This document shows, piece after piece, positions 1 to 64,000 of a stretch of DNA of 64,000 nt. The translations under genes were made by a program, and so were the position numbers. The notes beneath the pieces were generated by a model. That model was given only the letters and a program-made list of their open reading frames with translations, searched no databases and was not told where the DNA came from. The stretch's first letter is position 1, and every line of letters begins with the position of its first letter. The stretch is from Promethearchaeota archaeon. Lineage in GTDB: Archaea > Asgardarchaeota > Thorarchaeia > Thorarchaeales > Thorarchaeaceae. The DNA is taken from assembly GCA_014728035.1 (NCBI GenBank), contig WJMJ01000148.1, positions 64,001-128,000 of the forward strand, written 5' to 3'.

Positions 1-173
1 ACATAACCAGATTGTGCACCTGTGAGTTCTTTTGCGATATCGAAAACCGCTCGGGCACCTTCTACAAAATTCTCAGCTTGTAATACTGCTGATGCAGCTT
101 CTAGCAATTTCTGACTTTGAAATTCAACTTTTTCCAATTTGCTAGAAATCAAGTTAAAATCTTCTCGTCCCAT
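1..173 (-). CDS. N-terminal part of GAF-domain sensor protein (runs off window edge)
   Basis: Manual translation from ATG at 173: MGREDFNLISSKLEKVEFQSQKLLEAASAVLQAENFVEGARAVFDIAKELTGAQSGY, resembling a GAF-domain start (A..FD..K.L.GA.SGY). Confidence 0.55.
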   Translation of the reverse strand, partial: MGREDFNLISSKLEKVEFQSQKLLEAASAVLQAENFVEGARAVFDIAKELTGAQSGY

Positions 174-344
174 TGAATCACATTCTTGATTCTTTTAGAC
201 ACACAAAGTAGGATAAAGCTACAATCAATATTAGCATTGCTCTGATGCTATCAAGTCTAACTCTAGTAAATTGCTAAAACAGAATGATACGATGTAAAAG
301 GAATATTCTATATAGTCGATTTACAGTCCCCAGATAGAACTCTT

Positions 345-905
345 ATGACTTCAACTTATTTCCAACGTCTAGAAAGGTTGAAAAATAGTATCGAAAAGGA
401 AATGGTGCCTCTTCAAGAACTTCCTGATGAATTCGCGTTTTTCTCTTTAGAAGCTAGAAATCTAGATGGAGAATCTAGAAATAAAGCTCTTGGTATCATA
501 TCTGAGATAATTGACATATCTATTGAAAAGACCAGACTAGATATTGCAGGATTGATAGGTGTTGTAGGTGGACATATTGTCGAATTAGATCAAACTGATC
601 CAATGATAATCTTTCCTCAAACATACAATCTTTTTATGAACGTACTTAATATCGCAAAACCAATACTCAAGATTTACAAATATAATCCAAATCAAGACCC
701 ACATGAACTCAACAAGCAATATCCTGAAAGATTCTTTGCATGGTTGGTCCTAGATGATGCGTGGCGTCCAATCTATGCGATTGTTTCAAATTCTGAAAAA
801 GCGAGAAATATGTTATCTAATAACTCACAATTTCTAAAATTTCTTACACCTTATTTAGAATATCATGAAGGATGCAAAAAGATTCATCGAGTATTAAAAC
901 AATAA
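345..905 (+). CDS. Hypothetical protein, paralog 1 of a local 3-member family
   Basis: 186-aa ORF sharing motifs (DIAGLIGVVG, AKPIL, FAW.VLD.AW, YHEGC) with 1820..2836 and 2863..3600. Confidence 0.8.
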   Translation: MTSTYFQRLERLKNSIEKEMVPLQELPDEFAFFSLEARNLDGESRNKALGIISEIIDISIEKTRLDIAGLIGVVGGHIVELDQTDPMIIFPQTYNLFMNVLNIAKPILKIYKYNPNQDPHELNKQYPERFFAWLVLDDAWRPIYAIVSNSEKARNMLSNNSQFLKFLTPYLEYHEGCKKIHRVLKQ

Positions 906-1101
906 GCATTTCAAAACAGAAACAGACTTCTCAGTAATCTAAATATAAACCAAGATTACTGTTAGATCAAAAAATAGATTATTCATTTTCATGATTTTGC
1001 TGAATACAATTAATTTATGAGGTGTTCAGTATTGCAAAAACATAATTCACTTATTACTAATTGAAAATCCTATTACATTAGTAGTACTTCAAGGTGTTTC
1101 T

Positions 1102-1593
1102 ATGAATCAAACACAAACAGACAAGGATAAACTGGTCAATCTTATCAAAACCTCATCCATGAGTTCTATCGACATAATGAGTGAAAGATTAGAAATTTCA
1201 GTAGAGGAAACACTAGCCCTTATTCATGAAGCAATAGATGAAGGTTTGATTCAAGGTACAATCACTGAAGACGAATCAAGATTCTATAGGACAGATATAG
1301 ATGAAAGCTCTGAACCCAGCAGCCAGAAAGAAATTGAGATATTGAAGATTTCCTCTCCAGTTGGAAAGTACGTTATCATCATTGGGTTTGCATCATTCAT
1401 CGCTGGACAGGTTCTCGTAAGGTTAGAGGATATAGCATTTTCATACGACTTGGGAGCTTCTCTAGTTGTTGGTAGCCTTTTCATTATTGCTCTAGGTATG
1501 TTCTTTGCAAGTAGAGTGAGAACTGAGAAGAGAGAATACTACCCAGAATCTTCTGCTAGAAAAGAGAGGACCATGCCAGAGAAGTATAGCTAG
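1102..1593 (+). CDS. Hypothetical membrane protein with N-terminal winged-helix-like region and 2 TM helices
   Basis: SIDIMSERLEISVEET...GLIQGTI wHTH-like segment; two hydrophobic helices near C-terminus. Confidence 0.65.
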   Translation: MNQTQTDKDKLVNLIKTSSMSSIDIMSERLEISVEETLALIHEAIDEGLIQGTITEDESRFYRTDIDESSEPSSQKEIEILKISSPVGKYVIIIGFASFIAGQVLVRLEDIAFSYDLGASLVVGSLFIIALGMFFASRVRTEKREYYPESSARKERTMPEKYS

Positions 1594-1819
1594 CCTCTTA
1601 ACAAAGATTGCAACCAGTCAACATTTGATCAAACTGAGATTCATTCAACTGTATCAGAATGCGGTTTCGCAAAATCCATGTTATAAAAGAAAAAAGCAAA
1701 TTTCCCATTACTCAATTGGAATAAAATCTACATCATGTGATCATTAAATTATTTACCAGTCTAATTCAGAAAAGAATATTCTATATATGGGAGGTTTATT
1801 CTCAAAGTAGGGAATCTAA

Positions 1820-2836
1820 ATGACTTCAGCGTATTTTCAACATCTAGAAGAATTACAAAAGCAAATAGACAAGCAAAATGTGACTTCAGAACAGTTAGCA
1901 TCCACTTTCCTATATTTGGTATCTAGCGCAAAAAATCTTGATGTTGAATCTCAAAACGAAGCTGTTGTTAAAATATCCGAGTTAGTAGAATTTGCAAGTG
2001 TGAAAGGAAGTCCTGAGCTAGGAGCTATGCTTGGGATAATTGGTGGAGCAATCATTGAACTCAAAAAAGCAAATCCAATTCTATTACTACCCCAAGTATA
2101 CACACTCATGATGAATATGCTTCATCATGCAAAACCCATTCTAGAAATCTACGCTAATAATCCAAATCCGGACAAACGAGAGTTAAAGCAGAGTAACCCA
2201 CAATCCTTCTATGCTTGGGAGGTTCTTGATAAAGCATGGTTACCTCTCACAACAATCTTTACACACAGTCAACAAGCAAGAGAGAAAATACGAAAGGATA
2301 AGAAATTCCTCGAATTTCTGGAGCCATATGTAAGTCATCACGAAGGATGCATGTGGATATACAGAGCTCTTCATATTTATGATGGAGAGATAATGGTCTT
2401 TCATCCTGAACAGATGTTAGGATATCGAATTATGGTTGAAGATATTGACCACCCATTTACATTATCTAACTTGCTGACTGAGAAGCTAGTAGGAGACCCC
2501 ACTCAAGGATGCATTCCCAAGAAACCAAAGAGCTCCGATATCGCTCAATTCTGGATTTATAATTGGGAGGTTTTGAAAGAGATGCCAGAAGATTTCAAAG
2601 ACCTTTCTGTAATGAAATATCTTAAGAGTCCAGCTTATATGGGTAGTGAAAGCTGGATGTTTGATCTTTCGTTCTATAATGGTATTCCAGTTCTTGTTCT
2701 GATTGACACGGACTTCAAATTTGGTTTTAATATTCCTGGTTCATTTCCCGAGCTCTCATCAAAAATTACAATACTCGAAACTCTTGATAGAACATCCGTA
2801 CAAGATTGGTTATCGAAATTACGAAATACGGAGTAG
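1820..2836 (+). CDS. Hypothetical protein, paralog 2 (with extra ~150-aa C-terminal domain)
   Basis: 338-aa ORF; MTSAYFQHLE start parallels MTSTYFQRLE of paralog 1; shares the upstream motif GAATATTCTATATA. Confidence 0.8.
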   Translation: MTSAYFQHLEELQKQIDKQNVTSEQLASTFLYLVSSAKNLDVESQNEAVVKISELVEFASVKGSPELGAMLGIIGGAIIELKKANPILLLPQVYTLMMNMLHHAKPILEIYANNPNPDKRELKQSNPQSFYAWEVLDKAWLPLTTIFTHSQQAREKIRKDKKFLEFLEPYVSHHEGCMWIYRALHIYDGEIMVFHPEQMLGYRIMVEDIDHPFTLSNLLTEKLVGDPTQGCIPKKPKSSDIAQFWIYNWEVLKEMPEDFKDLSVMKYLKSPAYMGSESWMFDLSFYNGIPVLVLIDTDFKFGFNIPGSFPELSSKITILETLDRTSVQDWLSKLRNTE

Positions 2837-2862
2837 GTTTTGTGCAAGATAGAATAAAAGAA

Positions 2863-3600
2863 ATGTACTTTCAATTCCTTATTGGACTTAAAGAACATGT
2901 AATAGCTGATAATGACCAGATACCAAATCTAGCAGACGTGCTTTCGTTCCTGCATACTATTGGTCCCAGATTAGAAATGGAACTTCAGGAAAAAGCGTTG
3001 ACGGACATTGCTGAAATCATGCAAATATCAGTTAGGATGGGACGTCTCGATATAGCTGGTTTAATCGGTGTTGTAGGTAGTGCGATAGTGAAACAAGAAG
3101 AAGTCTACTCAGTTCAGTATGTTAACCAAGTTTTTAATCTATTTATGAACTGCCTTAATATAGCTAAACCAATACTCCGTGAATACGAACAGAATCCAAA
3201 TCTTAATCTGAATATTTTGAGAAAGAAAGAACCTGAAAGACATTTTGCATGGGATGTGCTAGATGACATATGGCGAGCAATGTATGCGATACTCGTACAT
3301 AGTGAAAAAACAAGAGTGGTTCTTAAAGATAATCAAAAATTGCGTGATTTTCTTGGACTATATGTTGGATATCATGAAGGGTTGAAGTCAGTTACTGAAA
3401 ACTTAGACATATGTGGACACGATACGATAGGAGTTTATATGGGCTGATACTGAATGAATGTCTGGTTACCAGACACACATTCCCTGACCAGGACCGAGCC
3501 AGTTCCAGTACCGTTTCTGGACGAACAACGCTCGGGTGTCCAAGTTTGTCCAACTAATAATGAACGGTGTAAGCAAATTTATGATATACTACAGAATTAG
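2863..3600 (+). pseudogene. Paralog 3, C-terminus interrupted by the 186-bp element
   Basis: Reads MYFQFL...YHEG into the element (stop at 3447). Removing 186 bp gives YHEGCKQIYDILQN* (TAG ends 3600), matching paralog 1 YHEGCKKIHRVLKQ*. May still be expressed with an altered C-terminus. Confidence 0.8.
3380..3568 (+). mobile_element. 186-bp non-autonomous element, copy A (GGT core at both ends)
   Basis: GGT at 3380-3382 and 3566-3568; colinear and ungapped with the reverse complements of 15511-15699 and 45046-45234. Confidence 0.9.
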
Positions 3601-3723
3601 AACTTTTCACTAGTGTAAGTTGATTGCATTGATATGAACTTTTTATTGGTCAAGAATCATTGACTAGCTGGTCAAGGTTGATAGAATAATATTCTTTCTA
3701 CCCACTTACTAATGTGAATAAAA

Positions 3724-4188
3724 ATGACGGATGAAGTATTTGATGCAATATCGCACCCAATAAGAATTAGACTCTTAAAAGCACTTACTGGAAAACCTAT
3801 TGGATTTGCAGATTTAAAACGTCAATTAAAGATAGATAGTAGTGGCCAGCTTGATTTTCATCTTAAGAAGATGCAACCTCTAATCGATATCACAGATCAT
3901 GGACTTTACACTTTGAATAGTCAAGGCTATGCAGCGCTAACTGCAGTGGGAGTAGTCTCCAAACACGGTTGGCAAAGAAGAGCACTTATTCTGAATATAG
4001 TAGTATATATCATTCTGAATCTTTTCATGCTCAGTCTTGTTATTCAAGGGTTACATCTTATTTTGTACCTTATTGTTTTCTTAGCTCTAACAGCCTGGAT
4101 TCTGTTCTATGGCTATTGGAATCTTGTCAAAAGGAGAGTACAACTAAAGGATGAATCCACAATGAAATATAGAGTTAAGGAGGACTAA
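3724..4188 (+). CDS. ArsR-type winged-helix regulator with C-terminal TM helices
   Basis: FDAISHPIRIRLLKAL...FADLKRQL...LDFHLKK...YTL HTH followed by two hydrophobic helices. Confidence 0.8.
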   Translation: MTDEVFDAISHPIRIRLLKALTGKPIGFADLKRQLKIDSSGQLDFHLKKMQPLIDITDHGLYTLNSQGYAALTAVGVVSKHGWQRRALILNIVVYIILNLFMLSLVIQGLHLILYLIVFLALTAWILFYGYWNLVKRRVQLKDESTMKYRVKED

Positions 4189-4190
4189 CA

Positions 4191-4970
4191 ATATCAGCAA
4201 TAGAAATTAAGAATTTGACAAAGAGTTATGGAGAACTTGTAGCCGTTAGTGATTTATCCTTTGAAGTACATGAAGGAGAAATCTATGGATTACTAGGTCC
4301 CAACGGTGCAGGAAAAAGTACAACCCTGAAAGTCATGATGGGTTTACTGAAACCTGACAAAGGTACTACTAAGATTTTTGGAATAGACTCGCAAGAAGAT
4401 CCTGTCGGAGCAAAGAGTCTAGTTGGTTACGCACCTGAGGAAAAATCTCTTTATGAATCTCTCACAGCCAGAGAACTTTTCGAGTTTGTTGCTTCAGTTA
4501 GGAATATACCAGAGCAAAGATGCAACCAACGACTGGAAGAAATGGTCAAAGCACTCGATTTTCAAGAACATGTTGATAAAATGATAGTGACTTTGTCAGC
4601 AGGAAACAAGCAAAAAGCTCTATTAATCTCAATCATGCTCCATGCACCAAAACTACTGATTCTTGATGAACCATTCTCGGGACTTGATGTACGAACAGCT
4701 CGAATCATGAAGGAAGTGGTCAAGATTCATACACAAAACGGTGGTTCGGTCTTATTGAGTACACACATTATGGAAGTAGCTGAAGGTCTCTGTGATCGAA
4801 TTGGGATAATTGACGATGGGAAGCTTGTCGGACAAGGTACTATGACTGAATTGAGAACACAGGCCAAAGAAGAGAGCGCTACCCTTGAACAATTGTTTCT
4901 TAGATTGACTGGACAAGAGGATGAAGTCGAGATAGGAATAGATTCTCTCAAGGAGGCTCTACAGGAGTGA
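4191..4970 (+). CDS. ABC transporter ATP-binding protein
   Basis: Walker A GPNGAGKST, signature LSAGN, Walker B LILDE, H-loop STH. The conserved SAIEIKNLTK strand lies upstream of the TTG at 4215, so the start is probably ATA 4191. Confidence 0.93.
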   Translation: MSAIEIKNLTKSYGELVAVSDLSFEVHEGEIYGLLGPNGAGKSTTLKVMMGLLKPDKGTTKIFGIDSQEDPVGAKSLVGYAPEEKSLYESLTARELFEFVASVRNIPEQRCNQRLEEMVKALDFQEHVDKMIVTLSAGNKQKALLISIMLHAPKLLILDEPFSGLDVRTARIMKEVVKIHTQNGGSVLLSTHIMEVAEGLCDRIGIIDDGKLVGQGTMTELRTQAKEESATLEQLFLRLTGQEDEVEIGIDSLKEALQE

Positions 4971-6601
4971 AATTGCGAGAGCTATGGCGTCTTGCAGGTA
5001 CGGTCTCATTAGAGGCTCGTTTCAGGGGGTATCTAGACTCGAATCCAACCTATAGAACAAGAATCGAGGAGGAACCGGATAAAGTAATGGATAGTATCCG
5101 TGCTTCTAATCGGATTAATATTCTATTCTCTGTACTCATTATTGGAGTTTTATCGATACTCTCAATCACGACAATTATGGAATACATTGCATCAAATGCG
5201 TACTATGCGCTATCAATCTCTGTTGGTGTATACTTCAGTATATCCTTCGTTCTAATCTTCTTCATCTACTTGATGTTCACTACAGGTTTCTATTTGTCAG
5301 GTGTGACAGATTTCATCTCAACACTACCTTTTTCACGAAAGGATATTGAGAATCTGACATTTTTGGGATTTATCCGAGTTCTTATAGCTCCTGCATTATT
5401 GATATGCTCTCTATATCCGCTCCTTATGGGACTTGAGTTTGGTCTAGTAACTGGTCTTGTAACATTGATTTGTTGTATTTTAACAAGTATACTCTCAATA
5501 TCCGTTCTTCTATTGGTCTCAAAATGGTATCATGTTAAGACACATTCAGTTTCAGAATCGAAATTATCAACCGCGGTTCGAATAATGGCTTCTTTTGGTT
5601 TGATTCTAGGAATGGTAGGAGTTTATAGTGTAAACAGTTATCTACCACAAATTGTAACCTTTTTCATTGGATTAACTGAAGGGGGTTCTAGTCTTCTAGT
5701 CACATTACTTTCATTAGTTGTACCGTTCACATTTGGCTTTTTGATATCCACTATCACATTTGGAACCGTTGGTACACCGTTATTGATGACAATTGCGATT
5801 GCAGGTAGCTTCATTTATGGAATTTTGACAATCCATGCTTTTAGGGCCGGTATGACTGCTTTAAGGATGGCAGTTTCAGGAGGTCTCAAAACAGAAGCGA
5901 GCTCCATCGAGAGAAAACTAGTTATCCATCCACAAACCCCAATTCGAGGAATCATCCAAAAAGATATGCGACTTGCAAACCGAAATTTAGGATCAATTGT
6001 AATGGTGGTTATTCCAATTATGTTCCTTTTTACCATGCTTCCAGCATTATTTGCTATGATTGAAGATGTCATGCATAGTTTTGTCATCCTTCTATATACA
6101 GGACAACTAGTAGGTTTCTCTGGATTATCATATATCGGATTGATATCCATAGATGAACAGGGATCTTCAATTATTGAAGGACTACCAATCACTATCTATG
6201 ACAATATCCGAGCAAAAGCAAGTATCTATGCCATTCCTTATGCTATTATGGCTATTCTACTTTCCTTTTTGAGTCTGCTATTTGATGTAACGTCACCACT
6301 CATACGCTTTGTACCTCTCCTTATTGCACCATATGGATTGGTAGTAGGATTAACAGTTGGAGCAGTTCTATATAGATTTAGATCTAGGGAAGGAGGTGTT
6401 GGACTAGGATCAACTGATTTTCGTCTTACTGCTATCTCGGTTCTTACCGCGGGAGGAATTTCATCTATTCCCCTTGCTGGGTACGCTCTGACTCTTCTTG
6501 CAACTTGGAATCATCTCTTAGCAGTTCTTGTAGAAGGATTGGTTGTCATCCTAATGCTTGTACTCTATAACCGATATTCGCATAGATTAGTTAAAGCGTA
6601 A
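4967..6601 (+). CDS. ABC exporter permease (multi-TM)
   Basis: Many hydrophobic helices; overlaps the ATPase stop (GTGA coupling). Confidence 0.8.
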   Translation: MKLRELWRLAGTVSLEARFRGYLDSNPTYRTRIEEEPDKVMDSIRASNRINILFSVLIIGVLSILSITTIMEYIASNAYYALSISVGVYFSISFVLIFFIYLMFTTGFYLSGVTDFISTLPFSRKDIENLTFLGFIRVLIAPALLICSLYPLLMGLEFGLVTGLVTLICCILTSILSISVLLLVSKWYHVKTHSVSESKLSTAVRIMASFGLILGMVGVYSVNSYLPQIVTFFIGLTEGGSSLLVTLLSLVVPFTFGFLISTITFGTVGTPLLMTIAIAGSFIYGILTIHAFRAGMTALRMAVSGGLKTEASSIERKLVIHPQTPIRGIIQKDMRLANRNLGSIVMVVIPIMFLFTMLPALFAMIEDVMHSFVILLYTGQLVGFSGLSYIGLISIDEQGSSIIEGLPITIYDNIRAKASIYAIPYAIMAILLSFLSLLFDVTSPLIRFVPLLIAPYGLVVGLTVGAVLYRFRSREGGVGLGSTDFRLTAISVLTAGGISSIPLAGYALTLLATWNHLLAVLVEGLVVILMLVLYNRYSHRLVKA

Positions 6602-6611
6602 TTTTGGAATC

Positions 6612-6630
6612 ATGGGAGGTTCTCTCCCAT
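6612..6630 (+). terminator. Hairpin terminator candidate
   Basis: ATGGGAG-gttct-CTCCCAT followed by a T-rich tract, 11 nt after the permease stop. Confidence 0.5.
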
Positions 6631-6845
6631 TGTATTTCCTTCTTTCAATCGAGTATTTCTATTTTCAACTCTACTATTCATACTAGTAATTGCTAATAGT
6701 CTGAAACTTTTGATAACTGTTGAAAAATAATTTCACAGAAAAAAGTGATTCTTCATAGACTAGTTACTTTTTATCGGTATAAAGTGATTTGAAGATATCA
6801 TCGAAAGCTGCACTTTGAGATAATAAAACTAACTAGCCAACAACA

Positions 6846-7880
6846 TCATGATGTGTACTTCTGAACAAAGGAATCTATTTCAGATATTGAAATACCTGTT
6901 CGCTCCTCAATAATTTCTTGAATCTTACAAACAAGTCCAATCTGTTCCAACATCAAACTTCTTGTCGATTCTAACATTCCCATCTCTTCTGGACTTGATT
7001 CAAGAGAAATGAAGATATCTGAAAGTCTTCGAAGACATGCATTAATCACGAAATAATCAAAATTAGCAATTGTTTTTCGTGAAACTAATTTATAGTCATT
7101 TAGAATATTGTCAGACAATTCTTCACCTGCATATAGTTCAGTGAGAAGGGCGGTCCAAGCTAAATCATGTCTGAAATCTCCAATCGAAGCTGCAGTCCAA
7201 TCGATAACGTATGGATTCTCGTCAGCATCAAGGAGAATGTTATTTGGATGGAAATCACGATGCAAGAGAGATATCTCAGTCATTTCAATTTCTTTAACAG
7301 TTTCCTCTAACCATTCAACTAGTGGAATTAAGAATGACACATTGCTATTTTGTAAATCACTCTTTTTCTCTTCAAGTCGGTCTAGTTCAAATTGTAGAGG
7401 AGAAATTGTCTTGTATTCTTCAGGAATCATCGAGAAGGTTTTGTAATCCAATTCATGAAGTTGCACAAAACATCTGGTGAAAATCATCAGCGCATCCTCG
7501 TTAGTCAAAGGATTTCCACATGAAAACTTATCCCATAGAGTAGGACCAATAATGCGTTCCATAACGATGAATGGCCCACCAAAAATTTCCGTATCTGGTT
7601 CAAAGAAGAAAACTTTTGGAACAGGATATCTATCCCTAAATTCATTCAAAACAGAATACTCAAACTCTCCTTTCCTTCTCGCTTCTGCACCTGCATAAAC
7701 TCTTGCAATAAGATGCAAATCCTTAGTGGATTCGTGCTGGTCGTATTCAACATCAAATGAATAAATCCTGGTTTCCCAACCAGAAGTGATTTCATCAACA
7801 TTGTCTACTACTATTGATCTCCATTCTGGATATCGTTTCTGAAGAAAATGTTGAATTGCTTGCGGTCTCATCTTGGTCAT
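6846..7880 (-). CDS. Aminoglycoside phosphotransferase / choline kinase-like (APH family) protein
   Basis: PVPKV, FIVMERI.G, Brenner motif HRDFHPNNI, and IDW. Confidence 0.85.
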   Translation of the reverse strand: MTKMRPQAIQHFLQKRYPEWRSIVVDNVDEITSGWETRIYSFDVEYDQHESTKDLHLIARVYAGAEARRKGEFEYSVLNEFRDRYPVPKVFFFEPDTEIFGGPFIVMERIIGPTLWDKFSCGNPLTNEDALMIFTRCFVQLHELDYKTFSMIPEEYKTISPLQFELDRLEEKKSDLQNSNVSFLIPLVEWLEETVKEIEMTEISLLHRDFHPNNILLDADENPYVIDWTAASIGDFRHDLAWTALLTELYAGEELSDNILNDYKLVSRKTIANFDYFVINACLRRLSDIFISLESSPEEMGMLESTRSLMLEQIGLVCKIQEIIEERTGISISEIDSFVQKYTS

Positions 7881-8013
7881 TATGTCTTGATAATTTATAA
7901 TTCATTGGAAACATATCTGTTAGTAACTAAACTCGAAAAGCAAAGTTCTAAACGAAGAAATTTCTATATTATCTGTGACTCGTTAGAATTAGTCAGAATG
8001 GAAACTTGGTAAT

Positions 8014-8487
8014 ATGCCTGATGAAAAAATTGTTCCCTCAGAAGATGAACTGAAGGAGAAAGTAGAGCATGCAGGAGAAGAGATTAGAACTAATACTCAG
8101 AAAGTGATTGATGAGCTTGTTGCGATACATGAAGAAATGGAATCATTCACATCTGAGAGTCGAGAATCCATAGATGATATCACTTCATCCATAGTTAGAG
8201 ACCTCTCCAAAGAAATTGATGAGATGAAGATATGGTTTGACAAGATTAGAGATGAAGATTTCGAAGAGGAGGGTACAACCAAAGAATTTGAGAAGAAAAC
8301 AAAGAGTATCCAAGAGAAATTGAAACAACTCTTTACTGATGAAGAACCTGAACCAAGCAAATCGGAAGAAGTCAAGGATAAACTGAAAGGGCTTATTGGA
8401 AAAGATGAACCTGACAGAAGTGAGTTGGAAACCCTTCAGTATAAGTTGAAAAAGAGAATAGATGATTGGATTGATTTGACATCTTGA
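8014..8487 (+). CDS. Hypothetical acidic helical/coiled-coil protein
   Basis: 157-aa E/K-rich ORF with host-like codon usage; TATA-like element near 7960. Confidence 0.7.
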   Translation: MPDEKIVPSEDELKEKVEHAGEEIRTNTQKVIDELVAIHEEMESFTSESRESIDDITSSIVRDLSKEIDEMKIWFDKIRDEDFEEEGTTKEFEKKTKSIQEKLKQLFTDEEPEPSKSEEVKDKLKGLIGKDEPDRSELETLQYKLKKRIDDWIDLTS

Positions 8488-8610
8488 TTCAAAATAATTC
8501 ATCTTCGTTTATGTAAAAATCAAATTGTACACCGTTTGATATTTAATTAGTGTTGAAATCAGTGAGTGCCCAAGTTATTTTTTTAGCTATTCATCATATG
8601 TTATCAAATA

Positions 8611-8747
8611 CCTCGTGGTCTCTGCTGAGGCTGACGGTGCGGATCCTATAGCGGACTTCCGCATCCATGACCTGGGCATCGAGATCGACCTTGATGCTAT
8701 TGACCTTGCAACCCAGCAGCAGGAAGTAGTTGATAATGATGGGACTT
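8611..8747 (-). pseudogene. GC-rich foreign gene fragment
   Basis: Abruptly GC-richer stretch; minus frame SPIIINYFLLLGCKVNSIKVDLDAQVMDAEVRYRIRTVSLSRDHE with mostly G/C third positions, and an in-frame stop immediately upstream. Confidence 0.4.
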
Positions 8748-8909
8748 CAAAAGAAATTGAAAATGATTCATTTGTTGCTCAATAATTATTTCTAGCAAAA
8801 AGGTTCAATTCCGTTATTCATTGCAATATGGCTCTTTAGTTTGTAGTACTAGCGTTATTATCATGTATGGAATCGAAGCAATTATACAAGTTCTATTTGT
8901 CAGATTTGT

Positions 8910-9671
8910 GTGGCCGATTACGTGATAGAAGCAATCTTCTTTGATGATGGAGGTGTTCTCAATGATAACACACTCCGAACCCCTCAATGGAGAAAACTCA
9001 TCGCAGATTATTTTATCCCCAGATATGGAGGTTCTGTTGAGAGCTGGGCAGAAGCGAACAAACAAGCCGCTGAGGAAATCCTGAAGAGAATGGAAGAAGT
9101 CTATGAGAGTGGTTCTTCTACAATCCCACCCGATTATCACGAAATTGATGATAGAGAATGGCTCGCAGTCATGTTCGATTATCATGAGTTGGAACCCCCC
9201 GAGGATACATCAGCTGAAGCCAGAGCAGCAATAGAATGGATTACAGCTAGAGTGAAGGCGTCATATCCTGGTATTATTCAGGTCATAAATGAATTAGCAC
9301 CGGAGTATACACTGTATACCGCTTCCAATGAGCCAAGATATCGATTAGAGCATTATCTCAGAGGTATGGGGATACTCGAACATTTTGAAGAGTTATTCGG
9401 ATCAGATATTTTACACGCTTTCAAGAATACGACATATTATTTTGAGAAGATTGTGGAGATTACTGATGTGGACCCTGAAACGTCAATCTTCATAGATGAT
9501 AGATTCGATAATCTACTAAAAGCGAGGAATGTAGGATTTCATGTCATTCATTCGGGACTAGCAGGTGACGAAAAAGGAGAATTTCCCTATTTTAGGGAGA
9601 CTTTAGAATTACCGCAGCTTATTCGTTCTCTTGAAGCAAATGATTCCCGCTCCAGATATCGTGAAAATTAG
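8910..9671 (+). CDS. HAD-superfamily hydrolase
   Basis: Motif I FFDDGGVL, motif II TASN, motif IV IFIDDRFDN. Confidence 0.85.
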   Translation: MADYVIEAIFFDDGGVLNDNTLRTPQWRKLIADYFIPRYGGSVESWAEANKQAAEEILKRMEEVYESGSSTIPPDYHEIDDREWLAVMFDYHELEPPEDTSAEARAAIEWITARVKASYPGIIQVINELAPEYTLYTASNEPRYRLEHYLRGMGILEHFEELFGSDILHAFKNTTYYFEKIVEITDVDPETSIFIDDRFDNLLKARNVGFHVIHSGLAGDEKGEFPYFRETLELPQLIRSLEANDSRSRYREN

Positions 9672-10070
9672 AGATATCCGTTGATGAGCATGATATACAA
9701 CTGAGAAGATATCGAATCAGTCTGGGGAACTCGAGAATCGTAGAGATTCTAGAAATCAAAAAAGGTCACTCTCAAAAGAAAGTGAGGAGTACATCTACAA
9801 TATTATGAGGCATAGAAATGAATTAGAAAATATCCCCAGATCAAGAATATTATACAGAATTGGTTTGATAACAAGTCTATCCTCTGTTGTGATTTGGGGC
9901 TGTATAATTTTCATCCTTTATTTCACATTTCAAGGTAACTGGTAATATTGCCAAAATAGTGTTCCAAACGGAATCAATTTCGTTCCATTCTACAGTGAAA
10001 GGGATTCAAAAGGAAGATACCTTAACAGAAAAATCGGGTTTTGTAATCTTTCACTATTTTCAGGATTGAA

Positions 10071-10268
10071 ATGAGAAAAAGAAAAGTATCACTAGGTCAA
10101 GAAACAGATTCAAGGCAATAGTATGCTAACAGTTCTGGTGAAACTCTTCGTAATATCGTACTAAGATTATTTAGGTCTAATTATAATCTATTAGATTTTT
10201 TCGAAGCACTCAAGATGTTAGACGAAGAAAGAGATGGATTTCTCATAGATATTGAATTCCTTTCGTAA
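10071..10268 (+). pseudogene. Degenerate copy of the VapB-type antitoxin
   Basis: MRKRKVSLGQETDSRQ*YANSSGETLRNIVLRLFRSNYNLLDFFEALKMLDEERDGFLIDIE aligns ungapped with the antitoxin at 10450; internal TAG. Confidence 0.75.
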
Positions 10269-10294
10269 TCTGTGACATCACCAGTTAGCTAGAA

Positions 10295-10392
10295 CTATTT
10301 CATCTCAGTGATAAGACTCTGCACCGTTCCTTGGATCATCGTAACTAGCATGAACTTCGCATTAGTAACTCTAATTACTTCACTTTCGATTC
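10295..10392 (-). pseudogene. Displaced duplicate of the asparaginase gene 3' end
   Basis: Minus frame RVTNAKFMLVTMIQGTVQSLITEMK* vs RATNAKAMPVTIIQGTVQSLVTEIK* at the end of 11079..11957. Confidence 0.85.
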
Positions 10393-10449
10393 ATACCAGT
10401 AATTGCACTAAAGTTTATCTTGGAATCCGAGTATGCATTCACGATAGAA

Positions 10450-10662
10450 ATGGTATACAAAAACATCTCACTCAGTGAAGATGCCTATGCAAGATTGAAG
10501 GCTGCAAAGAGAGATGATGAATCATTCAGTGAGGTTGTGCTACGACTACTTGGATCGAATGATGATCTATCAGACCTCTTTGGTGTGATTGAGATGTCCG
10601 ATAAAGAACGAGATGAGCTCCTCAAGGATATTGAGTCTGTATGGGGGACTTGGGATAATTGA
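10450..10662 (+). CDS. vapB: Antitoxin, archaeal VapB-like (COG1753/DUF217-type)
   Basis: KNISLSEDAYARLKAAKRDDESFSEVVLRL; overlaps the downstream PIN gene. Confidence 0.85.
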   Translation: MVYKNISLSEDAYARLKAAKRDDESFSEVVLRLLGSNDDLSDLFGVIEMSDKERDELLKDIESVWGTWDN

Positions 10663-11066
10663 CGAGTATTTGTTTCGATACAGCATTTCTCATAGACTTT
10701 TTGAGAGGGAATAAACAAGCATACTCTTACTATATGAAAACAAGAGGAAAAAGTGTTGTTTTCGCAACAACTTCCATCAATATATTTGAATTATTCAGAG
10801 GAATCGAAAAGCGAGGTAGGAAATCTCAAGACGAGCAAGCAGCTAGAAAATTACTCTCAAGATTGATAATCTGGAATCTCGATTACGACTCAGCAGAATA
10901 TGCTAGTACTATCTTTACTAAACTCGAACGAAAAGGAACACCTATCCCCATCAATGATTGCTTTATGGCAGCAATCGCAGTGAGAAATGGATGTACACAG
11001 ATAGTATCCGAAGATAGGCATTTCGAAAGAATAGAACAGATTACTATGGAAAAATACTTGGAATAA
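10659..11066 (+). CDS. vapC: PIN-domain toxin VapC
   Basis: FDTAFLID, NIFEL, INDCFMAAIA, SEDRHF acidic PIN motifs. Confidence 0.92.
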   Translation: MTSICFDTAFLIDFLRGNKQAYSYYMKTRGKSVVFATTSINIFELFRGIEKRGRKSQDEQAARKLLSRLIIWNLDYDSAEYASTIFTKLERKGTPIPINDCFMAAIAVRNGCTQIVSEDRHFERIEQITMEKYLE

Positions 11067-11078
11067 AATGGTAGTTAT

Positions 11079-11957
11079 CTACTTTATCTCGGTGACAAGA
11101 CTCTGTACCGTTCCTTGAATGATAGTGACAGGCATGGCTTTTGCATTGGTAGCACGACCATGATTTCCCTTTGAATCAATCATAATAATCCCAGCCTCGC
11201 TTCCGGTCTTCTCCTCAAACATTTTCATGCTCTTATCTGCAGCTGCTTGCACATCAAGACCTTGCTCAACATATAGCACTGCGGTTCGACTCATAACAAC
11301 ACGCATGATGTGTTCGCCATACCCAGTAGCACTAGCACCACAGAGCTCGTTCGCATAAGCACCAGCTCCAAAAACAGGTGAATCACCAACTCTACCTGGA
11401 GTCTTCTTTGGAATGCCACCAGTTGAAGATGTACAGGCTATCCTTCCTTTTTCGTCTACAACAACACAACCAACTGTGTCAGCGGTCTCAATGTCATAAC
11501 TGTCAACGTGTACTGGAGGGTCTAGAGACCGTTTATACCGCCTCTCTCGATAGCCCTCAGCTAGCATTCGTTCAAAGAGTACACGTGCGTTTTGCCCAGC
11601 AAAGAAATTGTAATCTGTTTTCTCCATGATGTATCTTGCTAGACTGATGGGATTCTCAACCCCCGCAACTGCAGCCACTGAGCCAAACTGTAATTTCTCA
11701 CCATCTATTATCATGGCATCCAATTCGTGATATCCATCTTTATTCCAACGGCCACCTTTGCCAGCATTAAGTTCACCACAGCTCTCCATATACATCGTAC
11801 ATACTTCAGCTGCATCAAGAGCAGAACCGCCTTTCTCAAGAACCTCAAATCCACATTTAGCAGCTATCTCAACATGCTTCATGCCAATTGGGATACGCTC
11901 ATCTTTCCATTTTCCTGCTCCACCATGAACCATAATTACTGGAAGTTGTTCACTCAC
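11079..11957 (-). CDS. Isoaspartyl peptidase / L-asparaginase (Ntn hydrolase)
   Basis: VHGGAG, NAGKG, ELDAMI, autocleavage DTVG, STGG, GRVGDSP, SATGYGE. Confidence 0.95.
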   Translation of the reverse strand: MSEQLPVIMVHGGAGKWKDERIPIGMKHVEIAAKCGFEVLEKGGSALDAAEVCTMYMESCGELNAGKGGRWNKDGYHELDAMIIDGEKLQFGSVAAVAGVENPISLARYIMEKTDYNFFAGQNARVLFERMLAEGYRERRYKRSLDPPVHVDSYDIETADTVGCVVVDEKGRIACTSSTGGIPKKTPGRVGDSPVFGAGAYANELCGASATGYGEHIMRVVMSRTAVLYVEQGLDVQAAADKSMKMFEEKTGSEAGIIMIDSKGNHGRATNAKAMPVTIIQGTVQSLVTEIK

Positions 11958-12118
11958 CGGATTACCTCGTTTTGAAGAAAATACAACCTGTTCTTATTAG
12001 TTACCATTTCAAGCAAAATAGTAAAAGATTTCATAATACCGAAAATCGATTTCTAAGGTTTGATAACCCCTTACGACACCCTGAAACTTATATACACACT
12101 TTCGAAACAGATAGTAGG

Positions 12119-12202
12119 AACGTCCACAAAGAATGATACTATTGTTTTTTGCAGGCGCAACAGGTCAATTAGCTAGAGGCCACCCTGCCCCAGTTGGACG
12201 TT
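12119..12202 (+). promoter_or_regulatory. Structured 5' leader candidate of the ssDNA-binding protein gene
   Basis: TATA TTATATA at 12088; closing stem AACGTCCA(12119-26)/TGGACGTT(12195-202) with inner GCAGG/CCTGC pairing. Confidence 0.4.
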
Positions 12203-12226
12203 TATGTAGCTTTAGCGTGATTTAGC

Positions 12227-12709
12227 ATGAGTGAAGATACCGAAAGCAGAGAAGTAAATGTTGAAGATTTAGAGCCCAAGATGCGATCCATTTCAATCGA
12301 ATTCAAGGTGATTGATAAGGGCGAACCAAGATTTGTAAAATCTAAGTACGATGGCGAGAGCCATAGAGTTCTTGATGCTATTGTTGGCGATGAGACTGGT
12401 ATTGTTACAATGCCTCTCTGGGATGATAGCATTGAAGAGATGGAGATAGGAAAGACCTATCGCTTAGAGAACGGATTTACAGGCTTGTATAGAAAACAAC
12501 TCCGCCTAAAAATAGGACGCCACAGTGAAGTAAGTACATTGGAAAATGGTGGCGAAATTGATGAAGTAAATCGAGAAACCGATATGTCTGAACAGACTCA
12601 CGGTAGAAAACGTCGTGATTACGGAGGCGGCTATGATATGCGACGAGGCAAATCCCGTGACTCCGACAAACGCGACAAGACTGGATTTCAAGGTTACGGA
12701 TTTAGATAA
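12227..12709 (+). CDS. Single OB-fold ssDNA-binding protein (RPA/SSB-like) with R/G-rich tail
   Basis: VEDLEP...FKVIDKGEPR...VGDETG...LWD...ENGFT...L.IGR OB fold; tail RKRRDYGGGYDMRRG. Confidence 0.88.
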   Translation: MSEDTESREVNVEDLEPKMRSISIEFKVIDKGEPRFVKSKYDGESHRVLDAIVGDETGIVTMPLWDDSIEEMEIGKTYRLENGFTGLYRKQLRLKIGRHSEVSTLENGGEIDEVNRETDMSEQTHGRKRRDYGGGYDMRRGKSRDSDKRDKTGFQGYGFR

Positions 12710-12719
12710 TTTCAATTCC

Positions 12720-12740
12720 GAAAGGGCACTATGCCCTTTC
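12720..12740 (+). terminator. Hairpin + T-tract terminator
   Basis: GAAAGGGCA-cta-TGCCCTTTC then CCCCTTTTCTTTTTT. Confidence 0.65.
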
Positions 12741-12919
12741 TCACCCCTTTCTTTTTTCAAAAAAAAGTTGAACTAACTGGTAATTACAAGTTCGTTCAAT
12801 AAATCATAATATTGCAACTAATAATTCCACCATGATGAATCTGTAGATATTGGAACAAATAATCTAATAACACCAAAGAATTTTCTATGAAAGTATCTAA
12901 TAAGATTCGGTGATGTATT

Positions 12920-15025
12920 TTGAATCAGAAAAGTGCCGCCATAGTAATTGTAATTCTCATCTGTTCTGCTGGATTAAGTATATTCATACTTACAGGTGTA
13001 TTTCAGCCAAAAACCCATCAAGAATCACCATATGTTGGTGACGTGGTAATCCAAGAGGTTTCACCATTTGACCTCGGAGATGGAGAGTTCATTGAACTAC
13101 AATTTCGAACTAATACTACACATATCTTAGAGGGATGGTCGATAACAGATTATGATAGAGAACCTCATCTTCTTCCTCAACTCACTGGATGGAGTTATCT
13201 CGCTATTGTCACCATTTTTTCTGGAGAAGGTTCATCTGATCTCAATGCCACCGATGGACGAGCTACAATCTATCTCAATTTAACTGGTGGCATTCTTGAT
13301 GATGGCGGAGATGAGGTAGGACTGCTGGATAATTCTACTCGAATTGTAGACTTTATCCGATACACTGGTGGAAACTCTGATATTGTTGAACTTACTTGGC
13401 CTAGTACTGATAACGGTCCATCACCTGTGGATACGTATGAATCTGCACAGCTATTTGGTCCATCAACTCATTCCTCTGATAATTGGGCGAATGCAAACGA
13501 AACACCAAATGCATTGAATGCCCTTCCATTTACTACACAAGATAACATTGATGTTATTCTAGTCAATGGTGTAGATGATATCTTAGCAGGTGAAATCATT
13601 CAAGCTGCTGGGCCGCATGTGGTCCGTCGTTATCCTGGAGTCAATCTGTCAATTTGCCGTGAGATCCATGAGATGGTTGATTTCACAATACATCTTCTTC
13701 TTGATGAAGGTTACTTTGGACCAGCTCGAGCTTCAGATGGACGCCTCTATGTAGATGTAGCAAAGAGCAATGAAAACGCATCAACAGGGTTTGCTTCAGT
13801 TGATGGGAGAATCAGAATATGGATTGGAGCTATAGCTGATAAAGTTGAATTGAAAGCAACTGTTGAGCATGAAGTTGCTCACATGTTCCAGTTTGCATAT
13901 CGAGAACGCAGCGATAACGACCTCCAGAGACATTATGGATACCCAGCAGATGAAAACAACTGGTGGAATGAAGGATTTGCAGATTACTGGGGTGTCGAAA
14001 GTGCAAAGAGAAACTACAATAAAACGACTGAAGAGGTTCATGCAGCTCGAAGGGCAACAGGAAGTTCTAACTGGTGGGATCATGGTAGAGATACTAATAC
14101 TTCAATATTCTACAACTGGTCTCAAGAATCTGGATGGGATAGATATCAGATTGTGTATCAATTCATGAAGTTTCTCATGGAAGAATACGGAGCTGAGAAT
14201 GTTTCTGCTATCTATCATGGTATCTGGTATGATGGACCGAACTCGATTGATAATGTTGATGCCCGTGAAGCTTTGGAAGAAAAACTTGGGAAGACTATGG
14301 ACCAAATCCTCGCAGAGTTTTACTTATGGAAAATTCTTGATAGAGAAGATGGGGATATTCCTCATTCTCGAATACATTTCAATTTCACAATCTCAGATGA
14401 GCATACTTCAGAATCAGTTGAAGAAACCACATATCCTGGAGGTGCTCTTGTTCAGAGAGTAATTGTGAATGGTTCATATCCAATACACATTCGATTTGGA
14501 GGAGTTGAGAATTGGACAATAACGGGATTCATGAATAACACCGATGAGTCGATAACAAACTTCACAATCAACACAGCAGAAGAGATTGTGGTAAATCCTG
14601 AAGAGGTTCGAGAAATCACAATAATCAAGATTCGTGGAATGAATAGTGAGAATGACACAATCACATTTACCGTTGAACAAGAGAGATCTACTGTGGAGTC
14701 TGCTGAAATGATATCTGGAAACTCGACCGTAAACGGATATCTCCCTTATGGAACACCTGATGGAAGTCAGTGGTTCATGTTATATCTAGAAGCTGGAGGT
14801 GTCTTGAACATCACTATGTATGCTGAAGGGGCAGATGTAGATTTTATTGCAATAATATATCCTGAAGATCAGATGTATGCGTCAGCTGGTGAATTCTTTG
14901 GATATAGTCCTGGAGAGTTCCCCAGGTCGCTTAGTCTGGCTTCCGGAAAGAGTTGCTATTGGTACATACATGTACTTCCTCAAGATACAACGGGATACTA
15001 CACCATGGAGGTAGAGTTTTTCTAG
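12920..15025 (+). CDS. Membrane-anchored/secreted lamin-tail-domain + HEXXH zinc metallopeptidase
   Basis: N-terminal TM; LTD signature VVIQEV...EFIEL...GWSITD...GDEVGL...TPN; HEVAH plus downstream WWNEGFADY (gluzincin-type); C-terminal beta domain. Confidence 0.75.
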   Translation: MNQKSAAIVIVILICSAGLSIFILTGVFQPKTHQESPYVGDVVIQEVSPFDLGDGEFIELQFRTNTTHILEGWSITDYDREPHLLPQLTGWSYLAIVTIFSGEGSSDLNATDGRATIYLNLTGGILDDGGDEVGLLDNSTRIVDFIRYTGGNSDIVELTWPSTDNGPSPVDTYESAQLFGPSTHSSDNWANANETPNALNALPFTTQDNIDVILVNGVDDILAGEIIQAAGPHVVRRYPGVNLSICREIHEMVDFTIHLLLDEGYFGPARASDGRLYVDVAKSNENASTGFASVDGRIRIWIGAIADKVELKATVEHEVAHMFQFAYRERSDNDLQRHYGYPADENNWWNEGFADYWGVESAKRNYNKTTEEVHAARRATGSSNWWDHGRDTNTSIFYNWSQESGWDRYQIVYQFMKFLMEEYGAENVSAIYHGIWYDGPNSIDNVDAREALEEKLGKTMDQILAEFYLWKILDREDGDIPHSRIHFNFTISDEHTSESVEETTYPGGALVQRVIVNGSYPIHIRFGGVENWTITGFMNNTDESITNFTINTAEEIVVNPEEVREITIIKIRGMNSENDTITFTVEQERSTVESAEMISGNSTVNGYLPYGTPDGSQWFMLYLEAGGVLNITMYAEGADVDFIAIIYPEDQMYASAGEFFGYSPGEFPRSLSLASGKSCYWYIHVLPQDTTGYYTMEVEFF

Positions 15026-15231
15026 AAGTGACTCTTGATGTAAATACAACATATGATAGTATCAACAACAGTCAAAGCAGCATAAACTCCGATAACTGCA
15101 TCTGTGCTGTGAAATGAGGAATGTACCTAAAACAAAGTTTGTATCCTGTTTAGGTATTGAGAATGAAATTTAGTTTCGTAATGTTGGGATACTATGAACA
15201 TGGTGTGATTCAATATACATGAAATATTGCT

Positions 15232-15419
15232 ACTGTTCTATGCTCAATGGACGATATTTGATATCCGAACATTGTCCGTCCAGAAAGGTACTAGAGCTGG
15301 CTTGATTCTGATTGGAGATTCTGTGTCTTTTAGCCAAATCTTCATCCTGTTTGAGTCTCTATAGGATCCATTCATATCTTGTCCCAAAATATCCAGGTTT
15401 TCGACAGCTGTTTACAACT
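15232..15419 (-). mobile_element. 186-bp element, degenerate copy B (185-bp spacing, AGT core)
   Basis: Aligns along its length with the other copies (e.g. TTGTCCGTCCAGAAA, TTCATCCTGT); bounded by ACT at 15232-34 and 15417-19. Confidence 0.75.
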
Positions 15420-15510
15420 CATCAGATGGAGCTATACTATAGTGATTGTGGTTAAAAAACTTGAATTACACTCTCAATCAACATAATTAGTATCCAAAAA
15501 AAGAATAGAA

Positions 15511-15699
15511 ACCGTTCATTTTTAGTTGGACAAACTTAGACACCCGAGCTTTGTTCGTCCAGAAACGGTACTGGAACTGGCTCGGTCCTGGTCAGGGAAT
15601 GTGTGTCTTTAGACCAAATCTCTATTCCAGATCACTCCATATAAACTCCTATCAGATCTTGTCCAACAATGTCCAAGTTTTCAGTAGCTGATTGCTACC
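15511..15699 (-). mobile_element. 186-bp element, copy C, inserted in a terminator hairpin
   Basis: ACC at 15511-13 and 15697-99; removal restores GAGACCCC-TTCG-GGGGTTTC-TATTCTTTTTTT on the minus strand. Confidence 0.9.
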
Positions 15700-15716
15700 C
15701 CCGAAGGGGTCTCAAT

Positions 15717-18437
15717 CTATTTGTTTCGTTTTAGTTTACCAGTATAATACAGAATAAACACTACGATTGTTATCGCACCGATTCCACCAATAGCTAGCCC
15801 AATTACGAGCAGAGTCGAATCATCGGGTGGTGGTAAAACGGTCACTATGACAGAATCAGAAATACTGTTTCCTGAAGTATCATAGAGAGTTAGCTTGACA
15901 ATGTAAGTTCCTGGTTCAAAATCTGTTACATCAAATCGGATAGATTGACCGATCCAATCACCACTTGCTGACACAGTATCGTTTACTGTTATTGTATATC
16001 TAGACGGAAGTAGATCATCACCCTGCCATGTAATATTCATATCTTCAGTTCCTTGAATAAATTCTAAATTCTCTGGTGAGTTGATTGTCGGATTTGTGCT
16101 ATCCCCAACAATTACCCAAGTGGTTGCAGATATGCCATTTCCACTCTGGTCTTCAAGATACAAGGTCACATTGTAAATGCCAATAGGTCTATCAAATGGA
16201 ATGAGTGTTCCAATATTTCCCGCAAATACTCCATTCACGACTTGTGAACCATTAACGAATACGAGGAATAAACCAGGTGTATCCCATGTGTCATCAGGTG
16301 TCATATTGAAACTGACACTTGGGTTCAATGCACCATACTCTATGTACAGATTATCAAGGGATTCAATTGAAGGAGCTAAGGTATCTACAACTGTAACAAT
16401 TACAGTATCAAAATCATAGTTCATATCAGCATCCCAGACGACTACAGTGAAGTTATGTTCACCTAAGGACAGTCCATCAACAGAGTAATTGATCCAGTCA
16501 GAATAACTGAAGGTGTTGATGACAGTATCATCTAGATACATCTCTGCATCAACTGGATTATCCTCATTAACGCTCCAATTACAGAAATGCCCAGATGTTC
16601 CAACTTCATAACTAAAATCTAAAGGTTCGCTTAGAAGAGGGCTAATTGGATCCGTAACATCAATCCAAACTGTATCAGTGACTGTATGTCCATACGTATC
16701 GTTTATCCAAATAGTCAAGTTATGTGGACCGGGATAGAAATCTACAGACTCTGAGATATTTGTAGTTGAAGTCCATTCTCCACTAGCAATCTCAATCTCA
16801 TTATCATAGAGAAGGTAACTATCTGGATGCTCATCAGTAACGTTCCATTGATAATTGTGAGTGAATTGATATTGAACTGTTTCATTCGTGGGGCCTGCAA
16901 TTATAGTGGGTGGTTCATAGTCAACATCGTTCACTGTTACCAAGACGGTATCTGAAGCGGTATTGTTGTAGAGGTCTTTGAAGACCACTGTAAAGTTCTT
17001 TACTCCCGGTTCTATCGAGTAAGCTTCAATCTCGAAGATATATTCATTCATCATATGACCCGTATCATAGATAGCATAATCAACATATAGAGTATAATTC
17101 ACCGGGAATAATTCATCAATGACCCAATGAATAATTCGATCAGTTTCATCTTCATCCATGGAAAAGTCAGATGGCTGATTCGGAATAGGTGCAGCAACTT
17201 CCCCTGGAAAAGAAGATGCAAAATTATCAACTGCCCCAGAGGGTCCAGGAATTGCATAGGGTTCTACTACAGCATTACTCCATTGGTTTCCCAAAGCAGA
17301 GAAGTCCCATACTGAAATGTCTCCACCTGTTCCCCCATTGTCATATCCATTCTCTACATCATTGAACAGTAGATGATTGCTGTAGATTCTATTTGAACTT
17401 GATATTGGGCCGTTGTATATTCCATGATCATTAAGGTATACTTTGTTTGTGTGAATTAGAGTTGAATTGGTGTTATCCAGTGAAATTCCATATCCCTCAC
17501 AACTATGAACATAGTTCCAAGTCACTATACATACTTCACTTTCAAATACATGGATACCATTATCTTCCGAATTGAATACGTTGTTATAGGTAACATTGAC
17601 GTGTAATCCTTCGGTAACGTAAATCCCTTGCATGTACACGTTGGATACATTGTTACTCAAAATCAATGAATCAGTTGAAGTACTACATCGTATCCCATAA
17701 CCACCACTGCCTTCAATTCTATTATTAGAAATCGTACAATTTGGACTTTTGATGTAGATGCCTCCCGAAGAGGTGTCACGGATGATGTTATCTGTAATTG
17801 TAATATGATTAGAGGTTAACCCAGATTCGTAGATTCCGTAAAGGGCATTCTCAATATTGTTATCATGGAATATACAATTCGTGCTAGAAACAAGAAACAT
17901 ACCGTAAGATGAATCTGAAAATCGGTTTATGGATACATTGACCTCATTGCATGATTGCAGATACACACCGCTACTACTAGAGGTGATTTCATTATCCACT
18001 ATAACTGTTTTATTTGAATCAATCAATTCTACAGCCCATTGGGTAACTTCAAAAACAGATCCCTCTATATGACCATTGGTTGAATTCCGTACCTCCAGTC
18101 CATCTCCTAGAGTAACAAAATCACAATCAACAATTTTCCAGTATGCTGATTGATTCACGATCTTTATACAAGGACCTCCACTATGAACAAAGTCCAAGCC
18201 TTCAATGGTATAGGGAGCTCCTTCTGTTCCGGACCCTGTAAATCCATAATCAGTAAAATTGGCTTCGTATTCGATTAACCAATATGGCGTTATAGGGCCA
18301 GCAGATAATTCTACAATTTCCTTAGTAAGAATTCCATCCTGTTCTAAAGTAGAAATAAGGGGCGTCGAATTCCCACATATGGAAGTAACTAGAATAGTGG
18401 TGAACATAACCACTAGCACTTTCTCTAGGTGACGCAT
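15717..18437 (-). CDS. Surface protein: parallel beta-helix (NosD/pectin-lyase-like) repeats + Ig-like repeats + C-terminal TM anchor
   Basis: Signal peptide; GF.GSGT..PY..EG cap; (I..N.I....YGI) repeats; D..GN...D.V.V.V.D...P repeats; TM plus basic tail. Confidence 0.85.
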   Translation of the reverse strand: MRHLEKVLVVMFTTILVTSICGNSTPLISTLEQDGILTKEIVELSAGPITPYWLIEYEANFTDYGFTGSGTEGAPYTIEGLDFVHSGGPCIKIVNQSAYWKIVDCDFVTLGDGLEVRNSTNGHIEGSVFEVTQWAVELIDSNKTVIVDNEITSSSSGVYLQSCNEVNVSINRFSDSSYGMFLVSSTNCIFHDNNIENALYGIYESGLTSNHITITDNIIRDTSSGGIYIKSPNCTISNNRIEGSGGYGIRCSTSTDSLILSNNVSNVYMQGIYVTEGLHVNVTYNNVFNSEDNGIHVFESEVCIVTWNYVHSCEGYGISLDNTNSTLIHTNKVYLNDHGIYNGPISSSNRIYSNHLLFNDVENGYDNGGTGGDISVWDFSALGNQWSNAVVEPYAIPGPSGAVDNFASSFPGEVAAPIPNQPSDFSMDEDETDRIIHWVIDELFPVNYTLYVDYAIYDTGHMMNEYIFEIEAYSIEPGVKNFTVVFKDLYNNTASDTVLVTVNDVDYEPPTIIAGPTNETVQYQFTHNYQWNVTDEHPDSYLLYDNEIEIASGEWTSTTNISESVDFYPGPHNLTIWINDTYGHTVTDTVWIDVTDPISPLLSEPLDFSYEVGTSGHFCNWSVNEDNPVDAEMYLDDTVINTFSYSDWINYSVDGLSLGEHNFTVVVWDADMNYDFDTVIVTVVDTLAPSIESLDNLYIEYGALNPSVSFNMTPDDTWDTPGLFLVFVNGSQVVNGVFAGNIGTLIPFDRPIGIYNVTLYLEDQSGNGISATTWVIVGDSTNPTINSPENLEFIQGTEDMNITWQGDDLLPSRYTITVNDTVSASGDWIGQSIRFDVTDFEPGTYIVKLTLYDTSGNSISDSVIVTVLPPPDDSTLLVIGLAIGGIGAITIVVFILYYTGKLKRNK

Positions 18438-18630
18438 ATGCTCTCCATCCTAAATTTAGGTTTTTACAAAAATAGATTCAATCGCTTATAATCTCTTTTG
18501 ATAGTTAGAATTTCTCATTCATTTGCAAAATTAACTCGGTATGAAGGGCCTTTTGAATCGATCTGAATAATACACAGTTGTGATAAAATAGAAAAATTCA
18601 GACAGTTTAAGTAATGGTTTTGATACGTAA

Positions 18631-19902
18631 TTGACCATGTCAGAAAGCATTCTTGATGTGACAGATCAATATAGCACATGGCGAGACCTGTATCTTGTAG
18701 TTCAGGGCTTGTTTTATTTTGCACAAGGTATTGCTATGGGAGCAATATTCTACTTGCCATCATTGCTCCGTGATAGGGGTCTAAATGATCTGGAAAGCAT
18801 TATCATTCAAGCGGTAATCTGGTTACCTTGGTATCTCAAAGTGTTCTTTGGTATCCTCAGTGATAATGTCAAAATCAAGAACTATGGTCGGAGAAAACCG
18901 TATGTCATTGTTGCAGGATTTCTTGGTATCATAGGTTGGTTAACTCTTCCAACATATACAGTCTTTGGTCCAATGATGATTCTCTCAGGAATTCTTGCGA
19001 GTTTTGGTACCAGTATGAGTGATGGGATTTTGGATGCTCTTGCAGTAGATGTCACACCACCCAGAAGAAGAGGTGCTATGCAGGGAGTTTCATGGGGTAG
19101 TCGTGGCCTTGGTCTCGGAATAGCTGCGGTCATTGTGGGTTTACTTACAGCAGCTGGTGAATGGTTTATTGCATTCGCAGTACCTGGAGTAATCCTTGGA
19201 CTAGCTTGTCTATTTGTCATTCTGATTAAAGAAGTTCCATTGCCCGAAGATTTCAAACGAGTTCCGTTAGGTGTGCTTACTGGTGTATTCAAACAGAAGA
19301 ATGTACAGCTCTGCACACTGTTTCAATTATTCGCTGGCGCAGGTATCTCTATTCTAGCAATACTACAAACATATCTAGAAACAGGACTTGGATTTGACCT
19401 TGTGACTGTTGGAATAGTTTTTCTGATATTTTCTATTGGAATGTTCATTGGCGCAATAATATTTGGATTGCTTGGAGATAAACTCTCAGTCTTGCAAACA
19501 CTTCCAGTGACAACTATTCTCTACACCGTCATTATACTCTCCGTTCTAATCATCGATACCAGTGATTGGGCAATAGCTGCGATATTCTTCTTCTTAGTGG
19601 GATTAGCAAATGGAGGCTATGAGGCTACACAAATGCGAATTAGTATGGATAACTCACCAGCTATTGTTGGAGGTACCATGTATAATTTCTACAACAGTAT
19701 CTCGAATCTTGGCCAGATTGCTATTGGAGCAATTTTGATTGCATATCTTGGTGAAGTTGTCTTCAGTGGCAATTTACAACTAGGGTGGCAATTAGCTTGG
19801 GTGTTCTTGCTTCTCTCACTACCTGTTGCTTACAAACTGGTGAAAGAACATCAAGTTGAGGGAGAAGGAATTACAGAGGAAGCAGTACCTTATCATGAAT
19901 GA
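18631..19902 (+). CDS. MFS transporter (AmpG/BT1-like)
   Basis: YFAQG, LPWYLK, SD...GRRKPY, D...DALAVD; about 12 TM. Confidence 0.88.
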   Translation: MTMSESILDVTDQYSTWRDLYLVVQGLFYFAQGIAMGAIFYLPSLLRDRGLNDLESIIIQAVIWLPWYLKVFFGILSDNVKIKNYGRRKPYVIVAGFLGIIGWLTLPTYTVFGPMMILSGILASFGTSMSDGILDALAVDVTPPRRRGAMQGVSWGSRGLGLGIAAVIVGLLTAAGEWFIAFAVPGVILGLACLFVILIKEVPLPEDFKRVPLGVLTGVFKQKNVQLCTLFQLFAGAGISILAILQTYLETGLGFDLVTVGIVFLIFSIGMFIGAIIFGLLGDKLSVLQTLPVTTILYTVIILSVLIIDTSDWAIAAIFFFLVGLANGGYEATQMRISMDNSPAIVGGTMYNFYNSISNLGQIAIGAILIAYLGEVVFSGNLQLGWQLAWVFLLLSLPVAYKLVKEHQVEGEGITEEAVPYHE

Positions 19903-19911
19903 TATCAATTA

Positions 19912-19931
19912 GAGGTTTCAACTGAAACCTC
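19912..19931 (+). terminator. Hairpin + T-tract terminator
   Basis: GAGGTTTCA-ac-TGAAACCTC followed by ATTTTTTT. Confidence 0.65.
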
Positions 19932-20162
19932 ATTTTTTTCTTTTAACCTCCTATAAAAAAAACTTGTTTTTACATCCTTGGTTTTATGAATTCCATTACA
20001 TGATTATTAGATTTTTACCCGTCCTCATTTGAATTGTTATTCTTCTGAATAACATTAATGTATTAGTCACTAGAATCGTGAAAAAATCATATTCCATTCA
20101 GCATATTTGATAAATCAGTCAACAGACTTTTTTATTCACGTGAGTGATAATATCTAATCATA

Positions 20163-21422
20163 ATGCCACCAAAAACTCCTGAAGAATCAATTCCTTACGC
20201 ATCTTGGAAAAATCGATATATAATAATCCAAAGTATGTTCTATCTAGCTCAAGGAGTTGCTATGGGGGCTTTATTCTATATACCATCACTGTTACGAAAT
20301 CGTGGATTAAATGATTTTGAGAGTATCATCATACAATCGGTTATAGGATTGCCATGGATTCTAAAGATTATATTTGGCATTATGAGTGATAATGTTTCTA
20401 TTGGCAACTATGGGCGTCGTAAGCCGTATATTATCCTCGCAGGATTTGTGGGAATTATCGGTTTTGCTACACTACCGATTCATCCTGTATTTGGACCTCT
20501 AATGGTTGCTTCTGGATTTCTTGCTAGCATCGGTACAAGTATGAGTGATGGTGTATTGGATGCACTAGCTGTTGATGTAACACCTCCTGAAAAACGCGGA
20601 ACTATGCAGGGGACTGCTTGGGGGAGCAGAGCAATTGGCTTGGGAATATCATCTTTATTTGTTGGAATATTCAGTGCTTTAAATGACTGGTTTATAGCGT
20701 TTGCAATCCCGGGTTCTGTTTTTGGATTAGCCTGTTTTATGGTGATTCTTATCAAGGAACCAATTTCACCAGATCTAACAGGGATATCTAGAAATCTATT
20801 GAAAAGCGTTTTCAAGAAGAAGAAAATACAAATCTGCACACTATTCCAAATAGTTGCAGGTGCAGGTATATCAATCAGTTTGATTATTCAAACATACTTG
20901 GAATCCGGTCTTGGATACGATTTAGACATTGTTGGATTCGTTCTCTTCATATTCTTGACTGGTATGTTCTTTGGCTCAATGTTTTTTGGATATTTAGGAG
21001 ATAAATTATCTAGTGAAATAACCCTGCCAACATCAACGTTAATGAATATAGCTCTTATCATAGTGGTACTATTCATCAATACAAGCGATATCCTGTTTGT
21101 GTCCGTGTTCTTCTTTCTATTTGGTATTTCAAGTGGAGCATACCAGACTAGTCAATTACGAATCAGCATGGATTACTCTCCATCTATATTAGGAGGTACA
21201 ATGTTCAATTTCTACAACAGCATGGCAAATGTGGGGCAATTAGTTATAGGTTCAGTACTTATTGCATATGTTGGTGAAGTCATCTTTCAAGGTAATCTCC
21301 AATTTGGGTGGCAAGTTGCTTCCGTGTTTCTATTCCTGTCAATACTCATCTCAATGAAATTGATTAGAAATTATCAAGTCGAAGGATCTACAGAACCAGC
21401 AACAGAAATGCCAGAAGAATAA
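20163..21422 (+). CDS. MFS transporter, tandem paralog of 18631..19902
   Basis: Same motifs throughout (GRRKPY, MSDGVLDALAVDVTPP, GGTMFNFYNS). Confidence 0.88.
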   Translation: MPPKTPEESIPYASWKNRYIIIQSMFYLAQGVAMGALFYIPSLLRNRGLNDFESIIIQSVIGLPWILKIIFGIMSDNVSIGNYGRRKPYIILAGFVGIIGFATLPIHPVFGPLMVASGFLASIGTSMSDGVLDALAVDVTPPEKRGTMQGTAWGSRAIGLGISSLFVGIFSALNDWFIAFAIPGSVFGLACFMVILIKEPISPDLTGISRNLLKSVFKKKKIQICTLFQIVAGAGISISLIIQTYLESGLGYDLDIVGFVLFIFLTGMFFGSMFFGYLGDKLSSEITLPTSTLMNIALIIVVLFINTSDILFVSVFFFLFGISSGAYQTSQLRISMDYSPSILGGTMFNFYNSMANVGQLVIGSVLIAYVGEVIFQGNLQFGWQVASVFLFLSILISMKLIRNYQVEGSTEPATEMPEE

Positions 21423-21451
21423 TTCAATGAGTCATAAATCCCATTCAATAT

Positions 21452-21883
21452 CTATTGTCGGGATTTGGATTTATCAAGTTCAAGTGATCGTAATATGGAT
21501 TCAGTCCGTTTCTCTCGCATCTCTTCCAAAGTTGGAAATTCAATTCGATGTTGGAAATCTTGCCACTCCTTCCAGTATTTTCTCAAATACTCACCAATCT
21601 CAAGAGGGTCACCAAAAATAACTTGATAGTTCTGGAGAATGCTTCCTTTAACTATGGTTGGAAGCGCTTCAAAAATGGTTACATCATACCTATCAGGCAC
21701 TTTACCTAAGAACTTGAGTTTCTTATGTTTAATTACTTCCTTATCTTCGGTATGAACTAGGACAGCTATATCAATGTCTGAAGTAGGTCCGGGAGTACCA
21801 TTGGCCCACGAACCAAATAGAAGAACATCATAATCCGATAATGCTTTCAAATCCTCTTGGATATTCTCAGGCATCATTAACAT
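21452..21883 (-). CDS. Minimal nucleotidyltransferase (MNT/MntA-like antitoxin)
   Basis: LFGSWANG...SDIDIAV (GS-X10-DxD). Confidence 0.88.
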   Translation of the reverse strand: MLMMPENIQEDLKALSDYDVLLFGSWANGTPGPTSDIDIAVLVHTEDKEVIKHKKLKFLGKVPDRYDVTIFEALPTIVKGSILQNYQVIFGDPLEIGEYLRKYWKEWQDFQHRIEFPTLEEMREKRTESILRSLELDKSKSRQ

Positions 21884-22274
21884 ACCGCTCCATTATTTCA
21901 ACAAACGCTTCAAGTGTTTTCTTTACATCTGGATAAGAATCCAACACAATATCTTTGTCGATACCATTGTACTGATGTACGAGTACATTGCGAAGTCTAT
22001 TGCACTTACTAAGATGTTCTCCAAGTTCTAAAGAGATGATTGATTCAGAGGTTAAGAATTGTATATTTTCACTGTCACCTTTTGGAACAGAACCCAAATC
22101 CTTAGTGGCCATTGAAACAATATCCATCGCACTTTCTATAGAAGTGAGAATACAATAATACAGAGCTTTTTGCTCGATTGTAGTCGGATCATCAACTAAT
22201 GAATCAGCGAGACATATATGCTCAACTATGTATTGAAATTTAATCTTATATCGAGCAATTCGTTCATCTTTCAT
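21867..22274 (-). CDS. HEPN-domain RNase toxin (DUF86/HepT-like)
   Basis: RNVLVHQY (R-X4-H-x-Y); overlaps the MNT gene. Confidence 0.88.
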   Translation of the reverse strand: MKDERIARYKIKFQYIVEHICLADSLVDDPTTIEQKALYYCILTSIESAMDIVSMATKDLGSVPKGDSENIQFLTSESIISLELGEHLSKCNRLRNVLVHQYNGIDKDIVLDSYPDVKKTLEAFVEIMERYVNDA

Positions 22275-22442
22275 TATAGTATCACCCGAATAATACTATT
22301 ACCACAAGAAAATGGATACATAATAGATTTTGTTTCTTACTGGATTCATAAATTATGTGACACAAAAACACTAGATATTCATGTAGCAGTAAACAGCAGA
22401 AATCATTTCTATATCTGGAGAAAAAAATCAAAATAAAAAAGA

Positions 22443-22458
22443 GACCCCTGTAGGGGTC
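22443..22458 (-). terminator. Hairpin + T-tract terminator
   Basis: Minus strand GACCCC-TACA-GGGGTC then TCTTTTTT. Confidence 0.65.
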
Positions 22459-22465
22459 AAATTCT

Positions 22466-24994
22466 CTATTTCTTCACTTTCAGGAAGTAGATTAAGACAA
22501 CAACAAGAGTTATTCCAGCGCCAGAAATGGCTAGAATCATAATAACCGACATATCAGGTGCTGGTGGGGGTGTTCCAGTTGTAGTGGTTGTTGAACCTTG
22601 GGCATTTACGTTTACAGTACTGGAGCTTGTTACACTGTTTCCTGATGTATCATAGAGGGTTAGAGTAATTTCGTAGACACCTTCTCTAAGATTTGCATCA
22701 TCCAGCAGATAACTAATGTTCGAACCATCCCAAGTACCGCTCGCTAGAGTTGTAGTGTTATCCAGCATTATTACATATGAATGAGGCAATAGGTCACTGC
22801 AAGTCCAGTTCATCCAATGTCCAGTAGATCCTTCAGTAATTGAGAAGTCACTAATTGAGGAGCAAGTTGGGTCTGTAGTATCGCCAACGGTTACAATTGT
22901 AGTTGCTGAAACAGTATTGCCACTATAGTCCTCAAGATAGAATGTTACATTATAAACTCCCAAATTCTTGTTGAAATATAGACCATAGTCTGCAGTTTCA
23001 GTAAATGAGCCACTATCTTCTTCAGTTCCATTTACTAGGACAGTATAACTACCGGGTGTATCCCAATTACCATCAGCAGTAAGGTTGAATTTAACGTGCG
23101 GATTTAAAGTGCCATACTCTATGAATTGAGTATTTTTTGCGTCAATGGTAGGAGCTGTAGAATCTATCACGTTGATAAGAACCGTATCAACTGCAACATT
23201 ACCAAAAGTGTCATTTGCTACAATTGTGCAGTTGTAATCACCAAGCACTGAGATATCCAGCTCAGTGTTGAAACTCGTAGAATAGCTCTCCTGTATCTGC
23301 ATAATATCATTCAGATAATATGCAATGACATCAGGATAATCTTCAGTAATTGTCCAAACCAGAGGGTATAGACTTGTGGATGCCTCTACTTCCGTATCAT
23401 TGGGGCCAGAGATATCAGGAGATACATAGTCTACTTCATTTACCGTTACCTCAACTTCATCAATTTGTTCATTCATGAAAGCATCCCAGACCACAAGTTG
23501 AAGAGTATAGAGACCATGACTTAGATTCTCTAATTGATAGGTAAAGGGAAGAGAAGGAACCCAATAGCCAGATTTTACGGATTCTCCATCGAGATAGATG
23601 GTGTAATTCCAAGGATGCAGATCAAAACCATTCCATTCGACAGTCGCGCTCTGGTCCTCATCAAAGGCAAAGTCTGCGGAACCTGAGATTATCGGGGATG
23701 TGGAATCTACAAGTTCAGCAGGATAACTATCAGTAGCACCACTACCTCCAGGAATAGAATAGGGGGATGAATGTGACACATTGTAATAATTCCCCATTCC
23801 AGAGCCATCATCCCATGAAGATGTACCACTACTCGCATCATAAGCATCATTTGTAGTGTGATTTGAGAGGTGGTTTCCATAGAAGATGTTTGAATCACTA
23901 TTCAAGAAATTCCGGATTCCAATAGGTCCATGATGGATACGATTGTTGAGCACTCTACAATTCTCACCATACATCATTATACCATTTTGGGTAAAAGTGT
24001 GAACTACATTATCAGTCACATTACAGCCATCTAGATAATTCAAAGACATCCCGTCGTTGGAATCAAAAATCTCGTTAAAGCTGATTTCTGAAGATATCAG
24101 TCCATAGGAATAAATTGCATCCATATCTATATCAAAAAGTGTGTTATTAGTAATATGCGCTTCGGATAAGATATCACAATAGATACCGTCATAAAAATTA
24201 CATATCGTATTTTGAGAGATGTGATAATTGAATCCATTTGATGTGTCTATATAAATCCCATATTGACAGTGTCCATCAAGTGTATTTCCTGTGATATTAT
24301 AGTTTTCAGAATTATCTATTTTCATACCATACGAGGTGGCATTGATAATTATATTATCACTAATGGTGACAAATGAGCTAGTACTCCCGTCATATATTGC
24401 GGTGCTAGCTCCAATGATTGTATTATTATGGATAGTGCAATTCAGAGCATTAAACAATGATATCCCAGTACCAGGATCTGAGATAGTATTCTTAGTGATT
24501 GTCACAAAGTAAGAATGCAATATACTTATCCCAGAACTTTGAGTGTCAATTTGACATCCTTGGATTAAAGTACCGTTTGCATAGTCACAATAGATTTTAG
24601 ATGAATCGAATGTACAATTTTGAATAATACCATTAGTAGATTTCTCAATTCTCACACCATAATATGGAACACTTCCATGAAATTCACACGAATTAATCTC
24701 AAAGAAAGCTGACTGATTGTACACATTAATGATATGACCTTCTGTGTGAGTCAGGTTTACACCCTCAAGTGTATAGGGGGATTCTTGAGAACCAGATCCT
24801 GTGAACCCGAATTGAGTGAAGTTGTTCTCATGTGTGATGTTATAGAGTGTATCAGATGCTGAAACAATTGGTTGGTTCGATTCTATTTGGGGTATTATTT
24901 CTGTTGAGTGATCCTGATATACTTGATTAGAACAACTTGAGAGTAATAATAGACCCAGAATAAAACCACCTATAATGTTCTTACTAGCCTGCAA
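22466..24994 (-). CDS. Beta-helix + Ig-like repeat surface protein (paralog)
   Basis: Same architecture as 15717..18437; Thr/Pro linker and C-terminal TM. Confidence 0.85.
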   Translation of the reverse strand: MQASKNIIGGFILGLLLLSSCSNQVYQDHSTEIIPQIESNQPIVSASDTLYNITHENNFTQFGFTGSGSQESPYTLEGVNLTHTEGHIINVYNQSAFFEINSCEFHGSVPYYGVRIEKSTNGIIQNCTFDSSKIYCDYANGTLIQGCQIDTQSSGISILHSYFVTITKNTISDPGTGISLFNALNCTIHNNTIIGASTAIYDGSTSSFVTISDNIIINATSYGMKIDNSENYNITGNTLDGHCQYGIYIDTSNGFNYHISQNTICNFYDGIYCDILSEAHITNNTLFDIDMDAIYSYGLISSEISFNEIFDSNDGMSLNYLDGCNVTDNVVHTFTQNGIMMYGENCRVLNNRIHHGPIGIRNFLNSDSNIFYGNHLSNHTTNDAYDASSGTSSWDDGSGMGNYYNVSHSSPYSIPGGSGATDSYPAELVDSTSPIISGSADFAFDEDQSATVEWNGFDLHPWNYTIYLDGESVKSGYWVPSLPFTYQLENLSHGLYTLQLVVWDAFMNEQIDEVEVTVNEVDYVSPDISGPNDTEVEASTSLYPLVWTITEDYPDVIAYYLNDIMQIQESYSTSFNTELDISVLGDYNCTIVANDTFGNVAVDTVLINVIDSTAPTIDAKNTQFIEYGTLNPHVKFNLTADGNWDTPGSYTVLVNGTEEDSGSFTETADYGLYFNKNLGVYNVTFYLEDYSGNTVSATTIVTVGDTTDPTCSSISDFSITEGSTGHWMNWTCSDLLPHSYVIMLDNTTTLASGTWDGSNISYLLDDANLREGVYEITLTLYDTSGNSVTSSSTVNVNAQGSTTTTTGTPPPAPDMSVIMILAISGAGITLVVVLIYFLKVKK

Positions 24995-25109
24995 ATCGAA
25001 TATCTCCCGATTAGTTTCTCGTTCAGAAGTTGATATATTATATAAATGGAACGTTTTTTTATAACTCTCTAATAGAACTTGATTGAATTATCTATGCAAA
25101 AAAGAGAGA

Positions 25110-25125
25110 GACCCCCGTAGGGGTC
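25110..25125 (-). terminator. Hairpin + T-tract terminator
   Basis: Minus strand GACCCC-TACG-GGGGTC then TCTCTCTTTTTT. Confidence 0.65.
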
Positions 25126-25132
25126 AGTTTCA

Positions 25133-27709
25133 CTATTTCTTTCTCAGGAAATAAATGATAATCACTACGAATACAACACCGATTCCAACCCCTGCAACAA
25201 TAACCAAAATCATTGCATCAGCTGGAGGAGGAACAGAGGGACTAGTAGTTGTTGTACTAGTGGTAGTTGTGGTTGAGGTCGAAGATGAACCAGGATAGAC
25301 CGTAACAATTGTTGTACGAACGACACTGTTACCTGATGTGTCATAGAGTGTCAAGGTAATGTTCCAAACTCCATCTCGAAGGCCAGCATTATCCAACAAG
25401 TAGTTGATATCAGTTCCGTCCCAAGATCCACTCGCTAGAATTGTACTTCCATTAAGAGTGATTGAATACGAGTCGGGCAAGAAGTCAGAACAAGTCCAAT
25501 TCATCCATATATCTGAATCACCCTCAGTGAAGAAGAAATTCGATACATAGGAACATGTTGGTGCGGTAGTATCTTCCAGAGTCACCCAACCCATACATGT
25601 GTAACCATTACCTGAAGTATCCTCATAGACATAGGTGATGTTGTAAACTCCGAGATCCGTACCATCCAGGTGGTATTCTAGAGAAGTATTACTTGTGAGA
25701 ACTGTGGTGTTTGTGAGAGTTCCATTCTCATATATCCAGAGAGTTCCAGGTGCGTCCCACGTATGGAAGTCGTTGACCTCGAAAGGAACACCATCTCCAG
25801 AACCATACTCAATATCATACAGACCCCACACAGCATACGTTGGAGGTATTGTATCGATGACTGAGATAATTACAGTGTGTACAGCAGTATTTCCAAAGGT
25901 GTCATTTGCTTTAATTGTACAATTGTAATCACCTAATACAGAAATATCAAGTTCTGCACTGAATTCAGTAGTATAACTTACACTGGTCTGAATTACATCA
26001 TTGAGATAATAAGTTACAGTATCTGGGTTGTCATCTGTGATATTCCAGTTGAGCTCATAGAGATCAAGGGATGGCTCAACATCAGCATCACTGTATCCTT
26101 CAATATCTGGTACTACATTATCTCCTTCGTTAACTGTGATCTGGACTTGATCGATTTGTTCATTCATATATGCATCCCAGATGACAAGTTGTGCTGTATG
26201 AACTCCCAATGATAAACCTTCAAAGGTATAAGAGATATCGAGTGAAGGAATCCAATATCCAGAATCAATATCTGAACCATCTAATGACAGAGTATAATTC
26301 CATGGATGGATATCGAATATATTCCAATCAATAGTACGTGACTCATAATCGTACATCTCTACATCAGGCTCATTTACTATTCCAGGACCAGAAGAATCTA
26401 GCAATACATTTGGAGCTCCATCATAATTTCCAGAACCGCCAGGAATATAGTAATTAGCATCATGAGATTCATTGTAGAAGTTACCTGTCAGAGTGGGCGA
26501 ATACCACCAGGTATTGTTAGTATTTCCTGCATTATCGTATGTGTCATTTGTGGTATGATTACTGAAGTGATTATTGTAGAGAAGGTTGTGATGACAACCT
26601 GTAGAAAGAACCATTCCAATTTGGCCATGATGTATCTTATTGTCAGTAATTATGCACGAATTTGAGTTAATGAAAAAGAATCCATAATCATAGAATGTGT
26701 TCAAGATGTTATTTCGAACAAGTACATCCTCACCTGAAACAATATCGATTCCTCGGTAGGTTGTATTCGCTATCTCGTTACCTTCAACAGTAGAGGACCA
26801 AATATAATCCAGATAGATTGCATGATCACCAATGTTTCGAAGTTTGTTGTTACGAATTAAGCTGCCACCATTAGAATTCTGATAAATACCATAGTCAGCA
26901 ATATCAACTAAGGTATTGTTTTCAATTCTTTGATAATAATTACTGTTTGAAATATCATATATGCCATAATTTGATGCATTGGTTATCAGATTGTTAGTTA
27001 TATTTACATAACTGGAGTAAGCGTAGATTCCTGCTCCTGTCCCATAGAGATTTCGAATAGAGTTATCATGATAGACAGAATCGTCAGATAACCCATTATC
27101 ACGTATTCCATAATATGCTATGTCAATCTCGTTTCTCTGAATTGTTGTATTGGGTGCCGAAGAGTGAAATATGGCATTTGTCATATCATGCATAATATTA
27201 TCAGATACTTCAATGAAATGCGAATCGTGTATGTATGTGCCATATGAACATCCGTCCATTGTACAATGTGATATCAGCGTGTTGTTTGCTCTGTAAACAT
27301 ATACTCCACGTATTGTTGTAAAAGTACAGGCCTCGATAATTCCATTGCTTGAGTTATCAATACGGATACCATAACGTGACATAGTTGATGCGTTGAAATC
27401 ACAAGATTTTATCTTCCAGTATGCGGTCTGATCCGAAATTTCAATTATATCCCCAAGAGAATATGTGGTTGAATTTCCTTCTAGTAAGTAGGGGTCACCT
27501 TGCGTACCGCTCCCCGAAAAGCCAAATTGCGTGAAATTATCTTCATGAGTGATTTCATAAAGTGTTACTCCAGGGTCCGCTGAAACAGCATAGGTTTCTA
27601 GACCCGTTTCTTCATTTTGGAATTCTATTGGTATCCCTTGATTGATTCCGACCGGAATCAGGAATAGCGCAAATAGAAATCCTGCTAGTAGTAATTTCTT
27701 GGCGTGCAT
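25133..27709 (-). CDS. Beta-helix + Ig-like repeat surface protein (paralog)
   Basis: ITHEDNFTQFGFSGSGT cap; shares HPWNYT, LDISVLGDYNCTI.ANDTFGN with 22466..24994; poly-Thr linker; TM. Confidence 0.85.
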   Translation of the reverse strand: MHAKKLLLAGFLFALFLIPVGINQGIPIEFQNEETGLETYAVSADPGVTLYEITHEDNFTQFGFSGSGTQGDPYLLEGNSTTYSLGDIIEISDQTAYWKIKSCDFNASTMSRYGIRIDNSSNGIIEACTFTTIRGVYVYRANNTLISHCTMDGCSYGTYIHDSHFIEVSDNIMHDMTNAIFHSSAPNTTIQRNEIDIAYYGIRDNGLSDDSVYHDNSIRNLYGTGAGIYAYSSYVNITNNLITNASNYGIYDISNSNYYQRIENNTLVDIADYGIYQNSNGGSLIRNNKLRNIGDHAIYLDYIWSSTVEGNEIANTTYRGIDIVSGEDVLVRNNILNTFYDYGFFFINSNSCIITDNKIHHGQIGMVLSTGCHHNLLYNNHFSNHTTNDTYDNAGNTNNTWWYSPTLTGNFYNESHDANYYIPGGSGNYDGAPNVLLDSSGPGIVNEPDVEMYDYESRTIDWNIFDIHPWNYTLSLDGSDIDSGYWIPSLDISYTFEGLSLGVHTAQLVIWDAYMNEQIDQVQITVNEGDNVVPDIEGYSDADVEPSLDLYELNWNITDDNPDTVTYYLNDVIQTSVSYTTEFSAELDISVLGDYNCTIKANDTFGNTAVHTVIISVIDTIPPTYAVWGLYDIEYGSGDGVPFEVNDFHTWDAPGTLWIYENGTLTNTTVLTSNTSLEYHLDGTDLGVYNITYVYEDTSGNGYTCMGWVTLEDTTAPTCSYVSNFFFTEGDSDIWMNWTCSDFLPDSYSITLNGSTILASGSWDGTDINYLLDNAGLRDGVWNITLTLYDTSGNSVVRTTIVTVYPGSSSTSTTTTTSTTTTSPSVPPPADAMILVIVAGVGIGVVFVVIIIYFLRKK

Positions 27710-27867
27710 ATAATGCCTCCTTAAGCAATATAAATGAGCGAAGAAGACCCCATATAAACTTCTTTACCATCAATTATTAAAATGATTTTTAAAAAAAATG
27801 GTTTACCTAATCAAGTAACAGACTGATTTATACGACACTTGGTCATAAGGATAATAGAGGTTTAGTA

Positions 27868-29718
27868 ATGACTCAGTCTGAATTTGAGAAATTCCTTTCC
27901 ATCGAAGTTGCTGGTGGTGCTAGCTGGCATCCTGTTGCCAACAAAATAGCTTATGTCTATGATGCATCAGGTGTGAATCAAATCTACCTAAGTGAGGTTT
28001 TTGAGGGAAAAGCTCTTTGGCCGAAGCGGCTCACGTTTGAGGAAGACCGTTGTACAGATCCTAGGTTCTTGGAAGATGCGAGTATCATTTTCACACGCGA
28101 TAGAGGAGGAAATGAAAATTTCCAAATAGGATCAATCAATGAGTCCTACGAGCTGGAATGGCTTACTAATGATTTGGATGCAAAACACAGAGTCATAACC
28201 ACATCAAAGATAGGATTCTATTATATTGCAAATATTGAAGACAAATCAAGACTGGACATCTATAGACGCCGCATTCCATTTGACATGACTAAACCAGAAT
28301 TGCTTTATCGACCTAAGAAAGGTATAGTTTCTCCAATCCTAATCTCAGATGATGACAAGCAAGTTGTGATAAAACGATATCTTGGTAATGTCTATCAAGA
28401 ATTAGCTCTCATTGATACTGAAAATGAGGAAATAACAGAATTAACCGAAGAGCAGACAAAAATTAGAAAGAGTCGCTGGACTCCAATAAGATGGCTAAAT
28501 GAAGAAACAATACTTGTGAGAACAGATTTTGAATCTAACTTTGACAGACTAGCAGTCCTTACTCTCGATGGAGAATTCAGGACCTATGACGAAATCGAAG
28601 AGAATCTCCAATGGGAAGTCAAGACCCAGGCCTATAGTTCCAATGATGATTACACCTACTATGTTATGAACGAGGAAGGTTACAGTACTATCTATCGTGC
28701 AAAATTCTCACCAAATTCTGTTTCTGGAATTGAGAAGATAGTACTTCCAAAGAAAGGAGCAATAGCATTGGGTGATGCTAGATCTTGGAATCGTGGACTA
28801 ACAGTATCACCTGACGGTTCTAAGTTGGCAATAACCTTAAGCACACCCACATCACCAACTTCTGTCTGGATCTATTCAATAGAAGACAAGAAGTTTTGGA
28901 ATGCTACACCTGTAAACACTGCAGGATTGAACCCAATCAATTTTGTTGGAGAGAAACTACTTCGCTTCAATAGTTTTGATGGTCTCAGTGTACCATACTT
29001 CAGACTCTTACCACAAGGTGAGATGCCAGAAAAGGGATGGCCAACAATTTTGATGATTCATGGTGGACCCGAGTCACAGCTTATCCCAGCATTTAGCCCT
29101 GTCATGCAGTTCTATGCATCCGCAGGATTTGCCATTGTAGCACCAAATATCCGTGGTAGCACAGGATATGGAAAGAAATATCTGGATCTTGATAATGTTG
29201 AGAAACGTTTGGATTCGATAATGGATATCAAACATCTTGCTTTGCATCTAAAAGAAACTGATACTACAATTGATGGTGATCGCCTTATCATATACGGCGG
29301 CAGTTACGGAGGATTTGCTGTGTTATCTGCAATGACGGAACACCCGGAACTATGGAAAGCTGGTGTCGATATTGTAGGAATATCCAATTTTGTGACTTTC
29401 CTACAAAACACAGCTGACTGGCGAAGGGCACTTAGAGAAGCTGAATATGGAAGTTTGGAACATGATATGGAAACCTTGAGGAAAATCAGTCCAATCCATA
29501 AGGTAGACAAAATCGCCGCTCCTTTATTTATAATACAAGGAGACAACGATGAGAGAGTACCACTTTCAGAATCCATTCAAATATATGAGGAATTAAAAGA
29601 GAAAGGTCTCGAAACTAAGATGCTTAGATTCTCAGATGAAGGGCACGGATTGGCGAAACGGAAGAATAGAATTCTAGCTTATTCGAATGTACTTGAATGG
29701 CTGAAAGAAATAGTCTGA
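27868..29718 (+). CDS. S9-family prolyl oligopeptidase / acylaminoacyl peptidase
   Basis: IHGGP, NIRGSTGYG, nucleophile GGSYGG, NDERV, DEGH. Confidence 0.95.
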   Translation: MTQSEFEKFLSIEVAGGASWHPVANKIAYVYDASGVNQIYLSEVFEGKALWPKRLTFEEDRCTDPRFLEDASIIFTRDRGGNENFQIGSINESYELEWLTNDLDAKHRVITTSKIGFYYIANIEDKSRLDIYRRRIPFDMTKPELLYRPKKGIVSPILISDDDKQVVIKRYLGNVYQELALIDTENEEITELTEEQTKIRKSRWTPIRWLNEETILVRTDFESNFDRLAVLTLDGEFRTYDEIEENLQWEVKTQAYSSNDDYTYYVMNEEGYSTIYRAKFSPNSVSGIEKIVLPKKGAIALGDARSWNRGLTVSPDGSKLAITLSTPTSPTSVWIYSIEDKKFWNATPVNTAGLNPINFVGEKLLRFNSFDGLSVPYFRLLPQGEMPEKGWPTILMIHGGPESQLIPAFSPVMQFYASAGFAIVAPNIRGSTGYGKKYLDLDNVEKRLDSIMDIKHLALHLKETDTTIDGDRLIIYGGSYGGFAVLSAMTEHPELWKAGVDIVGISNFVTFLQNTADWRRALREAEYGSLEHDMETLRKISPIHKVDKIAAPLFIIQGDNDERVPLSESIQIYEELKEKGLETKMLRFSDEGHGLAKRKNRILAYSNVLEWLKEIV

Positions 29719-29802
29719 TATGATTAGGCTGGATGAAAACTGAAATTCGCGTGCAGAGTCAAAGTTAAGAGGTAAAATAACATAAGCCAACTAGTGAATC
29801 CT

Positions 29803-30420
29803 ATGAAACGTATTATTCTATCTGTGATCTTCCTAACCATGCTACTCACTCCAGTAGCCGCTGTTGATTTTGGACCGAATAAACACATAGACAATGAAAC
29901 TGGAGCAACTGTTCGTGTAACGATATCCGCAGATACACCGTTCGTAACACCATACACCGAAGAAATAGAAATTGATCTGAGTATAGAATTTAACCAAACT
30001 GATATTACACAATTGAATATCTCCGAAATAGCTGTTTCGATTCAAAAATACCAACCAAACCTAGATTCATATACCCCAATAGGTTTTGGAATAAACGCAT
30101 ATGAACCAGAAATCTTCAGTACCTATTTCGGAAATATCACAGATACAATAGAACTTAGCGAATCAATTTCTGCTGTTGAATGCTATTTCGCAATTACGTT
30201 GGTAGGTTCATTCACAAACGGGTCTGACGTCCATTCATTTGAAATAATGACATCAAACGACTTTCTCGGTCCATTCACAATTTCACCTGGAAGTGGAACT
30301 GCGGAATTCATCGTTGGGGCCGTACTGATTCTGATAACGGTCATCGTAATGGTGGCTGGAGCATATGTGGTTAAGAAAAGCAAGGAACCGGTTAGAAAGA
30401 GAGCTAGCATTGAAGATTAG
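29803..30420 (+). CDS. Secreted, C-terminally anchored hypothetical protein
   Basis: Signal peptide MKRIILSVIFL...VAA, beta-rich body, C-terminal TM. Confidence 0.7.
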   Translation: MKRIILSVIFLTMLLTPVAAVDFGPNKHIDNETGATVRVTISADTPFVTPYTEEIEIDLSIEFNQTDITQLNISEIAVSIQKYQPNLDSYTPIGFGINAYEPEIFSTYFGNITDTIELSESISAVECYFAITLVGSFTNGSDVHSFEIMTSNDFLGPFTISPGSGTAEFIVGAVLILITVIVMVAGAYVVKKSKEPVRKRASIED

Positions 30421-30519
30421 GTAACAATCTATTCAAGTATAGTACTTCAGGATGAAAATTGACTCATACGAAAGTATTCATAAGATACACCAATGAACGA
30501 AATTATTGGATGATATCTT

Positions 30520-32301
30520 ATGGCCGATGAAGCTATGACTTGGGATCTTTCACAATTAGTAGAGTTTGATGACCCAGCGTATATAGAAGAAAGACTCACA
30601 GCAGCAGTAAAAGCAGCTGAGGAATTCCGCGATAAACACAGAGGGAAAATATCAAAGTATACAGCTGCGAAGGTCGCTGAATTATTAGAGGAAGAAGATA
30701 GGTTACAATTGGAGTTTGAAGGAGCTTTCAAGTATGCAAGCTTAGCATATTCAGCAAACATGAATGACGAGGTTGCAAAAAAATTAGCTGATAAAGCTAG
30801 ACAGGCAGGAATGCTACTTGGACAAGCTTTAGCATTTCGGGATATCGAATTAGGAAAGCTTCTAGCTGACAAACCTAAGATTGTAGAAGCTTCTGAAGTG
30901 AGTGAGTATAGACATAATCTTGAGAGAATTCTTCAACGGGTTCCATACATGCTGAGCGAAGAAAAGGAGCAACTTGTCATCTCAAAGGATAAGAACGGTA
31001 TCAATGCTTGGTATCAGCTTCATGGCGATTGGCTTGCCACGCGTGCTTTTGATATCGAAGTTGATGGTGAGATGAAGACCATGCCATATGGCGAGATTCT
31101 CAGCCTCTATCAAAGTCCAGACAGAAACCTCCGGAGACGGGCTCAGAAAACCGTTTATGGAGAACTTGGAAAAGATCATATTGTTTGGTCTTCAGCTATT
31201 CGTTCAGTATGTTCAGATCATATTCAGATGTGCAAAATGCGTGGATATCCAAGCCCAATGACATCAAGTTTGATTGCAAATGATGTTGATGAAGAAACGA
31301 TTGAAGCTCTGATGAATACCATTGAAAACAATGTAGCTGTCTATCAAGAATATCTCAAACTCAAAGCTGAAGTCATGGGTCTTAAAAAGTTAGGAAATTG
31401 GGATATCATAGCTCCTCTACCAAATGCACCAGATAAGAAATACACATGGGATGAATCACGAAAGCTAGTGGTTGAAGCCTATTCGGACTTTGATGAAGAA
31501 TCTGGAGAATGGATGGATGAGATGTTTGAAAAACGCCACATTGATGGTGCAGTACGAAACGGAAAACGTTCAGGTGCTTTCTGCTCAACATGGTTCTCTG
31601 GAAAAAGTGCATACATACTTCAGAGTTTCAATGGTACTATGAGCGATGTCTTTACTCAAGCACACGAGTTGGGGCATGCTTTACATGCATATCTTGGTTC
31701 TCGTGCACAAAAACCATCAAACTATGAAATTGGTAGTTGTGTGGCAGAAACCGGTTCTATCTTTGGAGAGCTTCTCTTAACAGAGAAACTTCTTGCTCAA
31801 GCTGAATCAAAAGAGCTTAAACAAGCTATCCTTACATCTGTTCTCGATGAATTCGGTGAAGCAGCTTTCCAAGTTTCCACAAGGACTTGGTTCGAAACCA
31901 TGTTGTACGAAGCAATTGAGGATGGAGAATACCTTGACGGTGATAAGGTCTCAGAACTCTGGTTAAAGGCTCGTGACAGGATGTATGGCGATTCAGTTGA
32001 ATGGTTAGATGAGCTCAAATGGTGGTGGACCATGAAGCTTCACTTCTACATTCCACGCTACAGATACTATAACTATCCCTACGTCTATGCTCAGTTGTTT
32101 GTCTATGCCATGTATCGGCTGTACAAAGAAGAAGGTAAGGAATTTGTACCTAAACTCAAAGCGTTACTTGCTGCTGGTTCTAGCAAATCTCCGAGAAACC
32201 TCGCTGCTGAAATTGGCTTTGATATCACAAAGGAAGAGTTCTGGCAGAAAGGTATCGAACAGTTCAAAGAGTTTGTAGAGGTTTTCAAAGAAACTTTGTA
32301 G
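30520..32301 (+). CDS. pepF: Oligoendopeptidase F (M3B)
   Basis: TWDLS, GKRSGAFC, HELGH, AETGS, HFY...YYNYPYVYAQL. Confidence 0.93.
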   Translation: MADEAMTWDLSQLVEFDDPAYIEERLTAAVKAAEEFRDKHRGKISKYTAAKVAELLEEEDRLQLEFEGAFKYASLAYSANMNDEVAKKLADKARQAGMLLGQALAFRDIELGKLLADKPKIVEASEVSEYRHNLERILQRVPYMLSEEKEQLVISKDKNGINAWYQLHGDWLATRAFDIEVDGEMKTMPYGEILSLYQSPDRNLRRRAQKTVYGELGKDHIVWSSAIRSVCSDHIQMCKMRGYPSPMTSSLIANDVDEETIEALMNTIENNVAVYQEYLKLKAEVMGLKKLGNWDIIAPLPNAPDKKYTWDESRKLVVEAYSDFDEESGEWMDEMFEKRHIDGAVRNGKRSGAFCSTWFSGKSAYILQSFNGTMSDVFTQAHELGHALHAYLGSRAQKPSNYEIGSCVAETGSIFGELLLTEKLLAQAESKELKQAILTSVLDEFGEAAFQVSTRTWFETMLYEAIEDGEYLDGDKVSELWLKARDRMYGDSVEWLDELKWWWTMKLHFYIPRYRYYNYPYVYAQLFVYAMYRLYKEEGKEFVPKLKALLAAGSSKSPRNLAAEIGFDITKEEFWQKGIEQFKEFVEVFKETL

Positions 32302-32308
32302 GTTGAAA

Positions 32309-32328
32309 TGTGGGATTGATTTCCCACA
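32309..32328 (+). terminator. Hairpin + T-tract terminator
   Basis: TGTGGGA-ttgatt-TCCCACA then CAACTTTTCTTTT. Confidence 0.6.
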
Positions 32329-32668
32329 CAACTTTTCTTTTTCCCATATTGATTGATGAGAATCTGAAGAAACAACAAGCAGTTTCAAGTTACATTGTTA
32401 TTCATGTATCAAAACATGAAAATAAGCAAGCTGTCTTTTCCTGAAACTCTAGAAGTAAGTTTGTTCTATACTTCGATGGAATCGATTCTGATATCTAGCT
32501 GCCCGTTAGTAAATCAATCTATGATTCTCTGTCTATGTTTGTAACCGATGATGATAATGACCCCAGAAACAATACTCTCTTTTCACTGCTGGATATTTTG
32601 ATCAGACAACAATTTACTCTAACCATAATAATATGTAGCTGTAACAATATTAGACACAAGAACCAATC

Positions 32669-33076
32669 ATGTATCGGTTTGGAACTCAGGAAAATCGAGA
32701 GGATGTCATTGCTCTAAGGTGGCCTAGGGCTTGTCTGTTATGTGGAGTAAAGGCATCTGATGAAGATAGTCCACAATATGCAATACTTGGGGAGTTCTAC
32801 GAAGAAAAAAATACACAAGTTCTCTTGAAAATGCCAGGTTTCTTCTTTGTCTGTAATGGATGTACTCAGACCATCCAAAAATCAACAGAAATGGGAAATT
32901 CACAAGAATTAGCTCAAAAGCTGATGAAACATCCATGGAAAGCGATATTAAAACTTGAAAAGAATGGCACTGTAAACCTACCTAATGGAGTATTCAAGAA
33001 TAAATTACTTCAACTAAACCCAGATGGAAAATTCGGTTCAATTGATGATCCTATGAAAACCATACTTGATAAATGA
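32669..33076 (+). CDS. Hypothetical protein with CxxC...CxxC (possible zinc ribbon)
   Basis: CLLC and CNGC. Confidence 0.6.
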   Translation: MYRFGTQENREDVIALRWPRACLLCGVKASDEDSPQYAILGEFYEEKNTQVLLKMPGFFFVCNGCTQTIQKSTEMGNSQELAQKLMKHPWKAILKLEKNGTVNLPNGVFKNKLLQLNPDGKFGSIDDPMKTILDK

Positions 33077-33085
33077 GGTTTCGAT

Positions 33086-34024
33086 ATGAGCTATGGAGAA
33101 ACCCTTCGAACAAAAACTGAAGAAGAATTTACCCGAGCCAAATTATGCCTACTACCAAACGAATCAGTAGAATTTGTATGTCAGTCTCGAAACGGTTTCC
33201 TTGTGCTATCACACAGAAGACTTGCAATTCTAGAAAAGTCAAAAGATAAAGTCTACACAATCAGTCAAGCCATTCCACTTGAATGTGTTTCTGAGATATC
33301 TGAAAAGAAAAAAGACAAAGTGAAGGTTTCATGTAAGAAACACTCCAAATCTAATACCACCTTTGAAGAAATAGAAATGAAGGCTCCTAAGGCAAAAAGA
33401 GGTGAAGACAAAGACGCAGTCAGGAAACAATTTGAAGATTCTATGAAACACTTCCAAGAATCGGTTAATAATATCCTTCACCAAACACCTGAAACATTGC
33501 TTAATCGAGACCTATCTTACCTACATCATCTGCCAGACAGTTTGACAAGAAATGCAGTGCTTGATCTGAATATCATCCTTCAGGACCAACCCATCTACGA
33601 TTCGCTTTACTATGAGGGTCTGAAGTATCTTGGCCCCAAACCATTTCTAATAGAAGAGACCGTTCGAATTGCAGAGGAAAGAGAGAACGGTGTTTTGTTT
33701 GCCGCTGGGAAACAGGGCTTTATCATGATCCAAGGGAGAAAAGATGGTCGGTTCATATCAGATGTTTTAGTTGATAAAATCGAATGGAGAAACATCAGCA
33801 GTCTTAGCTACGAATGGCAAAACGAGGGAGTCTTCGAAGTTGCCTATTCACTACAGCAAGGTGCTAAAGAGAAACTGGTCAGATATGTGTGGTCTCCAAC
33901 CGTAAATGAGGATGTGAGGGAATATCACTGGCTCTGGCAGTGCCTGAATGGTCCATGGATCATTGAGGATATCTTCGCTGCCTATTCTGATGGTAAATTC
34001 TCCCAAGGAATTAGTGTCCCTTGA
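33086..34024 (+). CDS. Hypothetical protein, possibly two PH-like domains
   Basis: LLPNESVEF...GFLVLSHRRLAI...IPLECV pattern resembles prokaryotic PH domains; the second half has a similar pattern (GVLFAA...IEWRNI). Confidence 0.55.
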   Translation: MSYGETLRTKTEEEFTRAKLCLLPNESVEFVCQSRNGFLVLSHRRLAILEKSKDKVYTISQAIPLECVSEISEKKKDKVKVSCKKHSKSNTTFEEIEMKAPKAKRGEDKDAVRKQFEDSMKHFQESVNNILHQTPETLLNRDLSYLHHLPDSLTRNAVLDLNIILQDQPIYDSLYYEGLKYLGPKPFLIEETVRIAEERENGVLFAAGKQGFIMIQGRKDGRFISDVLVDKIEWRNISSLSYEWQNEGVFEVAYSLQQGAKEKLVRYVWSPTVNEDVREYHWLWQCLNGPWIIEDIFAAYSDGKFSQGISVP

Positions 34025-34102
34025 TTATCTACTATCTTTTCCAAGATTTCCATCAATAATTTTATTTTTCCCTAAATTCTTCACCCAATAATCATTGAGT
34101 GA

Positions 34103-37100
34103 GTGCACGCCATGAACAAAATCATTCCAGTCGGTATACTTCTCATATTATTTGCAACTCCTATGTTTGCTTCAATATCGTCAATCAGCAAAATCGAAGT
34201 TAGGCAATTTGATACCTCAGATTTAACGCCAAGCGAAAGGGTAGTAATAACCCATAACGATAACTTTACCGAGGTAGGGTTTGCCGGGTCTGGAACTATT
34301 GGCGATCCGTACATCCTTGACAGCTATAATATCACTTACACTGGTTGGACTGCACATATCAGCATCTCAGACACGGATGCATATTTCACTATCAAAAATT
34401 GCTACATCGCAGCTTCTAATGGCAATCTAGACACAGGTATATTTCTTGACAATGTAACGAATGGTAAAATCGAATCGTGCCAGTTCAATGAGTTGAATTA
34501 CGGAATTAGATTTCGTGATGTATCTAATAGTTCGATTTTCAATTGCACTTTCAATAAGGGAAGCAGGGGTCTATTTTTTGAAACATCTGTGCTGAATGAT
34601 GTTGACACGGTAAATATTACTAATTCAAACTATGCTATCTATGTAAGAGGAGGATTCTGGAATAACTTTACAGAAGTTCATATCTCTAATCCTGCTAACA
34701 ATGGAATTGACATTGATAATTATGGACTATGTACAATTGATAACACCACAATAGCAAATGCTAGTGGTATCGGTATAAAGCTGAATAATTTCGAAGATGT
34801 TAAGATAAGCAATGTAAGCATTGATAATCCTCAAGATGGAATCGTACTTACCTCGGGAATAAATCTGGATTTGTCAAATTGTTCCATAAATAATAGTTTT
34901 GGCACTGCAGTAGATATAGACAGCAGCGAACTGATTAGTTTAGATAATACAACCGTTATCGATTCCTTTGAGGGCATTCGCGTCACCAGATCAGATAATA
35001 TTAGTTTGGTAGGGTGTGAAGTGAACAACAGCATATACGCTGGAATCTATCTTTCAAGCAACACCAATGTAACAATGCAGGACAATCATATGTATAGATG
35101 TGGTCTTACTGTTGAGAATCTACCAATTGCTGCACCTGCAACTGGTAGTGGTAATACGGTAAACGGTCTAACTCTGGGCTGGTACGGTTCCTTGGCCGAT
35201 CATGTAATCGATGGTGAAACACATGGACAGATTCTGTTGGGAAATTGTGACAACGTGACCATTGAAGGAGGAAACTTCAGTAGAGTACATACGGGGGTCA
35301 CATTCTATCTTAGTTTTGACTGTGCTATCCAGAATGCAATTCTTGGAAACAACTCTCATCGTGGAATCCAAATCTATTCAGCTCAAAGGACACGGGTGGA
35401 AAACTGTACGATATCAGATACTGGTACAAAAGGAATTGAGGTCACTAGTTCTGAAGGTTGCATCATTCACAATAACACACTGGATTCAGTTGGACTAGCA
35501 ATAACTGGGAATACAATTGGAGAATGGAACATGAGTTGTCTAGATAATACAGTAAATGGATTACCTCTGCTCTATCTTTTCACTGAATCTGGACTGGAGT
35601 ATACAACAACTTTCGGTCAAATTATCCTAGTAAACTCTACTTTCATCAGAATAACTTCTGGACATATCCATCATGTTACTGTAGGTGTCAGTCTCTTTAG
35701 TTCTGCGAATAATACCCTTGAGTCCTTGGATATTCATGATACCAGACAATATGGCATTCAAGCAAAAAACAGTGAATGGACTAACATCACAAATTGTGAG
35801 GTCGAGTCATACGGAGAAGCATGTATCTCTCTATCAAACTCACATAATTCTACACTGTTGAGAAATACAATTTCAGGAGCAAATGATGGTTTCGAAATAT
35901 CAAGTTCCAAGTCTGTAGATATTTGGAGCAATAATGTATCTTTTTGCAATCTGGGAATTACTGTATCGTCTTCTGAAAATGCACATATCAAACACAATGA
36001 GATCTACAACTGTACCACTGGAATTTCTGATGGATTCAATAGTCTTCTAACAGCTGAACTCAATACGATTTCAAATTGCACAACAGGAGTAAGTGGTGCG
36101 CTCACTGGAAGTCATACAATATACCTTAACACCTTTAATGAATGTGAAAAAGGAATAGCGCTCTGGATATCCACAAATGACACGATAGTTGGAAATATCT
36201 TTGATCAAGGATTAATAGGAATCGAACTCAGCAGCATATCTGAATCCATGGTAAAAAATAATCATCTCAGCAGTTTCGAGGAATATGGAATAGATGTTAT
36301 CTCAAGTAATAATATCACCGTAGCATCGAGTGAAATATTCAACAGCGAAGTAGCTTTAGCAATTCACAACTCGAATAACTGTAGTATTTTCGATAATGTC
36401 ATTACAGATAATTTCGAGGGAATTCACATCTACTCTGGAGAGAATAACACCATCTATCAGAATTATTTAGGATGGTGCTCAGGAACTTTAGTTACTGATG
36501 ATGGAAACCTGAACTCTTGGACAAATGTGACTGGCAACTATTACGAGGATTATTCTGGAACAGGTAACTACTCCATTGTTGGAACAGCAAACAACAATGA
36601 TACAAGTCCAGCTTATGCTCTTCATATCTATGAGCAGTCTGACAAGGAGTATGAGCAAGGTACAACAGCACATACCATTGCTTGGACTATTGATTGTCCA
36701 TATCCAGCGAATTACGAAATTACTCGTAATAGTTCAACTGTGAAGACTGGGCCCTATACTGATTCTGTATCAATCACATTCGATTCTCCAGATTACGGTA
36801 CCACTGAATATTCAGTAATTGTCTATGATCAATTTGGGCACACAGTATCAGATGATGCCCAGGTTGAAGTTGTAGACACCACGAGTCCAATATTAAGCAA
36901 TCCCACAGACTATCAATACATTCAAGGAACAACAGGAAATACTGTAGTTTGGTCAGGGAATGACCATAACCCAGATAACTATCGAATATGGCACAATGGT
37001 ACTCTTATTCGCTGGGGTAGTTGGGACGGATCAAATATAACTCTGGATGTTGATGCGTATGCACTAGGAGCGCATAATTTCACTCTTGAAGTTGAGGATT

Positions 37101-37450
37101 TATTTGGAAATGTGGCAACCGATACAGTAATCGTTAGAGTACTCCAACAGACCAGCACTACTGAGACCTCAACAACTACTACAACTACAACTGATACATC
37201 CTCAGAAACAACAACTACTACTACATCTGATGGTGATGAATTGTGGTTCAGTCCTGTCTTAGGTGGAATACTAAGTTTAATTGCTGCCGCATTAACCTTG
37301 GCAGCGACGGTAATTCGAGGTAGTGACTATTGGGCCAGAAGAAAAGCTAAACAAGAAGCAGAATCCCATATTTCGGAATCAGGTGAAGAATCAGAAATAA
37401 CACCAGAAGAAACTTCAATCCCTAAGACAGAAGATGTTGAAGAGAGATAG
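34103..37450 (+). CDS. Large beta-helix + Ig-like repeat surface protein
   Basis: GFAGSGTIGDPY cap, extended beta-helix repeats with duplicated NTVNG.P/L inserts, poly-Thr linker, TM, acidic cytoplasmic tail. Confidence 0.85.
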   Translation: MHAMNKIIPVGILLILFATPMFASISSISKIEVRQFDTSDLTPSERVVITHNDNFTEVGFAGSGTIGDPYILDSYNITYTGWTAHISISDTDAYFTIKNCYIAASNGNLDTGIFLDNVTNGKIESCQFNELNYGIRFRDVSNSSIFNCTFNKGSRGLFFETSVLNDVDTVNITNSNYAIYVRGGFWNNFTEVHISNPANNGIDIDNYGLCTIDNTTIANASGIGIKLNNFEDVKISNVSIDNPQDGIVLTSGINLDLSNCSINNSFGTAVDIDSSELISLDNTTVIDSFEGIRVTRSDNISLVGCEVNNSIYAGIYLSSNTNVTMQDNHMYRCGLTVENLPIAAPATGSGNTVNGLTLGWYGSLADHVIDGETHGQILLGNCDNVTIEGGNFSRVHTGVTFYLSFDCAIQNAILGNNSHRGIQIYSAQRTRVENCTISDTGTKGIEVTSSEGCIIHNNTLDSVGLAITGNTIGEWNMSCLDNTVNGLPLLYLFTESGLEYTTTFGQIILVNSTFIRITSGHIHHVTVGVSLFSSANNTLESLDIHDTRQYGIQAKNSEWTNITNCEVESYGEACISLSNSHNSTLLRNTISGANDGFEISSSKSVDIWSNNVSFCNLGITVSSSENAHIKHNEIYNCTTGISDGFNSLLTAELNTISNCTTGVSGALTGSHTIYLNTFNECEKGIALWISTNDTIVGNIFDQGLIGIELSSISESMVKNNHLSSFEEYGIDVISSNNITVASSEIFNSEVALAIHNSNNCSIFDNVITDNFEGIHIYSGENNTIYQNYLGWCSGTLVTDDGNLNSWTNVTGNYYEDYSGTGNYSIVGTANNNDTSPAYALHIYEQSDKEYEQGTTAHTIAWTIDCPYPANYEITRNSSTVKTGPYTDSVSITFDSPDYGTTEYSVIVYDQFGHTVSDDAQVEVVDTTSPILSNPTDYQYIQGTTGNTVVWSGNDHNPDNYRIWHNGTLIRWGSWDGSNITLDVDAYALGAHNFTLEVEDLFGNVATDTVIVRVLQQTSTTETSTTTTTTTDTSSETTTTTTSDGDELWFSPVLGGILSLIAAALTLAATVIRGSDYWARRKAKQEAESHISESGEESEITPEETSIPKTEDVEER

Positions 37451-37531
37451 AAATCAGATACTGACTTTCAAATCAACGAAATCTATCTGCAATCGCAAGT
37501 CCATTTTTTCTGACTTGTGATTCACTTTCAA

Positions 37532-38704
37532 TTAAGATTCAACTTGATTCTGTGTAGCGGCAATTGTAGCTTTTGCAATTTTCTCAAGAAAATCAAAGTC
37601 AATCTTATTGATTGTATCAGCCTCTGTGTGATAGTATGGATATCTGAAGTTAGCTGTATCGGTCAACATCAACGCGGGGATTCCAGCCTTCCAGAATGGT
37701 GCATGATCAGACCGCAAAAGGTCTGGTGCAGATTTGACAATCTCATCATATCCCATTGGAACCTGAAGAAGACCGTAAGGAAGATTGACACTATCATCTT
37801 CACACGCATCTGCAAAAGATTGAGCTAGATCACCTGAATTCTTATCAGCTAGGATTGCAATGAAATCACCAATACTGAGATTCTCAGATGTATTGTACTT
37901 CTGAAACATCTCAGTACCAAGACCCTGTGGAAGATTCTGGCTGTGGGGTTGCTTAGAAGTATATCCGATGGTCTCAAGGCAGAGCATACCGATAACTTCG
38001 CGATTTTGTTTCTGTGCTTGTTCAATCCAATGCTTACTTCCTATTGAACCATAGTTCCGTTTCAGATATTCAGCAGAAGGACTGTTTAGAAAATCGTCAA
38101 GTATTACAAGTTCATTTTCCTTCAAGTCATCTCGTATAGCATCTAGTGCGGCTGAAACCATTCTATCCCTATCTTTGCCTTTTCGCCATTCCTCATTCGC
38201 AGCATTACCATATTTCTTCATAACCTCTTTCGCACGCAAAGAAGAGTACCGTTTAGTCTCATCTATGAATCTGAGTTGAGTTAGAAGTTCCCTCATTGCA
38301 CGTTGAAAAACAGGATTTCCTTCTTCAAGAGTAAAGCTAACAAATCTAACTCCTGTTATATCGGTTTGAGCAAGAACTCTTGATGTTTCAAGCATAACTG
38401 CAATTGCAGTTCCGTTATCGTTAGCTCCGGGAGCGATAGAAACAGTATCATAATGAGAAGCGACAATAAGCTGTGGTTCAGATTCTTCTCCAATCCAAGC
38501 TTCGATATTCCTCAAATCATAATCAAGACCATCGATTCTAAACTTTTGCTCCTTTGTCGTGAGACCATATTCTTTGAATTGTGTAAGAATATAATCTGCA
38601 CATTCTTCTAGTTTTTCAGGTCCATCAAGAACATGCTTAACACCTTCTGTCTTCAGAATATGTTTGTAGAGTTGTCCCTTTTCAGGTCTATCCATATTAA
38701 TCAA
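37532..38704 (-). CDS. M28-family metallopeptidase
   Basis: ASHYD, PGANDNGT, LEE, LETIG, RSDHAPF, YHTEAD. Confidence 0.92.
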   Translation of the reverse strand: MINMDRPEKGQLYKHILKTEGVKHVLDGPEKLEECADYILTQFKEYGLTTKEQKFRIDGLDYDLRNIEAWIGEESEPQLIVASHYDTVSIAPGANDNGTAIAVMLETSRVLAQTDITGVRFVSFTLEEGNPVFQRAMRELLTQLRFIDETKRYSSLRAKEVMKKYGNAANEEWRKGKDRDRMVSAALDAIRDDLKENELVILDDFLNSPSAEYLKRNYGSIGSKHWIEQAQKQNREVIGMLCLETIGYTSKQPHSQNLPQGLGTEMFQKYNTSENLSIGDFIAILADKNSGDLAQSFADACEDDSVNLPYGLLQVPMGYDEIVKSAPDLLRSDHAPFWKAGIPALMLTDTANFRYPYYHTEADTINKIDFDFLEKIAKATIAATQNQVES

Positions 38705-38746
38705 CCAGTAACATCGAAACCAATGTATCTGATTTTAAGACTTCAC

Positions 38747-39538
38747 TTATTGACACGTGCTATTAACAGCAGCTTCAATCGCTTCGTGCATACTCTCATA
38801 TAGTACTGATGAAAGGGTTTCATACGTCTTTTGATCTTTTTCTGGAAAAGCCAAGTCATTCCATGAACCCATGCCACCAAATACTCGACAACAGAATGCT
38901 CCTGATAATAGATTTCGCGATTTTTCATCAAGTATCTCTGGAGGAAAAAGACCGTCAAAAGACATATGTTCTCTTCCCTCTAACACGTCCAAGGCATTCT
39001 GGAATATCTCCAGCCAATTCTCAGTATACTCAAAACGTTCTGTAAAATCTACTAATTTTTCCAATGTTAGCCGTAATCCTTCGTATGCTATATCTACTGA
39101 GAGTGAAGTATGAGGAATAATTGGTCCATCCTCAGTTAGCATTAGTAGATGAAAACCAAGAAATCTACTTCCAGCAATATTTCGACCGATTTGATAGACA
39201 TCACTTGATTCTTCATGATGAGCTTCAATAAGCCATTCCCCAAGATTCTGTTGGGATATTCCTTTGAGACGGTCTGGAAGCTGATTCATCGAGGCAACAT
39301 AATGCAACCTCAAATGAGTCACTCCTTTGCCTTTAAGAAATTGAAGCCACTTCATAGGATTCTGTGCAATCAATTTGCGGTCATCATAGACCATATCCTT
39401 TGGAGCTCCTTTTGGAGGTTGAATAAACTTCACAAACTGTATTGTAGAATGATCTGAACCATAGTCTACTGGTACATTATCCAGTATCTTGTTTGTGATA
39501 ATTACCAGTGAGGCAGTCTGCTGGAATTCTATTGACAT
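38747..39538 (-). CDS. Hypothetical protein
   Basis: 263-aa ORF with a conserved-looking VFGGMGSWND motif. Confidence 0.75.
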   Translation of the reverse strand: MSIEFQQTASLVIITNKILDNVPVDYGSDHSTIQFVKFIQPPKGAPKDMVYDDRKLIAQNPMKWLQFLKGKGVTHLRLHYVASMNQLPDRLKGISQQNLGEWLIEAHHEESSDVYQIGRNIAGSRFLGFHLLMLTEDGPIIPHTSLSVDIAYEGLRLTLEKLVDFTERFEYTENWLEIFQNALDVLEGREHMSFDGLFPPEILDEKSRNLLSGAFCCRVFGGMGSWNDLAFPEKDQKTYETLSSVLYESMHEAIEAAVNSTCQ

Positions 39539-39696
39539 TGCAAATTTCCCTAATCTTTCTAGGAGATACTGGAATATGAATCATATGGCTAAATTAGTTT
39601 GAGAAAATCTGTGAACAATCTACAAAGAAAGTGTAATTTCTCCATTAATACTAACAAATCAAAGATCACATACATTTTTCCTACTAGATTTGTTAA

Positions 39697-40515
39697 TCAG
39701 ATTACTGCTATTTCAGGTGATTCTGTAAGACGACTTTTATTGAAAGCCGAAACCTCTTGCCATCGTTTTTTATCATAACTGATAGCTCCAGTTGGACATG
39801 ACTTTGCACAAGCAAAGCAATGAATACAACTATCATCTCTATCAGGTAATGTGGTGATATCAATTGCTTGAACGGGACAGATACTTTCACACCTTCCACA
39901 TTCACGACAGAGAGTCTTATCAAAATCAATATCTGGAATCCGGAATCGTCTTGTTAATCTCGAGATGTAATACAATATTTTGACTCTAGTAGAATAAAAC
40001 TTTAAATCTTCAGATAGATTGGTCCACGGGATTGGATCATGTAATCTGTTCTGAATAGTCTCTGAGAATTCATTCACATATTCATCTAAGGATGTTTGGG
40101 GAAAATCCAAATCTTGGTAGAAATACGGAGCGGTCGTTTTGAAAGCGGAAAGAAATATGTAACCTTTTTTGTGAAGTGATTTTGACAGCTCCCAGACACT
40201 CTTGCCAGTGCTTACATGACCATATGTAACGAAAGAGAACGCATATCGCTCTCCATTAATCATAGATAGACTATCCAGAAATTTTTGTACTGGAGGAAGG
40301 ATATCAAGATGAAATACTGGGGATCCAACACCCAATATTGTTGCTTCTTCAATCGAATTTCTAAAGACCTCATTGTTTAGTTCAACTTTCGCCAAATCGA
40401 ATAGTACAGTGTCCCAATTTTCCGGAAACGATGCAGCTATCATTTTTGCAAGTGCTCTTGTTGAACCGTTAGTAGACATGTAAACAATACACACACGGAA
40501 TGGGGAAGATACCAT
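39697..40515 (-). CDS. Flavodoxin + 2[4Fe-4S] ferredoxin (EFR1-like)
   Basis: YMSTNGST flavodoxin loop, GSPV; CxxCxxCxxxCP twice; likely start ATG 40515. Confidence 0.88.
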   Translation of the reverse strand: MVSSPFRVCIVYMSTNGSTRALAKMIAASFPENWDTVLFDLAKVELNNEVFRNSIEEATILGVGSPVFHLDILPPVQKFLDSLSMINGERYAFSFVTYGHVSTGKSVWELSKSLHKKGYIFLSAFKTTAPYFYQDLDFPQTSLDEYVNEFSETIQNRLHDPIPWTNLSEDLKFYSTRVKILYYISRLTRRFRIPDIDFDKTLCRECGRCESICPVQAIDITTLPDRDDSCIHCFACAKSCPTGAISYDKKRWQEVSAFNKSRLTESPEIAVI

Positions 40516-40520
40516 ATTGA

Positions 40521-40587
40521 TTGCACTATGTAATATTTGCATAATGCAAATAAAAACATTGCGTAACGCAACAATTACTAAATGCAA
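40521..40587. promoter_or_regulatory. Palindromic operator array (probable MarR sites)
   Basis: TATTTGCAT-A-ATGCAAATA (40534-52), TTGCGT-A-ACGCAA (40559-71) and two weaker copies between the divergent genes. Confidence 0.6.
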
Positions 40588-41049
40588 ATATATTTACTGA
40601 AGAATACACATAGTGAAATCACCTTGACTGAACAGAACGATGGTATTCTCAACCTCTTTACTCGGGTAGTGCTTAATCTCACAAGAATAATTGAGACGTT
40701 TGAATTTGATGGAAATAAATTAGGGAACACTGTGTTTCTTATTGACTATCTTCATCACAATCAGAATTGTAGCATGACCGATATATCTCAAGAAATCATC
40801 CTTACGCCAAGTACAGTAACACGCCAAATTGATAAATTGGTTGATTGGAAATTAGCAAGTCGTAAAGTATCAAAGGAAGACAGACGGAAAGTAGTTGTCA
40901 AACTCACCAGGAAAGGAGAGCAAGCTTACAAGAAATTTTATGATCTCCGGATGGGAAACATCAGTAAGATCCTTGAAAATATGACTAAGAAAGAAGTAAG
41001 GATTCTTGAAAAGCTCCTAGAACAGATTGTTTCTCAATATGAATCATAA
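40582..41049 (+). CDS. MarR-family regulator
   Basis: SMTDIS...TPSTVTRQIDKLV...EDRRKVVVKLTRKG; the start may be TTG 40624. Confidence 0.9.
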   Translation: MQIYLLKNTHSEITLTEQNDGILNLFTRVVLNLTRIIETFEFDGNKLGNTVFLIDYLHHNQNCSMTDISQEIILTPSTVTRQIDKLVDWKLASRKVSKEDRRKVVVKLTRKGEQAYKKFYDLRMGNISKILENMTKKEVRILEKLLEQIVSQYES

Positions 41050-41153
41050 ATGCAACATACACAACAAGGTAAATAAAAGGAAAGAAAAAAAGAAGTTATA
41101 CTGAGAGAAGTGGTAATCACCGCCTGTGTGGTGAGTTCTACGGGCCGGTAGAA

Positions 41154-41354
41154 TTATGCCTCTTCTTTCACCTTTTCAAAGCCAGCAATCTCATCATCAA
41201 TATGTTTGATGTAGTCTTCGAGACAGCTCTTCAATGCTTCTAGGCGTTTAATTTTAGTTGCTTTGCTAGCACCAAAAGGATGGCCGCATTCATCATGGCA
41301 ACATTCACCAAAATGCATGGGAAATACCATTCTTCTGTATCTATGTCCTCTCAT
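41154..41354 (-). CDS. Small His/Cys-containing protein with C-terminal coiled coil
   Basis: Coupled to the padR stop (ATGA overlap); HFGECCHDECGH then RLEALKSCLEDYIKHIDDEI. Confidence 0.6.
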   Translation of the reverse strand: MRGHRYRRMVFPMHFGECCHDECGHPFGASKATKIKRLEALKSCLEDYIKHIDDEIAGFEKVKEEA

Positions 41355-41932
41355 TCCGTTTTTTCACCTCCGTGTGCTTTATCAGAATTCTTGAGTTCTT
41401 TCAATTGTTTATTCACCCAAGCAAGTTCCTTCTGGAGAAAACGTTTGTATGATCTCAATCTCACAAGATTTGAACCATGACAGGACGGATCTTCACAGCA
41501 TTGTCTAATGCTCATGAAAACAAGAGGACTTCTCTCATGAAGAGAAGTCTTGTAGAATTCATCAGACCTGTCCTGACCAACACTCTCCAGTACTAAGTTG
41601 AGTATCTTCCCCATATGCTGCATACGATAGCTGAAAGAATCAATTGCCTCATTGAGAACTTCTTGTCCCTTATCGGTTAGCTCATACTCTGTAGTATCAG
41701 GCTTTCCTTCTTGGGGGACTTTCCTTCCTTTGATGAGACCTTTCTCTTCCATTCGATGCAATGCAGGGTAGAGCGTTCCACTCTTTATTCTGGTCTCTCC
41801 TAGCCTTCTCCCAAGTTTTTGTAGGATGGTATATCCATGCACAGGCTTGTCCTTGAGAATAGCAAGTATTAACAGAGATACCCAACTGATACCTCGCTTC
41901 GAATGCCTGCTTTTGACACGGGGACCGGACAT
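41351..41932 (-). CDS. PadR-family regulator
   Basis: LLILAIL..KPVHGY.I...SGTLYPALHRMEEKGLI...YELTDKG. Confidence 0.92.
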   Translation of the reverse strand: MSGPRVKSRHSKRGISWVSLLILAILKDKPVHGYTILQKLGRRLGETRIKSGTLYPALHRMEEKGLIKGRKVPQEGKPDTTEYELTDKGQEVLNEAIDSFSYRMQHMGKILNLVLESVGQDRSDEFYKTSLHERSPLVFMSIRQCCEDPSCHGSNLVRLRSYKRFLQKELAWVNKQLKELKNSDKAHGGEKTE

Positions 41933-41933
41933 T

Positions 41934-42010
41934 ATGTAGACCTCTACTTATGTTGAACTCTACATAAGTCGAAGCTCAAAGATATATAAAGGTTATGTAG
42001 TGTTCTACAT
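41934..42010. promoter_or_regulatory. PadR-type operators ATGT-N8-ACAT
   Basis: Sites at 41950-65 and 41995-42010, plus an imperfect one at 41934-49, around a TATA box near 41982. Confidence 0.6.
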
Positions 42011-42108
42011 ATCTCCCGTTATGCATAATGATACATATCGATATGAATAAGTTGAGCATATCGGTTATAAGGATATTCACCCATTGTTTTTACATAGAAT
42101 TGGAGATA

Positions 42109-43905
42109 ATGACGATGGCCAAGATATTAAGAATCGATATGTCAAGCCTTGAACACAAATGGGAAGACATACCATCAAAATACGAGACCTACGCTGGTAG
42201 AGCACTAACTTCAGCGATAGTACATGACGAAGTAGAACCAACCTGTCATCCTCTTCGAGCTGGCAACAAACTTGTAGTCTCTCCGGGATTATTGGCTGGC
42301 ACATTAGCACCATCCTCTGGCAGACTCAGTTTCGGAGCTAAATCGCCTTTGACAGGTGGAATCAAAGAAGCTAATGCAGGTGGTCTAACTGGAACCAGAC
42401 TAGCAAGGATTGGAGTTCGAGGAATAGTACTTGAGGGAATTCCTGATACCAAAGATGATTGGTACAGCATAGTAGTTGGAAAGGATAAATGTGAGATCAA
42501 AAAGACTAACGAATATGCTGGAATTGGAGCATATGAACTAATCGGAAAGATATGGAAAGAGTACGATTCCAAGCCTGGAATAGTAGGTTGTGGAATAACA
42601 GGTCAAAAATTATTGATGGGTTCAGGAATTTTTGGAAACAATATTGAGAACAGCGATCCTGGAAGATATGCAGGACGTGGTGGACTCGGAGCTGTACTAG
42701 GTTCTAAGAGAGTTGTAGCTATTATTTCTGATGACACTGACGGAGAACGACCTGAGCCAAAAGACGAAGAGAAGTTTTCTGAAGGTAGAAAAGCAATGGT
42801 CAAGGCACTAAATGAACATCCTGTCACTGGAAAATTGAAGGATGATGAAGGTAATGCCTTTGGTGCATTAAAGAACTACGGAACCAATGTATTGATGAAT
42901 ATCCTGAATGAAGGTGGAGGTCTCCCAGCATTTGGTTTTAGTAGAGGTAGATCTGATGTCGCTGCAAAAATTTCTGGTGAAGCAGTTCACGAACTTGTTG
43001 ATAAGGTCAAAGAAAAGTTCGGAGACAAAACACCAGCAACATATGGACATCCTTGTCATCCAGGATGTATAATGGCTTGTTCAAATGTTGTACCATATGA
43101 AGATACAGGAAAGTTGCAGGTTAGCCCATTAGAATACGAATCTGCATGGGCTCTTGGTACAAACTTGGGTATCGATTCATTACATGATGTAGCTGAACTT
43201 AACAGGCTCTGTAATGACCTCGGTCTTGATACCATAGAAACTGGCAATGCTATTGCAATGCTAATGGAAGGAGGCGTTATCGAATATGGTGATGGAAAAG
43301 GCGCAATCAAAGCACTTGAGAAAGCTTACGGGGACGATACTCTTCTTGGTAAATTAGTAAGCTCAGGAGCTCAGACTGTCGGTCAGACTCTCGGAGTCAC
43401 AAGAATTCCAGTAGTCAAAGGACAAGCACTTCCAGCTTATGATCCTAGACCTATCAGAGGAATTGGAGTAACCTACGCTACCTCAACAATGGGTGCGGAT
43501 CATACTGCAGGTTACACCATTGCTGCTGAAATTCTCGGAATTAAAGGTGATGTTTCTGATCCGCGAGGCCTCAAGAAAGCAGATCTGTCCAGAACATTCC
43601 AAGCGACTACTGCATATATTGATTCTAGTGGCTACTGCCTGTTTATCGCATTCGCAATTCTAGATGACGATGATGGATTCCAAGGCATGGTAGACACGGT
43701 AAATGCATACTTGGGTAAAGATATCGACGTGACCCAATATGGTCTTGAAACACTCAAGAAGGAACGATCATTCAACAAAGGTGCAGGGTTCAGCAAAGAG
43801 GATGACCGACTACCAGAATTCTTCAAGAAAGAACCATTGCCACCTCATAATGTCACTTTCGATGTGAGCGAAGAAGAGCTAGACAAAGTATACGAAGGAA
43901 TGTAA
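42109..43905 (+). CDS. aor: Tungsten aldehyde:ferredoxin oxidoreductase family enzyme
   Basis: KSPLTGGIKE.NAGG, AGRGGLGAV.GSK, CHPGCIMAC, EYE, CNDLGLDTIE, YDPR, GADH, DDRLP. Confidence 0.95.
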   Translation: MTMAKILRIDMSSLEHKWEDIPSKYETYAGRALTSAIVHDEVEPTCHPLRAGNKLVVSPGLLAGTLAPSSGRLSFGAKSPLTGGIKEANAGGLTGTRLARIGVRGIVLEGIPDTKDDWYSIVVGKDKCEIKKTNEYAGIGAYELIGKIWKEYDSKPGIVGCGITGQKLLMGSGIFGNNIENSDPGRYAGRGGLGAVLGSKRVVAIISDDTDGERPEPKDEEKFSEGRKAMVKALNEHPVTGKLKDDEGNAFGALKNYGTNVLMNILNEGGGLPAFGFSRGRSDVAAKISGEAVHELVDKVKEKFGDKTPATYGHPCHPGCIMACSNVVPYEDTGKLQVSPLEYESAWALGTNLGIDSLHDVAELNRLCNDLGLDTIETGNAIAMLMEGGVIEYGDGKGAIKALEKAYGDDTLLGKLVSSGAQTVGQTLGVTRIPVVKGQALPAYDPRPIRGIGVTYATSTMGADHTAGYTIAAEILGIKGDVSDPRGLKKADLSRTFQATTAYIDSSGYCLFIAFAILDDDDGFQGMVDTVNAYLGKDIDVTQYGLETLKKERSFNKGAGFSKEDDRLPEFFKKEPLPPHNVTFDVSEEELDKVYEGM

Positions 43906-43914
43906 TGTTCCAGT

Positions 43915-43937
43915 TGGAGTGGGATTTTCCCATTCCA
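43915..43937 (+). terminator. Hairpin + T-tract terminator
   Basis: TGGAGTGGGA-ttt-TCCCATTCCA then TCTTCTTTTTG. Confidence 0.55.
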
Positions 43938-43981
43938 TCTTCTTTTTGTTATAACAATCCAATATAATGATGTGATAAAAA

Positions 43982-44290
43982 ATGCTCAACATCTATCTTT
44001 ACGGTTGTCTGAGAAAATTAGTGGATAATAGTAGAGTCACTGAAGACACTAAGATGGAGCTAGAACACATTGAAGGAGAAACCTTCATTCAACTTATTCA
44101 TAGAATCGGTCTTGAAAAGAAAGATTTGGGTGACTGTTTCAGAAATGGCAATTTAGTCAAGGACGATGAAGTTTTGGATGATGGAGACCGCATTGGACTA
44201 TTTCCATTTAATATGGTACTACTTTGTGGTGGACAACATTTGAAGGGGCATGGATACACTCAATCAGAAAAAGACGTGGACTATTATTGA
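43982..44290 (+). CDS. MoaD/ThiS-like beta-grasp protein with C-terminal extension
   Basis: IYLYGCLR...F.NG...LDDGDRIGLFP; internal CGG followed by 18 extra residues. Confidence 0.75.
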   Translation: MLNIYLYGCLRKLVDNSRVTEDTKMELEHIEGETFIQLIHRIGLEKKDLGDCFRNGNLVKDDEVLDDGDRIGLFPFNMVLLCGGQHLKGHGYTQSEKDVDYY

Positions 44291-44293
44291 GGA

Positions 44294-44542
44294 GTGAAAA
44301 TGAAAGTTCAAGTTAAATTGTATGCAACCCTTCGGGACTATGCTCCTAGAAAATGTGGTATTGGAGAGGCATTCCTCTTTGAGGTTAAAGATAATACAGT
44401 TCGAGCAATATTGGAAAAATTATCAATTCCAGAAGAGTATGCAAGAATAGTAATGGTAAACGGTAGCAGGATATCAGATTATTCTTACAAACTTGATGAA
44501 AATGATCTTGTAGTTATTTTTCCGCCAATAGGTGGAGGATAA
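44294..44542 (+). CDS. MoaD/SAMP ubiquitin-like sulfur carrier
   Basis: VKLYATLR...VNG...LDEND.V.IFPPIGGG C-terminus. Confidence 0.92.
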   Translation: MKMKVQVKLYATLRDYAPRKCGIGEAFLFEVKDNTVRAILEKLSIPEEYARIVMVNGSRISDYSYKLDENDLVVIFPPIGGG

Positions 44543-45045
44543 TTGAAAATTACTACATATGATTCATTTGCATAATCCTTTTCGCCATACTTTCTGATTT
44601 CTGTATGGGATTATGATGTTTAGTCTTCTCTACGTTGTACCGAAACAAATTACATTAGTTAATTTGAAAATTGTTTCTTTAAACCTCATAATCCCTTTAT
44701 CAGGAATTGGCTTCATGTTGTTAATCCTAATGGTGATTCTCATTCTAATGGATAGAACAACTAGAGTGACTATAACCCATCCATATATCCTGCTGAATCA
44801 GTCTAAAGAAATTGAGGATATTAAACATAATAGCGAGAAGAAGAGTATTTGAATCATGAATACACCTCAGCTAATCAAGGTGACCGACCGAATCATTTCT
44901 TCTTCTTTTGAAACCTCTTTTAGCACTCGACTCATATATTCGAATAAATCGTCTATGGACTCTCCCCACATTGATAATTTAATACCTAAACTATCACCTA
45001 CAATATCTTCAACCATCTTATCTAAGGTTTCACTATCATCAGAAT

Positions 45046-45234
45046 ACCGTTCATTTTTAGTTGGGCAAACTTGGACACCCGAGCGTTGTCCGTCCAGAAA
45101 CGGTACTGGAACTGGCTCGGTCCTTTTCAGGGAATGTGTGTCTGGTGACCAGACCTTCATCCTGTATCATCCCATATAACCTCCTATCAGTTCCTGTCCT
45201 ACAATGTCCAAGTTTCCAGTAGCTGACTGCAACC
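45046..45234 (-). mobile_element. 186-bp element, copy D
   Basis: ACC at 45046-48 and 45232-34; ungapped alignment to copies A and C. Confidence 0.9.
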
Positions 45235-45268
45235 CATCACTTACTCTTTATTTGTGGCTCTAGGCGAG

Positions 45269-46768
45269 CTAATCAAGACCATATAGGTCTCCGATTTTTG
45301 TTAGATAAGTTACGAGCTCATCAGATGATATGCTTCTGGGTCGTTCCCCCTCAGCTGAACCGACTTTCTCATACATCGTTCTAGCTTTCACAAAAGATTG
45401 ATATCTGGTAAGAAATTTGTTCGCTCTTACAGCAATTGGAATGAATCCTTTTTTCTTGGATAAGGATACTACTCTCTCTAAGCGAGATTCTGTGCGGTTA
45501 GTATTTCCCTTAACCCAATCAGATAGAATATTGATAATCATACCCTCTAGTTGCCAATCGCTTCTGTCAGATTCTTCAAGCATTTTAGCAAGTCTATCAA
45601 TTCCAGTCTGTATTCTTTGTAGGAGTATTTCTTCTTCTGTGACTTGATATACCTTAAGATACTGTTCTAGGAGAAAAACTAGAGCTGGATACAATTCGTC
45701 TAATCTCTCGTCACTTCTACGTACTATTTCATCGTATAAACGTTCCAAACTCTCATTCTTTCCATCACCTGTTTTTGATTTCACATTAAGAATGAGAAGT
45801 TGAAATGGAATTGGCGATTCTGTCTTAGAATGAAATTCAAAGGCTTGATGCAGTATCTCAGAAGCTTTTTCAATTTGGTCCAAATATAGATAAGCTTCAG
45901 CTAGTACCGATAATGTTTCAACATATTCATATCCAAATAGTTCTGCTTCTTCATGAACTCTCTTGGATTCTAATGCGGTTTCTAACATAGATTCGTAATC
46001 AAGCAAGTTCTGTTCAACGAAGCTCTTCACAACCAAGGCCCAAGCTAATAGGTCCATCATCTGTTTTTCTCTAGCAATATCAGCAACCTGCTTTGCTTCA
46101 ACCAGAGCCTCGTCATACCGTCCCATTGCATTTAGTGAATCAGCCATTGAATTCTGAATCCACAGCATTCCTCGGATATGTCCACCTTCAGAAAACAATT
46201 TTCTCGCTTTTTCATAATATGCTATGGTTTCAGAGTTGTTTCCCTTTGCCTTGTAATAATTTCCTGTGTTTGTTAGTGCTTTTGCTCTTAGAAGCGGAGC
46301 TTCTACCTCTGTATGCGTATCAATTACTGATTGATAGCAATCCAATGCTTTGTCTAGATCATCAAGAGCAAAATAACAATTACCCATAAGCAAATGTAAC
46401 TGTAACCAGATTAAATGGTAGTCCCCTTTTTCCGCCAATGAACTTGTTTTCTTAGCCATTTCTAAAGCTGCGTTGCTCTTTCCAGTAGCTATCAATGTTT
46501 GTATCACTAATTCGTTAAAACGGAGATTGATTTCGATATCTTTTATTTTCTTAACCTGAGATCTCAACTGTTCCAAATCGTTTTGGATATATGTCATATC
46601 ACCGCTCAATATCCGACTGCGAGCTAATTCAATCCTAGTAGCGATCCCAATTTTATCTTCGGAAGGATGTTGTTTAGTTAGGCATTCAAGCATCGGAATA
46701 CATTGGGTGTATTCACCAATTTCCTCGAAGTATCGAGCTTTTTCTAATTCTTCTATTGGCGTACTCAT
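45269..46768 (-). CDS. Tetratricopeptide-repeat protein
   Basis: MGNCYF..DDLDKALDCYQ, TGNYYK.KG...IAYYEKA, MGRYDEAL TPR patterns. Confidence 0.85.
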   Translation of the reverse strand: MSTPIEELEKARYFEEIGEYTQCIPMLECLTKQHPSEDKIGIATRIELARSRILSGDMTYIQNDLEQLRSQVKKIKDIEINLRFNELVIQTLIATGKSNAALEMAKKTSSLAEKGDYHLIWLQLHLLMGNCYFALDDLDKALDCYQSVIDTHTEVEAPLLRAKALTNTGNYYKAKGNNSETIAYYEKARKLFSEGGHIRGMLWIQNSMADSLNAMGRYDEALVEAKQVADIAREKQMMDLLAWALVVKSFVEQNLLDYESMLETALESKRVHEEAELFGYEYVETLSVLAEAYLYLDQIEKASEILHQAFEFHSKTESPIPFQLLILNVKSKTGDGKNESLERLYDEIVRRSDERLDELYPALVFLLEQYLKVYQVTEEEILLQRIQTGIDRLAKMLEESDRSDWQLEGMIINILSDWVKGNTNRTESRLERVVSLSKKKGFIPIAVRANKFLTRYQSFVKARTMYEKVGSAEGERPRSISSDELVTYLTKIGDLYGLD

Positions 46769-46886
46769 CTGGAAAGCACCACACAGACTTTGTAATACTC
46801 AATGTAATAGTAATTGAAAAACTCTTTGAGAAAATACATATGAATCCAACTATAATTTTCACAACACATTCGAGGACTGATTAATA

Positions 46887-47336
46887 ATGAAGCGAAAAAT
46901 TGGTAAAATAGCTGTAGATCATTTCACATCTGAATATAATTGTGCTCAATCTGTATTAATGGCAATTCTGAAGAATGAAGAGAAGATGTTTAAAGAGGCC
47001 ATAAACATAGCTGCAGGATTTGGAGCGGGGATGGGATATCAATGTTCAAACTGCGGAGCTCTTTCTGGAGGTGTAATGGCAGCAGGAATCTTATGTGGAG
47101 AAAAAGGTCTATCAGTAAGAGAACATGCAAGATTGACATACCAAATGACCTCAGAATTATTTGATAAGTTCGAAGCAGAGTTTGGTACAAGAATTTGTGA
47201 TGAACTCATAGGAATAGATATGCACAATCCAGAGGAATTACAGCGTGCGCGTGACGAAAATATCTTCTATACAAAATGTATTACTTTCATTGAGAAAGTT
47301 GTAGAATTTGTTCTAGAACTAAATGAAGCCATATGA
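46887..47336 (+). CDS. C_GCAxxG_C_C family putative redox protein
   Basis: YNCAQSV, GFGAGM, CGALSGG, FG..IC..L, KC. Confidence 0.88.
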   Translation: MKRKIGKIAVDHFTSEYNCAQSVLMAILKNEEKMFKEAINIAAGFGAGMGYQCSNCGALSGGVMAAGILCGEKGLSVREHARLTYQMTSELFDKFEAEFGTRICDELIGIDMHNPEELQRARDENIFYTKCITFIEKVVEFVLELNEAI

Positions 47337-47411
47337 CTGATTAATCCGTATTTCCGTGCTCTAATACATGACCTTATCTTGGTGTATAGTGAATAATATT
47401 TTGGTATCAAA

Positions 47412-48038
47412 ATGGACGTTTTTTCACTACCATCACCAAAATTCCAAGGTAAAATGTCACTTGAAGAAACCATGAAAAGAAGACGTACTCACCGTTCACT
47501 AACTAACCAGGATATTTCTGAAGATGATTTATCTCAACTTCTTTGGGCTACATACGGAATCAATGATACTCGAGACACTCTGGAAGAAGATGAATTCTAT
47601 CACAGAACAGTCCCATCATCAGGTCACTCGTTTCCAACTATAGTATACGTCGTCATGAAACAAGGTCTTTTCAGATATGAGGCTGAAAATCATGAATTGG
47701 TATTAGTCAAAGACACAGATTTCCGAGGTGAGCTCCCCAACGAAGGAATGTGGGAACCAAATAGATTGGCTATTCAAACTGCTCCATTAACAATTATTCT
47801 TGCTAGTGATAATGAGATAGCCTCCGAATTATCTCCCTTTCTTGAAGATGTTTTAAAATACCAGTTTATTGAAATTGGACACTGTGCACAGAACCTTATG
47901 CTCCAAGCTACTAGTCTTGGGTTAGGTCTCACCACTATGACTAGTTTTGATCGTATTCACATCTACAGAACTTTGAAGATACCTCTGAAACATAGACCTG
48001 TGTATGTCATTCCCGTAGGTCATCCAACAAAGGAATGA
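47412..48038 (+). CDS. Nitroreductase-family (SagB/ThcOx-like) protein
   Basis: SLEETMKRRRTHR, LSQLLWA, RTVPSSG, EIGHCAQNLMLQATSLGLG. Confidence 0.9.
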   Translation: MDVFSLPSPKFQGKMSLEETMKRRRTHRSLTNQDISEDDLSQLLWATYGINDTRDTLEEDEFYHRTVPSSGHSFPTIVYVVMKQGLFRYEAENHELVLVKDTDFRGELPNEGMWEPNRLAIQTAPLTIILASDNEIASELSPFLEDVLKYQFIEIGHCAQNLMLQATSLGLGLTTMTSFDRIHIYRTLKIPLKHRPVYVIPVGHPTKE

Positions 48039-48133
48039 TAGTAAAGAGTTTACTCTTTGCCAATATAATATCCTAGATTTTCTAGAATTGCCACCATATA
48101 ATTCGCTTTGTTAGAAATATCAGAGTGCTAAAA

Positions 48134-48580
48134 TCATAGAAGTTGAGAAATCACACTGTCATATTGGTTATAGGGTCTTAGACCAGGTAACTGTCCTGCA
48201 GGTTTTCCATCTTTGAAAACAATGACCATTGGAACTGATTGCACACCAAATTGACCTGTAACACGTGGATTCCTATCAATGTCGATCTTTGCAATAACAG
48301 CTTTCCCTTTGAATTCCTCCGCTAACTCCTGAATAATTGGTGCAAGCATCTTACATGGTTGACACCATTCTCCGTAGAAATCCACCAATGCAACTTTTGT
48401 CTGTTGGATAGTCTGCCAGAAGTTTCCATCATTCAATTGAATTGGATATCCTTTGGAAAGAGGTTCGCGTACCTCTGGTTTAGGCTCCTTTGCTTTCTTT
48501 GCTCGTTCCATTAATAGTTCCATTTTTCTCCTTCTTATTGCTTCAAGTTCATCATCACTCAACAAGTAGCCAGCCTCCAT
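48134..48580 (-). CDS. trxA: Thioredoxin with archaeal N-terminal helix
   Basis: VDFYGEWCQPC, SVP, FKDGK; N-terminal DDELEAIRRRK. Confidence 0.92.
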   Translation of the reverse strand: MEAGYLLSDDELEAIRRRKMELLMERAKKAKEPKPEVREPLSKGYPIQLNDGNFWQTIQQTKVALVDFYGEWCQPCKMLAPIIQELAEEFKGKAVIAKIDIDRNPRVTGQFGVQSVPMVIVFKDGKPAGQLPGLRPYNQYDSVISQLL

Positions 48581-48717
48581 AATTTCGTATGTGTGTTTAC
48601 AATGCACATTCGTATTGAATCCGTATTAAATTATTCGCTTTGTGAATTTGAACAATTGCCTTCATACATCCAATTAATAACTGGATAAATCACCCCGAGA
48701 ATGATGGAGGACCTTCA

Positions 48718-49665
48718 GTGACTCATGAAAACCTCAAGCATTACATTCTTCTGGTAGGTGCGATGTTCTTTTGGGGTGGAAGCTGGGTTTCAGCAAAGAT
48801 TCTCGTAAGTATAGCACCAGCAATGACCATTGGCTTCTTCAGATTTCTTATTGGAAGTGCCTTCTTCATCGGATTTCTCACAGCAACTGGAAGTTTCAAG
48901 AATGTGTTCAAGAGGTCAAATCTGAAGTGGATCTTTCTTGCAGGGCTGACTGGTGTATTTGGCTATGGAGTCTTCTTCCTGATTGGTATGCAATTCACTA
49001 CAGCTGCACAAGGATCAATTATTGCAGGCACAAACCCTGCAACAGTTAGTATTTTTGCGCACATCATTCATAAAGAACGATTAGACGATAGATGGAGATA
49101 TGTTGGATTTCTCTTAGCGTATCTGGGAATAGTCTTTGTTATAGGAATACAGTCTCTATTAGATTTTCATCTCGAATACCTTATTGGAAATCTGATCATT
49201 GTCTGTGCAATGATGGTATGGGGCCTCTATTCTTCAATTGGTAAGAAAGCAATGGAAAACATGTCCTCAGCTGAAGCTACAGGAGGAGGAATAATGATTG
49301 GATGTGCCATGTTTGGAATAGGAGCTTTCTTCGAGGGATTCTGGACGCTTCCTGCTATTGTATCAATTGATTTCTGGTGGAATATCCTCTTCTTAGGTGG
49401 TGCGGTTACGTTTCTTGGATTCTTCTTCTACTTTGACGCTATCAAGAGCATTGGGGCGACTCGAAGTGCAATCTTCATCAATCTAGTTCCGGTCTTTGGA
49501 ACTCTACTCTCGGTTCTCATTCTTGGAGAGATTATTTACTGGACATTTATCGTTGGACTAATATTGGTGTCTATCGGAATTGTCACTATTAATTTTCCAA
49601 GTAAGAAGAGTGATATCAGAAAACCTACCACTTACGATGAATCTATGCTCGTTACGGAAGAATGA
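48718..49665 (+). CDS. EamA/DMT-family transporter
   Basis: FWGGSW...FRF, IGATRSAIFINLVPVF...LILGE; about 10 TM. Confidence 0.92.
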   Translation: MTHENLKHYILLVGAMFFWGGSWVSAKILVSIAPAMTIGFFRFLIGSAFFIGFLTATGSFKNVFKRSNLKWIFLAGLTGVFGYGVFFLIGMQFTTAAQGSIIAGTNPATVSIFAHIIHKERLDDRWRYVGFLLAYLGIVFVIGIQSLLDFHLEYLIGNLIIVCAMMVWGLYSSIGKKAMENMSSAEATGGGIMIGCAMFGIGAFFEGFWTLPAIVSIDFWWNILFLGGAVTFLGFFFYFDAIKSIGATRSAIFINLVPVFGTLLSVLILGEIIYWTFIVGLILVSIGIVTINFPSKKSDIRKPTTYDESMLVTEE

Positions 49666-49725
49666 TAATGAAATTAGTATTCAAAATATTAGAGAGAGGA
49701 CAAAAACAATACAGGTGTCAAAAGA

Positions 49726-51234
49726 GTGACCGCATATAACAAACTGATGAGTCTCATAAAAGAGATCTATGTGCTAAATAGTGCTGCTGGAATCATTCAG
49801 TGGGATCAAGAAACCTACATGCCTCCAAAAGGGATTCGGCTAAGGTCAGAACAGCTCTCACTGCTTGGGATGTTAGCTCATAGAAAAATGACAAGTACAC
49901 AACTTGGTCAATATCTTGATGAAGCAATGAAGAATTTTGATGATTTTGACGAAGTTGAAAAAAGGAATCTTATTCTCTTCAAGAAGGAGTACGATATTCA
50001 AACTGTAATTCCAGAAGAACTAGTCGGACAAATAGCCAAGCAAAGGGTTGTTTCTGTAGAGACCTGGAAAAAAGCTAAAGCTGCAAATGACTGGAAGATG
50101 TTTCAACCTGAACTTGAGAAGATGGTCGAACTGTCAGTAAAACGAGCTGAATTAACCATGGATGTCATTGAAGCATCCACTCCATATAATGCAATGATTG
50201 ACACATTTGAGCCAAAAATGACAGCAGATGCCATTGATAAAGTTTTTAGTGAACTTCGCGATGGACTTGTTCCCCTTACGAAGAAATACTCTGATATCTC
50301 TGCAGAGATTGACGATTCATTTCTTTCACGAATCGTTCCGATTGAGAAACAGAGAATCATGGCAACAGAATTAGCAAACATAGCAGGATATGATACTACA
50401 TCTGATGAAGCTGGTGGCAGAATAGACGAGGTTGAACATCCCTTCACAACAGGCTATTATGATGATGTTAGAATTACCGTGAAGTACCATCCGGAGAATG
50501 TATCATCTATGATCTATGCTATTCTTCATGAAGCAGGCCATGCACTGTATGAACAGAACCTTAATTCTGATTGGATGTTCCAACCAATTGGTTCCGCCTC
50601 TAGCTATGGTGTTCATGAATCACAGTCTAGATTTTTGGAGAATATGATTGGTCGGTCTCCAGAATTTCTCCAATATTATCTCCCACAGTTCAGAAATCAA
50701 ACAGGTGGTCTTTTTGCAGATGTCAAAGATGACCTTCTACTCCAAAGTTTCAACTTAGTTAAACCCTCTCTCATTAGAATTGAAGCAGACGAGGTTACAT
50801 ATTCACTTCACGTCATAATCAGATTTGAGATTGAGAAAGCTCTCTTCTCAGGAAAAATAGATATTGGAGACTTGCCTCAATTTTGGAATGAAAAATACGA
50901 AGAATACCTCGGAGTACAAGTTCCCAATGATAGTAGGGGTGTTATGCAAGATACGCATTGGGCATCCGGATACTATGGATACTTCCCGTCTTATGCCCTA
51001 GGAAATGTGTTTGATGGTATGTGGTTAAGTGCTTTGAACAAAGATGTCCCAGACTGGCGTGAAAGTGTCAAAGAAGGGAAACTAAATCCAGCAATGGATT
51101 GGATGAAGAAGAACGTACATCACCATTCAAATATGTACGATCCCTTAGACTTGGTCAAAGTTGTAACTGGAAGCGAAATGTCCGCTAAGCCCTTCTTGAA
51201 ATACCTCGAAAACAAATTTGAGAAAATCTTCTAA
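49726..51234 (+). CDS. Carboxypeptidase M32 (Taq-type)
   Basis: WDQETYMP, HPF, DVRIT, HEAGH, HESQSR, IRIEADE, QDTHW, GYFPSY. Confidence 0.96.
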   Translation: MTAYNKLMSLIKEIYVLNSAAGIIQWDQETYMPPKGIRLRSEQLSLLGMLAHRKMTSTQLGQYLDEAMKNFDDFDEVEKRNLILFKKEYDIQTVIPEELVGQIAKQRVVSVETWKKAKAANDWKMFQPELEKMVELSVKRAELTMDVIEASTPYNAMIDTFEPKMTADAIDKVFSELRDGLVPLTKKYSDISAEIDDSFLSRIVPIEKQRIMATELANIAGYDTTSDEAGGRIDEVEHPFTTGYYDDVRITVKYHPENVSSMIYAILHEAGHALYEQNLNSDWMFQPIGSASSYGVHESQSRFLENMIGRSPEFLQYYLPQFRNQTGGLFADVKDDLLLQSFNLVKPSLIRIEADEVTYSLHVIIRFEIEKALFSGKIDIGDLPQFWNEKYEEYLGVQVPNDSRGVMQDTHWASGYYGYFPSYALGNVFDGMWLSALNKDVPDWRESVKEGKLNPAMDWMKKNVHHHSNMYDPLDLVKVVTGSEMSAKPFLKYLENKFEKIF

Positions 51235-51242
51235 TTTTGAGT

Positions 51243-51308
51243 GTGGAGTGGTAGATCCACTCCATAACTCTATTTTCAAAAAAGGAAAGAACAGGGAAAG
51301 TCCCTGTT
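51243..51308. terminator. Pair of hairpin terminators between convergent genes
   Basis: GTGGAGTGG-tagat-CCACTCCAT (51243-65) and AACAGGGA-aag-TCCCTGTT (51290-308), separated by T/A tracts. Confidence 0.55.
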
Positions 51309-51312
51309 TATA

Positions 51313-52707
51313 TTAACCTGTAACTGAGAATCCATCAATTACCATAGTTGGCAGGAACACACCATTTGTGGTCAATTCAACATCAGACCCAACATGGAGA
51401 ATGTTCTTAAAGCCCTCATAGAAATTGCCTGCAACAGATACTGGCTTCAAAGGAGTAACGATTTCACCATCTTCCACGAGAAAGACTGAGTTGGCGACAC
51501 AGGAAAATTCACCTGTTGCTACAGATGAGTGAAATATCCCAATAGGACTCTCTGTGATGTATATGGCTTTTCCATCGATTGCTCCAAAGATTTCTTCTTT
51601 GCTCTTGGAACCAGGAGAAACTGAAATAGTCTTCACACTAACACCAGGAGTTTGCTCATAAGGAGTTGCACCACCAAACAATCCCTGAGACCGTTCACAG
51701 TTACCAGTTGACCCGATACCAAATATCTTGCCATAGTATGTATCAAACAAGTGTGTCTTCAGAACGCCACTTTCGACAATGACATTCTTTTGCTGTGGAA
51801 GTCCTTCATGGTCTACCGCACTTGTTCCCCAACCATCAGGTTTCTGACCATCATCGACCAAAGTGAACTCCTTCGATGCGATTGTATCACCAATCATATC
51901 ACAAAGTGGAGAAATACCCTCAACAATAAAACGACCTGTTGATGCAGTAGCGATACTCGGAATAATATACGAGTCTCCAGCTCTTGGACCCCATATCGTT
52001 GGCAACGATTCAGTCATATCCAAGGCTTTAGCACCATGTTGTTCAGTTGCTCGTTTCACGGCTAACTCGCCAAGACCTTCAATATCGAATAAACGGTCTC
52101 TTGCTCCATCAAAGCCAAATCCAGTCTTTCTCTCTTCACCTTCAATAGACATCACATATCCATAGCCATAGTTGAATCCACCACGTGAAGCTGCAGCAAT
52201 TCCTCTACTACTGATTATGGCATAACCACCCCAGCCAGTATTCGATTGTCCCGAAAATACCTTTACGCGTTCATCGATACCTTGAGCATCCTCAATAATC
52301 TGTTGAGTCTTTTCAATCAATTCATCAATGCTAACGGACAAAATATCTTTTGAGAACAATCCGTCTTTTCCAGCAGGTTTTGGATCAGCAAATCCGACCC
52401 AACGTTCATCCTCTGAGCTGGTCTTCTCAACAATGCTTTTTGCTTCTTTGATACTGAATTTTACTCGATCTAATGAAATCCCACTCGCAGAGGCAAAGCC
52501 AACCTTTTTACCTTTTGAAACTCGTACAGCATTTCCTGTTGTAGCTCCATCGTTAGCAGATACAATACCCTGCTGGATTGAAACACTCTGAGTGTTTTGG
52601 TAAAACAGGAATATTTCGTATTCCATTGCAGAATCGAGTGATTCAGCATGTTTTAATGCAGTGTCTCCAATAGCAAGCAATTCATCATTAATTGTTTCAT
52701 ATTTCAT
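51313..52707 (-). CDS. pmbA: PmbA/TldE-family protein
   Basis: DHEG, STGNC, TGEFS, VAGNF; lacks HExxxH; coupled to tldD. Confidence 0.88.
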   Translation of the reverse strand: MKYETINDELLAIGDTALKHAESLDSAMEYEIFLFYQNTQSVSIQQGIVSANDGATTGNAVRVSKGKKVGFASASGISLDRVKFSIKEAKSIVEKTSSEDERWVGFADPKPAGKDGLFSKDILSVSIDELIEKTQQIIEDAQGIDERVKVFSGQSNTGWGGYAIISSRGIAAASRGGFNYGYGYVMSIEGEERKTGFGFDGARDRLFDIEGLGELAVKRATEQHGAKALDMTESLPTIWGPRAGDSYIIPSIATASTGRFIVEGISPLCDMIGDTIASKEFTLVDDGQKPDGWGTSAVDHEGLPQQKNVIVESGVLKTHLFDTYYGKIFGIGSTGNCERSQGLFGGATPYEQTPGVSVKTISVSPGSKSKEEIFGAIDGKAIYITESPIGIFHSSVATGEFSCVANSVFLVEDGEIVTPLKPVSVAGNFYEGFKNILHVGSDVELTTNGVFLPTMVIDGFSVTG

Positions 52708-54128
52708 TATGCTTTCCCTCCAAAAGTTACATCCTTCACAAGTAATTTTGGCCCGCCCAATCCTGTCGGTAATGGAAACTGACCACCTTTACCACAACCA
52801 CCAAAGTATCCACTTTTTATTACTAGTCTATCTGTTGCTCCATATACATTGTTAAGCAATTCTAGAATGTTCCCAGATAGGGCAACCTCCCGAAGTGGGT
52901 GTTGAATCTCACCATTTTCTACCCAATAGCCTCGAATAGCTTTGAACAGAAAACTACCATCTCCTTGCACTTGGCCACCAGTTGTCTGTATTGCATAGAC
53001 ACCTGTTCCAAGTTCTTCAAGCGCTTCTTCTTCATTAGAAATTTCACCTGGAGCAAAATAGGTGTTCGTCATTCTACATATTGGTGGGTAAATGAATTGA
53101 ACAGCTCTGGCATTGCCGGACGGTTTCTGGCCGAGTTTCTGAGCAGTCCCTCGATTATGTAGATAATGTTTCAGAATTCCTTTGTTTAAAATGACTGTGT
53201 CACTACCTGCAATTCCTTGATCATCATAAGGCATCCAGAGTCCACCATATTTTGTCAAGTCTGGTACTCCATTATCATGAATGGTAGCATGTTCACTACC
53301 AATTCGCTCTCCAATCTTACCTGAAAGAGGAGAACTACCGGTTACAACAAAATCAGCTTCACTGAGGTGTCCGAAAGACTCGTGTGCTAATACACCAACA
53401 AGAGATTCTTCGATTAAGGTTGAGAATTTGCCAGCAGGACATGCTTTTGCTGTTAATTGTTCCTTAGCTCGGACTGCTGCTTCTTTACCAAATCCTTCTG
53501 GTACGTCTCCAGCATATGCTTCTAATCCAACTGTACCCCCATATCGTTCGGTACCATAGACCATAGCTCCTGAATCGGTCTTTGAAGTTACAGTCACTCT
53601 AAGCTCAGTAGTTAGAAAGTCCCAATCTATCTCAGAATGATCAGAATTGTAGAGCATCTTTTTACCATACAATTCACCATACAATCCTCGGATGTTACGA
53701 ACACTCTCGCCATGTTCTTGAGCAGTTTCGACGCAACGATTGACTAGGTCAGTTTTGTGTGCGATATCATATTCATCAGGATGCATCTTTACACTAGGAG
53801 TTTCGGTTGACTTGCTTCTAATCGCATCACCTTTTTCAAAAGGCAGCTTCAACATAGCAACAGCAGCAGAGGTCTTAGCCATTTTGAATGCCTTTTCTGT
53901 TGCCGTCATTATTGCATCTTTATCATCGCTTGCACTGAACGAGAATCCAGAAACACCCTCAACGTATGCTGTGATGCCAAATCCTTTTCTGGATTTTACA
54001 AGTATACTTTTCCATGTGTCATCAGTTCGTTCAAGAGTACGAAGCGTGAGATTATCAAATCTTGCTTCTACAAAATCTGCTCCGAGTTTCTCTCCGAATG
54101 AAACACATTCCTTTAGTTTTTCCATCAT
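52707..54128 (-). CDS. tldD: TldD-family metalloprotease
   Basis: HESFGHLSEAD, YDDQG, GNARA, RMTNTY, GGCGKGGQ. Confidence 0.95.
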   Translation of the reverse strand: MMEKLKECVSFGEKLGADFVEARFDNLTLRTLERTDDTWKSILVKSRKGFGITAYVEGVSGFSFSASDDKDAIMTATEKAFKMAKTSAAVAMLKLPFEKGDAIRSKSTETPSVKMHPDEYDIAHKTDLVNRCVETAQEHGESVRNIRGLYGELYGKKMLYNSDHSEIDWDFLTTELRVTVTSKTDSGAMVYGTERYGGTVGLEAYAGDVPEGFGKEAAVRAKEQLTAKACPAGKFSTLIEESLVGVLAHESFGHLSEADFVVTGSSPLSGKIGERIGSEHATIHDNGVPDLTKYGGLWMPYDDQGIAGSDTVILNKGILKHYLHNRGTAQKLGQKPSGNARAVQFIYPPICRMTNTYFAPGEISNEEEALEELGTGVYAIQTTGGQVQGDGSFLFKAIRGYWVENGEIQHPLREVALSGNILELLNNVYGATDRLVIKSGYFGGCGKGGQFPLPTGLGGPKLLVKDVTFGGKA

Positions 54129-54429
54129 ATTTGTTCTCTCTTAGTTCTTCTAACTGAAAGTAATATGGTCAGTCTGTATAATGATTCTGAGACTTAGTGA
54201 CCATATATCAAATCACTTTTCAAATATTTTTTACAATATATGAATAGTTCTTCTAGTTGTTCTGAGTAACGATATCAATGATAAATTAGCAGATATAAGA
54301 GCTAGTCACAAAATAGGCTCACATGTTGTTACTATATGGAGAGAGCAAAATCCAAGATATCTACAAGTTGTTCTTTACTAAACGGATTAATACATTTTGA
54401 TGAGCCAAATCCAGAAATGCATGATCGCA

Positions 54430-54990
54430 TTATGGTTCCATCGATTCTCTTTCAGTAGGTGTCTTGAAAAGCTTTTCAACAACTAATCGTGCCATTTTTG
54501 CAAAAGCCTCATTGACATTCTTGTCTAATCGAACGCTCATCTCAATGTACTCTCCATTGAACTTTTCTGCTACTTCCTTTCCCTCCTCAGTGGAAACAAC
54601 ACGTTCCATCACAAGATCTACCTTGTTTGCAACTAGGAGTGGTACATAATTATCAAGGTTCTTATCCACTTCAGCTTTCCAGTCAAGAATATCATTCAAA
54701 CTTTCCCACTGAGTTACGTCAAAAAGGAACATTACACCTGAAGCGCCATTATAGTAATTTGCACGAACACGTTCTAGAAAATCTTGTGAGCCCATGTCCC
54801 ATATCTGCAGGTTGACGTAGGTATCCTTGTCTAATCTAATCTTTTTGAAGGCAAAACCAGTACCAAGAGTTGGAGAGTAATGCTCCCTAAAAGCACCAGT
54901 AGAATAACGAACAATCATAGAAGTCTTCCCTACTGACGCGCTTCCTACGGTTACAATCTTCAATAAATAAGTCGGGCTCATTAATAACAC
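54430..54990 (-). CDS. Rab/Ras-like small GTPase with atypical G3/G5
   Basis: G1 GSASVGKTS, G2 YSPTLG, G3 WDMGSQ, G4 NKVD, G5 SVR; no C-terminal Cys motif. Confidence 0.92.
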   Translation of the reverse strand: MLLMSPTYLLKIVTVGSASVGKTSMIVRYSTGAFREHYSPTLGTGFAFKKIRLDKDTYVNLQIWDMGSQDFLERVRANYYNGASGVMFLFDVTQWESLNDILDWKAEVDKNLDNYVPLLVANKVDLVMERVVSTEEGKEVAEKFNGEYIEMSVRLDKNVNEAFAKMARLVVEKLFKTPTERESMEP

Positions 54991-55051
54991 CTCATTGAGT
55001 ACAAATGTGTTTGGAATCCTAAATAACCATTACTTGGACATCTAATGAATT

Positions 55052-55849
55052 TCATATGATTTGCAATCCTAATTGTCTTCCTAGTACAATAACAGTGAGA
55101 CAAGCAGCAGGACTAAGGTTAGCGTATCCTTCAATAAAGCGATTTAATTGAACCTCGTCTAATCTCTGGATATTCTCAATGCTATAATCATTACCAAGCG
55201 AGAAGGATGAACATGCACACAAGCCTGCGACTGACGTTGGTCCATATGTACTAATTGCTCGTAGTACTAGTCGGTATACTAAACCAATGAGCTCGTGTTT
55301 ATCACCAGATAATTTTACACAATCGAAAAACGTCCCATCCTGAAACTTCTTATCTTGCGTCATTAATTCTAACCAAAACGCAAATTCCTCAAAACCAATG
55401 AAGTCCTTAGAGGAATATCTTGGAAAGAGAACTTGATTATAGTTATTAACTAGATGTAAAGAGAATCTTGGCAAATCTTCATTGTCAAGCTTCATGACAA
55501 AACGGGCCATTAATTTTGTCCATTCTCCAAAAACCCAATGAACCGAAGTTGTCTGTGTAGGGTAAATTTTTGAAGCATCTATACAAACTGACCATTGATT
55601 ATTTTTGCATTGGATATGCTCCAGAATCAATTCCAACTCAGGATCCTCAGCCAACTTTGTCATTATATTATCAACAATATCACTGGAATAGACCATTTCA
55701 GCAACACGCAAAATAATTTCAAAGGCCTCCCGAACCATGAGAATACGCCTCGACTCGCCTGAGAGCGCATCTATTGTTTCTTGATCGGATGCATTTTGAA
55801 GTAGCTTGATAGAGCCTTTCTTTTCACCCAAGTTATCGAGTTTTGCCAA
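55052..55849 (-). CDS. Stand-alone paralog of the C-terminal half of 55965..57572
   Basis: RRIL..E..E..LR..E.VYS, GEWTKL.A, RY.S.DF.G.EEF.FWLEL.T.DK and GND are shared. Confidence 0.8.
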   Translation of the reverse strand: MAKLDNLGEKKGSIKLLQNASDQETIDALSGESRRILMVREAFEIILRVAEMVYSSDIVDNIMTKLAEDPELELILEHIQCKNNQWSVCIDASKIYPTQTTSVHWVFGEWTKLMARFVMKLDNEDLPRFSLHLVNNYNQVLFPRYSSKDFIGFEEFAFWLELMTQDKKFQDGTFFDCVKLSGDKHELIGLVYRLVLRAISTYGPTSVAGLCACSSFSLGNDYSIENIQRLDEVQLNRFIEGYANLSPAACLTVIVLGRQLGLQII

Positions 55850-55964
55850 ATAATCACCAGTGTGTTGTTTCTTGTGATACTTCTTTTTAATATCACGGAT
55901 TTCAAGTAATTACACTAGATTATAACAGATATCCATATAGAAATGTTACTTGTTGGCATTATGA

Positions 55965-57572
55965 TTAGATTATCTTTCTAGAGCCATTCTTTTTTGACCG
56001 TAACACTTCTGGTACTTGGATGCCTCTCTGTTTCGCTAAGATGAGAATAGAAAGACGAGACGCTGGTCCTAATTTTGAATAATTAATAATGAAAGTTTCA
56101 AGAGTCTGCTCGCTATACTGTTCCATCCATTTTGCAGAGAGGTCATTACCAAAAGCAATGCCAGACGCAGTACAAATATCTTTGATACGTTCTTCTCCAT
56201 AAATCGATTTTCCCCGTAACAAAAGAATGTACGCTAAATCAAGAGCTGTTTTCCGTCCGGAATCCGCAATACTCCCAGCTCTTGTCGTAATTGGTCTATG
56301 CCATTTGTCAATTGTAAGGAGCTCTAACCAAAAGGAAAATTCTTCCATGCCACGAAAATCAAGACTGGTATATCGATCAAATAGAAATGTGGTAAATGAC
56401 GAAATTATTCGTTCAATAAAAACCTCAAGTTTTCTTGAATCAAACGCTTCGATATATTGTGCAACGAGCTTAGTCCACTCACCATACACAAGCATCATCT
56501 TGTTAATTGGAAGGTTTATGTAAACATCCGGATGAAAATCAATTGTCCATCGCTTAGCAAAATATCTAATCTGGCCTACAACTTCAGGTGAAGCTGTCTT
56601 ATTTAATACTGATTTTATTGCAGCTCCAGCTTCAAGATGAGAATAGACTTGTTCGGAAATGCGTAGTAAGACTTCCAATACCTCTTTAGCTAACAAGATT
56701 CTACGCATCTCAGGGCCTAGAACAAGAATTGCATCTTTATCCATTAGATAGTCCAGAGCTTTGTAAATATCGGTTTCATCGAACTGATCTCTAAGAAGAT
56801 GGATAATATCACCGACACTTCTACGTCCGTCAATAAATCCTCGAATTCGTGGTATTATTGGTAGTAGTCGCGGATAATGATTCTTTAGTGCTTTATAATC
56901 CTGAGACGATGATCGCTGATACTCGATATATCGACTTCTAACAGAAATATAATCTCCCGGACCAAGCATATTTTTGAAACGAATTGCTCGAAATGCCCAT
57001 AACTTTGACATTTCTAACAGTAGAGCCTTTTCTGTCACCCCTCCTTCAATCTTAATACGTTCTATTGTTCGTGTTCCATCAATGAGGTCAGTAACTGCAT
57101 TTCTATGAGCATCTCCAAGAATGATACCTGGCAGAAAGTAAGGAACCCATTTTCCAGGTAGTTCTTGGAAAGCTAATTTTTGCATCACGCGTTCTCCAAA
57201 TGCTTGCAAATAGATTTCTACAAAAGAAGAGTCTAGGTCATGAGGTGCTGCAGACGCTAACCATTCAAGTTCAAACTCCGCAAGTAGTGAAGTAAGTATC
57301 TGTGGAATCTCAGGTAGTATTGGTCCGTAACTTATAGCTATTAGATTCGTTTGTACTCCCGTGATGACTGTGAATACCCTAGCTCCGTAATCAATATTGA
57401 ACTTGGGTACTCTGGTTTCTAATACTTCTTTAGAAAACATGTCAATCGCTGCAAAGAAACTAGATGCCAACATAGGATCCATTTCCTTTGAACGGGGATC
57501 TAACTGCATGAAGAATCGAGGCATTCCATTTCGGTCCATAATGAGAATGGCCTCTATATTATGGCGTACCAC
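55965..57572 (-). CDS. Longin-domain protein with NPRL2/NPRL3-like winged-helix repeats and an unknown C-terminal domain
   Basis: Longin pattern (ILIMDRNGMP...DPMLASSFFAAIDMFSKE...IDYG); then WVP...LIDGTRTIERI...KLWAFRAI and FIDGRRSVGDII...LDYLMDKDAI. Confidence 0.7.
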   Translation of the reverse strand: MVRHNIEAILIMDRNGMPRFFMQLDPRSKEMDPMLASSFFAAIDMFSKEVLETRVPKFNIDYGARVFTVITGVQTNLIAISYGPILPEIPQILTSLLAEFELEWLASAAPHDLDSSFVEIYLQAFGERVMQKLAFQELPGKWVPYFLPGIILGDAHRNAVTDLIDGTRTIERIKIEGGVTEKALLLEMSKLWAFRAIRFKNMLGPGDYISVRSRYIEYQRSSSQDYKALKNHYPRLLPIIPRIRGFIDGRRSVGDIIHLLRDQFDETDIYKALDYLMDKDAILVLGPEMRRILLAKEVLEVLLRISEQVYSHLEAGAAIKSVLNKTASPEVVGQIRYFAKRWTIDFHPDVYINLPINKMMLVYGEWTKLVAQYIEAFDSRKLEVFIERIISSFTTFLFDRYTSLDFRGMEEFSFWLELLTIDKWHRPITTRAGSIADSGRKTALDLAYILLLRGKSIYGEERIKDICTASGIAFGNDLSAKWMEQYSEQTLETFIINYSKLGPASRLSILILAKQRGIQVPEVLRSKKNGSRKII

Positions 57573-57651
57573 TGCAAGGTCCTCACTATCCTCGTGAGTG
57601 TTTTATAATATTAGCATTGTTGGGGGATAGTAATAAGAAAAACAAGCTAGC

Positions 57652-57813
57652 GGCAGGTACAAAGACCTGCCAGACTAACTAAAAACTTCGGTTTTTCCCA
57701 TGAATTGTGTGCTGGCGATGCACGAACTATGCGTCATAGTTTAATGTTCTTTGTGACGTCTGGAGAACGTCGTCGATGCGTTCGTTCTAGATCTTTGCTA
57801 ATCACTGCCAGCA
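57652..57813 (+). ncRNA. Structured intergenic RNA candidate
   Basis: Several hairpins including a C-UUCG-G tetraloop; closing stem TGCTGGC/GCCAGCA; GC-richer than other intergenic DNA. Strand is inferred from the UUCG loop. Confidence 0.4.
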
Positions 57814-57861
57814 AATAATAGCATATCATATATCATATTATAATGTTTTGGCTATGGACAT

Positions 57862-58422
57862 TTATTTCTTGCCAGGTAACTTTGGGTGAACGGGGGGATA
57901 AGTAGCATAGAGTGACCTAGCTATCCTTAGAAAAATGTCTTTAACATTAAAGCCTGTCTTTGCCGAAGTCTCATAGAATGGGAAGCCATGAGAATCAGCA
58001 TAGTTTCTACCAATTGCGGGAATGACCTCACGTTGATGAGTCATGTCTGCTTTATTTCCAAGAACAATGCAAGGAAGAGTTCTCCCGTCAACAGTCTTGA
58101 TACTCTCAGTTAGTCCTTCTAGCCAATAAGGAATATTCTCAAATGATTCCATAGAGGTTATATCATACACAAGTATAGCGTAATGAGCACCTTTGTAATA
58201 CTTCGTTCTGAGCTCGTCAAAAGATGCTTGACCACCTAAATCAATCACTGTGAGGATAACTGGAGTAAACGTATCAATATTCAAGGCAATAGCACTAAGG
58301 TCTACTCCAACCGTAGCAGTATAATCTTCATCAAATTCACCTAACAATAATTGACGAATTAACGAGCTCTTACCTACTGAAGCATCTCCAACAAGCAATA
58401 CTTTGTATGCTGCAACCGCCAA
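57862..58422 (-). CDS. Rab-like small GTPase (canonical motifs)
   Basis: G1 GDASVGKSS, G2 YTATVG, G3 DLGGQ, G4 NKAD, G5 ETSAK; likely TTG start at 58422 after AGGAG. Confidence 0.93.
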   Translation of the reverse strand: MAVAAYKVLLVGDASVGKSSLIRQLLLGEFDEDYTATVGVDLSAIALNIDTFTPVILTVIDLGGQASFDELRTKYYKGAHYAILVYDITSMESFENIPYWLEGLTESIKTVDGRTLPCIVLGNKADMTHQREVIPAIGRNYADSHGFPFYETSAKTGFNVKDIFLRIARSLYATYPPVHPKLPGKK

Positions 58423-58596
58423 CGTGGTATCTCCTTGAGTATATCTAACTCTTATCGATAAATCCTTTACAAATGTGAATAATACAACACGTACAAATAA
58501 GGTCATTTCGTCTTCTTCTAAAAGATATTAGCTCCATTCTTCTATAATGAACCGTGAGAAGGAAAAGACTATCTAGCTAAAACCGAGTTAGTAATT

Positions 58597-59487
58597 GTGA
58601 TTATAGTGCTCAATTATGAGGGAAGTATCTGGAGACCTCCCAGTGAAGCAAGAAGTCTTATTCTTCAAGCCACAGTGGGATGTTCCCATAATGCTTGTAC
58701 ATTTTGTATTTCTTACAAAAAGAAGAAATACCGAGTTAGAGGTGTTGAGGGTATCAAAGAAGATCTCTCCAAAATACCAAATAGCTATCTTCATAGAGTA
58801 CGTAGAGTTTTTCTTGCAGATGGCAATGCTTTAGCTGTAGATGTAGACGAGATGCAATTAATTCTTGCAGAGTTAAATAAATCAATCCCGAATCTTGAAC
58901 GAGTTGGAACCTATGCATATGCAAAAGATGTTGATGGAAAAACTGTTGAAGATCTAAAAGACTTGAAAAAAGCAGGTCTTGGAATTGTATACTTAGGTCT
59001 CGAAACTGGTGATGACCAGCTACTTGAATGGGTGAGAAAAGGATTAGATTCTAAGAAAAATATTGATTCATGTCTTATGGTTAGAAAAGCTGGTATTCCT
59101 CTATCCCTAACCATCATTCTGGGTCTAGGAGGACTTGAACTTTCTGAACGACATGCAAAAGCTACAGCCGAAGTTCTAAACAAGATTGACCCTGAATATG
59201 TAGGAGCACTTACACTCATGATTCCGGAAGGAACTCCTCTCCATTCAATTACGCAACGTGGAGAGTTCAAACCAATGTCCCCTAGTCAGATTCTTTCAGA
59301 AATGAAAATTCTCGTTCAACACCTTAATCTCACCGAGTGCATCTTTAGAACAAATCATGCTTCAAATTACCTTCCTGTGAGAGGAACACTAAATCGAGAT
59401 AAACAATTGATTCTGGATCAAATCACAGCAGCTCTAAATCAAGGTGAATCAGCACATCTAAGAACTGAATACATGAGAGGCTTGTAG
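58597..59487 (+). CDS. Radical SAM protein
   Basis: RPPSEARS, CSHNACTFC (CxxxCxxC), FLADGNAL, GLETG, NHASNY. Confidence 0.92.
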   Translation: MIIVLNYEGSIWRPPSEARSLILQATVGCSHNACTFCISYKKKKYRVRGVEGIKEDLSKIPNSYLHRVRRVFLADGNALAVDVDEMQLILAELNKSIPNLERVGTYAYAKDVDGKTVEDLKDLKKAGLGIVYLGLETGDDQLLEWVRKGLDSKKNIDSCLMVRKAGIPLSLTIILGLGGLELSERHAKATAEVLNKIDPEYVGALTLMIPEGTPLHSITQRGEFKPMSPSQILSEMKILVQHLNLTECIFRTNHASNYLPVRGTLNRDKQLILDQITAALNQGESAHLRTEYMRGL

Positions 59488-59556
59488 ATAAATAACAACA
59501 AAAGCCATATCAATCATGGTGCTTATAATAGGGATAAACTTACGGAAGGGAAATCC

Positions 59557-62070
59557 ATGGTAATTCAAGTACTACTTGTAGATGATGATTCGGATTTTCT
59601 AGAACTTACAAAAACTAATCTGGAAAAAATTTCTTCGGATCTTGAAATAACTACATGTACTACTGTTGATATTGGATTGGAACTTGTGCATTCGCAATAT
59701 TTTGATTGTGTAGTGTCGGATTTCCAGATGCCCGAAAAGGACGGCCTTGAATTCTTACAAGAATTGAGAGAGAAAGATATCAAAATCCCTTTCATAATCT
59801 TTACTGGACGAAGCAGAGAAGAAGTTGCCATCAAAGCACTAAATTTAGGAGCTTCTCAATATTTAACAAAAGGTGCTGATATCAAGAGTCAATTTCATCA
59901 ATTGGAACATTCCATTAAACAATTAGTCCAACATAAAAGAACTGAGGAAAAATATGCAAAGCGAGAAGAAGAACTACATGAGTTTCTGAACAACACGCAT
60001 ATCGGGATAGAAATTATTGCTGAGGAGTCTAGTACTATTCTCTATGCTAATCATGGGATGGAAATTATCACTGGATATTCCCCTTCAGAATTAATAGAAT
60101 TAACATTTGAAGAGCAAATAAAAATTATACATCCTGAAGATAGAGAATTTCTTAGGAAAACAATCTTACAGCGAACCAAGGGTGAAAAGTCTCCGCCATA
60201 TTACGAGATAAGATTAATACGAAAAAACGAAGAAACAATCTGGGTTGCTATTACAACAATTCCAATTCAGTACAAGGGAAAATCAGCAATTCAGGTTGTG
60301 TTTCTAGATATTTCTCAACAAACATCAGGACAAGTTACTAGAACCAAAACAAAAGACAGAGTGATACTTGAAAAAATTAAAACTGGACTTTACATCTACG
60401 AACTTCGTGATGACGATCAGCTTGTCTTAATTGATGGAAATAATGCTGCCGGAGATATTACAGGAATATATCCTTCAGAATTCTTGGATGAGGAATTTCG
60501 TGAGATATGGCCAGAAACTGAAGAAGTTGGATTCTATCAGGCTATGATTAACGTGGTTAAAACTCACGAACCATATGAATCAGAGAGTTATGATTATCAG
60601 GACAATAGGGTTCAGGGATGCTATCGTATTTTTGCATTTTATATACCACCTAAAATTCTCTGTGTTAGCTTCACAGATGTTACAGATCTGAAACAAATTC
60701 AAGAAGAATTGGAGAAAAATGAACGTATTCTCGAAGCATTGTTTAAGATAACTAAACATCTCAACGAAACCTGTTTTTCCTTTACTGAACGAATGGAGAA
60801 TGTTATTGAAAAGATAACTAAATCATTGCCAGAATATATGAATCCATCTTTGGAAATTACAATTGATTCTCAGAAATGGGGTAATTCTACAGAAGCCATG
60901 GAATGCATTCAGCAGTATCCAATCAAAATTTTTGAAAAAGTAAGAGGAAATATGTCTCTTCATATCCCAAGAAAAATTGTTTCTGAAGTATCCCTATCAG
61001 AAGAAGATGATTCTATGCTCAAAACTATCGTTGAACAGATAGGACAAACTCTTGCAAAACAAGAAACTAGAGCGGCTTTAGCTGAAGGAGAGAGAAAATA
61101 CAGAACAGTTGTACAATCCATGGCAGATTTGGTTCTTGTATTTGACAGTGAAAACAGACATCTTGAATATTTTCCGACAGACTCTGAATTAATCTTAACC
61201 GAACCAGAAGAATTTCTTGGTAAAACAATCAGTGAAGTATTACCTGAGGAAATTGCCAAGGAATATGAGACCCGAGTTAAGCAAGCACGTGAAGGAAGAA
61301 AAAATATTGACTTCGAGTATTACTCAATTAATCGAAGAGGGAAGGGAAGGTGGTTTCATGCGCTATTTACAAAACATGAGATAGAGGGTCAAGTACTCGT
61401 AGTAGTTAGAGAGATTAGCGAGAGAAAGAAACAAGAACAACTCGTTAAGAAACAGAAAACTGAACTAAGTAAGTTTGCTCATAGAATGCGGCATGATATA
61501 GTTGGAGTATTAAGTAATATCTATGGATTTTTGGAGCTAATACGAAATGGTGAGATCGAACACATTGATTCTATCGAAAGATTAGTTGGTAGGTCGGAAA
61601 AGATACTTGAAAAATCGATAATTCTGGCAGATGCGGGGTTAATAATTGGGGAGAAAGAAGAAGTAGATTTTGAAACACTTATCAAGGATATAGCTAGTGA
61701 AGTTGTTCCGAAAACGATTCATGTTGAAGTAGAATGCATACCACATGTATATGGAGACCAAGAGAAATTAGCTCAAGTTACAATAAATATTTTGAGAAAT
61801 GCTGTAACACATGGAGAACCATCCAGAATATTCATCTTTCAAGAAATAGTAGATGGAAGACATGTTATCCGCTTTTGCAATGATGGAAAAGAGATACCCC
61901 CTCAAGAAATTATCAGGATTAAGGAGTTTGAAACAGCTTCGAAGCTACATGGAATAGGCCTTACAATCGTACAACGCATAATCGAAGCTCACAGATGGCA
62001 AATTACAATCTCAAGTTCAGAGGACACCTGTTTCAGCATATGGATTCCTAATCAAGATATCGTAACATGA
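59557..62070 (+). CDS. Hybrid sensor kinase REC-PAS-PAS-GAF-like-PAS-HisKA-HATPase
   Basis: LLVDDD, SDFQMP, FTG; PAS IHPEDR; RHD; NILRNAVTHG, NDG, GIGLTIV.RI.EAH.W. Confidence 0.9.
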   Translation: MVIQVLLVDDDSDFLELTKTNLEKISSDLEITTCTTVDIGLELVHSQYFDCVVSDFQMPEKDGLEFLQELREKDIKIPFIIFTGRSREEVAIKALNLGASQYLTKGADIKSQFHQLEHSIKQLVQHKRTEEKYAKREEELHEFLNNTHIGIEIIAEESSTILYANHGMEIITGYSPSELIELTFEEQIKIIHPEDREFLRKTILQRTKGEKSPPYYEIRLIRKNEETIWVAITTIPIQYKGKSAIQVVFLDISQQTSGQVTRTKTKDRVILEKIKTGLYIYELRDDDQLVLIDGNNAAGDITGIYPSEFLDEEFREIWPETEEVGFYQAMINVVKTHEPYESESYDYQDNRVQGCYRIFAFYIPPKILCVSFTDVTDLKQIQEELEKNERILEALFKITKHLNETCFSFTERMENVIEKITKSLPEYMNPSLEITIDSQKWGNSTEAMECIQQYPIKIFEKVRGNMSLHIPRKIVSEVSLSEEDDSMLKTIVEQIGQTLAKQETRAALAEGERKYRTVVQSMADLVLVFDSENRHLEYFPTDSELILTEPEEFLGKTISEVLPEEIAKEYETRVKQAREGRKNIDFEYYSINRRGKGRWFHALFTKHEIEGQVLVVVREISERKKQEQLVKKQKTELSKFAHRMRHDIVGVLSNIYGFLELIRNGEIEHIDSIERLVGRSEKILEKSIILADAGLIIGEKEEVDFETLIKDIASEVVPKTIHVEVECIPHVYGDQEKLAQVTINILRNAVTHGEPSRIFIFQEIVDGRHVIRFCNDGKEIPPQEIIRIKEFETASKLHGIGLTIVQRIIEAHRWQITISSSEDTCFSIWIPNQDIVT

Positions 62071-62562
62071 TTTCATTCTTTCAGAAAACCCGAGTGAAAC
62101 AAGCATATTTAGTATTCGATCTATATGTAAATTGAAAGATACAAAAATGCACCAGTTGTATTCCTAGTTGTTTATTGACTTATCTTTATGCCAATTATCT
62201 TTGCATATCAAGTATGGCTTTACAAAAACATACGTTTCGGGAATATTATACTTCAAATTCCTATCCTTTTCAGAATAGCAATAGCGGAATCAATCCTCGG
62301 AGTCATGATGGGATTCATCTTGAGTTCAATTGCCCTTATTCTGCATGCCAAGTTAAGTGGACTCGAAAATGGAATACACGAAATATCAAGGCAAAAGGTA
62401 TTCAGCAATATTTTCAAATTATTTTCTTCTAATTCTGGTTTCCACAAGTATTGTTCTTATTAGTTCTTTAAATTACAATTCAGATTAACTATTAGTTGAC
62501 AGTCTCTGAAAAGGTAACAAGAGACAACAAAGAAAGACTCTCAAAACCTTGAATGAAAAAGG

Positions 62563-62582
62563 AACGGCTTTAGATAGCCGTT
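62563..62582 (-). terminator. Hairpin terminator candidate
   Basis: AACGGCT-ttagat-AGCCGTT directly after the stop, with CCTTTTT on the minus strand. Confidence 0.55.
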
Positions 62583-63422
62583 TCAGTCTTCTGGTACAAA
62601 TACACCACTCATAGGAGTTACTTCGAGACCTTTCTCTCGTAGAGCTTTTACAAAAGGAGCTATTCCCACTGAATCCGATGACATATGTCCTGTTGCTATG
62701 AGGTTTCCAGCATTGTCCTCTTTTTTCAGCTCCTTTGCATCAGATGTGCCAAGGTGCATATAGAACACTGTTGAGAATCCTGCATTGAAGTATGCCATTG
62801 CTACTCCAGCTCCACCATTAGTCCCTCCAGCCATACCTACAGTCCATTTTCCAAGAAGATTAGAAGAGGATCCAACATAGACCACGGGTTCAGTCATTCC
62901 CAACTTCATCTCTGGCAGCTCCATCATAGATTCAATAGCATCACTAACTCGAGGATTGTCAATTTTTTCAGTACCTTTCTTAATAGCTTCAGTAAATCGC
63001 CTTCGACAAATCAAGTCCAAAGGAAGATGTATGTTCATGTAAGGGATATCAAGGAGTTTTGCTGCCGAGATATTATGATCATAATTACTTACGTGGGTTC
63101 GCATCTTAACAGCTTCAAGACGAGGTTGAATTGCTTTCTCTGCAATATGTGGAGAAATTCCTGCCTCTATCATTTGATCAATCTGTGTCTCCACAACTTT
63201 TTCAAAATTAATCCTTGAAGTGCCTCCTGGTGGATGATGTGCTATGACGAGATCGAAATTCAGTTCTTTTGCTAAGAGCATCTCTGGCAGTTGCATATCT
63301 ATTCCGATTAATACATTCTTTATTTCTTTACCCGGATTATGAATACCCGAGTCACCTGGTATTTCATCTAGTCCAGCCATTTCAAGAGCCAAAGCCATTA
63401 TTTCTTCAGTATCCATATTCAC
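62583..63422 (-). CDS. NIF3/YbgI-like (DUF34) metal-binding protein
   Basis: GID, IAHHP, NIHLPLD, MAGGT, YMH, GHMSSDS.G. Confidence 0.8.
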   Translation of the reverse strand: MNMDTEEIMALALEMAGLDEIPGDSGIHNPGKEIKNVLIGIDMQLPEMLLAKELNFDLVIAHHPPGGTSRINFEKVVETQIDQMIEAGISPHIAEKAIQPRLEAVKMRTHVSNYDHNISAAKLLDIPYMNIHLPLDLICRRRFTEAIKKGTEKIDNPRVSDAIESMMELPEMKLGMTEPVVYVGSSSNLLGKWTVGMAGGTNGGAGVAMAYFNAGFSTVFYMHLGTSDAKELKKEDNAGNLIATGHMSSDSVGIAPFVKALREKGLEVTPMSGVFVPED

Positions 63423-63594
63423 TCACTATGAAATTGGGATACAATCTAGAATAAGAACACACCGAATTGAACACATTTGTCAATAGTTACAAAATATGGA
63501 TAAGTAGGAACCTTTTTCTTACATTTCCTTATTTGATATCGTAGATGGTTTGCATCTTCTTTATCCTGCTAATCGTCTTTTGGAGTGAGTTACA

Positions 63595-63993
63595 ATGGAG
63601 AAAATCTACGTCATAAGCTGTAGCCAAGACCTAGCAAGTATCGGTATGGATAGAATAAGGACGGGTGTTGAGGGCCTTGAAGAAACCACCATATCTCTTG
63701 ATTGGTCAAAGGTACGTTTTGTTCCAGTTGTGGCAAATGAGACCGTTTCATTCAGAGAAGATGAAACAAAATTAGTATCGATTCGACCTATCAAAGTCCC
63801 AGCAAATGCAATGGTTATTCAGTCAATGTATGGCACAAATGGAATGGGCCACATCTCCTGTATTGGATCTACAGAGTTCAAAATGTATAATGAAGATAGA
63901 GTTGCAGACATGTCTATGTTTCAGTCAAGACTTAAAGCAAAAGTAATGAAAGATGACTTACTTGGCCAAGTCCTTGTTGTTCCTGCAAAATGA
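63595..63993 (+). CDS. Archaeal DUF22-like protein
   Basis: VANE.V...E.K.V.IRPIKVP.N...G...DDLLGQV pattern. Confidence 0.55.
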   Translation: MEKIYVISCSQDLASIGMDRIRTGVEGLEETTISLDWSKVRFVPVVANETVSFREDETKLVSIRPIKVPANAMVIQSMYGTNGMGHISCIGSTEFKMYNEDRVADMSMFQSRLKAKVMKDDLLGQVLVVPAK

Positions 63994-64000
63994 ATAATGC

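Follow-up and report, generated by a model that had tools for sequence, protein, structure and literature searches.

A gene-less mini-IS of the IS607 family in a Thorarchaeota genome, with a candidate guide-RNA module at its right end

A short repeat that occurs several times in the window analysed here (a stretch of 64,000 nucleotides from a Thorarchaeota genome) raises the question of what kind of mobile element it is, given that it has neither genes nor terminal inverted repeats (TIRs), and what might move it. Judged by its sequence, the repeat is a gene-less internal-deletion derivative ('mini-IS') of an IS607-family IS resident in this lineage. We consider an IS607 mini-IS with presumed mobilisation by TnpA and a possible guide-RNA role to be the best explanation of the whole, with a probability of roughly 0.85.

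Alignment, repeat finding and an nhmmer profile scan agree on exactly four copies in the window, at the positions that the initial annotation had given for them (Table 1). Copies A, C and D align without gaps, each 189 nt long with terminal GGTs 186 bp apart as had been described, and their pairwise identity is 87–90%. The repeat is also non-coding as claimed: stop codons occur in all six frames of every window copy, leaving no ORF, and translation of the mini recovers nothing beyond what is left of the final ~20 tnpB codons. Copy C, which shares 97% identity with the other two complete C-type copies, lies 17 nt past the stop codon of gene 15717..18437, and copy B follows 91 bp downstream of it in the same orientation. 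Copy D lies 34 nt past the stop codon of a TPR gene (45269..46768). Neighbours of copies C and D are accessory genes (NosD/beta-helix, TPR). Three of the window copies lie just downstream of co-oriented genes. The statement that the window contains no transposase is correct with the queries used.

Table 1. Copies of the mini-IS in the window and features of its ends (sense positions are counted within the element)
Feature	Position	Strand	Description	Evidence
Copy A	3380..3568	+	189 nt, GGT to GGT; sits in the 3' end of ORF 2806..3447	alignment, profile scan
Copy B	15232..15419	-	old, decayed; ~70% identical; AGT at both ends	
Copy C	15511..15699	-	189 nt; young 'C-type' subfamily	
Copy D	45046..45234	-	189 nt; young 'D-type' subfamily, five copies at 94–98% identity	
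Left-end motif pair, copy D	45195..45215	-	TTGGACA-N3-TAGGACA, 10-bp period; sense 24–40	
Right-end motif pair, copy D	45061..45077	-	TGTCCAA-N3-TGCCCAA; sense 158–174, inverted relative to the left-end pair	
Outer stem and hairpin, copy D	45079..45120	-	CCGAGC/GCTCGG around TCCAG-loop-CTGGA; sense 115–156	
Hairpin, copy A	3504..3521	+	sense 125–142; pseudoknot partner and core at 3563–3568	
Terminal AACGGT, copy D	45046..45051	-	GG(T) core for recombination; also the 3' strand of the predicted pseudoknot	

The large genome-wide family that the initial annotation had expected does exist, since a profile search of the whole assembly puts it at ~34 copies plus fragments. Of the 52 nhmmer hits, ~20 are complete or nearly so; 14 left halves and as many right halves lie at contig ends, the remainder being a few fragments and the right end of one full-length element. 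Family copies cause 28 contig breaks. Two young subfamilies with 94–98% identity, together with these halves at contig ends, suggest that the family has been active recently.

Two comparisons with empty sites give the boundaries to the exact base. Deleting 3380–3565 (186 bp) from copy A restores ...YHEGCKQIYDILQN*, a C-terminus that matches the paralog at 345..905 (...YHEGCKKIHRVLKQ*), and a sister-species copy (filled site G001:C4) has an empty counterpart in the present genome (G000:C45) with a single GGT at this point. Filled sites read GGT...GGT and empty sites have one GGT; which two of the shared bases are exchanged is not distinguishable by sequence. Imprecise ends and a lack of empty-site alleles in relatives had been named beforehand as evidence against the proposal, and neither was seen: boundaries are sharp, flanks are unrelated between copies, and the empty site that corresponds to the sister-species copy is precise. 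Flank BLAST returned no paralogous empty sites within this genome, DNA or protein searches of related genomes returned no orthologs of the genes flanking copies C and D, and an exact-protein look-up of two flanking proteins in public assemblies had nothing on record. Insertion of the family accounts for several truncated genes, among them ORF 2806..3447 and, in the sister species, the ortholog of the 253-aa gene on G000:C45, and neither the repeats nor the truncated ORFs should be annotated as new RNA genes or new proteins.

These empty sites contradict the idea that the repeats are not mobile DNA and that duplication spread them as genes for structured RNAs or as regulatory elements of 3'-UTRs. 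A conserved fold with covariation (see below) and the placement of three window copies just after co-oriented genes could be cited in its favour, but sharp boundaries with unrelated flanks, precise empty sites and homology of the elements to transposon ends speak against it, as does the result that no Rfam family matches the element at gathering and E-value thresholds. The bias in gene orientation at which the three window copies hinted was dropped, since genome-wide 14 copies are co-oriented with the neighbouring gene and 8 opposed, which is not significant. We regard this explanation as very improbable.

The target site points in the same direction as the mini-IS reading. Left flanks ending in GGG, noticed initially in the window, turned out to be a genome-wide property: all 28 left flanks have a G directly before GGT (genomic G content 0.20), 23 of the 28 have A or T at –2, and right flanks are random, with no base preference in the genome-wide profile. 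The T after the GG core is invariable on both sides. The target is (A/T)G-GGT, with no true target duplication, and, since the G at –1 agrees with the published IS607 target preference of (G)GG (PMC6188088), we read it as fitting IS607.

As initially described, TIRs are absent and each end has a tandem TTGGACA-N3-TTGGACA pair, inverted between the ends, while the termini themselves are unrelated to each other. Classical MITEs have TIRs and target-site duplications from DDE transposases; the mini has neither, and a classical DDE-type MITE was rejected on these grounds. Within copy D, the arms AAACTTGGACA and TGTCCAAGTTT form a perfect 11-nt sub-terminal inverted repeat that joins the right-end motif region with 45205–45215. 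The right-end motif pair is conserved in 14 full-length right ends. Short repeated, helically phased motifs ~20–40 bp inside each end are known from the IS607 family (PMC6188088); the pairs match these phased sub-terminal TnpA-binding motifs and, by analogy with the IS607-family footprinting reported there, are presumed TnpA binding sites.

The longer element that was to be sought, with the same ends around tnpA and tnpB, was found on contig C25 with a truncated tnpA, and an intact TnpA is present on contig C16. The C25 element (2604 bp) shares its ends with the mini, at 65% identity on the left (shuffled maximum 58%) and 79% on the right, and has the same motif pairs, including the one at the left end, and likewise terminates in ...AACGGT. 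Its truncated serine-recombinase TnpA is a 123-aa MerR-HTH protein with an AVYARVSSHRQ motif, and its intact tnpB encodes a 713-aa protein with a Cas12f1-like TNB domain, the stop codon lying 30 nt before the element terminus. On C16, an intact 204-aa TnpA (N-terminal MerR HTH and Resolvase domain) is found behind a similar left end, and the contig breaks off within a tnpB fragment; intact tnpA and intact tnpB do not occur together in any element of this assembly. In C25 tnpB is downstream of tnpA and its 3' end overlaps the right end. This arrangement recurs in a set of 14 full-length elements from 11 related genomes, which share the right-end architecture; 13 of the 14 lie outside this genome. 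The associated TnpB is unusually long (about 710–740 aa) and matches solved structures weakly, only in the C-terminal zinc-ribbon/TNB part of TnpB and Cas12f entries. These relatives, the GG(T) termini and target, and the lack of both TIRs and duplication support the original suggestion of a non-autonomous IS607-like mini-element.

Of the IS607 ends, the mini retains ~60 bp on the left and ~70 bp on the right. Its true parent is unsampled, as the C25 and C16 ends are only 59–79% identical to it. No full-length element sampled has a detectable counterpart of mini positions ~60–124: at each of the 15 tnpB loci that gave a hit, the match is confined to the part from about position 120–136 on, and the longer DNA hits in relatives are other minis.

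The full-length relatives also decide on two other routes of mobility. An IS200/IS605-type PATE would move as single-stranded DNA by a Y1 (HUH) transposase, with hairpins as recognition structures and GGGT as the left cleavage motif, and insertion beside a fixed short motif without duplication, a hairpin near the right end and a Y1 transposase fragment on contig C98 could all be accommodated by it. However, the relatives with these ends encode a serine recombinase and not a Y1 enzyme, a matching sub-terminal hairpin is missing from the left end, the C98 fragment, 36 residues at a contig edge, is the sole Y1 hit, and phased direct-repeat motifs at the ends are typical of IS607 (PMC6188088), so that the PATE explanation is contradicted and hardly credible. 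Even less probable is the fallback offered in the initial annotation, an IS110/IS1111-like element. A DEDD transposase would move such an element to specific sites using a bridge-like RNA. It shares with the mini the lack of TIRs and a short conserved target, and one DEDD_Tnp_IS110 gene is indeed encoded, on contig C150, but that contig has no similarity to the repeat (no repeat hit there), and both ends match IS607-type elements with tnpA(S) and tnpB.

The IS607 mini-IS may carry more than recombination sites. Its last ~75 nt keep the stem-loop and pseudoknot of a TnpB guide-RNA (reRNA) scaffold; in copy D, 45079..45120 is the 3' stem-loop of that scaffold and also what remains of the final tnpB codons (...SSTVSGRT). 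In the predicted pseudoknot, a concept taken from PMC10711439, the terminal AACGGT pairs with the hairpin loop ACCGTT (45099–45104). IS607 reRNA has a stem-loop-3 pseudoknot and a fixed right-flank nucleotide (PMC10711439), and by this analogy the loop-terminus pairing of the mini matches the described structure. Pairing holds in 98.5% of cells for the hairpin, where U-A to C-G compensations occur, and in 92.8% for the pseudoknot, with one double compensatory change; pseudoknot pairs are mostly invariant and so give little information either way. The outer stem reads CCGAG/CTCGG here, CAGAG/CTCTG in the sister-species minis and TCAAG/CTTGA in full-length elements. Of a complete reRNA scaffold, which would measure about 150 nt, the mini lacks the upstream stem that in full-length elements coincides in part with the HADxNAA codons. 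Having kept the 3' stem-loop and a pseudoknot that abuts the boundary, without the upstream stem, the minis may be reRNA carriers. Compensatory changes between mini lineages maintain the fold, and the minis may therefore supply guides in trans.

The same IS607 mini could instead be a purely TnpA-dependent parasite, with hairpin and pseudoknot as leftovers of the tnpB 3' end that have no RNA function. We rate this a real contender, at a little under even odds. Homology to full-length right ends is limited to the last ~70 nt, the upstream scaffold stem of the full-length elements is not found in the minis, and much of the pseudoknot and hairpin is invariant; moreover, the module borders on the TnpA motifs and the recombination core or shares bases with them, so that constraint at the DNA level could explain its conservation. 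Against this, the outer-stem and hairpin compensations separate mini lineages of two species that share the mini-specific interior and are free of coding constraint, and we know of no need for such a fold in a double-strand recombinase.

For the mini-IS as we understand it, the IS607 paradigm suggests how movement would proceed. A MerR-HTH serine recombinase TnpA supplied in trans, of which C16 has one intact copy, would bind the motif pairs and synapse the ends, and would excise the mini as a double-stranded circle with the junction ...ATGAAC-GG-TTGCAG..., the GG core of which would then recombine with a GG of the target. The RNA steps that might follow have about an even chance of being right. 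Transcription of the right ~75–105 nt would run on across the boundary, possibly driven by a conserved TATA-like TTATAT (positions 56–61), and the stem-loop and pseudoknot of this RNA would load the resident 713-aa TnpB of C25 in trans as a guide RNA. In this scheme the flank next to the module would act as guide sequence, with ...(A/T)GGGT of the left flank as TAM; a site that a copy had left would be cut again, and homologous recombination would put the copy back.

Carried further, this leads to the tentative and rather doubtful proposal that the ~34 minis are natural 'guide-only' satellites under RNA-level selection, each flank guiding one resident TnpB. If so, TnpB would police ~34 loci in trans, and the family would correspond, among IS607 elements and in Asgard archaea, to the PATEs that bear omega-RNA; it might also be a stepping stone towards RNA-guided functions exapted by the host. 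Asgard archaea are the lineage closest to eukaryotes, and IS607 TnpBs gave rise to Fanzors. Should the guide-RNA module work in trans, the family would provide ~34 naturally occurring pairs of guide and target, together with a predicted TAM, for an archaeal TnpB of unusual size. The family is in itself a natural IS607 derivative of Asgard archaea that encodes no protein and is apparently still active; its boundaries are known to the base, and its target is defined as G-GGT.

The mini family belongs to a known kind of mobile element. In the literature searched no paper on natural IS607 minis was found, only engineered mini-IS and IS200/IS605 PATEs. Like classical MITEs, the minis are short, non-coding, multi-copy and mobilised in trans (presumably so for the minis). 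PATEs are likewise protein-less minimal transposons, often keeping omega-RNA and using TnpA/TnpB from elsewhere (PMC10055086), but as IS200/IS605 derivatives they rely on single-stranded DNA, a Y1 HUH transposase and sub-terminal hairpins, whereas the mini belongs to a serine-recombinase, double-strand family. The CboIStron 'mini-IS', engineered from a Clostridium botulinum IS607 element by joining left and right ends without tnpA/tnpB, is excised as a circle by TnpA(S) in trans and can be the source of a guide for TnpB in trans (PMC10690162). Both are gene-less left-end/right-end elements; the construct is man-made, with a length of about 800 bp and a group I intron inside, while the mini is natural, 189 bp, multi-copy and intron-less. 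With the IS607 family (IS607 of Helicobacter pylori, IS1535, ISC1926, ISXfa1) the minis share the lack of TIRs and of target duplication, GG at both termini and in the target with (G)GG preferred (PMC6188088), and helically phased motifs ~20–40 bp inside the ends; their full-length relatives share the MerR-HTH serine recombinase TnpA followed by TnpB, and the ISXfa1 reRNA pseudoknot resembles the mini right end in having a stem-loop whose loop pairs with the terminus (PMC10711439). What sets the mini apart from IS607 is its gene-less 189 bp with a ~65-nt interior that has no full-length counterpart, and what distinguishes its family is a TnpB of about 710–740 aa, an Asgard archaeal host and an invariant T after GG.

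The mini, a gene-less repeat of 189 nt, belongs to a known kind of mobile element and, judging by its sequence, derives from an IS607-family element by internal deletion. Such a non-autonomous IS607-like nature had been proposed in the initial annotation, and it is borne out by a longer relative with the same kind of ends enclosing a truncated tnpA (serine-recombinase transposase) and tnpB (RNA-guided nuclease). When the genome was searched with the Pfam TnpB domain, a match on contig C25 fell directly upstream of a stretch that BLAST matches to the last 65 nt of the mini. The element there is 2604 bp long, its parts being listed in their order in the table; identity with the mini is 65% at the left end (shuffled maximum 58%) and 79% at the right. 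An intact TnpA of 204 aa is encoded on contig C16. Its MerR HTH is N-terminal and its Resolvase domain comes after it, the order that sets IS607 transposases apart (PMC6188088); a left end resembling that of the mini precedes the gene, and the contig terminates in a tnpB fragment. The 482-aa ORF between tnpA and this fragment is without Pfam match and may be cargo or an insertion within a larger IS607-type element. When translated, the mini still shows a vestige of the final tnpB codons (...SSTVSGRT..CPSL.N and stop, versus ...SSAVAGRT..CPRLSN and stop in TnpB), and it is this vestige, the shared ends on C25 and the C16 TnpA that point to internal deletion. The suggested IS110/IS1111 alternative is not supported, the genome's single IS110-type gene, on C150, being without link to the mini.

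The C25 TnpB has 713 aa and its relatives 700–790 aa; the usual TnpB length is little over half of 713 aa. Matches to Pfam or to solved structures of TnpB/Cas12f are confined to its last ∼60 residues, leaving some 600 N-terminal residues uncharacterised, and GADRG, FENL and HADVN, read by eye, probably correspond to the RuvC D-E-D motifs. Among 30 other genomes from the same taxonomic family, 17 have several copies of the large TnpB family. Right ends of 14 full-length elements, which come from 11 related genomes and of which 13 lie outside the window's own genome, share the hairpin, two TGTCCAA motifs and terminal ...(G/C)AACGGT.

Coordinates of the features discussed (G000, genome of the window; G001, sister species; C, contigs; L, extracted loci with local coordinates)
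Feature	Location	Strand	Remarks
Mini copy A	window 3380-3568	+	alignment and repeat finding
Mini copy B	window 15232-15419	-	∼70% identical, old copy
Mini copy C	window 15511-15699	-	alignment and repeat finding
Mini copy D	window 45046-45234	-	alignment and repeat finding
Three tandem paralogs	window 345-905, 1820-2836, 2806-3447		third truncated by copy A
Direct-repeat pair	window 19585-19822 / 21108-21345		in neighbouring paralogous ORFs 18631..19902 / 20163..21422
Direct-repeat pair	window 23378-23500 / 26069-26191		in neighbouring paralogous ORFs 22466..24994 / 25133..27709
Site filled in both species	G000:C36:1-140 and L102 (G001:C7:110952-114140)		element at 1501-1689 of L102
Decayed mini right end	G000:C99:79968-79997		CCGAGTTTGTTCAGCTAGTAATGAACAGT; right flank of D-type copy 79998-80138
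C25 element, left end			GGT start and TTGGACA-AAG-TTGGACA pair, as in mini
C25 element, 123-aa ORF			MerR-type HTH and serine-recombinase motif AVYARVSSHRQ; truncated after ∼100 residues
C25 element, 713-aa ORF	L037 2575-4716	-	Cas12f1-like TNB domain
C25 element, right end			hairpin, TGTCCAA-GTT-TGTCCAA, terminal ...CAACGGT
482-aa ORF	L036 1905-3353 (G000:C16:30026-31474)	-	opposite strand, between intact tnpA and tnpB fragment
IS110-family DEDD transposase gene	G000:C150:922-1401	-	lone; 408-aa open frame; contig of 2.4 kb

All four copies annotated in the window were recovered, and a profile scan (nhmmer) of the window gave no fifth. As described, A, C and D align without gaps (189 nt each) with GGT at both ends, 186 bp apart; terminal inverted repeats were not found, and a TTGGACA-N3-TTGGACA pair at positions 24–40 is mirrored by its inverse at 158–174, the motif arms of copy D forming a perfect sub-terminal inverted repeat of 11 nt. 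All six frames contain stops in each of the four copies. Copies C and B stand in tandem, 91 bp apart. Both ORF-internal direct-repeat pairs of the window (71–72% identical) are not related to the mini.

The assembly holding the window (on contig C121; 4.33 Mb, 173 contigs) has 50–52 mini loci by BLAST and nhmmer: ∼20 essentially complete, 14 left and 14 right halves that each stop exactly where a contig does, a handful of fragments and one right end belonging to a full-length element. Left halves span positions 1 to ∼140 and right halves ∼50 to 189; since the two kinds have the same ∼90 nt in common, they represent short elements breaking a k∼141 assembly, not ends of long ones. With these counted in there are about 34 copies, in agreement with the large genome-wide family that had been predicted. 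Two subfamilies named after window copies are young, D-type (94–98% among five complete copies) and C-type (97–98% among three), and older copies go down to 62–77%. The decayed right end on C99 suggests that a newer mini landed in or beside an older one; the internal CGGGTG of minis fits the insertion target.

Two independent empty-site tests, with paralogs and with orthologs, both succeed. Removing 3380-3565 (186 bp) turns the tail of ORF 2806..3447 from element-encoded residues into ...YHEGCKQIYDILQN and stop, which fits paralogs 345..905 (...YHEGCKKIHRVLKQ and stop; length and pattern) and 1820..2836 (...HHEGCMWIYRAL...). The native site is then GAA-GGG-TGT, so that the host supplies the G at -1 as well as the GG and the T. 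The tandem paralogs share ...NIAKPIL..YNPN... and ...YHEGC... motifs and have no Pfam match. When 13 G001 minis with 1.5-kb flanks were searched against G000, both flanks of at least 6 adjoined there with no element between. The cleanest pair is G001:C4, where the ortholog of a 253-aa gene is cut short by the element (...TTCGTG/GGT-(190 nt including both GGT)-GGT/AACTACG...), and G000:C45 (...TTTGTA-GGT-AATTACG..., single GGT). One orthologous site is occupied in both species with the identical junction GCATATTGG/GGT, hence the mini family is older than their split; the C36 copy there is a member of the young C-type burst and may be its old master or have been homogenised by gene conversion. 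Left flanks (n = 28) have G at -1 in all cases, A or T at -2 in 23 and A at -3 in 17, and right flanks (n = 31) are random. This target behaviour equals the published IS607 pattern, with GG at termini and target, (G)GG favoured and no duplication (PMC6188088).

End architecture, target, precise insertion and recent amplification of the minis are evident from these data, and elsewhere the genome encodes TnpA and TnpB, each in one intact copy. For the steps of mobilisation we follow the IS607 paradigm (PMC6188088; PMC10690162): TnpA dimers would bind the phased motif pairs and bring the ends together, the paired ends would be excised by TnpA as a double-stranded circle, and strands would be exchanged between the GG core and a GG in the target. 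An engineered gene-less mini-IS was mobilised in trans by such TnpA action (PMC10690162).

The right end has a predicted RNA fold, aligned for minis of the window's genome, of its sister species and of another genus, and for minis together with full-length right ends. The inner hairpin is 98.5% paired, its closing pair being U-A (18), C-G (4) or G-C (1); the outer stem is CCGAG/CTCGG in G000 minis, CAGAG/CTCTG in those of the sister species and TCAAG/CTTGA, tnpB stop codon included, in full-length elements. A predicted pseudoknot of the hairpin loop (A/G)CCGUU with terminal AACGGU is 92.8% paired, with a double change, GUCGUU/AACGAC, in one element. Since the two mini lineages have a common mini-specific interior and are free of coding constraint, the compensations suggest that the fold is under selection in the minis as such. 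Two findings speak against a complete guide scaffold: no full-length element has a homolog of positions ∼60–124, and the mini lacks the upstream stem that full-length elements have in their HADxNAA codons. The nearly invariant TTATAT at positions 56–61 could, speculatively, be an archaeal TATA box with a start near position 85. Whether minis act as trans guides for TnpB is about an even call; an analogous role is reported for PATEs, gene-less IS200/IS605 derivatives (PMC10055086), and the mildly novel point is that minis are possibly guide-only satellites of a large archaeal TnpB.

Among 24 genomes of the same family, 16 have matches, versus 0 of 16 outside; the matches are full-length (positions 1–189) in G001 and one further genus (G007, G022) and limited to the right-end module in other related genomes. 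The literature library searched gave no paper on natural IS607 minis. The defining features of a DDE-type MITE, an IS200/IS605 PATE or IS110 are not those of the mini, which agrees with the IS607 family in all of its testable defining features. Its hairpin and pseudoknot match the IS607 reRNA (TnpB guide RNA) of ISXfa1, where the stem-loop-3 loop pseudoknot is needed for activity and the fixed nucleotide that follows the right end is part of the scaffold (PMC10711439).

What the first reader, a model, noticed from the sequence alone, without database searches (positions are those of the whole stretch)
3431..3590. Element carries a TATA-like box and a conserved hairpin whose loop pairs with its own right end: omegaRNA-like guide scaffold?
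Seen in sequence: the right ~100 bp is near-identical in copies A, C and D, while the left half drifts. In copy A it folds as GACAC(3472-76)/GTGTC(3536-40), CCGAGC(3494-99)/GCTCGG(3530-35) and TCCAG(3504-08)/CTGGA(3517-21). The apical loop ACCGTT (3510-15) is the exact complement of the terminal AACGGT (3563-68), a potential pseudoknot. A TTTATA box (3434-39; TTATAT in D) lies ~35 nt upstream. Established: TnpB omegaRNAs of IS200/605/607 elements are encoded at the right end, close with a pseudoknot involving the terminal nucleotides, and take their guide from flanking DNA. Inference: each copy could be a self-promoting guide-RNA cassette whose guide is its own right flank (A GTAAGCAAAT..., C TTCTATTCTT..., D ATTCTGATGA...), with a G-rich TAM at the left flank. 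That would be a dispersed RNA-guided system served by a nuclease encoded elsewhere. A bridge/seek-RNA-type role is an alternative.
Basis: partly seen in the sequence, partly recalled or inferred. Interest (0 to 1): 0.8.

Follow-up and report, generated by a model that had tools for sequence, protein, structure and literature searches.

The report
Guide-RNA mini-transposon in Asgard archaeon
The stretch is the right half of a 190-base, protein-less offshoot of an IS607-type jumping gene in a Thorarchaeota (Asgard) genome that keeps its own promoter and the folded guide-RNA scaffold of a TnpB nuclease encoded elsewhere; such hitch-hikers are already known, so this is a well-supported new example, not a new system.

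Summary
The element (window 3379-3568) is a 190-bp MITE with about 31 copies in this Thorarchaeota MAG. Removing bases 3383-3568 restores the gene it split and leaves a GGGT site.

Its ends match an IS607-type parent: a MerR-HTH serine recombinase TnpA plus a 713-aa TnpB with an intact RuvC triad. The last 65 nt of the MITE lie directly on the tnpB stop codon in at least 43 related loci.

Across about 110 distinct sequences from more than 10 genera, three features covary: the hairpin (P3), a second helix (P4), and the pairing between the hairpin loop and the element's last bases. This is the nexus pseudoknot typical of TnpB omegaRNAs.

Best reading, about 65%: a self-promoted omegaRNA gene whose guide is its right flank, used in trans by TnpB. 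Transcription could not be tested.

Stand-alone mobilised omegaRNAs are published, and this scan has already reported the same kind in other Thorarchaeota genomes. I file it as a new member of a known kind, of moderate interest.

The parts
3379..3568 (+). MITE copy A, 190 bp from GGGT to AACGGT. The net inserted DNA is 3383-3568 (186 bp). No ORF, no terminal inverted repeat, no target duplication.
   Evidence: Boundaries come from the alignment of 14 genomic copies with flanks and from contig-end copies. Removing 3383-3568 restores the reading frame and a C-terminus like the paralog's.
3379..3382 (+). GGGT at the left junction: the conserved target site and candidate TAM. GGT is shared with the right end (CGGT), so the crossover lies inside it.
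   Evidence: G precedes GGT in 51 of 59 distinct insertion sites, and positions further left are variable. The reconstructed empty site is GAA GGGT GTAAGC. Compare the GG core and TGGG target/TAM of CboIStron (10.1101/2023.11.20.567912).
3403..3419 (+). Left-end subterminal motifs TTAGACA and GTGGACA (consensus TTGGACA), 10 nt apart. Presumed binding sites for the TnpA HTH.
   Evidence: The same motif occurs twice, inverted, at the right end (3537-3553) and in the left ends of the full-length elements. That TnpA binds them is inference.
3434..3441 (+). TATA-like box TTTATATG, centred about 25 nt upstream of the first RNA helix.
   Evidence: An 8-mer with at least 6 of 8 matches to TTTATATA lies at -146..-124 (mode -136..-134) from the right end in 57 of 66 distinct MITEs from more than 10 genera. 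A control window has none.
3462..3491 (+). Helix S: CTGGTTA 3462-68 pairs with TGACCAG 3485-91. Its loop holds GACAC, the 5' strand of P1.
   Evidence: An alignment-free duplex of at least 5 bp and -7 kcal/mol or better is found in 47 of 56 distinct sequences, with 37 different paired strands. The partner-swap control is only modest, -9.5 vs -8.1 kcal/mol, so this helix is tentative.
3472..3476 (+). P1 5' strand GACAC. It pairs with GTGTC 3536-40 and crosses S, so it is a pseudoknot.
   Evidence: 95.6% of cells pair. One pair covaries: CG 46, UA 10, UG 5, GC 1.
3494..3499 (+). P2 5' strand CCGAGC. It pairs with GCTCGG 3530-35.
   Evidence: RNAalifold recovers it on the raw MAFFT alignment. Pair types are CG 45/AU 13/GC 1, AU 27/GC 20/CG 10 and GC 57/AU 4.
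3504..3521 (+). P3 hairpin (TCCAG / CTGGA), nexus-like, with loop TACCGTTT. The loop bases 3510-3516 form PK strand 1.
   Evidence: Shared by MITEs and full-length elements, where it encodes the last residues of TnpB. Pair types are CG 57/UA 50 and GC 94/CG 8/UA 3 over 110 distinct sequences.
3523..3551 (+). P4: 3523-3528 (consensus GGACAA; copy A reads GAACAA, with G>A at 3524) pairs with TTGTCC 3546-3551. It encloses the 3' strands of P2 and P1 (3530-3540).
   Evidence: The pair at columns 32-61 is GC 90/UA 11/CG 2. In full-length elements the enclosed bases instead form hairpin H2, with 5 pairs each paired in at least 27 of 28 sequences and compensatory changes.
3537..3553 (+). Right-end subterminal motifs TGTCCAA x2, 10 nt apart and inverted relative to the left end.
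   Evidence: Read. Conserved in 12 of 16 genera of the family.
3562..3568 (+). PK strand 2 (GAACGGT), the last bases of the element. It pairs with loop 3510-3516.
   Evidence: Over 110 distinct sequences the inner pair is CG 47, UG 33, GC 14, UA 13, AU 1, other 2. A further pair is CG 96/UG 5/UA 3. 95.2% of cells pair (independent count).
3569..3588 (+). Predicted guide: the first ~20 nt of the right flank (GTAAGCAAAT...). It would match the empty allele next to GGGT.
   Evidence: Inference from the omegaRNA rule. Right flanks at +1..+10 show no conservation over 59 sites.
2806..3600 (+). Host gene split by copy A: 2806-3382 plus 3569-3600. No Pfam family.
   Evidence: The restored end ...YHEGCKQIYDILQN* matches the paralog 345-905, which ends ...YHEGCKKIHRVLKQ*. 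No Pfam hit.
15511..15700 (-). MITE copy C, with all helices intact.
   Evidence: Scores 113.6 bits with model R1.
45046..45235 (-). MITE copy D. The S 3' strand is mutated (TGACCAG to TGAAAAG).
   Evidence: Scores 109.4 bits.
15232..15402 (-). Degenerate copy B.
   Evidence: 70% identity by blastn. Scores 48.8 bits with R1.

Best explanation
The element is a 190-bp non-autonomous offshoot (MITE) of an IS607-family insertion sequence of Thorarchaeota.

Its two ends carry the sites that the family's serine recombinase TnpA needs, supplied in trans, to cut it out scarlessly and insert it at GGGT sites. Between the ends it carries a small gene: a TATA-box promoter that should start transcription near 3462, followed by a ~107-nt folded RNA that ends exactly at the element's last base. 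Transcription would then read on into the flank.

The 3' core of that RNA consists of hairpin P3, helix P4, and the pairing of the P3 loop with the terminal GAACGGT. This core is the same as the one overlapping the 3' end of the family's 713-aa tnpB gene. It is therefore the omegaRNA scaffold with its nexus pseudoknot. The MITE replaces the parent's second hairpin with its own 5' domain (S, P1, P2).

Proposed mechanism: the RNA, carrying ~16-20 nt of right-flank sequence as its guide, loads into TnpB made from a full-length element. When TnpA excises the MITE, the RNP cuts the vacated GGGT-flanked site, and recombinational repair from a sister copy puts the element back.

Shown: homology to the tnpB right end, covariation of the helices and the pseudoknot, the conserved promoter box, the target site and scarless excision geometry, and the presence of one intact TnpA and one intact TnpB gene in the assembly.

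Inferred: transcription, TnpB binding, guide use and homing.
For: Copy number and recent activity:
- About 31 modules scoring at least 82 bits in the genome.
- At least 14 are near-identical copies that break the k=141 assembly.

Parent elements:
- C25 carries a left end, a truncated MerR-HTH tnpA and a 713-aa TnpB. The TnpB matches PF07282 at 1.4e-15 and NF040570 at 3e-19.
- C16 carries a left end and an intact 204-aa TnpA with MerR plus Resolvase domains. It is the only Resolvase gene in the assembly.
- The TnpB RuvC residues D488, E597 and D692 and the zinc-finger cysteines are invariant in 34 homologs.
- The AF2 model's best PDB matches are Cas12f (5.5e-10) and TnpB.

Right end and RNA structure:
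- The same 65-nt right end sits at the tnpB stop in at least 43 of 80 loci.
- The shared core P3-P4-PK pairs in 95.0% of cells against 89.6% in shuffles, with 107 double-change cells against 28.9 (0 of 500 shuffles). The inner PK pair is CG 47/UG 33/GC 14/UA 13.
- Compensatory changes in P3 alter TnpB amino acids, which argues for a nucleic-acid constraint rather than a coding one.
- The MITE-specific helices P2 and P1 covary.
- The MITE middle has no homolog in 82 full-length loci, yet it is conserved in architecture across more than 10 genera.

Promoter and target:
- A TATA box at a fixed offset in 57 of 66 copies.
- A GGGT target and a variable right flank.

Literature:
- A nexus-to-3'-end pseudoknot is universal and essential in TnpB omegaRNAs, and an IS607 element has a GG core with TGGG as both target and TAM (10.1101/2023.11.20.567912).
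- Stand-alone omegaRNAs work in trans (PMC10691335; PMC10055086).
Against: - No RNA evidence of any kind.
- Copy A alone does not fold better than shuffles (z = -0.46), and the MFE picks other pairings.
- Within MITEs alone the pseudoknot shows no double changes. Its covariation comes from pooling with full-length elements.
- Helix S is only weakly supported by the partner-swap control.
- P1 and P2 cross P4, so all helices can coexist only as a complex pseudoknot or as alternative states.
- The MITE 5' domain is absent from the parent's RNA, so TnpB acceptance of the MITE RNA is unproven.
- Only one intact tnpB is assembled, and the genome is a MAG with 8.5% contamination.
- Copy A has a mismatch in P4, and copy D has a broken S.
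- The TGTCCAA motifs overlap the RNA helices, so part of the conservation is surely due to TnpA binding.
Confidence: 0.65

Rival explanations
1. Inert relic. The MITE needs only its ends for TnpA. The RNA fold is inherited baggage from the parent's omegaRNA and is neither transcribed nor used.
For: No expression data. Single-sequence folding is unremarkable. Some copies carry helix-breaking changes, such as D in S and A in P4. An earlier follow-up on a related element in a genome lacking the nuclease reached this reading (e1-5445440).
Against: The MITE-specific 5' domain and TATA box have no counterpart in the parent. They nevertheless keep their architecture, spacing and base-pairing through many compensatory changes in more than 10 genera. 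That pattern requires selection acting on the MITE's own RNA. An intact TnpB gene is present here.
Confidence: 0.17
2. A structured non-coding RNA made by the MITE with a job other than guiding TnpB. Examples: a decoy or regulator of TnpA or TnpB, a stabilising or terminator element, or a host-exapted sRNA.
For: The 5' domain (S, P1, P2) is not part of the parent's scaffold. It pairs with the bases that form the parent's second hairpin, which could change or block TnpB binding.
Against: The RNA keeps exactly the parts that define an omegaRNA: a nexus hairpin, a pseudoknot to the last bases, and an end at the transposon boundary next to a variable flank. No Rfam family matches. Nothing points to a specific alternative function.
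Confidence: 0.1
3. DNA-level signal only. The conserved right end and its inverted repeats are recombinase binding or synapsis sites, or single-strand DNA hairpins as in IS200/605 PATEs.
For: TTGGACA/TGTCCAA motifs are mirrored at both ends with 10-nt spacing. The last 65 nt are the most conserved part.
Against: Paired positions change on both sides while keeping complementarity, for example TCCAG/CTGGA to CCCAC/GTGGG and GGACA/TGTCC to GTACA/TGTAC. The change in the right-end motif is compensated inside the right end, not in the left-end motif. The transposase is a serine recombinase acting on duplex DNA. Only a 36-residue Y1 fragment exists in the assembly.
Confidence: 0.04
4. Bridge or seeker RNA of an IS110-type recombinase.
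For: One IS110-family transposase gene exists in the assembly (C150).
Against: No MITE-like sequence lies on that contig. At least 14 identical copies sit at unrelated flanks that share only GGGT, so no internal loop can encode the target. The ends match an IS607 TnpA/TnpB element instead.
Confidence: 0.01

Closest known systems
Stand-alone, mobilised omegaRNAs of OMEGA systems (Altae-Tran et al. 2021, as summarised in PMC10691335)
   Same: Both are guide-RNA loci that lack effector and transposase, were evidently mobilised, and sit in the same genome as effector-containing loci. The published ones were shown to work in trans with a compatible effector.
   Different: Here the host is an Asgard archaeon and the parent is IS607-type with a 713-aa TnpB. 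The element has an archaeal TATA promoter, and a MITE-specific pseudoknotted 5' domain replaces the parent's second hairpin. Function in trans is not shown here.
PATE-like protein-less IS200/IS605 elements of Geobacillus stearothermophilus that 'often encode omegaRNAs' (PMC10055086)
   Same: Both are miniature non-autonomous elements with the parent's ends. TnpA mobilises them in trans, and their omegaRNA must be used by TnpB encoded in another element.
   Different: Those elements move as single-stranded DNA by a Y1 transposase and have subterminal DNA hairpins and a TTGAT-type TAM. This one belongs to a serine-recombinase (duplex DNA, GG core) family.
IS607-family CboIStron of Clostridium botulinum: TnpA_S, TnpB, omegaRNA (10.1101/2023.11.20.567912)
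   Same: - No inverted repeats and no target duplication.
- Scarless excision.
- A GG core with a G-rich target that equals the TAM: TGGG there, (W)GGG(T) here.
- An omegaRNA at the right end that overlaps the tnpB 3' end.
- A nexus stem-loop whose loop pairs with the scaffold's 3' end.
   Different: The published element is full-length, bacterial, and carries a group I intron and a ~400-aa TnpB. This one is a gene-less archaeal derivative with a remodelled scaffold. No sequence or Rfam similarity was found.
IS110 bridge RNA
   Same: Both would be a structured non-coding RNA encoded at a transposon end in an element without inverted repeats.
   Different: A bridge RNA carries the target and donor guides in internal loops and is linked to a DEDD recombinase. 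Here identical copies sit at different targets, and the linked genes are TnpA (serine recombinase) and TnpB.

Membership tests
TnpB omegaRNA (OMEGA guide RNA) | Encoded at the transposon right end, overlapping or abutting the 3' end of tnpB. | tested here: met
   The 65-nt core of the MITE RNA (P3 to the end) lies on the tnpB stop codon in C25 and in at least 43 of 80 related loci. In the MITE itself tnpB is absent, which makes it the stand-alone form.
TnpB omegaRNA (OMEGA guide RNA) | A nexus stem-loop whose loop pairs with the 3' end of the scaffold as a pseudoknot. | tested here: met
   7 pairs, 95.2% of cells paired. The inner pair is CG 47/UG 33/GC 14/UA 13, and a second pair is CG 96/UG 5/UA 3, over 110 distinct sequences. 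Within MITEs alone there is conservation but no double change.
TnpB omegaRNA (OMEGA guide RNA) | The scaffold ends at the transposon boundary, and the guide is the variable flanking DNA. | tested here: met
   The last paired base is the last base of the element (3568). Flanks at +1..+10 show no conservation over 59 sites. Actual use as a guide is not testable here.
TnpB omegaRNA (OMEGA guide RNA) | The TAM recognised by TnpB equals the transposon's target-site motif at the left flank. | tested here: inconclusive
   A conserved GGGT at the left junction and in the reconstructed empty site fits the published IS607 TGGG. TAM recognition by this TnpB was not and cannot be assayed here.
TnpB omegaRNA (OMEGA guide RNA) | Transcribed and bound by a catalytically competent TnpB. 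| not testable with these tools
A TnpB with an intact RuvC triad and zinc finger is encoded in the genome, and its model is Cas12f/TnpB-like.
IS607 family (non-autonomous derivative) | A transposase with an N-terminal MerR-type HTH followed by a serine-recombinase catalytic domain. | tested here: met
   C16 TnpA, 204 aa: MerR 8e-10 at residues 11-45 and Resolvase 3.4e-18 at residues 69-192. A truncated copy lies upstream of tnpB in C25. TnpA is present in only 4 of 80 related loci.
IS607 family (non-autonomous derivative) | No terminal inverted repeats, no target duplication, scarless excision at a GG-containing core. | tested here: met
   The junctions are nGGGT...AACGGTn with no repeat of flank. 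Removing 186 bp restores the split gene in frame and leaves GGGT.
IS607 family (non-autonomous derivative) | Ends shared with an autonomous or TnpB-bearing element of the same genome. | tested here: met
   The left end (GGGTTGC...TTGGACA x2) and the right end are homologous to those of the C25 and C16 elements.
IS200/IS605 PATE | Mobilised by a Y1 (HUH) transposase, with subterminal imperfect DNA hairpins at both ends. | tested here: not met
   Only a 36-residue Y1 fragment at a contig edge. The linked transposase is a serine recombinase.
IS110 bridge RNA | Linked to a DEDD recombinase, with internal loops complementary to target and donor. | tested here: not met
   The single IS110 gene (C150) has no MITE sequence nearby. 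Identical copies lie at unrelated targets.
Any Rfam family | A match to a curated covariance model. | tested here: not met
   No match at gathering score over the window, nor at E up to 10 over 3300-3700.

The most novel reading that the evidence does not exclude
The MITE is not a simple deletion product. It is an evolved, dedicated guide-RNA gene.

Its promoter and its pseudoknotted 5' domain (S, P1, P2) have no counterpart in the parent element. That domain pairs into the very bases that form the parent's second stem-loop.

If this domain gives the RNA something the parent gets from the tnpB mRNA, such as TnpB-independent 5' end definition, stability or preferential loading, then about 30 dispersed, separately promoted guides compete for one nuclease gene. 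That would be a natural intermediate between cis-encoded transposon guides and trans-encoded guide sets such as tracrRNA/crRNA, in the archaeal lineage closest to eukaryotes.
Probability: 0.15. Interest if true: 0.6.

Novelty: new member of a known kind. Interest (0 to 1): 0.35.

Why it matters
The finding documents, with covariation evidence, the omegaRNA core of a Thorarchaeota-specific clade of unusually large (~700-730 aa) IS607-type TnpB nucleases. That core is a nexus hairpin, a second stem-loop and a terminal pseudoknot.

It also shows that gene-less MITEs carrying a self-promoted, remodelled version of that RNA outnumber the nuclease gene about 30 to 1 and are spread through one Asgard family.

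Three uses follow:
- It gives a ready scaffold, a TAM hypothesis (GGG/GGGT) and a guide position for anyone testing these nucleases.
- It offers a natural case for studying how guides encoded in trans evolve.
- It explains many assembly breaks and at least one split gene in these MAGs.

It does not reveal a new kind of system.

Tried and rejected
No expression test was possible.
- Orthologous empty sites: three G001 insertion sites are empty in G000 (C45, C99). The flanks are 25-30% diverged, so the junction could not be read to the base. The split-gene reconstruction was used instead.
- Single-sequence thermodynamics: z = -0.46, uninformative.
- Rfam: nothing, even at E up to 10.
- Helix S by partner swapping between lineages: only a 1.4 kcal/mol advantage. 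The CM-fitted alignment mis-registers S for the G000 type. S is therefore kept as tentative.
- A possible upstream hairpin in the full-length RNA, using synonymous sites of the HADVNAA codons: 25 of 42 paired, not supported. RNAalifold on 200 nt of 42 full-length ends found only P3 with confidence.
- Origin of the MITE middle: no homolog in 82 full-length loci. The idea that the MITE TATA box is the tnpA promoter was dropped, because the offsets from the left end differ by about 10 nt.
- Antisense ORFs between tnpA and tnpB (539 aa in C16, 320 aa in L133): not homologous to each other and no Pfam hit. Probably spurious.
- The other TnpB-like genes of the genome (C128, C123, C151) do not share these ends.
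- The bridge-RNA, PATE and DNA-only readings were considered and rejected (see the rival explanations).
Full report
**What is there**

All three stems, the loop ACCGTT, the terminal AACGGT and the TTTATA box are at the stated coordinates.

The 48-nt core recurs at 15538-15585 and 45073-45120 on the minus strand with 1-2 mismatches. Zero matches are expected by chance. The repeat unit is 190 bp. Copy A is 3379-3568, copy C is 15511-15700 (-) and copy D is 45046-45235 (-). The right 100 nt are 92-95% identical between copies, and the left 90 nt 74-80%.

**A mobile element and its host**

The window is contig C121 of a 4.33-Mb, 173-contig MAG. BLAST and a covariance model find about 31 intact right-hand modules.

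At least 14 left ends and 14 right ends sit on contig tips. They overlap identically in the middle. A near-identical subfamily of the 190-bp element itself therefore breaks the k=141 assembly, which is a sign of recent activity.

Aligned copies start with GGGT and end with AACGGT. They have no terminal inverted repeat and no duplicated flank.

Homologs of the linked nuclease are all named Candidatus Thorarchaeota. The model finds the module in 9 of 17 sampled genomes of the same family and in 0 of 103 other genomes of the phylum.

**The parent element**

A Pfam scan of the genome for the TnpB zinc-ribbon domain hit C25:210120-210293. That is immediately upstream of a partial match to the MITE's right end.

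The locus (L031, minus strand) reads as follows:
- a left end, GGGGTTGC...TTTGGACAAAGTTGGACA;
- a truncated MerR-HTH tnpA;
- a 713-aa TnpB-family ORF whose last codons and downstream bases are TCCAGTACCGTTGCTGGACGGAC...GTCCAAGTTTGTCCAAG...CAACGGT.

A second element at the end of C16 has the same kind of left end and an intact 204-aa TnpA with MerR plus Resolvase domains. It is the only Resolvase-domain gene in the assembly.

The N-terminal HTH plus serine-recombinase layout, the absence of inverted repeats and target duplications, and the GG-containing junction are the IS607 hallmarks. Only 4 of 80 related loci keep a tnpA, so most full-length relatives are also mobilised in trans.

The TnpB clade is ~700-730 aa. 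It has invariant RuvC residues D488, E597 and D692 and four invariant cysteines. Its AF2 model (pLDDT 77.9) matches Cas12f best (5.5e-10), then TnpB 8h1j and Fanzor2 9b0l.

**Target site**

An earlier first-reader note (e1-5560840) suggested that copy A splits a gene, and I tested this. The frame of ORF 2806 gives GAA (3376-78), GGG (3379-81) and T3382. Joining T3382 to G3569 T3570 yields TGT AAG CAA ... TAG, which reads ...YHEGCKQIYDILQN*. The paralog at 345-905 ends ...YHEGCKKIHRVLKQ*.

So 186 bp (3383-3568) were inserted, and the empty site is GAA-GGGT-GTAAGC. GGT is shared by both junctions, so the crossover lies inside it.

Over 59 distinct sites, the base before GGT is G in 51. Positions further left and the right flank at +1..+10 are unconstrained.

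For the IS607-family CboIStron, a strict GG core and a TGGG target that equals the TnpB TAM have been shown experimentally (10.1101/2023.11.20.567912).

**The RNA core shared with tnpB**

I fetched 80 full-length loci and many MITEs from 10 or more genera. I then aligned the last 68 nt of 110 distinct sequences with MAFFT, without fitting to any structure.

Three helices were counted:
In the full-length genes these changes alter the encoded amino acids, for example SSAVPG to PTAVGG.
- P4 (GGACA/UGUCC, 3523-28 with 3546-51) has GC 90/UA 11/CG 2. The change in the second TGTCCAA motif is compensated inside the right end, not in the left-end motif. This argues for RNA pairing rather than protein binding.
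- The pseudoknot between the P3 loop and the last seven bases pairs in 95.2% of cells. Its inner pair is CG 47, UG 33, GC 14, UA 13, and another pair is CG 96/UG 5/UA 3.

Overall, 95.0% of cells pair against 89.6% in shuffles. There are 107 double-change cells against 28.9 ± 12 (0 of 500 shuffles reach this), and slid controls give 29-50%.

Full-length elements also have a hairpin H2 (GCUUG-AUGUC-CAAGU) inside P4. Each of its five pairs is paired in at least 27 of 28 sequences, with compensatory variants.

This arrangement is a nexus hairpin, a second stem-loop and a 3' tail that pairs back to the nexus loop right before the guide. It is the architecture described as universal for TnpB omegaRNAs and essential for cleavage (10.1101/2023.11.20.567912).

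**What the MITE adds**

In MITEs the bases that form H2 in the parent are GCUCGG-GUGUC. They pair with two upstream strands.

On 64 distinct MITE sequences (MAFFT alignment A2), P2 shows CG 45/AU 13, AU 27/GC 20/CG 10 and GC 57/AU 4. P1 shows one covarying pair, CG 46/UA 10/UG 5.

A further helix, S (3462-68 with 3485-91), encloses the P1 5' strand. It is found without an alignment in 47 of 56 sequences, with many different strand sequences. The partner-swap control is weak, so I treat S as tentative.

P1 and P2 cross both S and P4. The full fold is therefore a multiple pseudoknot or a set of alternative states, which I could not resolve.

A covariance model built on S, P2 and P3 separates the two types. 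MITE-type copies score 80-118 bits and full-length ends 51-67 bits.

The MITE middle (3420-3505) has no homolog in 82 full-length loci. One relative (L200) is by contrast a plain deletion derivative, with the left end fused to the last ~130 nt of tnpB.

**Promoter**

An 8-mer with at least 6 of 8 matches to TTTATATA lies 124-146 nt (mode 134-136) before the right end in 57 of 66 distinct MITEs. A control window has none.

Its centre is about 25 nt upstream of the first base of helix S. That is the usual archaeal TATA-to-start distance (my own knowledge). The predicted RNA would start near 3462 and carry a ~107-nt scaffold.

**Interpretation and limits**

The most economical reading is a gene-less IS607 MITE that carries a self-promoted omegaRNA. 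Its guide is its own right flank. It is mobilised by the single TnpA and served by the single intact TnpB of the genome.

Its likely role, by analogy with the homing function shown for IS605 and IS607 elements, is to restore the element at vacated sites.

Single-sequence folding gives no signal, and Rfam has no match.

**Novelty**

Stand-alone, mobilised omegaRNAs that act in trans are already described (PMC10691335, citing Altae-Tran 2021). PATE-like IS605 elements encoding omegaRNAs are also described (PMC10055086).

This scan has already reported the same kind of element in several other Thorarchaeota genomes. I reached the reading independently before seeing those notes, and they agree with it.

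The new points here are the archaeal (Asgard) IS607 context, the covariation-backed scaffold for the large TnpB clade, and the MITE-specific 5' domain and promoter.

Noticed in passing
G000 C25:210078-212216 (-) = L031:2576-4717 (-): A 713-aa TnpB-family protein, almost twice the usual TnpB size. All ~110 homologs are 650-730 aa and come only from Thorarchaeota-labelled assemblies. The RuvC triad and zinc finger are invariant. The AF2 model is Cas12f/TnpB-like, with a poorly modelled N-terminal ~90 residues and a helical extension. Its relation to Fanzor-sized eukaryotic relatives was not examined by phylogeny.
   Followed up: partly
L037:1527-3146 (-) (G000 C16) and L133:1551-2513 (-): In the rare elements that keep an intact tnpA, the space between tnpA and a shortened tnpB (504 aa in L133) holds a long antisense ORF (539 aa and 320 aa). 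The two ORFs are not homologous and have no Pfam match. They are probably spurious ORFs over a decayed tnpB 5' part, but this is unexplained.
   Followed up: partly
L200:31-245 (-) (G008 C117): A different, simpler miniature. The left end is fused directly to the last ~130 nt of tnpB, identical to the full-length copy L199, without the MITE-specific 5' domain. This shows independent routes to gene-less guide-carrying derivatives.
   Followed up: no
window 345-905, 1820-2836, 2806-3382+3569-3600: Three tandem paralogous genes of unknown function with no Pfam family. They share a conserved ...NIAKPIL...YNPN...HEGC... region. The third is the gene split by MITE copy A.
   Followed up: partly
G000 C99:79998-80138 (contig end): A MITE right end followed at once by a fragment of another MITE's right end (CCGAGTTTGTTCAGC...GAACAGT). 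This is a nested insertion into the GGGTGT stretch of an older copy. The left side is missing at the contig end, so the junction could not be read.
   Followed up: no
L047:1443-1559 (+) (G017 C33): A MITE copy with a 16-nt internal duplication inside the P3 loop, so that CCGTTTCT occurs twice. This gives two alternative pseudoknot strands.
   Followed up: no
G000 C128:777-2246 (+), C123:1517-3193 (-), C150:922-1401 (-): Other mobile-element genes in the assembly: two further TnpB-like ORFs (489 and 558 aa) with unrelated ends, and one IS110-family transposase. None is linked to the MITE.
   Followed up: partly
window 3460-3474: In copy A and its subfamily, a perfect local hairpin GTCTGG-TTA-CCAGAC competes with helices S and P1. 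It is not conserved in other subfamilies or genera.
   Followed up: partly
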